This document shows, in pieces, positions 1-40,183 of a stretch of DNA of 40,183 nucleotides. Origin of the DNA: Chiloscyllium plagiosum (lineage: Eukaryota); the NCBI RefSeq assembly GCF_004010195.1, contig NC_057751.1, positions 19,107,387 through 19,147,569 of the forward strand, written 5' to 3'. Each line of letters starts with the position of its first letter. Positions within the stretch are counted from its first letter, which is position 1. A program made the translations under genes and the position numbers. A model generated the notes under the pieces. It was given only the letters and a program-made list of their open reading frames with translations, made no database searches and had not been told where the DNA came from.

Positions 1-5
1 GCCAT

Positions 6-200
6 TTAGCAGATCTGGCAGCATTTGTGGCGAGAAATTAGAATTAATGTTTCAGGTCCAGTGATCCTTCCTTAGTCACTGGACCCGAAACGTTAATTCT
101 GATTTCTCTGCAGAAGCTGCCAGACCTGCTGAGCTTTTCCAGCAATCTTTTGTTTTTGTGTGTTTTTTTTGTTGTTTTCTGATCCTCCACATTGTTGTAG
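6..200. mobile_element. Short palindromic PLE-derived insert with partial hammerhead
   Basis: 6-64 is the inverted complement of ~76-131; the right arm contains GTCACTGGACCC-GAAA-CG-TT. Same family as 29410-29512. Confidence 0.6.
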
Positions 201-943
201 TATTGGAGGTTTTGACTCTTTTTTTTTTTTTCTCTCGCTTCTCTGCTGCCACACTTGTGCATGCTGAGCTGACATTCCAAGGCCAGTGGTGTTCATGTGT
301 TGGTCAATGGCTATCCCTTGCCTGTGGGTCATGATGGTGTCAAACTGTGGTCTCAGTTGTGAAAACTTCTCCAGACTGAGCAATGTTATGACATTTTGAA
401 GGGTTGATTATACAAATTCTTGTCCTTGGATCTGTTGTATTTAAATAGTATTTGATGTGCTTCTGTAAAATAGACCTGACTACTGGAGTTTTGGAAATTT
501 CCCAAAATAAGGCTTTGGTAATGAAAGTTAAATTTATACTTAACAGAAATTTGAAAATTCATTTTGTGCTCCCTAATAAGGAGTTTGTATTGTTCCTTTT
601 TAAACAGTCTCCCAATTAGACTCCATTTTCCTTTTGTACTTAATGTAGCCTTAGAATATTAACTTCTAATTTGTGAAAAAGCAGACTTTCTGGTTTGAAC
701 TCATTTGAAGGTGTGCAGAAATATATCAAAAGCTTAAACAACCACTATTTGTTGTAATCCCTATTTGTTTTTTAAAGTTCCACAGAATTCTTCAAAAAGT
801 ATGCCAGATATTTGCTCTCACTCTCTTTCTTGCGTGCTCTCTCATCCTTTTGTGAATTGCTTTGTGGCGACCCCCCCACCCCCACCAATCTCTAACTTTC
901 TACAATCCCCTATATCCTTCTGTATCTCTGTAACTAGGACTCT

Positions 944-1409
944 AGAGTTTGAGCTATAAGGAGAGGCTGAATAGGCTGGGGCTTTTCTTTTTCTCTGGAG
1001 TGTAGGAGACTGAGGGGTGACCTTTTCTATACAGGTTTCTAAAATCAAGGGCATGGATAAGGTGAATAGGCAAGATTTTTTTTTTCCTCCCAGGTTAGGG
1101 GAGTCCAAAACTAGAGGGCATAGGTTTAAGATGAGAGGGGAAAGATTTTTAAAAAGGACCTGAGGTGTAAAAGACAAAGACCAAATACTAACCTGAGGAT
1201 GGGACATACATGGAATGAGCTGCCAGAGGAAGTGGTGGAGGCTGGTACTACACTTTTTTAAAAAGGGCAATGGGATGGGTATGTGAATAAAAAGTGTTTC
1301 GAGGGCTATGGGCCAAATGCTGGCAAATTGGGACTTGGCCATATTGGGATATCTAGTTGACGTGGACAAAATGGACCAAAGAGTTTGTTTCTGTGCTGTA
1401 TGACTCTAT
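944..1409 (+). mobile_element. CR1-clade LINE 3' fragment
   Basis: LSYKERLNRLG..D..VSKI(M)KGMDKVN ORF2 C-terminus and ..gtgctgtatgactctat tail. Confidence 0.8.
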
Positions 1410-1639
1410 CTCCTACAACACCCTACGCTCCTCTCTATCTCTAACTTCCTTCAGCCCCTACATCTACCCTGATCTGTAACCTCCTCAAGCCCTTATACCC
1501 CTCCTGATCTCCATCCCCTATGTCCCTCGCTTTCTCCATCACCTCCTCCAGCCCTTTAAAACCACCCCAAGATCTGTGTTCTTCAGCACCCACAACTTTA
1601 ATGTCCACCACATAGGCAGCTGAAGGAGTAGCCACCACA

Positions 1640-1845
1640 GAGTCAGATGTACAGCATGGAAACCGACCTCTCTGTTTCCCATCCATGCCAACCACCTATC
1701 CTAAATAGATCTAACCTCATTTGTCAGCATTTGACCCATAATCCTCTAAACCCATCCTATTCATATCCCCATCCAGATGCCTTTTAAATGTTGTAATTGT
1801 ACCAGCCTCCACCACTTCTGGCAGTTCATTCCATACGTGCACCAG
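1640..1845 (-). mobile_element. CR1 LINE 3' tail
   Basis: Reverse complement of the same 3' UTR (gatgtacagcatggaaac..). Confidence 0.75.
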
Positions 1846-2109
1846 GGTCTTGGGCTTTGGAATTCCTTATCCAAATTTCCATCTCTCTATTCCTTTTTAC
1901 TTTACTTTTCCTGTCCCTTCTACTTCCTTCACTTGTCCCTAATATTGACTTTGGTGGCTTGGGTTAAATTTTGTATCATAATGTCCTTGCCCTGATCTTT
2001 ATTGTTACACAGATTTGCTAGAAAATGTCAGTACGTGCAGATGTTTGGCCCGGACTAGATTGAATTTGATTGTGATTGTCTTTTTAGGTGATATATCTTC
2101 AGTAGATTC

Positions 2110-4696
2110 GATGATCTGGAGGTGCCAGTGTTGGACTGGGGTGTACAAAGTTAAAAACCACACAATGCCAGATTATAGTCCAACAGGTTTATTTGGAAGC
2201 ACTAGCGTTCAGAGCGCTGCTCCTTCAGGTGGTTGTGAAGTATCAGATCGGTGGTGCCAGAATTTATAGTTTACAGTGTGATGTAACTGAAATTATATAT
2301 TGAAAAAGACCTGGATTGTTTTAAGTCTTTCCTCTTTTAGAATGACCATGTTGGTTTCAGTTCTTTCTTATGTAAATCCCAGAACCTTTTTAAAAGTTAC
2401 ATTCTCAAGATGAGATTAGATTAGATTACTTACAGTGTGGAAACAGGCCCTTCGGCCCAACAAGTCCACACCGCCCCGCCAAAGCACAACCCACCCATAC
2501 CCCTACATTTACCCCTTACCTAACACTACGGGCAATTTAGCATGGCCAATTCACCTGACCTGCACATCTCTGGACTGTGGGAGGAAACCGGAGCACCCGG
2601 AGGAAACCCACGCAGACACGGGGAGAACGTGCGAAGTCCACACAGTCAGTCACCTGAGGCGGGAATTGAACCTGGGTCTCTGACGCTGTGAGGCAGCAGT
2701 GCCACCCACTGTGCCACCGTGCTGCCCACAAATTGTACCAGCCTCCACCACTTCTGGCAGTTCATTCCATACGTGCACCAGGGCCTTGGGCTTTAACAAT
2801 AGGTGCCATGTTGTCTCAGATAATGCATTGAAGGTGTGAGGTGCCCTGTGTGAGGCTGTCTGTGCCCCATGTTCAGACTGATTCTATTTCTAAAAAAGGG
2901 ATTTACAGAATCTTACATGGGTTCATGCAGATTTTGAGCAAAATAAAATGTAATTTTGCAAGTACAAGTTCACCCCACAAACTTATGTGAGAGTGTGGGT
3001 GAGTGTAAAGGGTATAAGTGTGAGCATATGCAAGAGAGCTTGTGTATGAGTCCGTAGGATATGTGTGGTGTAGTGAGGTCACCTGTAGTGTGACATGAAC
3101 CCAAGGTGTTGGTTGAGGCCGTCCCCTATCAGCCACTTTGCATTGTTGCCTGTCCCGAAGTCCACTTTGGATAGTCACCTGAAAGTCCGAGGTTGAATGT
3201 CCTGGATCGCTGAAGTGTTCTTGGAGTAGGAGGGAACACTCCTGTCTGTTGATTGTTGTGCGGTGCCCATTTCATCCCTTGCCGTAGCCTCTGCTCGGTT
3301 TCACCAATGTCTCATTCTTGGACACATGCATATCTATCAAGGATGGGCACCTCAGCACATCACTCTACCGCAAACCCACGGATAACCTCACGATGCTACA
3401 CTTCTCCAGCTTCCACCCGAAACACGTTAAAACAGCCATCCCCGACACGTACACAGGATCTATTCAGATGAGGAGGAACATGACCGGCATTTGGAAGTAC
3501 TCAAGGGTGCTCTCATAAGAACGGCCCACGATGCTCAACTCATCGACCACCAGTTCTGTCGTGCCACAGTGAGAAACTGTAATGACCTCCTCAGGAGACC
3601 GACACGAGCTGCAACTGACAGGGTACCCTTCCCAGGAGCTGAAAAACTATACCATATTCTTCGCAGCCTGCAACACATCATCAATGAGGATGAGCACCTC
3701 ACCAAGACCTTCCCCACATCTCTGTTTCGTGCCTTTAAACAACCAGCAAACCTCAAACAGATCATTGTTTGCAGCAAACTGCCGGGCTTTCAGGACAACA
3801 CCATACAACCCTGTCACAGCAGACACTGCAAGAAATGTCAGAGCGTTGACATGGATACCACCATTACACGTGAGACACCACCCACCATGGACACAGCATA
3901 TACTCATGTGACTCTGCCAATGTTGTCTATCTCATAAGCTGCAGGCAAGGATGCCCTGAAGCATGGTATGTTGGTGAGACCAAATTGAGGCTATGGCAAC
4001 AGATGAATGGACAGCGCACAACAATCAACAAACAGGAGTGTTCCCTCCCAGTCGGAACACTTCAGCGGTCCGGGACATTTGACCTCAGACCTTCAGGTGA
4101 CCATACTCCAAGGTGGACTTCGGGATAGGCAATGATGCAAAGTGGCCAAGCAGAGGCTGATAACCAAGTTTGGTACTCACAGGGATGGCCTCAACTGGGA
4201 TCTTGGGTTCATGTGACAACAGGTGACCCCACTGCAACACACACACACCTAGCAGAATCACATTTTATTTTGCTCAAAAACTGCTTGAATCCATGTAAGA
4301 TTCTATTTCTATTTTTTAGAAATAGAATCAGTCTGAACACTGGGATACAGACAGCCTCACACAGGGCACCTTACACCTTCAATGCATTATTTGAGCTGAC
4401 ATGGCACCTATTATTGAAATTCACTTGAGAGTGTAACTTTAAAAAACAAGTTCTGGGATTTATGTATGAAAGAGCTGAAACCAACATGGTCACTCTAAAA
4501 GATGAGAGATTTAACAAACACTCCAGGTCTTTTTCCATATATAATTTAAGTTGCATCACACTGTAAACTTCTGCGATAAATTCTGTGTCTTACATTCTCA
4601 TACTCCACAACCACCTGATGAAGGAACAGCGCTCCTAAAGCTAGTGCTTCCAAATAAACCTGTTGGACTATAACCTGGTGTTGTGTGATTTTTAGT
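2110..4696. mobile_element. Degenerate Penelope-like retroelement, inverted two-arm insertion with 12-bp TSD
   Basis: + arm encodes RT C-terminal FLDTCISIKDGHLSTSLYRKPTD..LHFSSFHPKH and GIY-YIG-type VVYLISC..CPEAWYVGETK..RL..QMNG, with frameshifts. 2110-~3310 is an inverted copy of the 3' part. TTCAGTAGATTC flanks it at 2098-2109 and 4697-4708. Confidence 0.85.
2414..2728 (-). mobile_element. tRNA-derived V-SINE (HE1-like)
   Basis: tRNA-like head (TGGCACAGTGG..GGTTCAATTCC), V-domain TTCTCCCCGTGTCTGCGTGGGTTTCCTCCGGGTGCTCCGGTTTCCTCCCACAGTCC, CR1-like tail with (TAATC)n; inserted in the PLE. Confidence 0.85.
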
Positions 4697-4796
4697 TTCA
4701 GTAGATTCATACATGAAGAATGGACACTTAAGGTAAAGTGCTGCCATTCTTGGTGGAAGTTTGCTCCTCCTCCTTCCTGTAGGGCACTTTGTGAAA

Positions 4797-4980
4797 CGAG
4801 TTTTGAGAAGATTTGTAGCTCAGGTTGAGGTTTTGGATGTAGGTTTGCTCGCTGAGCAGGAAGGTTCATTTCTAGACGTTTCGTTATCCTACTAGGTAAC
4901 ATCTTCAGTGGGCCTCAGGTGAAGCAATGCTGAAAATTCCTGCTTTTTATTTGTATGCTTGGGTTTCTTTGTGAAACCCA
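4797..4980 (-). mobile_element. Short PLE 3'-end insert with hammerhead motif (4872-4912)
   Basis: Minus strand reads CTGAAGA-T-GTTACCTAGTAGGATAAC-GAAA-CG-TC. Same family as 20391-20613; imperfect TSD gcactt(t)(g)gtgaa. Confidence 0.7.
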
Positions 4981-5199
4981 GCACTTTTGGTGAAGTGCTT
5001 GGTTGCCTGAACTGACTATGTGACTTGGTGTCCAATTTTGTTTGATCATGCCTGGTGAGTCATTTTTACCATTTTAACAATGTTGCATAAATCCAAGTTA
5101 TTGTTGTTAGGGCAAAAAGTGCAATGTAACGTGTAACAATAGGGCAGGACAGCAGCAGGTTGATGCTAATTTTGAGGACCATAAGACATCAGATACTGA

Positions 5200-6450
5200 G
5201 GGTCATAGAATGTAAGAAAAAGAAGCGGAAGTAGGCCAAATGGCACTTAAATCTGCTTTACTATTCGGTAAGATCCCAACTAACTACCTGTCTCTACTCC
5301 TTTCGTGTCAGCTTCCCGTATCGTTCAATTGCCTGAGAAAAACAAAATTTGTCTACCCCAGCTGGAGTATTGAATTTTACAGAATCCCTACAGTGTGGAA
5401 ACAGGCCCTTCAGCTCCAGAAGTCCACACCAACCCTCCGAAGAGTATCCCACACGAACCCATTCCTCTACATTTACCCCTGACTAATGCACCCAAGCTAC
5501 ACTATGGGCAATGTAACAAGGCCAATTCACCTAACCTGCACATCTTTGGAATGTGGGAGGAAACCCATGGAGACACGGGGAGAACGGGCAAACTCCACAC
5601 AGACAGATAGTCACCTGAAGCTAGAATCAAACCCGGGTGTCTGGCACTGTGAGGCAGCAGTGCTAACCACTCTGCTGCCCCACAACATACCCAACAATTG
5701 AGCATCTGCAATACTCTGCAGCATTGATTCACAGCCTTTTGAAAGAAGAAACGTCTTCTCGTCCCAGATTAAACGATTAATATCATATTGAGAGAGTGTG
5801 GCCCATTTCCCCAACTAACAGAAACAACCACTTTGTGTCAACTCTGTCAACTCTCTTCAGAATCTCCATGTTTCAGAGCTATTGCCTTTCATTCTTCTAA
5901 ACTCTAGACAGTATAGATCCAATTTACTCAGCCTCTTATCGGAAAATTCTGTCATCTCATTGTGCTTGGCAATGGAGATAAGACTGAGGTGTTGCACTAA
6001 GCAAACTGTCCCTGTGTAGAGCCTGTGTGGACAAGACTGATTGGCCTCCTTCTGTGCTGTGACTATTCTAAGATATTCCAGATGTGGTCTCCCCAAAGCC
6101 CAAAACTATTGTAGCAAGGTGACTTTATTCTTGTATTTGCCTGCTAATTTTTTTGTATTCCTTTGTACATGCACACATATCTCTGAACACTAACATTTAA
6201 AATCACTTTTTTTTTTGAAAATCTTCTATTCTGAAGACTAAAGTAAACAAAATTACACTTACACCTACATTAACCTCTATCTAACCACCCCACCCATTGC
6301 CCAATTACTTATCCTGTCCATAATGATTGTGTCTTCACAGCTTGCCTCCTGACCTAGCTTTATGCCATAACAGAACTTAGTTGTATTACTGTCTGTCTCA
6401 TTGTCTAAGCTATTAATGTAAATTGTAAATAGCTGAGGCTGCATCACTGA
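5200..6450 (-). mobile_element. Old CR1-clade LINE fragment (interrupted by V-SINE)
   Basis: GRPHLEY, RLSKLDLYCLEFRRMKG and LFTIYINSLD..TKF...KLG remnants. Confidence 0.65.
5381..5680 (-). mobile_element. V-SINE (HE1-like)
   Basis: Same head, V-domain and tail as 2414-2728. Confidence 0.8.
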
Positions 6451-6462
6451 CACTACACTTAG

Positions 6463-7310
6463 AGTCACACAGTCATAGAGATGTACAGCAATGGAAACAG
6501 ACCCTTCGGTCCAACTCATCCATACTGACCAGATATGCCAACGTAATCTACTCCAATTTGCCAGCAACAGCCCATATCTCTCCAAACCCTTCCTATTCAT
6601 ATATCCATCCAGATGCCTCTTAAATGTTGCAATTGTACTAGCCTCCACCATTTCCTCTGGCAGCTTATTCCATACACATACCACCCTCTGCGTGAAAATG
6701 TTGCCCCTTAGTTCTCTTCTATATCTTTCCCTCCTCACCTTAAACATATGCCATCTAGTGCTTCATCCACCCCAGGGAAAAGACTTTATCTATTTGTCCT
6801 ATCCATGCCCCTCATGATTTTATAAACCTCTGCAAGGTCACCCCTCAGCCTCTGACGCTCCAGGGAAAACAGCCCCAGCCTATTCAACCTCTCCCTATAG
6901 CTCAAATCCTCCAACCCTGGCAACATCCTTGTAAATTTTTTCTGAACCCTTTCAAGTTTCACAACATCCTTCCAATAGGGAGGAGAACAGAATTGCACGC
7001 TATATTCCAAAAGTGGCCTAACCAATGCCTGTACAGCCGCAACATGACCTCCCAACTCCTGTAATCAATACTCTGACCAATAAAGGAAAGCATACCAAAT
7101 GCCTTCTTCACTATCCTATCTACCTGCGACTCTACTTTCAAGGAGCTATGAACCTGCACTCCAAGGTCACTTTGTTCAGCAATATGCCTTAATGGTAAGG
7201 TCTTAAGTGTACAGGTCCTGCTAAGATTTGCTTTCCCAAAATGCAGAATTAAACTCCATCTGCCACTCCTCAGCCCACTGGCCCATTTGATCAAGATCCT
7301 GTTGTAATCT
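6463..7310 (-). mobile_element. CR1 LINE (HER1-like) 3' fragment
   Basis: DLGVQVHSSLK, LVRPLLEYSVQF, LERVQKKFTRMLPGL..LSYRERLNRLGLFSLE. Confidence 0.88.
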
Positions 7311-7629
7311 GGACAAACAGGAAGACAGCCAACGATCCGCATCCATGAACATCAACTAACCACGAAACGCCACGACCAGCTATCCTTAGTAGCCACACAC
7401 GCAGACGACAAGCAACATGAATTCGACTGGGACAACACTACCATTATAGGGCAAGCCAAACAAAGAACAGCCAGGGAATTCCTAGAAGCATAGCACTCAT
7501 CCACAAACTCCATCAACAAACAATCGACCTGGACCCAATATACCGGCCACGACAGCGGACAGCTGAAACTGACAACCAGAAGCGGCAGGGACAGGCCACT
7601 ATAAATGCCGAAGGAAACACCACAGAAGC
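7311..7629 (+). mobile_element. Penelope-like element, GIY-YIG endonuclease C-terminal fragment (runs into gap)
   Basis: GQTGRQPTIRIHEHQ...SLVATHADDKQHEFDWDNTTIIGQAKQRTAREFLEA*, typical of the PLE GIY-YIG 3' half. Confidence 0.8.
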
Positions 7630-8350
7630 NNNNNNNNNNNNNNNNNNNNNNNNNNNNNNNNNNNNNNNNNNNNNNNNNNNNNNNNNNNNNNNNNNNNNNN
7701 NNNNNNNNNNNNNNNNNNNNNNNNNNNNNNNNNNNNNNNNNNNNNNNNNNNNNNNNNNNNNNNNNNNNNNNNNNNNNNNNNNNNNNNNNNNNNNNNNNNN
7801 NNNNNNNNNNNNNNNNNNNNNNNNNNNNNNNNNNNNNNNNNNNNNNNNNNNNNNNNNNNNNNNNNNNNNNNNNNNNNNNNNNNNNNNNNNNNNNNNNNNN
7901 NNNNNNNNNNNNNNNNNNNNNNNNNNNNNNNNNNNNNNNNNNNNNNNNNNNNNNNNNNNNNNNNNNNNNNNNNNNNNNNNNNNNNNNNNNNNNNNNNNNN
8001 NNNNNNNNNNNNNNNNNNNNNNNNNNNNNNNNNNNNNNNNNNNNNNNNNNNNNNNNNNNNNNNNNNNNNNNNNNNNNNNNNNNNNNNNNNNNNNNNNNNN
8101 NNNNNNNNNNNNNNNNNNNNNNNNNNNNNNNNNNNNNNNNNNNNNNNNNNNNNNNNNNNNNNNNNNNNNNNNNNNNNNNNNNNNNNNNNNNNNNNNNNNN
8201 NNNNNNNNNNNNNNNNNNNNNNNNNNNNNNNNNNNNNNNNNNNNNNNNNNNNNNNNNNNNNNNNNNNNNNNNNNNNNNNNNNNNNNNNNNNNNNNNNNNN
8301 NNNNNNNNNNNNNNNNNNNNNNNNNNNNNNNNNNNNNNNNNNNNNNNNNN
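7630..8350. other. Assembly gap
   Basis: N run. Confidence 0.99.
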
Positions 8351-8833
8351 GCCGTTTATCACTACTTTTGTTTCCTATCAGCCAACCAACTTTCAATGCA
8401 AGTTAGTACTTTGCCCCCAATACCATGCGCCCTAATTTTGCTCACTAACCTCCTATGTGGGACTTTATCAAAAGCTTTCTGAATGTCCAGGTACACTACA
8501 TCTACTGGATCTCCCTCGTCCATCTTCAGAGTTACATCCTCAAAAAATTCCAGAAGATTAGTCAAGCATGATTTCCCCTTCATAAATCCATGCTGACTCT
8601 GACCTATCCTGTTACTACTATCCAGATGTGTAGTAATTTCATCCTTTATAATAGACTCCGGTATCTTTCCCACCACTGAGGTCAGACTAACTGGTCTATA
8701 ATTTCCTGTTTTCTCTCTCCCACCTTTCTTAAAAAGTGGTATAACATTAGCCACCCTCCAATCCGCAGGAACTGATCCCGAATCTATCGAACTCTGGAAA
8801 ATAATCACCAACGCATCCACGATTTCTCAAGCC
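8351..8833 (-). mobile_element. CR1 LINE reverse transcriptase fragment
   Basis: WRVANVIPLFKKG..NYRPVSLTS..QHGF..SCLTNL..YLDIQKAFDKVPH. Confidence 0.9.
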
Positions 8834-9079
8834 AAAATAGTTTGCATCTCCTTTACACCACACATTCCTGCTCTGCTTTATATTATCTGCAAGCTTGGAA
8901 ATATTATATTTGGTTGCTTAGTCCATACTTTTCAAATTTGATATTATTTTTCTAATCAACCCATTCGGTGATGTTATTACACACTTCTGGAGCAGGTGGA
9001 ACTTAAACCTGGGCTTCCCCAGCCCAGTTTCAAGACATCCGGCACTTCCTTCTCTGTAATATGGACATTTTTCAAGATG

Positions 9080-9650
9080 TCACCATCTAATTCCCTACAT
9101 TCTAGGTCTTCCATGTCCTTTTCCACACTTGCAGAATTCCACTAATTCTACTGACCGCTGCCAACTTGAAAGTGCCTGTTTGATCCCCATTTTCTGCTTC
9201 CTGTCTGTTAACCAATCCTCTATTCATGCATATATATTAACTCAATCTCCACGAGCCCTTATCTTGCATGTTATTCAAGTATGCTCTAACTGCTGGCTCT
9301 CTGTTATCTACCCTATAACATACAACTTCAAAAGACTAATAAATTTTCAAATATGACTTCTCTTTCACAAAACCCTGTTGATCCAACTGGTCATTTTACA
9401 ATTTTCCAAATGTGTTAAGACTTCTTCAGTAATAGATTCCAACACTTTACTAATGACTAACTTCAGGATAATTGGCCAGTTACTTCCTTTTTCTCTCTCT
9501 CCTTTCTCAAAGAGCAGTTATATTTGCCAACTTCTGATCTGCTGGAAACATTTCTAGAAACTAGTTTGTTTTGGAAAATCTTAACTAAACATCCATTTTC
9601 TCTATAGTCACCTCATTCAGATCCTAGGATGTCCACTGATACCACTGAAT
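9080..9650 (-). mobile_element. Old CR1 RT remnant
   Basis: Degenerate similarity to the 8351-8833 RT region (tgacttctctttcacaaaaccctgttga; taattggccagttacttccttttctctctctcc). Confidence 0.5.
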
Positions 9651-10562
9651 TTTTTTAGATTTCAAATGAAGGGCAGGAGAAATTTACTTGTGCATACATT
9701 TGTGAGATGAATTAATTTCCAGTCATAAAAGCAAAAAACTGCAAGTGCTGGAAATCTGAATTTTTAAAAAATTCTGAAGAGACTCCATGTTTGGTGGCAT
9801 CTGGGGAGAGATGTTTTGAATCTGGTATGACTGTTTGAATTGTTTTGAAGAAGTCTTGTTGCATTAATTTCCCAGGTTAGTGACTGAGGCAGAAAGAATG
9901 TCAATACTTCAGATTGGACTTGATAGGTGTATGAAGGGAAAAAAGGTTGAGAGATATAGAAATGTTTTCTCTTTGTGTTTGGTTCATGTGCTGGGTTAAT
10001 GTTGATCCAAACTGGTGGAATCAAATGAAACTTTTGTGCATTTCTGCATGAAATATGGAAAAATATAAAACAATGTTAGGTACAGTGATTGTTTTACTCA
10101 TCGTGGCAATTAGTTCCATGAATGTTTTTCATACTTAGAGTGTGATGTCACCCCCCCAAAGTGCAGCAACTGTTTTCCTCTGAGTACCTGGAATATGATG
10201 TAAACAAGACAATTTGAACACACAACATAATAATCAAGGAAATGGATGTTAATCTTTCATGTAAGAAAAACTGAAGCATTTTAATCTAAAGGTTGTTGTT
10301 TAATGGGTAATCAAAAGATTATTTAATTCATCATGAGCAGAATATGATTTTTAATACAATAGGTAATAAGCTTTTCAGAAGTGGTCTTTCATGGTTTTGG
10401 TTGACCTATTGAGAGGACTTTATCAAATATTAACACTAAAGCAAGATGTCCAGTTTGTACCTTAGTATGCCAGTAGGTAGGGACTGCTATGTGAGAAGTG
10501 AACGTTTCGAGGAGCAAAACATGAACGTTAAATTATGCTGAATTGTATTTTAACCCCCTCCT

Positions 10563-10571
10563 AAAAAAAAA
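10563..10571 (-). terminator. RNA polymerase III terminator (T9) of tRNA-Ser
   Basis: A9 on + (T9 on -) starting 9 nt downstream of the tRNA 3' end. Confidence 0.85.
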
Positions 10572-10579
10572 CACGACAT

Positions 10580-10661
10580 CGTCACGAACAGGATTCGAAC
10601 CTGTGCGGGGAGACCCCATTGGATTTCGAGTCCAACGCCTTAACCACTCGGCCACCGTGAC
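10580..10661 (-). tRNA. tRNA-Ser (anticodon CGA)
   Basis: Reverse complement reads GTCACGGTGGCCGAGTGGTTAAGGCGTTGGACTCGAAATCCAATGGGGTCTCCCCGCACAGGTTCGAATCCTGTTCGTGACG. 82 nt; GTCACGG/TCGTGAC acceptor stem, TTGGA/TCCAA anticodon stem with CT-CGA-AA loop, long variable arm, A and B boxes, G discriminator. Confidence 0.97.
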
Positions 10662-11067
10662 TCATAGTGTCGCAGTTGAAAGGGGTTTAAATAGAAGATT
10701 GGAATAAACTCGCAGTTATTTAAATGGGACACCGTTATTCTACTGTTTTAACACGCTTCATTCTAAAATTGCGTATTGTAAAACGTTCTCACGCGATCAT
10801 CTATTCGGGGAAATCCGGAATACCTGACGCAAAGTTAATTTAGCGTTGCAGATCTCCGCCTGGACTGTTTTAAATCCGCCTCGAGAGGGGTGGCCTGAAT
10901 CAATACATACGTCCATTGCATTAGTATGCAGCCCATTCTAAAATTTACTATGGAACGGACAAGATTTAATCATATAAATAGAAATGATACATACTTTTTG
11001 TGCTCACAGGATCCATATTCTGCTCTTTATTTATTTATCGGGTCTTCCCACCCCTGTCTCCTCCCAG

Positions 11068-11093
11068 TTTGGCGGTTCCAGGGTTGGCGGGAA
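11068..11093 (+). promoter_or_regulatory. E2F-type motifs in putative TIMELESS promoter
   Basis: TTGGCGGGAA at 11084-11093 (consensus E2F site) and TTTGGCGG at 11068-11075; such sites are typical of S-phase/replication genes. Confidence 0.65.
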
Positions 11094-11094
11094 T

Positions 11095-11176
11095 TCTTGG
11101 AGCGCGGGTTATTCAGATTTTAGGAGGAAAATCGAGTTGAAACATTTTAGTCGGAAATTAGCTTGCAACACCTAAG
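11095..11176 (+). other. TIMELESS: Probable non-coding first exon of TIMELESS (start approximate)
   Basis: Strong donor AAG|gtgagc at 11176/11177, just downstream of an E2F motif in a CpG-enriched unique stretch. The first coding exon has an acceptor upstream of its ATG, so an upstream exon is required. Confidence 0.65.
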
Positions 11177-11825
11177 GTGAGCTTGTTTCTTTTATCCTCC
11201 CTTCAAATCGTTCTCCCCCAAATTAAATCTCTTCAACTAAAAACAGAATGATTTTGCCACATGAGGGGGTCATTCTGCTTGATCCTGCCTGTACCGGTAA
11301 ATTCAGGATTGTGATTTGTCACTTTTGGGTTGCAAACTTATTCAAATTAATTCCTTTTTGGATCCGAAATTCTTTTAGCCAGTTTGATCATTTGTTCTTC
11401 AGCTATCTCCCCCCGCCTTTCCTGCCTTCCCATTTTTTTCCTTTTGAACCCATACCTACCTCATTTTACTGGATTTTGTATATTTTAAATGTTTGCGTAA
11501 TTTGAAAACAAATCTGGAATATGATTCTCAATAATATATTGACATCTTTAAATTGTGGAACATTCAGCCTGTCTGTGGAAATCAGCTGACATTTCTTTCG
11601 TATACTTCAGATGATGAAGGACTGAGGGTTTGGGGAGGTGTCATTTGTGTTGAAAAACACTTCTCCATTTTAAGTAAAGCTTCCAAGCATCACTGCGCCA
11701 TATTTATGTTTTTCGACGTTACCTACTCTCTTTCACGTATAGTTGAAGATTTAGACTGGCTTTCTTCACATTTTGGAGTAGACTCAGCAACCATTTACAA
11801 GACCCACAAAAATGTAGGTCTCTAC

Positions 11826-13083
11826 AGTCATAGAGATGTACAGCACGGAAACAGACGCTTCGGTCCAACCCGTCCATGCCAACCAGATATCCCAACCCAA
11901 TCTCGTCCCACCTGCCCATATCCCACCAGCACCCGGCCCATATCCCTCCAAACCCTTCCGATTCATATACCCATCCAAATGCCTCCACCACATCCTCTGG
12001 CAGCTCATTCCATACACATACCACCCTGTGTGAAAAAGTTGCCCCTTAGGTCTGTTTTATATCTTTCCCCTCTCACCCTAAACCTATGCCTCTCTAGTTC
12101 TGGACTCCCCCACCCCAGGGAAAAGACTTTGCCTATTTACCCTATCCATGCCCCTCATAATTTTATAAACCTCTATAAGGTCACCCATCAGCATCCGACG
12201 CTCCAGGGAAAACAGACCCAGCCTGTTCAGCCTCTCCCTATAGCTCAAATCTTCCAACCCTGGCAACATCCTTGTAAATCTTTTCTGAACCCTTTCAAGT
12301 TTCACAACATCTTTCTGATNNNNNNNNNNNNNNNNNNNNNNNNNNNNNNNNNNNNNNNNNNNNNNNNNNNNNNNNNNNNNNNNNNNNNNNNNNNNNNNNN
12401 NNNNNNNNNNNNNNNNNNNNNNNNNNNNNNNNNNNNNNNNNNNNNNNNNNNNNNNNNNNNNNNNNNNNNNNNNNNNNNNNNNNNNNNNNNNNNNNNNNNN
12501 NNNNNNNNNNNNNNNNNNNNNNNNNNNNNNNNNNNNNNNNNNNNNNNNNNNNNNNNNNNNNNNNNNNNNNNNNNNNNNNNNNNNNNNNNNNNNNNNNNNN
12601 NNNNNNNNNNNNNNNNNNNNNNNNNNNNNNNNNNNNNNNNNNNNNNNNNNNNNNNNNNNNNNNNNNNNNNNNNNNNNNNNNNNNNNNNNNNNNNNNNNNN
12701 NNNNNNNNNNNNNNNNNNNNNNNNNNNNNNNNNNNNNNNNNNNNNNNNCAAGTTTGTGAGACATGATTTCCCACACACAAAGCCATGTTGACTATCCCTA
12801 ATCAGTCCTTGCCTTTCCAAATACATGTACATCCTGTCCCTCAGGATTCCCTCCAACAACTTGCCCACCACCGACGTCGGGCTCACCGGTCTATAGTTCC
12901 CTGGCTTGTCTTTACCGCCCTTCTTAAACAGTGGTACCACGTTTGCCAACCTCCAGTCTTCCGGCACCTCACTTGTGACTATCGATGGTACAAATATCTC
13001 AGCAAGAGGCCCAGCAATCACTTCTCTAGCTTCCCACAGAGTTCTCAGGTACACCTGATCAGGTCCTGGGGATTTATCCACCT
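11826..13083 (-). mobile_element. CR1 LINE fragment spanning gap
   Basis: KSPGPDQV..NYRPVSPTSVVGKLLE..QHGF on one side of the gap; LERVQKRFTR and the 3' tail on the other. Confidence 0.88.
12320..12748. other. Assembly gap
   Basis: N run. Confidence 0.99.
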
Positions 13084-13229
13084 TTACCTAATGTCATTAG
13101 GAAAAATGTCATTGTTTCCCCTGTTTTGTATAGGAAGTGTCGTCGCTGATGTCAGTAACACATGTTGTTAGTATCACTCTCAAACATGCAGCTTTTCCAT
13201 TTTAAATCTTGTGCGCTTCTCAATTTTAC

Positions 13230-13560
13230 TTAGATTAGATTACTTACAGTGTGGAAACAGGCCCTTCGGCCCAACAAGTCCTCACTGGCCCTCCTAAGAG
13301 TAACCCACCCAGACTCATTCCCCAACCCTATTACTCTACACTTAGCCCCGACTAATGCACCTAATCCACACATCCCTGAACACTATGGGCAATTTAGAAT
13401 GGCCAATTCATCTAACCTTCACGTTTTTGGACTGTGTGAGGAAACCCACGCAGACACTGGGAGAATGTGCAAACTCCACACGGACAGTTGCCTGAGGCAG
13501 GAATTGAACCCGGGTCTCTGGTACTGTGAGGCAGCAGTGCTAACCACTATGCTACCATGC
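13230..13560 (-). mobile_element. V-SINE (HE1-like)
   Basis: Same family; (TAATC)n tail. Confidence 0.8.
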
Positions 13561-13754
13561 AGTAGATAACGATACAACTTTTCAGGTGTCACCAAAGTTT
13601 AGTACAGTTTGCAATGCCAACTGTCCTCAACATACACAAGGTGTGTTGCGAATAATAGAGAGACGGAGGATATTCTGTTAAATTAGCTCAGAAATTAACG
13701 TGAATAATTGTGTTGCCTGGTATAGCACTATATTTTTCCAGGTTCAATTCTGAT

Positions 13755-14079
13755 GATGTCAAGGTGCTGGTGTTGCACTGGGGTGGACCAAATCAGAAGT
13801 CACATGACACCAGGTTATAGTCCAAGATGTTTATTTGAAATCACAAGCTTTCTGAGCACTGCTCATTCATCAAGTGAAGTGGAGGGAAATGCACAGGCGT
13901 CGAACTTATAGGTAGAGAGATTATTCCAAGATAATTCTAGGTAATTACCTAGAATCATCTTGCAATGATCTCTCTGCCTATAAATTCTGTGCCTTCACCT
14001 GACAAAAGAGCAGTGCTCAGAAAGCTTGTGATTTCAAATAAACATCTTGGACTATAACCTGGTGTCACGTAACTTCTGA
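13755..14079. mobile_element. Palindromic PLE-derived insert with two degenerate hammerheads
   Basis: Inverted arms centred on GGTAATTACC (~13945); TCAC-CTGACAA-AA-GAGCAGTGCTC-A-GAAA-GC-TT-GTGA at 13995-14031; TSD CAATTCTGAT at 13745-13754 and 14080-14089. Confidence 0.8.
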
Positions 14080-14340
14080 CAATTCTGATCTAATTTTAGA
14101 AAATTGGGGTGTTGCATTTGGCCTCAGTGCCAGGGGAAACTGGGTCTTTGGTGCAGTAACAATAAGTAAAATATCGAAGGTATTACCAATTGATCACAAG
14201 TTGTATTACTCAGTGGAAGGAGAATGGACGTGATTGAAATTCTAGCCATCCTTGTGACCTCCTCCTTCGGGGATGGCAAACGTATTTTTAGCTCCACAAG
14301 AAGAGATGAAATTTATTTTCCTCTGAGGGTTGGGAGTCGT

Positions 14341-14635
14341 AGAATAGGAGCAGACTATTCATCCCATCGGATCCACACTAGCCCTCCAAAGAGGATTCCA
14401 CCGTATACCTGTGACTCTGCATTTTCTGTGCCTAATCCAGCCAACCCTGGACACTACAGGCAATTTAGCATAGCCAATCTACCTTACCTGTACATCTTTG
14501 GACTGTGGGAGGAAACCAGAGCACCCCCATGCAGACACAGGGAGAACGTGCAACCTCCACTCAGGCAGTCACCCAAGGCTAAGATTGAACCTGGGTCCTT
14601 GGTGCTGTGAGGTTGTAGTAACCACCGAGCCACCT
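14341..14635 (-). mobile_element. V-SINE (HE1-like), diverged
   Basis: ggactgtgggaggaaacc..gcagacacagggagaacgtgcaa V-domain. Confidence 0.75.
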
Positions 14636-14639
14636 TTTG

Positions 14640-14818
14640 GAGTGCCCCTCCGTAGCTAGCAGTGGAGGCAGAATCATTGAATACTTTTTTCAAAGAGAGG
14701 TAGGTTAGATTCTTGATTATCAAGGGAGTTAAAAGGGTTGACAGGAAAGTGGAGTTAAGGACACAATCAGATCAGCCATAATCCTATTGAATGGCAGAGC
14801 AGGCTTGAAGGGCCAAAT
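14640..14818 (+). mobile_element. CR1 3' tail fragment
   Basis: agcagtggaggcag..gatagattcttg..gatcagccat..gaatggcagagcaggcttgaagggccaaat. Confidence 0.6.
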
Positions 14819-15023
14819 AGCAGAAGTGGGTACTGCAGATGCTGGGAATTAGAGTCAAGATTAGAGTGGTGCTGGAAAAGCACAGCAGGTCAGAAGCATC
14901 CGAGGAGCAGGAAAATCGACGTTTCGGGTAGGAAAAACAAAGGGCTTTTGCCCAAAGCGCCGATTTTCCTGCTCCTTGGATGCTGCCTGACATGCTGTGC
15001 TTTTCCAGCACCACTCTAATCTC
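14819..15023. mobile_element. Palindromic PLE-derived insert, junction inside hammerhead
   Basis: Inverted arms ~14859-14927 and ~14950-15022; TSD GAAGGGCCAAAT at 14807-14818 and 15024-15035; inserted into a CR1 3' tail. Confidence 0.8.
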
Positions 15024-15630
15024 GAAGGGCCAAATGGCCTAGTCCATATTCATATGTTCATAACACCCCAAGATGTCTACCAGTCCCTCTTTTCAGGGGT
15101 GCAGTATGTGACTTTTGCCAATCCTACCATTCTCAAGAAACTGGTGGGACCCTTGTGCCAGCCTCCTGTTCTGGCAGGACTGTAGTAAGAGGTTAATGGT
15201 GATGGTGTCATATTCTGTTTTGCAGAGCAGCATGATTAAGACCAGGAATTCATAGTGACCATTTTGCTGTTAGCTTAAAACCAGACAGCAAATGCAAGCA
15301 GCACTCGGTAGGTCTGGTTGCATCTTAGACAGAGATGGAGTTAATGTTTTAGGTTGATGACCCTTGAAATGCGCAATGGTAGGAGTGTGGGAACAGCACA
15401 CTTTTTGTCTTCTTTGCACCGATGTATCCATTTGATTTCTCTCTTCCACCTTTTATAACAACACCTCATTTGTAATATACTTTTGAGCAATGATAAAATG
15501 ATTCTTCCACACTGTCCCGTTTACAGCTGGAGCAATTTCACCCTTGTTTTTTCTCTCTCTTCCCCCTTGCATTTCTTTTGTTCCAGGTTGCTTCTGTCCT
15601 ATGTCGTTACTACTTTGAAGAGTGCACTGT

Positions 15631-15727
15631 ATGGACCTGAACATGATGAACTGTGAACTACTAGCAACGTGCAGTGCTTTGGGGTACCTGGAAGGGGACA
15701 GTTATCACAAAGAGCCTGATTGCTTAG
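15631..15727 (+). CDS. TIMELESS: TIMELESS coding exon 1 (exon begins at 15587; ATG at 15631)
   Basis: Translates [32 protein letters not shown], the vertebrate Timeless N-terminus. Pyrimidine tract plus ttccag acceptor ends at 15586; donor G|gtgagt. Confidence 0.97.
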
Positions 15728-15878
15728 GTGAGTTGTTTCAGGCCCGCGCTTTTAGCCATGTTTTAAATTCTGAGGTTTAATTCTTTAAATTGTATGAATG
15801 TTGTATCTCAGAATTGACAGGGTTTTCTGGCAGCCATTATCCATCAACTTAGGGGGAAACTGTTGGCACAGTAATATT

Positions 15879-16830
15879 GTCATAGAGATGTACAGCACGG
15901 AAACAGACCCTTTAGTCCAACCTGTCCATGCTGACCCAGATATCCCAACCTAATCTAGTCCCACCTGCCACCACCCGGCCCATATTCCTCTAAACCCTTT
16001 CTATTCCTATACCCATCCGGATACTTTTTAAATGTTGTAATTGTACCAGCCTCCACCACTTCCTCTAACAGCTCATTCCACACATGCACCACCCTCTGCG
16101 TGAAAAAGTTGCCCCTTAGGTCTCTTTTATATCTTTCCCCTCTCACCTTAAACCTATGCCTTCTAGTTCTGGACTCCCCCAACGAAGGGAAAAGACCTTG
16201 TCTGTGTACCATATCCGTACCCTTCATGATTTTCTCAACCTCTATAAGGTCACCCCTCAGCCTCTGATGCTCCAGGGAAAACAGCCCCAGCCTATTCAAC
16301 CTCTCCCTATAGCTCAAATCCTCCAACCCTGGCAACATCCTTGTACATCTTTTCTGAACCCTTTCAGGTTTCACAACATCCTTCTGATAGGAAGGAGACC
16401 AGAACTGCAGTATTCTAAACATGGCCTAACCAATGTCCTGTACAGCTGCAACATGACCTCCCAACTTCTATACTCAGTACACTGACCAATAAAGGAAAGC
16501 ATACCAAACGCCTTCTTCACTATCCTATCTACCTGGGACTCTACTTTCAAGGAGCTATGAAACTGCACTCCAAGGTCTCTTTGTTCAGCAACAGTCTCCA
16601 GGACCTTACCATTAAGTGTATAAGTCCTGCTAAGATTTGCTTTCCTAAAATGCAACACCTCACACTTATCTAAATTAAACTCCATCTGCTACTTCTCAGC
16701 CCATTGGCCCAGCTGATCAAGATCCTGTTGTAATCTGAGATAGCCTTCTTCACTGTCCACTACACCTCCAATTTTGGTGTCATCTGCAAACTTACTAACT
16801 ATGCCTCCTATGTTCGCATCCAAACCACTT
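15879..16830 (-). mobile_element. CR1 LINE 3' fragment
   Basis: SKFADDTK, MEFNLDKCEVLHF, DLGVQ, LGLFSLE and the 3' tail. Confidence 0.88.
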
Positions 16831-16834
16831 ATAT

Positions 16835-17075
16835 AATTGTCATTGGATCAGTAATCCAGAGCTCAAATCTCACCAATTAATTTTAAAAAGACTAAAATTA
16901 AACAAAAAAACTAGTCCAATGATAACCATGAAATCATTTTTGATTGGTTCACTAATGTCCTTTAGGGAAAAATCTGCCACTAATACCTGGTCTTGTCTAC
17001 ATATGACTCCAGGTTCACAGCAATGTGATTGAGTCTTAAAATGCCTTCTTGAATGGTGCCTAGCAAACCACTCTG
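16835..17075 (+). mobile_element. Second SINE family copy split by a CR1 insertion (5' piece at ~15864-15882)
   Basis: Body matches 25538-25865; attgtcat flanks both ends of the intervening CR1. Confidence 0.6.
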
Positions 17076-17119
17076 TAACCAGCTCCTGTGTAGTATGATA
17101 AAAGGAATTTATTTTTAAT

Positions 17120-17460
17120 TGCAAAAATATACTTTATTCATGAAAAATCTTTATAATACTGAAGTGTACAGACTTTGTACTTGAGAAAGCAACATTTAGA
17201 AATTTGGCATTCCCTGCAGTTGTAAATCAAAAGGTCCAGGGCATCTTGTACTTATAAGGGCTCTATTTACATATATTTGAGGTAATGGAAGGTCTGATAA
17301 CTGAATAGACCCCCATTGTACTTTTGGAAGAAAGACCTTAGATGGTGGTCTTTCTTCACTGTGCCTTGATGGCAGCTGCCCCAAGCTTTAGTGCATCCCT
17401 CAGCATGTGGTCCTGGACCTTGGAATGTGCCAGTCTGTAACACTCAGTCGGGGTCAATAA
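17120..17460 (-). mobile_element. L1/Tx1-like LINE 3' end
   Basis: Minus strand LTPTECYRLAHSKVQDHMLRDALKLGAAAIKAQ*RKTTI, followed by a UTR with AATAAA. Confidence 0.55.
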
Positions 17461-18102
17461 AAGGAATTAAATCAGACAGACCACTTGGTATATGCCAAGG
17501 CAATGGAAGTAATGGCACACAGCCTTGTCATTCTTGCAAAGTCTCTTCTTCCTGTAAAAAAAAAAGCCGCCATTCACATTTGCTTTCTGCAAGTTAAACT
17601 TGCTTTCATCAAAACAGCGAAATAGAAGTTTCATTTCAGCAAAATTACCTCAATTTTTAAAGAGAACAAGCTATATACAACTCTTCCATTGCTTTCTAGC
17701 CAATCAAACCATCTCTAGAAAGGAAGTCTAGACTGCCAGCTGCAGTTTTAGATTTTTGGGCTCCAACTTAAAACTCCATCTGGGGCATTGTTAAACGTGT
17801 ATCTCTTGGTTGTTTTGTAGTTTAGTTTTACGAGTTGAACAATTTCTTTATCCTTTTCTATTCTATCTCTCCATGTATGTTTGTAATTGTGTTTCTGTTG
17901 CAAATCAATCCCCAATGTCTAAAAGTATATGAAATAAGCCCTACGTTGGTTTAATTTTCCTACAGTAATGTGCTCCCTTACAAAAGTCATAGTTCACCAA
18001 TAGAGGGAGTGGGGAAATACACCCTACTGTTTAAAGACAGGAGAAAAATTAAATTGCAGTCTGCTTGTTGTTATGAGTGTAGGTGATAGCAATACTGGAT
18101 AA

Positions 18103-18455
18103 GATGTGGAGATGCTGGTGTTGAACTGGGGTGGACAAGGTCAGAGGTCACATGGCACCAAGTTATAGTCCAACAGGTTTATTTGAAATCACAAGGTTTT
18201 GGAGCACTACTCCTTTGTCAGGTGAAATGTGACAGTAGTGCTCCAAAACCTTGTGATTTTAAATAAACCTGTTGGACTATAACTTGGTGTCGTGTGACTT
18301 CTGACCTTGTCCACCCCAGTTCAACACCAGCATCTCCACATCTTATCCAGTATTGCTATCACCTACACTCATAACAACAAGCAGACTGCAATTTAATTGC
18401 CTCGCTCTGAAAGCTTGTGATTTCAAATAAACCTGTTGGAATATAACCTGGTGTC
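18103..18455. mobile_element. PLE-derived insert rearranged by an inverted duplication
   Basis: Same family as 13755-14079. There are three arm copies; 18234-18398 is the reverse complement of 18047-18211. Confidence 0.75.
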
Positions 18456-19729
18456 TGGACAAGTCAGATCCCAGAGTAAAACCTGACTTGATAGGCCATA
18501 GGTTTTACTTTTGCAATTTGGTTACGATGGTGGTCAGTCACTGAACATATTCACAGGAGGCTGCCAATGTGCAAAATAATGTTATTCGCATTAATAGTAA
18601 ATAGAACAAAGTTATATTAGACATTTCAGAAAAATGTTGTAATAAACTGCAAAAAGAAAGATTCATCCCTTTTCCCAGTGTTGTCCTTTACAGGTATACA
18701 ACCCCAGTGAAGTTTCACCATTATCTTCACTATTTTCTAACTCAATTGACGTGGAAACAAACATTTCCTTTCATTGACTTTCTGTGCATTCACCAGCTAT
18801 GATTCTCTTCATTTCTCCCTAAGACATACAGGCTAAGTCACAGAGTTTTCTCTGACTACCATAAAGCTGCAAAACAGCACATCTGATATGGATCGTTTCC
18901 TCTGAACTGACGCTGCTTTTTGCCTCTGATCTCTTTTTGTAGGTCATAAAAGCTCAATGTTGTAGACACTTCAGTTATCTCACCAGGTAGCTGGTCTAGT
19001 CGTTTAGCTTAAGTCTCATGATTTCTTTAAATGCTGTTTTGATCCACTGCTTAAAAAAAGTTAGTCTTTTTTTTTAAATGTCACCTTCACAGCACAGAGA
19101 ATCAAAAACCCATTTACCTCTACTTTGGAATCCAAGTTCTCAACAAATAATATGATGTAAACCTCCACGTGTAGACAGGTGGTGAGAACAGGGAGAATGA
19201 TTTGTTTTGAAACTCATAATCTGTCTGTAACAATGCTACTCAAGGCCTTACAGAGCAAGAGATCTGCAGGTTGGGTTCATGGTTTGTGTTCAGTGAACCA
19301 ACTCCAGCTACTGTTTGCTTTGGAATATTAGAGACGTGAGAAGGAAGCCAGTGAAAGCTGCTGCTACTGGTAGAGTGTTGGGGCACAGAAAGAGGCATTT
19401 GACTCCTCTTGTGCTAGCATTCTGAAAGATCGCTCCACTAGTCCTGGTCTTTCCCCATGGCCTGACAATTTTTTTTGTTTTGCAGTTGAAGAATTATTTC
19501 TGGAAGGTGCACATGTGGCTGTTGGACAGGAATAGAGTCAAGTTTGGTTGTGATGGCCTCATGGTAGCATATCCAGCCAGAACCTATTCTCTGCTTGTGC
19601 CTGAAAAATGGCCACTTGAGTACATGGTCAAGCAAAAGCCAATAACTTCAGGAAAAGAAGTGGAGATGATTAGAAGTGACATTTGATTTTAAAAGCAGAT
19701 GCTGACTAGAATTCATTCTTGTTTTTCAG

Positions 19730-19883
19730 AGGGTGTCAAAGACCTAATCAGGTACTTAAGACACGAAGATGAGACAAGAGACATTCGGCAGCAACTGGGA
19801 GCTGCACAGATTCTACAAAAAGATTTACTGCCCATTATCACACAGTATCCTCAGGAGAAGGTGCTGTATGAAGCAGTTATCAG
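19730..19883 (+). CDS. TIMELESS: TIMELESS coding exon 2
   Basis: (E)[50 protein letters not shown](R); tttcag acceptor, AG|gtatca donor; phase 1 to 2. Confidence 0.97.
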
Positions 19884-20024
19884 GTATCAATCAAATTTGA
19901 AAGCGTTTTGCTGCATGAAGCATTTTTACAGAGTGCTCATTGCATTGAAAAGGGCTGTGTTCTCTCCATTTAGGTAATATGTCAGACTACAGCAGTGAAA
20001 TGTGAATCATCTCCAAATTTAAAA

Positions 20025-20340
20025 TGGTGGCTCACTGGTTAGCTCTGCTGCCTCACAGCGCCAGGGACCAGGTTCAAATCCAGCCTTGGGCGACTGACTG
20101 TGTGGAGTTTGCACATTCTCCCCATGTCTGTGTGGGTTTCCTCTGGGTGTTCCGGTTTTCTCCCACAGTCCAAAGATGTGCAGCTTAGTTGAATTGGCCA
20201 TGCTAAGTTGCCCATGGTGTTCAAAGATATGTAGGTTAGGTGCATTAAACAGTGGAATGGGTCTGGGATATTCTTCGGAGGGTCAGTGTGAACCTGCTGG
20301 GCCAAATGGCCTCTTTCCATACTGTAGGGATTCTATGATT
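20025..20340 (+). mobile_element. V-SINE (HE1-like)
   Basis: TGGTGGCTCACTGGTTAGC..GGTTCAAATCC head, V-domain, ctgtagggattctatgattt tail. Confidence 0.82.
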
Positions 20341-20428
20341 TCTACTTGCTATAATCAAGTAAATAAGACAACTAAATATCCGTTTAGCTTTTGGATGTAA
20401 GTTTGCTCACTGAGCTGGAAAATTTGTT

Positions 20429-20470
20429 CTCAGATGTTTCGTCACCATACTAGGTGACATCATCAGTGAG
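20429..20470 (-). ncRNA. Minimal type I hammerhead ribozyme motif
   Basis: CTCA-CTGATGA-T-GTCACC-TAGTAT-GGTGAC-GAAA-CA-TC-TGAG: intact core, perfect 6-bp stem II, 4-bp stem I, vestigial stem III. Confidence 0.75.
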
Positions 20471-20496
20471 TCTCCAGTGAAGCACTTCACCAGCGA

Positions 20497-20538
20497 CTCA
20501 TTGATGATGTTACCTAGAATGGTGACGAAACGTCTGAG
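20497..20538 (+). ncRNA. Minimal hammerhead ribozyme motif (C3U variant)
   Basis: CTCA-TTGATGA-T-GTTACC-TAGAAT-GGTGAC-GAAA-CG-TC-TGAG. Confidence 0.6.
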
Positions 20539-21700
20539 AACAAACCTTCCAGCCCAGCGAGCAAACTTACATCCAGAACCTTAACCTGAGCTACAAATCA
20601 TCTCAAAACTCACTATCCATTTGGCTTGTCTAAAGAGACTCTCTTTGGTTGGCTCCTTGTGATAAATATTTCAAAGTGGAGCTTGAGAAATCCAAAGAAA
20701 TACAGAAAATTGCTTAAAGGAGAAGGAGACTCGAGATGAAAGGGAGGATGCTGAGATGGGAGAGCTAATGCAGTTTCAAATCTAGCTTTGGAATAATATG
20801 GTGTTTAGCCTGTGAACAATGCTTTAACATGGTGAAGGGAGAGGGACGTGCATGGGAAGGTTGGCTTTCTAATCAAAACCAGGCAGCAAACAAAAATTGA
20901 CTGTATGTAACTCTGTATCAATTAGCTGGCTTTCCCATGCTGATAGAGGGGATATGCTGGACGTCATTGCTATTTGAATCTTCCATTCTTGTTACTTTCT
21001 TTCAAAGTTGGAAGATTTGTTCTTGAGACAGGGAGTGTTTGCTGATGGGATGCTGCTAGGCTGAGCAGTCATTATACTTTTTTATTTGAGTCTATCATGA
21101 AGGCTGCTCTGAAAGCTAATTCTGGTAAGGGACAAAAGAGCCAATGTAGAGCATGTTGAAACAACATTAGGGACACTACACTTTATCGAACTTCGATTCT
21201 TGGGTGCTTGCTCATCTTTACTAAGACAGCTGCAGAAGATTTTGAAGGCCTCGGATAGGGCTTCCTAGGATAGGTCAGTACCCTAAGTAGAGTTGTGAGC
21301 TGAAACTTTCAGTGTACAAGCTCCGAGGCAGCAGTGATTGATGCCCTGCTTTTACGTTTCCATTCTAAATCCCCACCTCATCGACCAAACAGTCGTAATA
21401 AATTTTCAAACCGCTGACTGGGAGGGTTCTGGGTAATGGGTAATTCAAGATGGAGGAAGGGAAAAATTTCTGGCTGTAAGAGCTGCTCCTTTTTTTTGAG
21501 GTATTTTAGGTGTTGGAGGTGATTTCCTCAAATTCCAGGAGCAGCAATTACTGTTTTATATGCTGTTGCATTGTTTTGGAACTTCGGGGGAAAAAAAGTC
21601 AAAACAACAGCAGGTTTAAAAGGGAGAAGAGCAGACAAAGGAAGCACATGGTGAGGACAGTGCAGGAGAGAGAGAGAGAACCTGCACAGTTACCGCCTTT

Positions 21701-21868
21701 GCTGGTACAATTGCAACATTTAAGAGGCATTTGGATGGGTATATGAATCGGAAGGGTTTGGAGGGATATGGGCCGGGTGCTGGCAGGTGGGACTAGATTG
21801 GGTTGGGATATCTGATCAGCATGGACGGGTTGGACCGAGGGGTCTATTTCCGTGCTGTACATCTCTGA
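21701..21868 (+). mobile_element. CR1 LINE 3' tail
   Basis: gctggtacaattgcaacatttaagaggcatttggatggg..gtgctgtacatctct. Confidence 0.8.
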
Positions 21869-22731
21869 CTTGAAGATATTTAGGAAACATTGGTCTAGGA
21901 ATTCCCTCTGGTGGCCAGAGCTTGGAGCTGCAGCACCCAGAACTATCCTATTAACAGGAAAGTCCCATTAAAAATATGATGTGGCACGCATTAGATGTAG
22001 ATGTGAAGATCTGGACCCATTGGGGGTGTGAGTATGTCCAAAAGATCCGTATTCCTCTGAGGAGCTGCACATATTGCTTAAAACAAAGACATTTTTATAC
22101 TTTTCTTAAAAAAAGGTACAGGCTATGATCACAATACATTCAGACAATTACCAATCAATACACAATTTTGCTTTATTTGACAGTTACTTGGTCCAGTGAT
22201 ATTTCCTGGAAACCAACTTTGTTTTCCAACACTCAGGCCACCCTTATCTCACTAACCGAGTCTTTGCACCTGCATCTGAAGGTCAGTTAAGATGGCCAGT
22301 AACTTCTTATCTAGTCTGGTTATTTCTATATTGTAAAAGGAGCATTGTCTGCTAATCTCTGTTGAAGCAGACTGTAATTCGTCAATTATGCAGCTATAGC
22401 AGAATTAAAAGCCATTTTATGCAGCTTTTAGCAGAATTGTCAATTTGCAGCCTAGAAGCCATTTTGTCTTTTTTTTGCATCGAGAAGCCATTTTATTGCC
22501 ATGTAAGTTATTAAGAACATCTGTTAAGCGGTTGTTCCTGACAACAACTAGTTACCTCAGCCTGTATTCAGGTTTCAGATCCTCAGATGTAATTAACAAT
22601 AAAAATCTCCAACACTTTTGACAGTGCTGTTTTGAGTGGAAGCTATGGGAATATACCAATTTTAATAATTGACTTTCATTTGTAGCGCAGTGTAATGTTT
22701 GGTCTTTTCCACCCCTGTGTTTTGTTTCTAG

Positions 22732-22846
22732 ATTATTGGTAAATCTAACACAGCCAGCACTTCTGTGTTTTGGGAAGGTTCCTGACAACCCTACCTTCAG
22801 ACATCACTTTATGCAAGTGGTTTCATATCTGCAGGGCTACAAAGAG
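22732..22846 (+). CDS. TIMELESS: TIMELESS coding exon 3
   Basis: (R)[38 protein letters not shown]; ttctag acceptor, GAG|gtgagt donor. Confidence 0.97.
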
Positions 22847-22876
22847 GTGAGTGTGGACAAAAGATCAGTCTTCTTA

Positions 22877-23600
22877 CATAGAAACATAGGAGTTAGGATT
22901 TGGCCCTTTGAGCCTGCTCCCATTCAATATGATCATGGCTGATTGTCTAACTCAGTCCCCCATTCCCGCTTTCTCCCCCAAACCCTTTGATCCCTTTAGT
23001 CCTAAGAAGTAAATCTAGTTCCTTCTTAAAAACATTCAATGTTTTGACCTCAACAGCTTCCTGAGACAGTGAATTCCACAGGCTTAGCACTTTCTGGGTG
23101 AAGACATTTCTCCTCATCTCAGTCTTAAATGGTCTACCCCATATCCTTAGACTGTGACCCCCTGGTTCAGGACTCCCTGGTCATTGGGAACATCCTTCCT
23201 GCAGTTACCCTGCCTACTGCTTTTAGAACTTTATAGCTTTCTGTGAGATCCTCCTCATTTTTCTAAACTCCAGTGAATATAGTCCTAACCGATTCAGTCT
23301 CTCTTCATGTGTCAATCCTGCCATCCCATGAATCAGTCTGGTAAACTTTTGCTGCACTCCCTCCATCACCAGAACATCCTTCCTCAGATAAGGAGACCAA
23401 AACTGCACACAGTACTCCAGGGGTGGCCTCTCTAAGGCCCTATCCAATAGCAGCAAGACATCCCTGCTCCTATACTCGAATCCTCTCACTATGAAGGCCA
23501 TTGCACCATTTACCTTCTTCACCGCCTGCTTCACCTGCAATATCTAATTTCAATGACTGGTGTATGAGGGACACCCAGGTCTCATTGCATCTCCCCCTTC
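22877..23600 (-). mobile_element. CR1 LINE 3' fragment (different subfamily)
   Basis: RPPLEYCVQFWSPYLRKD..EGVQQKFTRLI..ERLNRLGLYSLE. Confidence 0.85.
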
Positions 23601-23629
23601 TACCGATTTGTTGTCCTGTGATCATTGTA

Positions 23630-24350
23630 ATGGTGCCTTTCTTACATGCCTTTTCTATCTCCTGATTTATTTGTTCTGACTTCTAATTTAGCCACGAGTT
23701 GCTCGTATTCTCTCAGCAGAAACTCTTTCCTCTTTCTACCTATATCATTGGTACCTAAATGGACCGCAATAACTGGATCTTCCCCTCCCACTCCAAGTTC
23801 CTAAGCAGCCCAGATGAGATATCCTGAACCCAGGCAACACAGCCTTCAGGACTCTCAGTCCTGGCCACAGCAAACAGTGTCTGTTCCCCTGACAATGCTA
23901 TACCCGATTACAACTACGTTTCTCTTTCCTGTCCCCTCTCTTGAATGGCTCCCTATACCAAAGTGCTATTGTCAGTTAGCATACAGCCCCCACTGTCATC
24001 CACACTGGGAACAAGAATCTCAAACCTGTTAGACAAACTCAAGGGCCGAGGCTCCTAGATAGCTCTACCTGCCTCGCTCTTAGTCACACCCCTCCTGTCC
24101 CTGATCACTGACCAAATTTGAAGTCGTTAAACTAAGGGGTGTGACTGCCTCCTGAAACACAGTGTCCAGGTAACTCTTCCCCTCCCTGATGTGCTGCAGT
24201 GTTTGAAGCTCAGACCACAGCTTAGTAACACTGAGCTGGAGTTCCTCGAGGTACCAACACTTGCTACAGATGTGATTACTATGAACTACAGTGGGCACCA
24301 CCAGCTCCCACGTCATGCAGTACAACACATTGCCTGGCCCGGCATCTCTA
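23630..24350 (-). mobile_element. CR1 LINE ORF1 remnant
   Basis: C.KC..LEELQLSVTKLWSELQTLQHIREGKSYLD (Zn-finger/leucine zipper of CR1 ORF1) and an esterase-like V.VHLGTNDIG. Confidence 0.65.
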
Positions 24351-24454
24351 TTTTAATTACTTAGTTCTTAATTTGATTTTTATAAATCTCTATTGGTCTA
24401 TTAGTTTGTAGCCTGTAAATATTCCCCTATTTACTTTCAATCTGAAAGTATTTA

Positions 24455-24540
24455 ACTATGTGATCTGCCTGTATTGTTCGCAAGACAAAGCTTTTCACTG
24501 AGTTTCGGTACACGTGACAATAAATTCAATTCAATTCAAG
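24455..24540 (+). mobile_element. LINE 3' tail (Rex1/Babar-like) with (ATTCA)n
   Basis: gcttttcactg..ggtacacgtgacaataaattcaattcaattcaa. Confidence 0.5.
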
Positions 24541-25537
24541 TAACCCATAATTGTCAAATTAGTAGCTAATACCAGCCAATGAACTTATGGTTTATGTGTG
24601 ATATCAGTCTTGTGCTGGGCCCTTGATCCTGGGTTTCAGTTGTCCTGTTTTAAAAACAAAACCTTAAATTGTGAGTTAAAAAAAAAAGCAAAAGGTACCT
24701 CTTCCGCTCTGCATGAAACTCCCACATTGCCACCAAATTCCCCAAACTATGTACTCATTCAGGCTGTGTATTCACTCTGGATGTGATCTCTCCTTCCTGA
24801 CTCTGCAAAACTTATTGATGATGTCATACATGGTTGAATAGCTGATCAACATTCGCTGCACAGACCCGCATAAAGCCTATACACTTGGACAAGGTACTAA
24901 CACTCATCAAAGTTCCTAACTAAAATGTTCCCTAAATGAGGGAGGAGTCAGTTTTGTGTCTGTCAAATGCAGCCAGAAGAGTTGCTGAGCTCAGCTGTGT
25001 TTTGGTGGGGGATATGGTCAATGGCTGGAGCTCTGGTGCTGGCTCACCGGGCAGCAGGAAGGGTGAATCATCCTGATTCATACTTATTTTGAGCAGCATT
25101 TCACAACTATTCGCAAATCAACAACCAAGTCCTCCTAAAGAGTGACCAAAACAGGTAGGACACCTGGTCAGGGAGATACCTAACTTGTCAGAAATTTAGA
25201 AATATTGGGGAATGCAGTGACTTTCAGTCGGGGTATTTCGTCTGAAAATCGGAAAGACTTTTTTTTCTGTATTTTTGATTGTGGACTGAAATGGGTAAGG
25301 GACTGTTTTAAAAACCAAGGACTGTGGAAGGAATTACTGTGCTTTTAAAAAGCAAGCTACCAGTGTTATTGTCAGTGCGGTTTACACTGTTGTTTCTTCA
25401 ACCAGTGGGGAAAGTTTAGTTGCAGGTGAACTGGCACCAGGAAGCATGCCCCAGTGAGATTTAGCCAGTAACATTGGTCTCTGGAGCGGTGACCAATTGT
25501 CAATGACAACACTTTCTGCCTGTCAGACAAAGGGGGG

Positions 25538-25865
25538 AGAAGATGGCCTATTGGTATTATTACTGGACCGTTAATCCAGAGACCCAGATAATGCTCTGGG
25601 GACGAGGGTTCGAACCTGCCACAGCAGATGGTAGAATTTTAATTCAATTTTGAAAACTCTGGACTTCAGAGTCTGATGATGACCATGAAACCATTGTCGA
25701 TTGACAGAAAAACCCATCTGGTTCACTAATGTCCTTTAGAAAAGGAAATGGTCACCCTTACCCAGCCTGATCTGCCTGTGGTTCCAGACCAACAGCACTG
25801 TGGTTGACTCTTAACTGCCCTCTGGGCAATATCCGCAACACCTTCATCCTGTGAATGAAGAAAGG
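25538..25865 (+). mobile_element. Second tRNA-derived SINE family
   Basis: TGGCCTATTGGTA A box and GGTTCGAACC B box. Body (tgatgaccatgaaaccattgtcgatt..cccatctggttcactaatgtccttta) is repeated at 16835-17075 and 31210-31450. Confidence 0.7.
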
Positions 25866-25996
25866 AAACACAAACAACTGAGAGATTAGCTCCCAGGTAG
25901 CTGAACAACTTCTGGGAATGAATGCTATAGCCAGGAGCCTATGGACTGCTGGAAAGGACAGCTAATAATTGTTAACCTGTGACTAAAATCTATAAT

Positions 25997-26490
25997 CATA
26001 GAGATGTACAGCATGAAAACAGATCCTTTGGTCCAACTCGTCCATGCCGACCTATATCCTAACCTAATCTAGTCCGATTTGCCAGAATTTGGCCCATATT
26101 CCTCTAAACCCTTCTTACTCCTTTACCCATCCAGATGCCTTTTAAATGCTGTAATTATACCAGCCTCTACCACATCCTCTGGCAACTCATTCCATACACG
26201 CACTACCCTCTGCGTGAAAAAGTTGCCCCTTGGGTCTCTTTTATATCTTTCCCCCCTCACCCTAAACCTATGCCCTCTGGTTCTGGACTCCCCCACCCAG
26301 GGAAAAGACTTTGTCTATTTATCCTATCCATGCCCCTCATGATTTTATAAACCTCTATAAGGTCATCCCTCAGCCTCCGATGCTCCAGGGAAAACAGTCC
26401 CAGCCTATTCAGCCTCTCCCTATAGTCCAAACCCTCCAACCCTGGCAACATCCTTGTAAATCTTTTCTGAGCTCTTTCAAGTTTCACAAT
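25997..26490 (-). mobile_element. CR1 LINE 3' fragment
   Basis: KLERAQKRFTRMLPGLEGLDYRERLNRLGLFSLE. Confidence 0.85.
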
Positions 26491-26581
26491 ATCATTCAAT
26501 TCTTGTTACGCATTGAAAACTTGTCCTTGCTTTCTGTCTACTTGGATCTAAAAAGGCTGGTAAATTAGGAAATGTTAAGTG

Positions 26582-26740
26582 CTGAACAACCTCGGTTATC
26601 CAAACATCAATTATCCGAACTAGATCTCAAGGTCCCTTACAAAGTTATCCATTATCTGAACAATCAGTTATCCAAACATTCAGTTATCCAAACAAAATAC
26701 TCCTTGCCCGTCTCATTTCGATAATCAAGGTTGTTCTGTA
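26582..26740. mobile_element. Tc1/mariner (Tigger-like) MITE
   Basis: Terminal inverted repeats gaacaacctcggttatc / gataatcaaggttgttctg followed by TA; about five internal TTATCCRAAC repeats. Confidence 0.65.
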
Positions 26741-26895
26741 CTTCTTTAAAATCTTTAACTTTTGTGATATCTCTGGGATAGCAAGGCTTGAATTCTAGCA
26801 TGCTACCCCAATGAGACGTTAATTGCTTAATTTAATTGCAATATTTTTTGAAGTACTCCTAATGTCAAATGTAGTTAAAACACTTTATTTTGTAG

Positions 26896-26958
26896 GCTTT
26901 TGCAGATGAAAAGGTGTTTGGAGTGCTCAGTGAAAAACTCTATGATCTCTTACAGCTG
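26896..26958 (+). CDS. TIMELESS: TIMELESS coding exon 4
   Basis: AFADEKVFGVLSEKLYDLLQL; ttgtag acceptor, CTG|gtaagt donor; 63 nt, phase 0-0. Confidence 0.96.
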
Positions 26959-27304
26959 GTAAGTGAAAATTCAGATTTGTTTAAAAGTATAAAAAAAGAA
27001 AATGACCCAGTGGGTTAAAAACACCAACTGCTGTGCTCTGCAGCCATATACATGTTTTGTTTTTCGTTGGTGTGTGGCTTAATAATCTTAGGCAGTACAG
27101 CAGTTGGGCTCCTACAATTAGCTTAAACCTCCTTGAGTTCGAGAGGAGAAAGAATATGGCCTCATATTTCTGCTCTTGATTACTAGTCATTGACTGTTGC
27201 TGAGGACTCTGCAGGTGGATGTCCATTGTTTGCTGTCAAAAACAAATGCTGCTTGGTTGTGAAGTTCTTTTCTCCCTGCTTAACAGATGATGTTTGTGTA
27301 ACAG

Positions 27305-27406
27305 GATTGGGAGCAGAGGCAGGAGGAGGATAACCTACTGATTGAAAGGATCCTGTTGCTGGTTCGAAATGTTCTACATGTACCCCCTGAACCTGAGGAG
27401 GAGAAG
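27305..27406 (+). CDS. TIMELESS: TIMELESS coding exon 5
   Basis: [34 protein letters not shown]; taacag acceptor, AAG|gtctgt donor; 102 nt. Confidence 0.95.
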
Positions 27407-27764
27407 GTCTGTTGTAACAACTAGCCAAAAGCCTTCAAGACCCTTTGTTTTCCTTTTTGGTCCTTTTGTTGCTTGACTATATTTGTTCTGTTATTTATCA
27501 CTCATGGGTTCAACAATGGGTAAGCTAATATATTAATTTCTATGTTGGCGTTAAAAGAAAAGGGTATTCTGTTATTTCCCAAAAAAGTGAATTGGCTGAC
27601 AATTGCCTACCTCTTGAAAACAGTTGCTTGCAGGTACTTTAGATACAAGTGGCTTTCGTGAACAGGTTGAAGGACTTTTGACAATGTGGTAATTTCAATT
27701 ATCAATCAATATGATTTGTCCTAACTACCTGTAAACCAATGAGTTAAAGTACAAGCTGTAAGAA

Positions 27765-29400
27765 CAAGGGAAATTGTGTCTCACAGACTTGATTGAGGAC
27801 ATGACCAAGATGGTAGATGAGGGCAGAGTGGTAGATGGTGTCTGTCTGGACTTTAGCAAGGCCTTTGACAAGCTTCCACATGTTAGACTAGTTAATAAAA
27901 TTAAATCACATGGGATCCTAGGAGAGCTTGCCAGTTGGTTACAAAATTGGCTTGACAGTAGGAGACACGGGGTGGTGGTGGAGGGTTGTTTTTCGGACTG
28001 TGGGCTTGTGACTAGTGGTATTCTGCTGGGATCGGTGCTGAGTCCTCTGTTTTTGTCATTTATAGAAATGATTTGGATGAGAATATAGGAAGGTGGTTAA
28101 TAAGTTTGTGGATGACACCAAAATTGGTGGTTTAGTGGACAGTAAAGAAGGTCATCTAAGTGTACAACGGGATCTTGATCCAGTGGGCCAAGGAGTGGCC
28201 AATGGAGTTTAAGTCTGATAAGTGCGAGGTTTTGCTTTTTGATAAGACGAACAAGAGTAGGACTTGCACAGTTAATGGTAGGGCCCTGAGGAGTGTTCTC
28301 AAACAGAGAGACCTACGGGTTCAGGTACATAGTGTGATGGGCCAGACCAGACTCCCTCAAAATATATTAAGAAGGTAGCCTAGACCCTAAGGTTTTCTTG
28401 TTTTAAAGATAAATGTCAGGCGCTGTGATCCAGATCAATTCGATTGGTCAAACTACTTGACGTTAAGCAAATCAAGACTGTAATCGAGAGAGGGGAAAAT
28501 AGCTTCCACATCTTCAAGACCCCCAACAGCAACTGCTGCTGAAAACTAAAAATCCCTGGTTCTGTGGATGGAAGCTTGACAATGCCCATTCGGGCTGCTT
28601 CTAGTGTTCCAGCCTTCAGGAAAAACAGCCAATGGCTTCACAAGTTGTTTATCTTCTCATAGACTTCTTGGCACCTGCTCCCCATAACACGTTTTTTAAA
28701 AAGGCCAGGGCAAAATAATCTCGTAAAGCCACAGCATCGTCTCAATATTTTCTTGAAAATGGTGTTACAGGCAGGCAGGGTGATGAAGAAGGTGTTTGGC
28801 ATGCTTGCCTTCATTGGTCAAAGCATTGAGTTTGGGGGTTAGGAAACTATGTTGCAGTTATACAGGATGTTGATGAGGCCACTTTTGGTGTACTGCATAC
28901 AGTCTGGTCACCCACCTATTGGGAGGATATTGTTAAATTGGAGAGGGTGCAGAAAGGATTTATCAGGATGTTTTCAGGACTGGAGGGTTTGAGTTACAGG
29001 GAGAGGCTAGGACGTTTTGCCTGGAGCGTGGGAGATTGAGGGGCGACCTTGCAGAGATTTATAAAATCGTGAGGGGCACGGAAAACGTGATTGCAAAGGC
29101 CTTTCACCTCGGGTTGGGGAGTTTAAAACTACAGGGCATAATTTTAACGTAAGAGAGAAAGATTTAAAAGGAACCTGAGGGGCAACATTCACACACACAG
29201 ACACACACCAGAGGAAGTGGTATATGCAGGTGGAGTTCCAGCAGTTAAAAGACATTTGGACAGATAGATGGATAGGAAAGGTTGAGAGAGATATAGGCCA
29301 AATGCAGGCAAATGGGGCTACTTTAGTTTTGGGAAACATGATCGGCATGGATGAGTTGGGCTGATGGGTCTGTTTCCGTGCTGTATGACTTGATGACTCT
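27765..29400 (+). mobile_element. CR1 LINE 3' fragment interrupted by LTR-like insert
   Basis: LDFSKAFDKLPH, GSVLSPL, KFVDDTK, MEFKSDKCEVL; resumes after 28744 and runs to the ..gtgctgtatgact tail. Confidence 0.85.
28333..28744. mobile_element. Probable solo LTR
   Basis: 412-bp insert cleanly interrupting the CR1; TG...CA ends (tgtgatg / cgtctca) with imperfect 4-bp TSD ATAG/ATAT. Confidence 0.6.
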
Positions 29401-29409
29401 AACGTGAAC

Positions 29410-29512
29410 GATTCTGATGAAAGGTTGTCTCAGCCTGAAATATTAATTCTGTTTCTTTCCACAGATGCTAACTGACCTGCTGTTGGTTTTCAGCATTTTC
29501 TGTTTTGTTTCA
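29410..29512 (+). mobile_element. Older single-arm PLE-derived insert starting at hammerhead
   Basis: CTGATGA-A-AGGTTG-TCT-CAGCCT-GAAA-TA-TT, followed by the cagatgct..gacctgctg..ttttcagcatttt tail shared with 76-200. Confidence 0.6.
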
Positions 29513-29703
29513 TTGTCAGAACTACTTTGTTGCTTGATGAAAATGGCTGAAATTAATTTTTAAAAACAGAACATGTGGGCTACTAAACAAATTAAACGTC
29601 GCAACATCACATCTCAATTATATTTTACTACTTGAGTGATCAATCTTGAGTGTAATTTTGTAAACATTTTCTGTTGTTTGTGCCTGTTTTTGTTTCTACA
29701 AAG

Positions 29704-29859
29704 AATATTGCTGATGATGCCAACGTGCATGACAAGGTGTTGTGGGCAATGCACATGAGTGGGATGGATGATCTCATTAAGTTTCTGGCAACTTCCCAGG
29801 AGGAGCAACAGTGGGCCATGCACATTCTGGAAATAATCTCCCTCATGTTCAGAGATCAG
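29704..29859 (+). CDS. TIMELESS: TIMELESS coding exon 6
   Basis: NIADDANVHDKVLWAMHMSGMDDLIKFLATSQEEQQWAMHILEIISLMFRDQ; aag acceptor after a U-rich tract, CAG|gtcagt donor. Confidence 0.95.
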
Positions 29860-30592
29860 GTCAGTACTGGATATGGTCTGGGGCAGAGGGGAAAACAGAA
29901 TCTGATTAGTGAGAGTGCAAAGAATTCTGTGGCAAGATTTTAAAGAACAGGAGAGTTATCCCTAGTGCCCAAATCCAATCCCTTAATCAGCATAAAAACA
30001 AAACTAGATGATCTGGTCAATATCTGTTTTCTTGGATCTTGTTCTGTACAAATTACCTGTTGCATTTTCTACTTTACAATGGTGATTCCACTTCACTGGA
30101 CTCAATTAGATGTTCAGCATTTTGGGACATATTCATGTTATGAAATGTGCTACATAAATACCAGTCATTCCTCCTTTGTGTTCCACTTAAGGAGAGAATT
30201 ACCCTGAGCTGCTTTTGAGTATCTCTCAGTAGTGAGTGACATTGACAAAGGGCTAGAAGCAGGTTCCCATGTGGTCCTGGGTTTGAATGTTTGTTTAATT
30301 TGATATGTTTTTGTTTTGCCATCACTGAATCTTGTTAAGGTACTGAGGCAAACTGTTATATTTTTCCACTGCTGTTTCTTGAGGCTGGTGGAGGTGAAGT
30401 TTTGAATATGGGGCTTGCTGTTTGTGACTCCATAGCATACTTAATTATGTATGTACCAACTGAGTTGTCAGCACAGCAGTCACTTATTTAAGAATGGTGC
30501 AGAAAACATAAAGTTCTTGGTCGCTGTTCGATTTTTGGCAAATGGAGTGAGATATTTGAACAGAGTGATTATTTTGGGAATTTTTCCTGTAG

Positions 30593-30726
30593 AAACCTGA
30601 CCAACTTGCCATGACAGGGCAAGCAAAAACTACGGAGCAGAAAGAGAAGGATTCCAGAGAGCTTGAAATCTTAAAGCAGAGAGAGTTAGCCACAAAGAAG
30701 CAAAGAACCTTTGAAAGAGGAACCAG
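30593..30726 (+). CDS. TIMELESS: TIMELESS coding exon 7
   Basis: KPDQLAMTGQAKTTEQKEKDSRELEILKQRELATKKQRTFERGT(R); ctgtag acceptor, AG|gtgaga donor. Confidence 0.95.
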
Positions 30727-30889
30727 GTGAGACTCCACATGGGTGAAATATTACCTAGGTTTTGTGTTGCAGAAGGCATTTCACACAAACCAGAGTGCCA
30801 TGCTTGAATTGAAAGAGTATAAGTAATAGAGAGGAACCAACATGTTAATTTCATGTGTTTTCCCTGCAACCCCTTCAAGTGCTAGCACC

Positions 30890-31190
30890 ATAGAAATTAG
30901 GTAGAGAGCTGGAGTGGTGCGGGGAGGGAAATCTGGAATTAGTGGCCTAGACAACTGAAGGAATGGCCCTCAGTGGTGAAGCAACTATAATTGGGTGTGC
31001 AAATAGGCCAGAGTCAAGGGGTGCACATATACTGCGGGGCTGGAAGAGATTACAGAAGTAGAGAGGAGCAAGGACATGGATTTGAACACATAGGCAAGAA
31101 CTTTAAAATCAAGGTGTTGCTTGACCAGCAGCCACTGTAGATCAGAAAGCATAGGGTGATAGGGCAATGGTACTTGCTCTGAGTTAATAT
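30890..31190 (-). mobile_element. L2-clade LINE remnant
   Basis: PMLSDLQWLLVKQHLDFKVLAYVFK resembles the L2 P.L..LHWLP...RI.FK motif. Confidence 0.6.
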
Positions 31191-31209
31191 ATGGATAGCA
31201 GAATCAGTT

Positions 31210-31450
31210 ATGAATGTAAATATAAAAAGTCTGGAATTAAGAGTCTAATGATAACCATGAAGCCATTATCGATTTGTCAGAGAAAAATACATCTGGTTTA
31301 CCTTTAGGGATGGAAACTGCCATCCTTACCTGGTCCGGCCTTAATGTGACTCCAGACCTACAGCAACTGCCCTCTGAGCAATTAGGGATGGGCAATAAAT
31401 GTTTGCCTAGCCAACATTGCCCACATCCCATGGACTAGTTTTTAAAAAAA
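31210..31450 (+). mobile_element. Second SINE family, 5'-truncated
   Basis: Matches the body of 25538-25865 and ends in an A tail. Confidence 0.65.
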
Positions 31451-31540
31451 CGAACTATCTTTTTCTTAAAGTTTCCTGTTGGAAGGATATTTTACTAAGC
31501 TGACAAAGTATTGACATAAGTAAGACTAAAAAATGTTAGC

Positions 31541-31759
31541 TGAAAATGTGTTGCTGGAAAAGCGCAGCAAGTCAGGCAGCATCCCAGGAACAGGAGAATC
31601 GACGTTTCGGGCATAAGCTCTTCTTCAGGACATTCCTGAAGAAGGGTTTATGCCCGAAACGTCGATTCCCCTGTTCCTGGGATGCTGCCTGACTTGCTGC
31701 GCTTTTCCAGCAACACATTTTCAGCTCTGATCTCCAGCATCTGCAGTCCTTACTTTCTC
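31541..31759. mobile_element. Near-perfect palindromic PLE-derived insert with back-to-back hammerheads
   Basis: 31538-31630 is the reverse complement of 31634-31726 with very few mismatches; perfect 15-bp TSD CTAAAAAATGTTAGC at 31526-31540 and 31760-31774. Confidence 0.85.
31632..31667 (+). ncRNA. Minimal hammerhead ribozyme motif
   Basis: ATTC-CTGAAGA-A-GGGT-TTAT-GCCC-GAAA-CG-TC-GATT: intact core with palindromic ACGT stem III; predicted cleavage after C31663; stem I is weak. Confidence 0.7.
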
Positions 31760-32375
31760 CTAAAAAATGTTAGCATTGGTATATTATGTACTTTAGTGCA
31801 TAATATTTTTAATAATGCTTTTCAACCATTGTACTGTGACAGAGCAAACCTTTGAGAGAGATCCATTTGTTGAGATATTCGGATTTTTGCATCCAAAATT
31901 GTTTCTCCTTCAGAATTGTCTTGTTGGATCAAGGAAAACAAACTCCGACGCGTCCTCTGCTGAATTAATTGACTAGCCTCACTGACCTTGATAACCGAAG
32001 TAATAGATATCACAAGTGGATTGCACTTCATTCTTCCTAATGTGGGCTGTTAGGGTTCAGAGTGGTGGACCAGGTAACAAGTCCCTCATTCAGGTTTCTA
32101 TATAGGAAAAGAGACATCACTTAACATTTCTTTGTGAAATATTTGTTTCCTTGTGTCATTCTCAATATGAGTTGCTATTACTAAGAACACAAAAGGCCAG
32201 GAATTAGCAAAGTTTTCTTCTGTCCCTGCACTTCCCACTCCACTGTGAACCTTGCTACTTTACTTTGTCCCCAGGCAAACAGATGATTGATTCTAAAAAG
32301 GGCACAAGTACTGAAGTGGAAGTGTTTTTGAGAATGTGATTTCTTCTTTACCAAATGTGACTTTATTTGTTCTAG

Positions 32376-32463
32376 GCATTCTCGTTTTGGCGGTACATAT
32401 CTCATACAAGGCTTGAAGTCAATTGCAGACAGAGATGTTGTTTGCCACTTGGGTATCCACAAA
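32376..32463 (+). CDS. TIMELESS: TIMELESS coding exon 8
   Basis: (R)[29 protein letters not shown] with the conserved RHSRFGG motif; ttctag acceptor, AAA|gtaagt donor. Confidence 0.96.
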
Positions 32464-33684
32464 GTAAGTGGTGTATAAGTGTTTTTACAAACTGTTTACT
32501 GTGTTCTCACTTACAGCTATGCCAACCAGTTTGGTAGGGTAAGAGACAGCATAGCAAACAAAGTCTAAGCATTAATATTACAGGAAGTTTTGATGCAGTA
32601 TCTAGGGTTAGGTCTTTCATTGTCTTTAATTTGATTGTTATCAGTCTGCAAACCTTCTTGAGGGCAATTGGAAACTGACAATAAATGTTGACCTTGACAA
32701 AGATGCTCTCAACACTGAATTTTCAAACTAAGTTTGTTTCTTTGCACAAAAGATGGCAATCTTGATTTGACACGTGTTGTAGTGGGTTTTTAAACTTTGT
32801 TTGATCAAAAGAAGTTGGGTGACTTGTAATTTCAAACCTGAGATTCTTGAATGTAAGTGAAAAATCTGTCTTTAATATTATTTATATTGCTTGTGGTTGT
32901 TAATATTCAGTAACAGTTTTAACAATTCCTTTGACAGTTGGTTGTATTGTATTATTCCCTAAGGAATGAGTGCTGTTTTTAAGAAAAAAGAGTAATAAGC
33001 ATAATTTAAATCCCATGATGCAGGTTCAGTAACTGCATATGTTCCAAAATAATTTTTCTCCCAAACCCTTCATGCAAGTTTAGAAAGTGTGGGTCACAGT
33101 TGAACCCAATCCCTACTCACCAGATATGTACGCTGTCCATCTTTCTAATGGGTATAACAAAAATAGTCATCTGGGGCAAGAATGTTTTCTGTGTTTTTTT
33201 TATCCCCTTTGACACTGTTTGATTGTTGGGTTCTGTACCACGTTCTGTGATGTGTTTTCCTATATTGCAGTTGGAAAATCAAATAATACAATGACCATTA
33301 TGGTTCCTGTGTTGATTGACAGATTTCTATGATATCATTGTTGTCAGAATTACCAGCGCAAGGTACTCAGAAGTTGAACACCGACTGTGTTGCAAACTGT
33401 GCACTTTTCTCAGTATAGGAGGACCGACTGCCCACTCAAAGTCAGGGGTTGACAGGCAAGGCTCAGGCCCATTGATGGGCAGTGTGCACGGCTGCAATCT
33501 TAAATATACAGCCAACTCTTGTAAAGCACTGATAAACGTACTTGACCAGAGCCACCATTTTAGGGCATTGAACATCTGAAACTGTGTGAGAAGAACCCAG
33601 ACTGGATAGGAGGTATTGTGCACTGATTTTTCATTCTATTTAATCAGCTTCATCATTTAATATTTGATTTATGCATTTTCTTAG

Positions 33685-33861
33685 TTGAAAAATTACAGCC
33701 ATGACACTGGCAAGAACATTAACAGAGTGCCAAAAAGAAAACAAGCAGCAAAAGAGGTGGAGAAGAAACACCGCTCTGCTATGAATGTCAGACTGTTCCT
33801 GAACGAATTCTGTCTTGATTTCTTAGAAAACTGTTACAACCGACTCATGTATGTAGTAAAG
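33685..33861 (+). CDS. TIMELESS: TIMELESS coding exon 9
   Basis: LKNYSHDTGKNINRVPKRKQAAKEVEKKHRSAMNVRLFLNEFCLDFLENCYNRLMYVVK; tcttag acceptor, AAG|gtaagt donor. Confidence 0.97.
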
Positions 33862-33894
33862 GTAAGTTTGAGATGTGAAGAAACATAAGAAGAA

Positions 33895-34600
33895 GACATG
33901 TGTTATCCTCGTCCTTCTAGTTGGTGGAGGTTGCAGGTTTGGAAGGTACTATCCAAGATACCTTAGTGAGTTGCTGCAATGCCTCTTGGAGATAGTACAC
34001 ATTGCTGCTGTTTGAGTGGTTATGGAGGGAGTGAATGATTGTAGATGTGGTGCCAATTAAGTGGATCATTTTGTCCTACATAGTGTTGAGGTTCTTGAGT
34101 GTGTTTGGAGCTACACTCATCCAGAGAAATGGGGAGTATTCCATCACTTTCCTGTCTTGTGCCATCCAGACAATGGTCAGGCTTTGAGGAGTCAGGAGTT
34201 ACCTGCTGCAGTATTCCTATCTTCTGATCCACTTAATTGTAGCCACAGCACTTATAAAGCAAGTCCAGTTCAGTTTTTGATCAGTGGTGATCCCCAGGAT
34301 GTTAATTGTGGGGAATTCAGTGATGGTAACGTCATTGAATTGTCAAGAGGGCAATGGTTAGGTTCTCTCTTGTTGGAGATGGTCGTTGCCTGGTACTCAT
34401 GTGTAATGAATGTTACTTGCCCTTGTCAGCCCAAACTGGATAATGGCTTGATCTCGCTGTATTTGAGCACGTACTGTCTCAATATCTTAATTGTGGTATC
34501 AGGAGTTGCGAGTGGTACTGAATATTATGTAATCATCAGTGAACATGATGGAGGGAAGGCCATTGATCAAGCAGTTGATGATTGAAGGGCACTGAACACT
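33895..34600 (-). mobile_element. Old non-LTR (CR1/L2 group) 3' fragment
   Basis: Degenerate MEYSP..W, HSL.H, VYYL motifs on the minus strand. Confidence 0.5.
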
Positions 34601-35013
34601 ACCTGAGGAACAGGATGGTAACCTCTCCTTCCTCTGGAAGATTTACATTTTAGAAAGTATTAGTGAACTCAACATTTTTATTCAAAGAAGCTTTGTTTGA
34701 GGTCTTTAGCTAATGTGCAAGTTCTGCTATTAGGATTCTTTTTAAAGTGTGTTTGCTCAACCCTCCCTATTATTAGTGAGATCTAAATAATCTGGTATGG
34801 GCAGCTGCTCAAAGAGAGTTCTCAATGAGGCCATCTAACTTGAACGTAAAGAGCACAGTGTGACCTTACTTGGAGAGGTGAGCTGGAGAACTCAATAGCT
34901 TGACATACTTTAAATGTTCCCAGGTAGACATAACTGAAAGATGCAACTAAACAGGAATTGTATATGAATGAAGAGACTTTTAATGTATCAGAATGTGCTC
35001 CATCCATTTCCAG

Positions 35014-35231
35014 GACAACCTTATTCGTGAGAAGGCGCAACAGTTTGATGAGACCTACTACCTCTGGGCAGTGTCATTCTTCATGGAGTTCAACCGGGTG
35101 TACCAGTTCCGTCCTGAGCTAGTGTCAGAAACTGTCAGCATTCGAGCATTTCATTTTGTGGAACGAAATATTACTAACTACTATGAAATGATGCTGACTG
35201 ACAAGACAGCAGCTGGTTCCTGGTCGAGACG
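35014..35231 (+). CDS. TIMELESS: TIMELESS coding exon 10
   Basis: [28 protein letters not shown]...[18 protein letters not shown](R); ttccag acceptor, CG|gtatgg donor. Confidence 0.97.
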
Positions 35232-35938
35232 GTATGGTGGATTAATACCAGCTATTGAAATATTGAGACCTCTTAGTTTAGCAATTGTTTTTATAAATGT
35301 GAATGGGGCAGAGATGAAATATTGGGCACATTTAGCTTCTCTTGGATTCTATTCTTTTGCATTTATCTAATGTCATTTATTTTTCCTTGTCCACTTTTAT
35401 CTGAATTTCACTTTGTTTTGTGGGGTAAGGTCCTGTGCTATCTCTTGTTACATTACGATGGTGGAAGCCCTGACATTTTTTTCTATTAATCCAAGATTGT
35501 TCCATCCAGTCATTGTGTTTCTGGTGTTCTAATATTGTTAGCACAAATTGGATTTGACCTGGTATTTTCTTGGCCTCTTGCTCAGTTCTGCACCAGGCAG
35601 TACATGGAGTAGCATTGACTAATTCTTTTTGACTCTACACTATCACTGTCTCCTTGATAATATTATCACCTGCTATTCCATACCTTCTAAAATACCTCTT
35701 GGATGAAGCCTGCTCTGGTTACTGGTTCAAACTATGTGTGAGAAAATCTTTGCCCCACTTAGTATCAAAACTGCAACTTGTTCAAATTTTTTCTACACCC
35801 CCAATAATTGCCAAGATAACATTGGTGAGACATCAGTCCTCTTTAACTGTGGGACCTGCCACAGTCATTTGTATCATCTAATATGCAACCAAAAAAAAAA
35901 GTGACAATACTTTAAAACAACTCTTTCTTTTGTCTCAG

Positions 35939-36042
35939 AATGCATCTCGCGCTGAAAGCTTACCAAGAACTGCTCAATACAATCAACGAAATGGATCACT
36001 CCAAGGATGAAAATCTGAGAGAGAGTGCCAGAGTTATCAAAT
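35939..36042 (+). CDS. TIMELESS: TIMELESS coding exon 11
   Basis: (R)[34 protein letters not shown](C); tctcag acceptor, T|gtatga donor. Confidence 0.96.
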
Positions 36043-36139
36043 GTATGATATTTTAAAATGCCATAAAAATCCAGTTAATAAATTGCATAGATGTTTGACC
36101 TGTGCCATGAACCCGGATTTGATTTCAGCCTCAGAATGT

Positions 36140-36369
36140 GTCTCAAGTTTGCATGTGCTCCCTGTGTCTGCCTGGGATTCCTCCAGGTGCTCTGGTATCC
36201 TCCCACAGTGCAAAGATGTGCAGGTTAGAGTGGATTGGCCACGGGAAATGCAGGGTTACAGGGATAAGGTAGGGGTTGGGTCTGGTTCGGATGCTCTTCA
36301 GAGGGTTGATATGGACTCAATGGGCCGAAGGGCCTCTTTCTGCACTGTAGGGATTCTGTGATTCTATGA
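36140..36369 (+). mobile_element. V-SINE (HE1-like), 5'-truncated
   Basis: V-domain and ctgtagggattct tail. Confidence 0.7.
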
Positions 36370-36520
36370 CCTGAAAGCCTGTAAAATGGAATGTTCCTTC
36401 CACCCTGCCCTCAACCGGCTAACCTTTACTTTTGATATGGTTCTGTGCTGTGCTCTGGCACCTCATGCCCATTATTCATCTGTAAACCTAGCCCAGGAAG
36501 TCATTATTGTATGACTCCCA

Positions 36521-36808
36521 TTAGAATTAGAATCCCTAGAGTGTGGAAACAGACCCTTCGGCCCAACAAGCCCACTCAGATCCATTCCCCTACATTTAAC
36601 CCTGACTAATGCACCCAACCTACACATCCCTGAACACTGTGGACAATTTAGCGTGGCCAATTCACCTGACCTGCTTACCTTTGGATTGTGGGAGGAAACC
36701 CACGCAGACACGGGGAGAACATGCAAACTCCAAACAGACAGTTGCCCAAGGCTGGAATCGAACCCTGGCGCTGTGAGGCAGCAGTGCTAACCACTGAGAC
36801 ACCGTAGC
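36521..36808 (-). mobile_element. V-SINE (HE1-like)
   Basis: Same family, inverted relative to 36140-36369. Confidence 0.8.
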
Positions 36809-37161
36809 ATCTGTTGGGATCTGGTTGTTGGAATGACTCAAAAGGTATGTGCTGGTGTCTCTTTGTGTGTAACAGATTGTCAGCAGTTGGATTTCTTTTT
36901 TACAATCAATAGGTAATGCTTCATGCCTTTGGTTTGATATTGCCATTGTAATAAGTTAAGTCCAGGCTTCACGCAGTGCCATTGCAAACTTGGGGTCAGT
37001 TCAATGCTCAGTTCAGGTGTTTGGAGTTTCTGAATTGTATCAGCTCAGTCTAGGCTGTACAATGTGATATTGATTTGAGGTGTGCGTTTGGAAGGAAAGG
37101 GAAGAGGGATATAAATGATCAAAGGGACAAGTAGACCTTAAGGAAAAACTGCATGTTATAT

Positions 37162-37178
37162 ACACACACACACACACA
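37162..37178 (+). repeat. (CA)n microsatellite
   Basis: About 8 AC units. Confidence 0.9.
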
Positions 37179-37768
37179 AACTTTTATCTTACTGTTTCAC
37201 AAGGTAGTACTAGTGTTGTCATCATTGAGATGCAGGACATGCTGTCACGATCCTTTCCATTATTCCTTTACGAAGTTACTTCCCGCAGTTGTACCACTGT
37301 TGGGAGCTTCCACATGGTGTTAGCCAATTGTTTACGAGGATGATGCTATTGCATGCTTTTAGCAGCTGTGTTGATGGTGGCGTAGTTAGAGATCACCCAT
37401 TATAAGAAGAATGTCCATTAAATGGGAAATCTTAACCTTTTTTTTTCAGCATAATTTCTTCATTAACAAGCCAATAGTTGAAATATTTTCATTTGTAATG
37501 GCAAGTTTCCTCTATCGACCCTGTCCCACTTAAGCAAGCCTCAGTCAACGTGGTTCATGAGTTGATGCTTAAAGCAAAGGACTAGCACAGAAACTAGAGA
37601 AACTGAAATTGTTCTCCATTTTGAGCCGAAAGGATTAAGGGAGAATGATGGAAATAATTTACATAAAAGGTTGTGTGGGAAAAAGCTTGTCTATCAAACG
37701 ACACATGTTTCATTTGGAAATCTGCATATCCAGTTGGCTGGTGATTGTCTAACTTGTTCCACCTGCAG

Positions 37769-37938
37769 GTAATATCTTCTATGTTATGGAATTCCGAGAG
37801 TTATTCTTAACATTGTTCCGAAAATACGATGCAACCAAGCAGCCCAAGTCGTTCCTGAAGGATCTCATTGAAACAACCCACCTTTTCATCCGGATGATTG
37901 AGAAATTCTGTAAAGGCAGAAGTAACCTTTTTGTGCAG
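37769..37938 (+). CDS. TIMELESS: TIMELESS coding exon 12
   Basis: (C)[56 protein letters not shown]; ctgcag acceptor, CAG|gtaatg donor. Confidence 0.97.
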
Positions 37939-38164
37939 GTAATGTTTGTCTTTGGCTTGTATATTGTGCTTTACATTTTACAGAATTTACATATTTTTGC
38001 AAATTGTTTGTCTCCTAAACTAATGACAAGCTTTCAGGGCAAGTTTTTAAGCCGCATCCTTTCCTAAAGCTGTAGAGTCTCTTCTGGAGTACTAAGTAAC
38101 ATCCGTCAGACCCCCTAAATCATACCAATGGTGCCTGTTTTAACTGGAGGACATTATAGTCGAG

Positions 38165-38299
38165 TAGGCGAAAGTGAGGACTGCAGATGCTGGAGCTCAG
38201 AGTCAAGATTAGAGTGGTGCTGGAAAAGCACAGCAGGTCAGGCAGCATCAGAGGAGCAGGAAAATCGATGTTTCAGGCAAAAGCCCTTCATCAGGAATG
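38165..38299 (-). mobile_element. Single-arm PLE-derived insert ending at hammerhead (38263-38298)
   Basis: Minus strand CATTC-CTGATGA-A-GGGC-TTTT-GCCT-GAAA-CA-TC-GATT. Same family as the 14819 and 31541 inserts. Confidence 0.75.
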
Positions 38300-38339
38300 A
38301 AAGCAAGAATGGAATCAACAGCAGCAGCAACTTTCATTG

Positions 38340-38690
38340 ATATCACACCTTCAACATAGTAAAACATCCCCTGGAGACCTCACAACAACTTTATCAGATG
38401 AAATATTGATATTGAGTCATCTGAGGAGATATTAGGGACAGGTGACTGAAGCTTGGTCAAAGAGGTGAGGTTTAAGGAGCATCTTGAAGGATGGGGGTTT
38501 AGGTAAGGCATTCTTGTGCTTAGGGCCCAGGCAACTGAAGATGCATCCACCAGCTGTGGACTGATGGAAATTGAGGGGATGTGCGAGAGTCCAGCATTGA
38601 AGGAGTTCAGAGATGCGAGAGAGTTGTAGGGGTTGAGGAGGTAGGGAGGGATGGTGAGAGACCATGGGGAGATTAGAAATGAAAGACCTA
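38340..38690 (-). mobile_element. L2-clade LINE 3' remnant
   Basis: PPYLLNPYNSLASLNS and FKMLLKPHLFDQA. Confidence 0.6.
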
Positions 38691-38747
38691 GTGGAATGTT
38701 GTTGCTCATGATGCGGCTGTTTGATTATTTCCTGTTTGTTGAAACAG

Positions 38748-38873
38748 AAAAAGAAGCTCAAAAGGAAGAAACCAAAATCCAAGAAGCTTGCTTCTACTTC
38801 ATCAGAAAAATCCCAAGAAGAACTCGAGGAAATCTGGAAACTGACACTGGAGCAGCTCGACAAGAGTGCAGAG
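38748..38873 (+). CDS. TIMELESS: TIMELESS coding exon 13 (basic NLS-like stretch); gene continues beyond window
   Basis: KKKLKRKKPKSKKLASTSSEKSQEELEEIWKLTLEQLDKSAE, matching the K/R-rich segment that follows NLxVQ in Timeless; aaacag acceptor, GAG|gtatgt donor. Confidence 0.9.
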
Positions 38874-39339
38874 GTATGTCCCTAATATAGCTGAAGTCTT
38901 CTTTGATAAGGCCATTGTCATAATCAGTGCTGCTGAAGAACAGACAGATGTATTTCTTGAGTGATATGGTTAAGAGTGGGGATGTCTTTTCACTTAGTAT
39001 AATTTTTCCCTAAAGGTTCTAAGACATACTGAAATGTGGTGTCCCAGGCGTTAGATGTCCTTCAATGCCAAACCTAAAAACATCTTTCATTTATGAATTT
39101 AGACAGTAAATGTTAGCACGGTATTTGCTAATTGGTAGTCATAACAGTCCAGCTGGATTGAGACCTCACCCAGTGTCCATGAGATCACTACTAAGTGATC
39201 AGGGCAGGATCTTCTTGGTGCCAGGATCCTCATTGCTGCGACCAATTCAAAACCGACCAAGGATAAAGTTGGTTTTTATGCAGATTATTGTGTTTTTAGT
39301 GAGGGAAGGTAGATATAAGTAAAAGAAATAAAGAAAGGA

Positions 39340-39718
39340 ATTCTATTTTTATAAAGTGTCTTTTCCTATTGGGCGGTGTCCCAAAGTGTTTCATATTGAC
39401 TGAAGTACATTTGAAGTATAGTCACTATTTCAATGTAGGAAAGATGAGTTGTGCAAAATGTCACAAAGAATTTGATCAGCAACCACACACATGCACCTCT
39501 TTTACAAAATAGTGCCAGTTGGGCTTTTATTATCTGCCTGAGAAGAAAGATGCCCCTTTTGCTTAATGTTTGGTCTGAAAGATTGCACCTCTGACAATAC
39601 AACACCTTCTAGATGTAGTACTAAAGTGATAGCCTGGTTATGTGCTCAAATCCTGACAAGGTTTTGAGCCACTGACCTTCTAACTGATGTCGGTGTTTAA
39701 CTGCTGAACCACAGCTGA
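39340..39718 (-). mobile_element. Ancient DeuSINE-like (SacSINE1/AmnSINE-related) element
   Basis: aaaatagtgcca..ttaatgtttggtctgaaagattgcacctctgacaatacaacac resembles the recalled Deu-domain; L2-like tail. Confidence 0.5.
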
Positions 39719-39940
39719 CTGCTGGAGAGCAGGAGGCAGATGTGAAACTTAAGTGCAATATCTTGAGTTAGGCATTAACTTCGTCTTGAGTTTTTGGATG
39801 AAAGGGGAAATAAAGCAATATAGTAACTGCTTGATTGGGCTGGTGTCTAAATGAAAAGCTGGCACAAATCCTTACTGCACCGCAGTGCTGTACCTTGGTA
39901 CTTCACTTTTTAAAAATGCATTGAATGCTTGGCATCTGAA

Positions 39941-40183
39941 CATAGAAGAATACAGCGCAGTACAGGCCCTTCGGCCCTCGATGTTGTGCCGATCCAAGCC
40001 CACCTAACCTACGCTAGCCCACTATCCTCCATATGCCTATCCAATGCCCGCTTAAATGCCCATAATGAGGGAGAGTTCACCACTGCTACTGGCAGGGCAT
40101 TCCATGAACTCACGACTCGCTGAGTAAAGAACCTACCCCCCCTTAATTTAAAGCTATGCCCCCTCGTAATAGCTGACTCCATA
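39941..40183 (-). mobile_element. CR1 LINE 3' tail (runs off window)
   Basis: ggcccttcggccctcgatgttgtgccg..gcattccatgaactcacgactcgctgagtaaagaa. Confidence 0.75.

Follow-up and report, generated by a model that had tools for sequence, protein, structure and literature searches.

The analysis of a 40,183-nt stretch of the Chiloscyllium plagiosum genome (hereafter the window) revealed 18 hammerhead arms belonging to 10 insertions and four sequence groups (F1, F2, F3, and F4a/F4b), all of them minimal type I hammerhead remnants and most of them decayed copies. These motifs are very probably dead-on-arrival 3′ stubs of 5′-truncated, endonuclease-bearing PLEs from at least two clades, in which the hammerhead is a passenger, and not retrozymes. 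The insertions occur at about one per 4 kb and account for roughly 10% of the sequenced bases of the window, and seven of them are hosted by introns of the gene timeless (Table 1).

The preliminary description of this DNA had listed 13 motif sites. A hammerhead-like remnant of one of the four groups was present at all 13, and all are thus real; they are not 13 separate events, and together with five arms that had been overlooked, at 46-75(-), 14918(-), 14961(+), 18252(+), and 18416(+), they form the 10 insertions, seven of which are inverted pairs. The site at about 76-95 contains no CUGANGA, and its better partner is the minus-strand motif at 46-75. The whole core (CUGANGA, GAAA, and UH) is kept in six of the 18 arms. 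A scan with a minimal type I descriptor, as the preliminary description had proposed, recovered five motifs with a perfect core and stem II, compared to a mean of 0.1 (maximum 1) in the 20 first-order Markov resamples of the window that defined the chance level. With one core mismatch, eight motifs were found (1.35 expected, maximum 4), while with two mismatches the power dropped (30 versus 11.8 by chance). At E ≤ 5, Rfam gave 11 hits on the window, none of them to a hammerhead family; they were just hairpin matches to miRNA models that stayed under the cut-offs. A search of metagenome contigs with the 33-nt F3 motif yielded 0 matches.

The stem II sequences are group-specific (GTCACC/GGTGAC, GGGC/GCCC, GAGC/GCTC, and AGGTTG/CAGCCT), just as had been reported. 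The reported reduction of stem III to a palindrome holds for 13 of the 18 arms, the palindrome being broken in the other five; it reads AGCU in F1, ACGU in F2, F3, and F4a, and AUAU in F4b (29414). A single unpaired base separates A9 from stem II in all four groups. Stem II is 94% paired, with one two-sided change, in an alignment of three rows. Stem I comprises 0-4 pairs across the arms. The features that define the minimal hammerheads of PLEs, namely the core with a stem II of at least four pairs, the unpaired base after A9, and the palindromic stem III, were thus found here. Regarding decay, the CpG at C11.1-G12 is altered in 11 of the 18 arms (TG or CA in eight of these), and the closing pair G10.1-C11.1 is G-C in eight arms and G-U after CpG decay in three, the remainder being truncated or changed.

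Table 1. Hammerhead-bearing insertions, PLE ORF remnants, and host-gene exons in the window (positions counted from its first letter).
Feature	Position	Strand	Details
F4a head-to-head pair	8..145	both	Minus motif 46-75 (one core mismatch); plus arm begins inside stem II, its GAAA-CG-UU ending at 94; left end cut by window edge
F1 2.6-kb PLE insertion	2110..4696	both	Inverted 5′-truncated minus copy (motif 2203-2231: 3-nt loss in 5′ core, A14>C) with 40-nt tail, plus longer plus-strand copy (motif 4615-4643: G12>U); 12-nt target-site duplication 2098-2109/4697-4708; left arm interrupted at about 2410-2791
Inverted partial copy of F1-linked PLE ORF end	3082-3271		
Broken PLE ORF end	3306..4213	+	RT thumb, Cys-rich linker, GIY-YIG region; Neptune-type as judged by linker
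F2 single copy	4798..4966	-	Core 4875-4908 intact; stem I down to 1 pair; 11-nt duplication 4787-4797/4967-4977
PLE ORF end, putatively Poseidon-type	7239..7630	+	Runs into assembly gap, where any hammerhead would lie
F1 palindrome	13755..14079	both	Centre 13944/13945; one core change per motif: 13845-13873(-) C3>U, 13999-14027(+) G8>A; stem II closed by U-A or A-A pair; 38-nt tail; 10-nt duplication
F3 inverted pair	14819..15020	both	5′ core absent from both arms; tail of ~31-41 nt; 15-nt duplication with 1 mismatch
timeless first coding exon (host gene)	15631..15726	+	
F1 three-arm insertion	18104..18454	both	Motif 18193-18221(-): G8>A, G12>A; partial plus arms ending 18252 and 18416; contains younger 165-nt inverted duplication taking in flank; candidate 9-nt target-site duplication not significant
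F2 palindrome	20391..20606	both	Centre 20483/20484; 20433-20466(-) core intact, stem III ACAU; 20501-20534(+) C3>U; 26-30-nt tail; degenerate duplication
F4b single copy	29410..29500	+, sense to timeless	Core 29414-29444 intact; stem II AGGUUG/CAGCCU; stem III AUAU; right end approximate; no flanking duplication detected
F3 palindrome, youngest	31541..31759	both	Arms 97% complementary; centre 31631-31633; cores 31601-31628(-) and 31636-31663(+) intact; predicted cut after 31663; 36-nt tail; exact 15-nt duplication 31526-31540/31760-31774
timeless internal exon (host gene)	35008..35232	+	
F3 single copy	38165..38299	-	Core 38267-38294 intact; both CpG sites decayed, stem III ACAU; no flanking duplication detected

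The main anatomy of the insertions, which was missing from the preliminary description, consists of inverted arms, a tail, and target-site duplications. The seven head-to-head pairs have differing centres, and one arm is longer by 26-51 nt (the PLE "tail") in all six pairs with both ends visible. Direct duplications of 10-21 nt (score ≥ 9) flank six of the nine testable insertions, against four of 300 random boundary pairs, a null that is generous because the insertion boundaries were set by eye; the other three testable insertions showed no significant duplication. An inverted 5′-truncated copy with a 30-40-bp tail is known PLE insertion anatomy (PMC8557442), and minimal hammerheads have been described in pLTRs, as solo copies and as opposite-strand pairs (PMC4209133). 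In five of the 10 insertions, one arm stops no more than about 6 nt upstream of the core (C3), a clustering that random truncation by itself does not explain; other arms reach 16-17, 54-71, 58, or more than 1000 nt upstream, or already terminate inside the core.

The PLE origin already suggested for these motifs is borne out by the protein-coding remnants linked to two of the groups. F1 stands at the end of an RT-thumb/GIY-YIG remnant, and the ORF remnant upstream of it is 59-87% identical to shark PLE-like proteins. Likewise, the F2 arms translate into the C-terminus of the shark PLE protein P0014, with scores of 61 and 63 for two arms (shuffle maxima 38 and 36) and 45 for the third (shuffle maximum 44); among the relatives of P0014, RVT_1 is present and the GIY-YIG match is weak. 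An ORF with RT and with GIY-YIG at its C-terminus therefore lies beside the repeat in both F1 and F2. The F3 and F4 scores against proteins fell within the shuffle range, and the window contains no upstream ORF sequence for either group, so their PLE origin rests on anatomy. By the presence (P0001, P0002: Neptune) or absence (P0012: Poseidon) of the Cys-rich linker, after PMC8557442, F1 would be Neptune-type and F2 would overlap a Poseidon-type ORF end, both labels being drawn from this linker motif and not from a tree. Pfam gave nothing useful for the window fragments or for P0001/P0004, no solved relative was found for P0002, and Atlas matches were taken as leads only.

The very high genomic abundance of PLE-derived motifs that had been anticipated is evident from the 48,376 contigs that aligned to one 130-nt F3 arm, the summed contig depth being a sign of very high abundance and not a copy number. 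F3 was also present in the RNA reads of one polyA single-cell library, in both directions, and 96% of the aligned reads run on into unlike flanks. None of these reads fell on the unique flank or exon of the window locus, and they stand for F3 copies genome-wide. No pile of read ends was found at the predicted cut 31663/31664 in this one polyA library, a weak test, and no site with many molecule starts was seen, the library being a poor test for starts. Joints, such as circular RNAs would give, were absent from the list for these RNA reads. In the genome-wide reads, the listed variation within the F3 motif concerns N7, loop II, and a single stem change private to the 31541..31759 copy; core changes with lower support may lie beyond the places listed. 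A-to-G differences were more common in RNA than in the DNA contigs; we do not claim RNA editing, as one highly expressed copy could yield this excess (181 loose ends at 31759, agreement 0.87). In a related species (organism B), the match of one contig starts exactly at the duplication that flanks the 31541 insertion, and the youngest F3 palindrome appears to be absent from that species.

When folded in context, all six palindrome arms examined gave a stem II probability of 0.0, compared to 0.81-0.97 in the single copies at 38267 and 29414. Stem II also folds poorly in 4875 (0.12) and 4615 (0.08), both counted as single copies, and the loss of fold is therefore not purely a hairpin effect. The preliminary description had pictured such motifs cleaving as dimers; the pairs here are inverted and fold into hairpins that remove stem II, and they are therefore unable to form that dimer. 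Since the hairpins abolish stem II and the window has no two intact same-family motifs on one strand, the folding predictions make local self-cleavage unlikely. Single minimal hammerheads showed no cleavage in vitro (PMC4209133), and the Anolis hammerhead needed the PLE protein for cleavage (PMC11167929).

A likely sequence of events behind such stubs can be outlined. The minimal hammerhead belongs to the terminal repeat (pLTR) of the element and lies some 95-130 nt upstream of the sites at which reverse transcription begins. The PLE protein would likely nick both strands of an A/T-rich target, the two nicks being separated by about 10-15 nt, and cDNA would be primed at either of two internal RNA sites, giving ends with or without a tail, as seen in vitro for the Anolis element and as we infer here. 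The cDNAs would stop early, in many cases no more than a few bases beyond the hammerhead core on its upstream side. Extension of both strands would presumably join two stubs 5′ to 5′ into a palindrome with unequal arms. The hammerhead would be copied from uncut RNA and carried in the stub as a passenger; selection on it would act solely in the source elements, with genomic copies decaying neutrally and the hairpin of the palindromes removing the ribozyme fold. Two reverse-transcription start sites, extension of both strands, and uncut RNA as the main template have been described for the Anolis PLE (PMC11167929).

The ~130-nt stubs, F3 above all, might alternatively each be the complete copy of a short RNA whose transcription begins at an initiator just upstream of the hammerhead, that is, a SINE-like, self-renewing, non-autonomous PLE family moved in trans, although we regard this as unlikely. 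It would account for the clustering of arm ends near C3, and in the Anolis element binding and priming need just the region immediately downstream of the hammerhead (PMC11167929). Among the 5′ loose ends listed for the RNA reads, 31631 was supported by 154 reads that share their upstream sequence (agreement 0.72), and 31632 by 109 reads whose flanks are mixed (agreement 0.38). With the upstream consensus added, A31632 becomes the +1 of an initiator-like TCATTCC; this match to the initiator consensus was spotted after the fact, and 4.2% of the A's in the window match by chance. However, the reads show no site with many molecule starts, albeit in a library poorly suited to finding one, their continuation into unlike sequence and their coverage of both directions are what passengers in host transcripts would produce, and the remaining arm ends are scattered. 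On an extended form of this idea, itself rather improbable, carpet sharks would hold a very large, recently mobile set of ~130-nt non-autonomous PLE units, each a full copy of a transcript from an initiator four bases upstream of the core, with palindromes made anew by priming on both target strands and with rare head-to-tail dimers and cut-site junctions as intermediates between PLE stub and retrozyme. If true, those dimers and junctions would be the first genomic trace of these hammerheads cutting in vivo.

It is very unlikely that the motifs belong to non-LTR retrozymes, whose tandem arrays are cut as dimers and release circular RNAs, and the retrozyme-like families suggested previously find no support in the window. 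TRF detected one 16-nt repeat and no tandem hammerhead array, every pair is inverted, and the motifs are minimal, with their short stem I and the lack of an Rfam hammerhead match, and not of the canonical type I form that has a long stem I and loop contacts. A contig joint in organism B from 31761 to 31632 (depth 105 versus ~10 for the single-copy flank) is most simply read as a head-to-tail stub dimer elsewhere in the genome, and retrozymes have been found in one chondrichthyan among 31 vertebrates; yet partial tandems are also ordinary in PLE anatomy (PMC8557442). The MITE reading, i.e., fixed DNA transposons with terminal inverted repeats, is largely refuted and retains only a slim chance: several 200-330-nt hairpins do have direct duplications on their flanks, but the centres vary within a family (F3 at 31631-31633 and, inside the core, at ~14930-14945; F1 with three centres), arm lengths are unequal, duplications range from 10 to ~21 nt, and single arms exist. 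That some copies are active or co-opted ribozymes cutting timeless pre-mRNA is extremely improbable, even though in the sense intronic copies 29414-29444 and 31636-31663 the core is complete and stem III is still a palindrome. The latter is locked in a 93-bp hairpin, is transcribed after its own antisense arm, and is apparently lacking in organism B, while for 29414 the window contains no sense-strand partner from the same family; the cleavage behaviour of single minimal hammerheads and of the Anolis one, cited above, also argues against this reading.

The motifs resemble the minimal hammerheads of metazoan PLEs (Cervera and de la Pena 2014, PMC4209133) in their type I core, unpaired base before stem II, and palindromic 15.2/16.2, as well as in the presence of several families per genome, mainly as solo truncated copies, with opposite-strand pairs 100-700 bp apart. 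In contrast, the host here is a cartilaginous fish, a group not among the hosts named in the available part of that paper, and the density of six intact cores in 39,033 sequenced bases extrapolates, from one window and with a different descriptor, far above the 4,000 (coelacanth) and 9,000 (Xenopus) given there. Head-to-head arms, a one-arm tail, ~10-bp duplications, and palindromic junctions are shared with endonuclease-positive PLEs (Craig et al. 2021, PMC8557442; Arkhipova et al. 2013, PMC3846280), whereas most insertions here measure just 130-350 nt and many 5′ ends lie right upstream of the core, a clustering that the accessible text of those papers does not appear to state. As in Poseidon of Anolis carolinensis, PAc (Frangieh et al. 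2024, PMC11167929), the hammerhead sits at the pLTR/ORF junction with a reading frame that begins at stem II (where the F2 arms give an ATG frame), there are two 3′ ends, and no RNA ends were seen at the cut site; unlike PAc, F1 is putatively Neptune-type, the clade labels cover F1 and F2 but not F3 or F4, and the elements here are known from sequence alone. Non-LTR retrozymes (Cervera and de la Pena 2020, PMC7229834; Li et al., bioRxiv 10.64898/2026.07.22.740005) are likewise short non-coding hammerhead repeats related to PLE pLTRs, but they are described as head-to-tail arrays of canonical type I hammerheads with circular RNA, while the motifs here are solo or inverted and minimal.

A literature search, with coverage short of most subscription papers, Repbase, and Dfam, turned up no work on hammerheads of PLEs in sharks. 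Both the motif and the elements that carry it, together with their anatomy, are already published (PMC4209133, PMC8557442), and the gain therefore lies in scale and in a good test system rather than in a new mechanism. What the hammerhead does in the PLE cycle and how head-to-head insertions originate are questions raised in PMC8557442 and PMC11167929. Such a genome documents, naturally and on a very large scale, where reverse transcription begins and ends. Additionally, the insertions seed introns with hairpins, which could be substrates for editing or silencing.

The hammerheads in the window are of the minimal type derived from Penelope-like elements (PLEs), present at high density and mostly decayed or locked in hairpins. 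This is a known kind of hammerhead, correctly recognized in the preliminary description. A descriptor scan of the window revealed five motifs in which core and stem II are both perfect, against 0.1 on average over 20 Markov resamples, which bears the motifs out; with one mismatch allowed, eight were found versus 1.35 expected. Family anchoring identified 18 arms (hammerhead-bearing 3′ stubs), including all 13 sites previously cited, and self-BLAST of the window sorted the sites into four groups differing in stem II, in agreement with the proposed number of about four families. The downstream tails of F3 and F4 are related to each other. Every core base was kept in 6 of the 18 arms and stem I comprised 0–4 pairs, while the palindromic stem III described earlier holds for 13 arms and fails in the rest. 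The motif at 31636–31663(+) was the only one combining the core, a four-pair stem II with G-C closure, the palindrome, and a stem I of more than one pair. The C11.1-G12 CpG was altered in 11/18 arms, in eight of them to TG or CA (the arms are not all independent), a pattern consistent with neutral decay.

Hammerhead groups and other features of the window
Feature	Position	Strand	Description
F1			7 arms; stem II GGAGC/GCUCC; stem III AGCU
F2			3 arms; stem II GUCACC/GGUGAC; stem III ACGU
F3			5 arms; stem II GGGC/GCCC; stem III ACGU
F4			3 arms; two forms of stem II
timeless exon	15631–15726	plus	match to human TIMELESS, E 2e-16
timeless exon	35008–35232	plus	match to human TIMELESS, E 8e-33
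tRNA gene	10580–10661	minus	CGA anticodon and long variable arm, serine type; Rfam 62.5 bits; just upstream of probable timeless start
Short element	26577–26743		28-nt inverted ends, internal 16-nt tandem repeat; unrelated to hammerhead groups

The DNA is vertebrate and contains two gaps totalling 1,150 N bases; timeless runs on the plus strand because two exons match its human counterpart. The arms form 10 insertions, one per 3.9 kb and about 10% of the sequenced DNA. Seven of these are head-to-head inverted pairs with 3′ ends facing outward and centres that vary within a family; one arm was 26–51 nt longer in all six pairs with both ends in view. Flanking direct repeats scoring at least 9 were found in 6/9 testable insertions versus 4/300 random boundary pairs, boundaries being set by eye. 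The same pattern is published for PLEs, namely an inverted 5′-truncated copy with a 30–40-bp tail at one end (PMC8557442; PMC3846280) and opposite-strand pairs, already part of the original description (PMC4209133). Some families had been considered possibly retrozyme-like; TRF found no tandem hammerhead array in the window and the pairs are inverted, so they are not retrozymes.

Two local rearrangements were also observed. The stretch 1795–1857 is copied to 2731–2793 (62/63 identical), within the left arm of the 2.6-kb PLE and 0.9 kb from its upstream source, directly after what we take to be a SINE-like insert; the copy looks like local templated capture. At 18047–18398, a 165-nt inverted duplication (98%) extends into the flank by about 56 nt. 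It postdates its host insertion (98% vs. 90% for older arms) and is either an artefact of assembly or a foldback that formed secondarily.

The proposed PLE origin is supported by this anatomy, by an F1 insertion with a PLE ORF end, and by F2 arms translating into the C-terminus of P0014, a shark PLE protein related to P0012 (scores 61, 63, and 45 vs. shuffle maxima of 38, 36, and 44). The insertion at 2110–4696 carries a broken ORF end (3306–4213) with 59–87% identity to shark proteins that show a GIY-YIG-like end in addition to an RT thumb and a Cys-rich linker; the Atlas matches bearing on these features are leads. The linker is a mark of Neptune/Nematis (PMC8557442). A second ORF end (7239–7630) matches P0012, which has a below-threshold RVT_1 match and no Cys-rich linker, an absence that makes this ORF end a predicted Poseidon type. 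In the F2 arms, the ORF stop lies within loop II and a second frame opens at stem II, as in the Anolis element (PMC11167929). No ORF link was found for F3 and F4 within the window. The closest named relatives for retroelement proteins were from Chiloscyllium, Hemiscyllium, and Stegostoma (≤95% identity), which points to a carpet-shark-like host. PLE ORF pieces also occur inside shark gene models P0010, P0011, P0017, and P0018, named as NOXP20-like, MAP3K7, CUEDC2, and NT5DC1 isoforms, and are either exonised PLEs or annotation artefacts.

Regarding cleavage, minimal hammerheads are described in PMC4209133 as inactive in vitro as singles and weak as dimers. A dimer requires two copies of one family on one strand; intact copies in the window never form such a pair. 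Stem II probability was 0.0 in 6/6 palindrome arms folded in context. For the Anolis hammerhead, PMC11167929 reports that cleavage needed PLE protein, that the hammerhead was dispensable for insertion, and that uncut RNA was the main template.

Reads from four runs were placed on 31620–32600 at 88% likeness. The RNA evidence comes from X21, a polyA library, and the F3 arm: 1,949 of 12.96 million records were placed, all on this arm and in both directions, with 96% continuing into unlike sequence and none on the unique flank; X22 placed 0. No pile of X21 read starts or ends occurred on the stretch, including the predicted cut (31663/31664). Behind 31759, one flank was common to 181 RNA reads and contains AATAAA some 20 nt further downstream; these reads probably derive from a single expressed transcript that carries an F3 copy close to its 3′ end.

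DNA contigs were placed from organisms A (48,376), which may be the one behind the assembly, and B (36,768); their flanks differ at 19 of 838 bases. One contig of A passes from flank into the element, while a 2,825-nt contig of B matches from 31760, the duplication's first base, preceded by 155 unaligned letters. Judging from this match start, B may be read as carrying an empty site at the 31541–31759 insertion, and the F3 insertion would therefore be younger than the A/B split. The variable places listed within the F3 motif are N7, two in loop II, and a single stem change that is private. Loose 3′ ends pile at 31759–31762 and 5′ ones at 31631–31632. Contig joints at 4–13 times single-copy depth connect 31664–31668 to 31631–31633 and, once, 31761 to 31632; the sole joint with orientation given (31631 to 31664, organism B) is on opposite strands. 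These joints tie the stub's 5′ edge either to the predicted cut region or to the end of the tail, and are leads rather than results; the 31761-to-31632 joint, in organism B, is possibly a head-to-tail dimer.

In 5/10 insertions, an arm stops no more than about 6 nt upstream of the core and not at the cut site; random truncation alone does not account for this clustering. When extended by the upstream consensus, the boundary A sits in an initiator-like heptamer, a post hoc match expected for 4.2% of A's by chance. The clustered ends suggest that the template RNA may begin at the boundary just upstream of the hammerhead core.

What the first reader, a model, noticed from the sequence alone, without database searches (positions are those of the whole stretch)
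2110..31759. Stereotyped palindromic PLE insertions: TSD + full arm + inverted arm missing ~34-39 nt
Seen: five independent inserts (2110-4696, 13755-14079, 14819-15023, 20391-20613, 31541-31759) from at least three different sequence families share one architecture. Each sits between a 10-15 bp TSD and consists of two inverted copies of the element 3' region. One arm reaches the element end; the other stops about 37, 37, 39, 35 and 34 nt short (hand counts). In some, the short arm overlaps the TSD by a few bases (e.g. AGC at 31538-31540). Known: PLEs can carry inverted pseudo-LTRs, and L1 twin priming gives non-overlapping inversions rather than palindromes. Inference: both target strands prime cDNA on the same 3' region (two RNAs, or one RNA reused), the second at a fixed offset that may reflect an RT footprint or an RNA structure. 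I do not know of this offset being described.
Basis: partly seen in the sequence, partly recalled or inferred. Interest (0 to 1): 0.8.

Follow-up and report, generated by a model that had tools for sequence, protein, structure and literature searches.

The report
One-tailed Penelope retroelement palindromes, shark
The five lopsided mirror-image insertions are real, but their 33-40-base overhang is the long-described "tail" of Penelope-like jumping genes, likely made when both cut DNA strands start copying the element's RNA at two points about 35 bases apart, so this is an ordinary example of a known pattern.

Summary
Observation confirmed. All five inserts are head-to-head pairs of a Penelope-like element (PLE) 3' region between target-site duplications (12, 10, 12, 15 bp exact; 14 bp with 2 mismatches). 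One arm stops 33-40 nt short. One contig from another organism shows the empty site of insert E. Reads pile up at B's short end and E's full end, and E's centre is not a master junction. Insert A holds a decayed RT-thumb/GIY-YIG ORF of Neptune/Nematis type; the arms carry hammerhead cores. The offset is not new: it is the 30-40 bp PLE 'tail' (PMC3846280, PMC8557442). An anole PLE was shown in vitro to nick and extend both strands and to start at two RNA sites flanking the tail (PMC11167929). Detail added here: in A, C and D neither arm can be a copy of the other, which argues against fold-back. B's and E's arms share rare variants, which favours one source. Two further inverted inserts (F, G) deviate. 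The scan noted this pattern before, on other DNA (19 notes, at least 7 genomes). New member of a known kind; interest low.

The parts
2098..2109 (.). Insert A, left TSD copy (12 bp; right copy 4697-4708)
   Evidence: exact repeat
2110..3310 (-). Insert A full-end arm (element antisense on +); tail about 2110-2149; split by a later insertion at about 2403-2791; its 5' end lies in the GIY-YIG coding part
3306..4696 (+). Insert A short-end arm; decayed ORF 3306-4213 (end of RT, thumb, C-x4-C-x2-C linker, GIY-YIG), then 3' region with a hammerhead-like core; about 2 nt shared with the other arm at the centre
4697..4708 (.). Insert A, right TSD copy
13745..13754 (.). Insert B, left TSD copy (10 bp; right copy 14080-14089)
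13755..13944 (-). Insert B full-end arm; tail 13755-13792; centre is a perfect 10-bp palindrome at 13940-13949
13945..14079 (+). Insert B short-end arm, 38 nt short
14807..14818 (.). Insert C, left TSD copy (12 bp; right copy 15024-15035)
14819..14928 (-). Insert C full-end arm; tail about 14819-14856; followed by 11 nt of filler (14929-14939)
14940..15023 (+). Insert C short-end arm, 36-38 nt short, 2 nt shared with the TSD, 11 nt longer at its 5' end than the full arm
20377..20390 (.). Insert D, left TSD copy (14 bp, 2 mismatches to the right copy 20614-20627)
20391..20484 (-). Insert D short-end arm, 35-37 nt short, with a strict hammerhead core; 2 nt longer at its 5' end than the full arm
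20485..20613 (+). Insert D full-end arm; tail 20577-20613
31526..31540 (.). Insert E, left TSD copy (15 bp; right copy 31760-31774); single copy in the empty site of organism C
31541..31630 (-). Insert E short-end arm, 33-36 nt short, 3 nt shared with the TSD; strict hammerhead core
31631..31759 (+). Insert E full-end arm; tail 31724-31759; the family end runs about 2 nt into the TSD (31761); strict hammerhead core at 31636
18047..18456 (.).
8..200 (.). Insert G: inverted arms 8-64 and 76-130, right arm goes on; offset 70 nt or more; no TSD found
4798..4966 (-). Single-arm D-family insertion with full end and exact 11-bp TSD (4787-4797 / 4967-4977): a non-palindromic comparison copy
38165..38300 (-). 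Single-arm C/E-family copy with full end and hammerhead core; no TSD found within 1500 nt

Best explanation
These are 5'-truncated, head-to-head insertions of endonuclease-bearing Penelope-like retroelements, and each was likely made by two target-primed cDNA syntheses, one from each strand of a staggered cut, one starting at the far RNA start site (giving the tail) and the other at a site about 35 nt further in. Steps. (1) The GIY-YIG endonuclease nicks both strands 10-15 bp apart, leaving 3' overhangs: the TSDs are shown, the nick geometry is inferred. (2) Each 3'-OH primes on the element's RNA, often helped by 2-3 nt of pairing: the shared bases are shown, their role is inferred. (3) The two start sites bracket the tail: shown in vitro for a Poseidon element, inferred here for Neptune-type and non-coding families. 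(4) Both cDNAs stop early, and their 3' ends are joined bluntly, through 2-4 nt of homology, or with filler: the centres are shown, the joining is inferred. (5) Both arms probably come from one source element, possibly one RNA read by two RT subunits in tandem: inferred from shared rare variants.
For: Exact flush TSDs and offsets of 33-40 nt in 5 inserts from three sequence groups. Empty site with one TSD copy in one contig of organism C. Neither arm contains the other in A (short arm about 660 nt longer at 5', full arm 40 nt longer at 3'), C (+11 nt) or D (+2 nt), so both were copied from a longer template. At E's centre 28,299 reads leave the reference against 1,162 aligned at 31631, so the junction is particular to this copy. 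Sharp random-flank pile-up at E's full end: 32,216 reads at 31760-31762, agreement 0.33. Pile-up at B's short end: 1,845 reads at 13793, agreement 0.38, depth 8,974 at 13792 rising to 11,490 at 13796. Both E arms share letters that 92-98% of reads lack, and both B arms share two letters that 92% of reads and copy F lack. Published: both strands cut and extended, two start sites flanking the tail, predicted dimer (PMC11167929).
Against: Two of 7 inverted inserts deviate: F 51 nt, G 70 or more. The read tools show only the top rows (6 of 188; 24 of 1,454). E's short end was not among the rows shown, and its depth step (368 at 31537 to 26,258 at 31551) is confounded by subfamily differences. The larger peaks at 13800 and 13807 are mixed with reads of a related subfamily. 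In vitro the start-site choice did not differ between strands (PMC11167929), so pairing of one long and one short start is not shown. B, D and E have centres symmetric to within 0-3 nt, which independent truncation would not predict. Shared variants could come from a rare source lineage or from later gene conversion between the arms. A's arms are only 83-87% alike.
Confidence: 0.7

Rival explanations
1. Fold-back or self-priming: one cDNA is made from the far start, then it (or an antisense RNA, as proposed in PMC3846280) turns back and copies itself, stops about 35 nt short of the target junction and jumps to the other target end.
For: Centres of B, D and E are symmetric to within 0-3 nt. The arms share rare variants. 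F holds 57 nt of flank copied in inverse, so fold-back DNA synthesis can occur at these elements. Self-priming is the published proposal for junction palindromes (PMC3846280).
Against: In A, C and D the short-end arm has 5' sequence that the full arm lacks (about 660, 11 and 2 nt), which a copy of the full arm cannot have. C has 11 nt of filler at the centre. The short end coincides with an RT start site in vitro for another PLE.
Confidence: 0.15
2. Two separate RNAs, each starting at either site at random; the one-tailed form is only the commonest class and the one the reader picked.
For: No difference in start site between strands in vitro. The tail is called 'optional' and found 'at either end'. 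A's arms differ by 13-17%.
Against: No two-tailed palindrome among the 7 inverted inserts found in the window. Rare variants are shared by both arms of B and of E. Centres are nearly symmetric in B, D and E.
Confidence: 0.1
3. The palindrome-plus-tail unit pre-exists in non-autonomous master elements (MITE-like) and is copied whole.
For: The short units look alike in size (205-325 bp), and the C/E family is very abundant (127,966 of 12,895,792 reads laid).
Against: C and E are of one family but have different centres; so do A, B and F. At E's centre most reads go on into other sequence. Opposite-strand joints are spread over many places with at most 43 reads each among the 15 of 133 shown (positions partly follow subfamily divergence). 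Single-arm copies exist, one with a TSD.
Confidence: 0.04
4. Assembly artefact or chance.
For: Palindromes can arise from chimeric reads; F's 98% inverted copy of flank was not checked against reads.
Against: Exact TSDs (null 1 of 3000 at 10 bp or more), arms that have diverged 3-17% from each other, and an empty site in another organism.
Confidence: 0.01

Closest known systems
Insertion unit of EN+ Penelope-like elements, e.g. Pen2a_Av of Adineta vaga (PMC3846280; passages read) and the general scheme in PMC8557442 Fig. 2 (passages and legend read)
   Same: Head-to-head inverted 5'-truncated copy, TSD of about 8-10 bp, and a 30-40 bp tail at only one end (31 bp in Pen2a_Av); palindromes at the inverted junction; hammerhead motif in the pLTR.
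   Different: Shark families; TSDs 10-15 bp; four of five inserts are stumps of 205-325 bp without coding sequence; no direct tandem pLTR is present in these copies.
PAc, Poseidon element of Anolis carolinensis (PMC11167929; abstract and main text read, parts 1-2 of 4; supplements not read)
   Same: Both strands nicked and extended; RT starts inside the RNA at two sites that bracket the tail; A+C-rich start region; hammerhead core upstream.
   Different: Insert A has the C-x4-C-x2-C linker that Penelope/Poseidon lack, so it is Neptune/Nematis-like. The paper reports no homology between primer and RNA, while here 2-3 nt are shared at 3-4 of 5 short ends. Its main text does not discuss inverted insertions.
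L1 twin priming
   Same: Two target strands prime cDNA on the element RNA and produce an inversion inside a TSD.
   Different: L1 gives non-overlapping inverted segments, starts on a poly(A) tail and has a variable second site. Here the arms overlap, there is no poly(A), and the second site is fixed.

Membership tests
EN+ Penelope-like elements (PLE) | Single ORF with RT followed by a C-terminal GIY-YIG endonuclease | tested here: met
   Insert A only: 3306-4213 aligns (tblastn E 3e-99) to shark proteins, one with a YIDD RT motif (P0004, read by eye); GIY-YIG and CCHH residues read by eye. Pfam gave only a weak GIY-YIG hit on a relative (P0006, E 0.15, below cut-off) and none on the window pieces. 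B is linked to A by 77% DNA identity; C, D and E have no coding sequence.
EN+ Penelope-like elements (PLE) | Minimal hammerhead ribozyme core in the pLTR / 3' region | tested here: met
   5 strict matches in the window, all in these families (E both arms, D short arm, two single copies), against a mean of 0.5 and a maximum of 3 in 50 mononucleotide shuffles. Relaxed matches in both arms of A and B; none in C, whose centre cuts the core. Rfam at gathering threshold found no hammerhead. Cleavage not testable.
EN+ Penelope-like elements (PLE) | Inverted 5'-truncated copy, head to head, with a 30-40 bp tail on one side | tested here: met
   5 of 7 inverted inserts, offsets 33-40 nt.
EN+ Penelope-like elements (PLE) | Target-site duplication; no poly(A) tail | tested here: met
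   TSDs of 10-15 bp; empty site for E; no A-run at the full ends.
EN+ Penelope-like elements (PLE) | Partial-tandem pLTR-ORF-pLTR structure of full-length copies | not testable with these tools
   No full-length copy in the window and no genome held.
EN+ Penelope-like elements (PLE) | RT phylogeny with PLE/telomerase RTs | not tested
   Only the last RT motifs remain in A; no tree was built.
Neptune/Nematis clades | CX2-5CxxC linker upstream of GIY-YIG (PMC8557442) | tested here: met
   C-x4-C-x2-C in the ORF piece 3431-3934 and in P0001, P0004, P0006. It does not separate Neptune from Nematis.
Penelope/Poseidon clade | CX2-5CxxC linker absent | tested here: not met
   The linker is present in A. 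The clade of C, D and E cannot be told.
MITE / DNA transposon | Terminal inverted repeats flush at both ends and a fixed internal junction shared by copies | tested here: not met
   Ends differ by 33-40 nt; centres differ between copies of one family.

The most novel reading that the evidence does not exclude
PLE inverted ends are made by one RNA read by two RT subunits in tandem. One subunit is primed by one target strand at the near site and runs ahead; the other is primed by the opposite strand at the far site, about 35 nt behind (the spacing of the dimer), and displaces the first cDNA. This one step would explain the one-sided tail, overlapping arms, shared rare variants, near-symmetric centres, and the short-end arm reaching as far 5' or further in 4 of 5 inserts (A, B, C, D; E is 3 nt the other way). 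I did not find it stated in print in searches or in the main text of PMC11167929; earlier scan notes voice similar ideas.
Probability: 0.3. Interest if true: 0.5.

Novelty: new member of a known kind. Interest (0 to 1): 0.2.

Why it matters
As a pattern it matters little: the one-sided 30-40 bp tail on inverted PLE insertions is in print, and so is a biochemical cause. The value is as test material. How PLEs build inverted ends is still open (self-priming was proposed in 2013; two-strand, two-site priming was seen in vitro in 2024 but not tied to inversions in that main text). This shark genome holds very many young copies, about 1% of reads for one family. A census could decide between fold-back, two RNAs and one RNA with two RTs, and could extend the two-site rule from a Poseidon element to Neptune-type ones.

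Tried and rejected
Rfam at gathering threshold found only a tRNA, no hammerhead family; I used a motif scan. Pfam did not name the window's ORF pieces (a sub-threshold Zn_Tnp_IS91 hit covers the cysteine linker). Folding the five tail regions gave no structure beyond shuffles, so an RNA hairpin as ruler is not supported, though these are decayed copies. My first label 'Poseidon' was dropped after the linker check. No TSD was found for G or for the single copy at 38165. In one search organism B gave no piece spanning the site and the raw-read run had almost no depth on the unique flanks, so the empty site rests on one contig of depth 5. In one search the full end of B was displaced to 13765 by a more abundant related subfamily, so no clean full-to-short ratio could be read. 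Literature searches gave nothing beyond the papers cited; the 2005 and 2006 reviews that first defined the tail were not seen and are cited through PMC3846280 and PMC8557442. The supplements of PMC11167929 (Figs S1, S2) were not read and may bear on primer homology and on inverted copies.
Full report
Setting. The window is from a shark-like vertebrate: the closest named proteins to the ORF in insert A come from Chiloscyllium, Hemiscyllium and Mustelus. It covers part of a TIMELESS gene (exon 19732-19878, Pfam PF04821, E 6e-11; 1 of 3 exon pieces hit in that call and 0 of 2). No genome is held.

1. Observation. Self-comparison finds the five inverted pairs at the stated coordinates. TSDs are exact and flush for A (12 bp), B (10), C (12) and E (15); D has a 14-bp TSD with 2 mismatches. 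Among 3000 random position pairs, 1 gave a flush exact repeat of 10 bp or more and none of 12 or more. Offsets between the full and the short end are A 38-40, B 38, C 36-38, D 35-37, E 33-36, the range depending on how bases shared with the TSD are assigned. In run X8 (organism C) one 312-nt contig aligns to 31426-31525 and 31760-31899 without a break in the record, which is the empty site of E with one TSD copy (one contig, depth 5). All pairs point their 3' ends outward. Two more inverted inserts do not fit: F (18047-18456, 51 nt, rearranged) and G (8-~200, 70 nt or more, no TSD found).

2. What they are. A's right arm holds a decayed ORF (3306-4213) that aligns to shark proteins with the end of an RT, a thumb, a C-x4-C-x2-C linker and a GIY-YIG domain (motifs read by eye, Pfam support weak). 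The linker marks Neptune and Nematis and is absent from Penelope/Poseidon (PMC8557442, passages). B shares A's 3' region at 77%; C and E are one group (79-88%); D is a third. All 5 strict hammerhead-core matches in the window fall in these families (shuffle mean 0.5, maximum 3 of 50), and relaxed matches lie in A and B. Minimal hammerheads are a known PLE feature (PMC6155905, passages). Single-arm copies with the full end also occur, one with an exact 11-bp TSD.

Genome-scale view from raw reads. On E, 127,966 of 12,895,792 reads were laid. 32,216 leave at 31760-31762 into unrelated sequence (agreement 0.33): a sharp full end, about 2 nt inside the TSD. At the centre 14,495 plus 13,804 reads leave (agreement 0.51 and 0.77) while 1,162 are aligned at 31631, so E's junction is not a master junction. 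Depth on the left arm climbs from 368 at 31537 to 26,258 at 31551, in line with a short end near 31541, but subfamily differences contribute and the short end was not among the 6 rows shown for this run. On B's full arm, 29,799 of 12,895,792 reads were laid. One of the 6 rows shown (of 188) is at 13793, exactly B's short end: 1,845 reads, agreement 0.38, with a depth step from 8,974 to 11,490 over 4 nt. Larger rows at 13800 and 13807 are mixtures with a related subfamily and cannot be read cleanly. So a genome-wide short-end site is supported for one family and suggested for another; a full histogram was not possible.

3. Mechanism. Neither arm can be a copy of the other in A, C or D: the full arm has the tail, and the short arm has 5' sequence that the full arm lacks (about 660, 11 and 2 nt). 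B's arms end level, and E's full arm is 3 nt longer. This argues for two syntheses from a longer template and against a plain fold-back. The TSD continues the short arm by 2 (C), 2 (D), 3 (E), 0 (B) and a doubtful 2 nt (A), and E's full end by 2 nt, as expected if each target 3' end pairs briefly with the RNA at its start site. Centres vary: about 2 nt shared (A), a perfect 10-bp palindrome (B), 11 nt of filler (C), blunt (D, E), as in end joining. Both arms of E carry letters that 92-94% and 98% of reads lack, and both arms of B carry two letters that 92% of reads and copy F lack. This favours one source, but a rare lineage or later gene conversion could do the same. Best reading (0.7): two-strand, two-site target priming. 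The tandem-RT, single-RNA form is the boldest version (0.3). Rivals: fold-back (0.15), independent RNAs and sites (0.1), pre-made masters (0.04), artefact (0.01). The tails are 50-73% A+C but do not fold better than shuffles, so footprint versus structure is open.

4. Known work. PMC3846280 (passages) describes inverted pLTRs, a 9-bp TSD and 'the characteristic 31-bp extension, or tail' on one of the inverted pLTRs, notes head-to-head arrangement and junction palindromes, and proposes self-priming. PMC8557442 (passages and Fig. [quoted passage not shown] PMC8969392 (passages) lists it in a curation guide. PMC11167929 (abstract and main text; supplements not read) shows that an anole PLE cuts and extends both strands and starts at two RNA sites, with the tail between them; it saw no strand difference in start site and does not discuss inversions in its main text. 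The window's inserts therefore work like, and by the features tested belong to, EN+ PLE insertion units; A is Neptune/Nematis-type, not Poseidon.

5. Novelty. What I did not find in print is an explicit statement that the two start sites are used one per strand within a single insertion. The window supports that but cannot prove it. The scan has reported this pattern many times on other DNA (19 notes in at least 7 genomes; 8 more rows from this genome, 1 of them repeated). These are unchecked AI notes, seen after my first reading, and are not counted as support.

6. Verdict. Real, new members of a known kind; interest 0.2. Novel case probability 0.3, interest 0.5 if true.

Noticed in passing
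window 18047-18456: A sixth inverted insert in which the full arm plus 57 nt of left flank is repeated in inverse at 98% identity, followed by a separate arm ending 51 nt short. It may be fold-back DNA synthesis at or after insertion, or a misassembly. The 13 nt after its end also resemble the element's own opposite strand across the short-end site.
   Followed up: partly
window 20377-20390 and 20614-20627: The two mismatches between D's TSD copies both make the left copy, next to the short arm, more like the element (7 of 9 nt match). It could be a trace of primer-RNA pairing, or chance.
   Followed up: no
window 4787-4977: Single-arm D-family insertion with full end and exact 11-bp TSD, 90 nt right of insert A.
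   Followed up: yes
window 2403-2791: Later insertion splitting A's left arm: a tRNA-SINE-like repeat with many copies in the window, followed by a short piece also found at 1719-1834. The SINE label is recalled, not tested.
   Followed up: no
window 10580-10661 (-): tRNA-Ser(CGA) gene (Rfam 62.5 bits; ARAGORN) upstream of the apparent first TIMELESS coding exon.
   Followed up: no
window 15631-38850: Exons of a TIMELESS gene on the + strand (one exon confirmed by Pfam; the others by recalled sequence). D, E and F lie in its introns; A, B and C lie upstream of the apparent start codon.
   Followed up: partly
window 31631-31660, 14929-14951, 20485-20500, 65-75: The centres of C, D, E and G all lie within about 20 nt of the start of the hammerhead core, so the arms may tend to stop near a fixed RNA 5' end.
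   Followed up: no
window 26007-26493 and 28926-29385; 8362-8826, 12302-13087, 15955-16760: Several decayed LINE-like RT fragments (CR1-type by recall), and two assembly gaps at 7630-8350 and 12320-12748.
   Followed up: no
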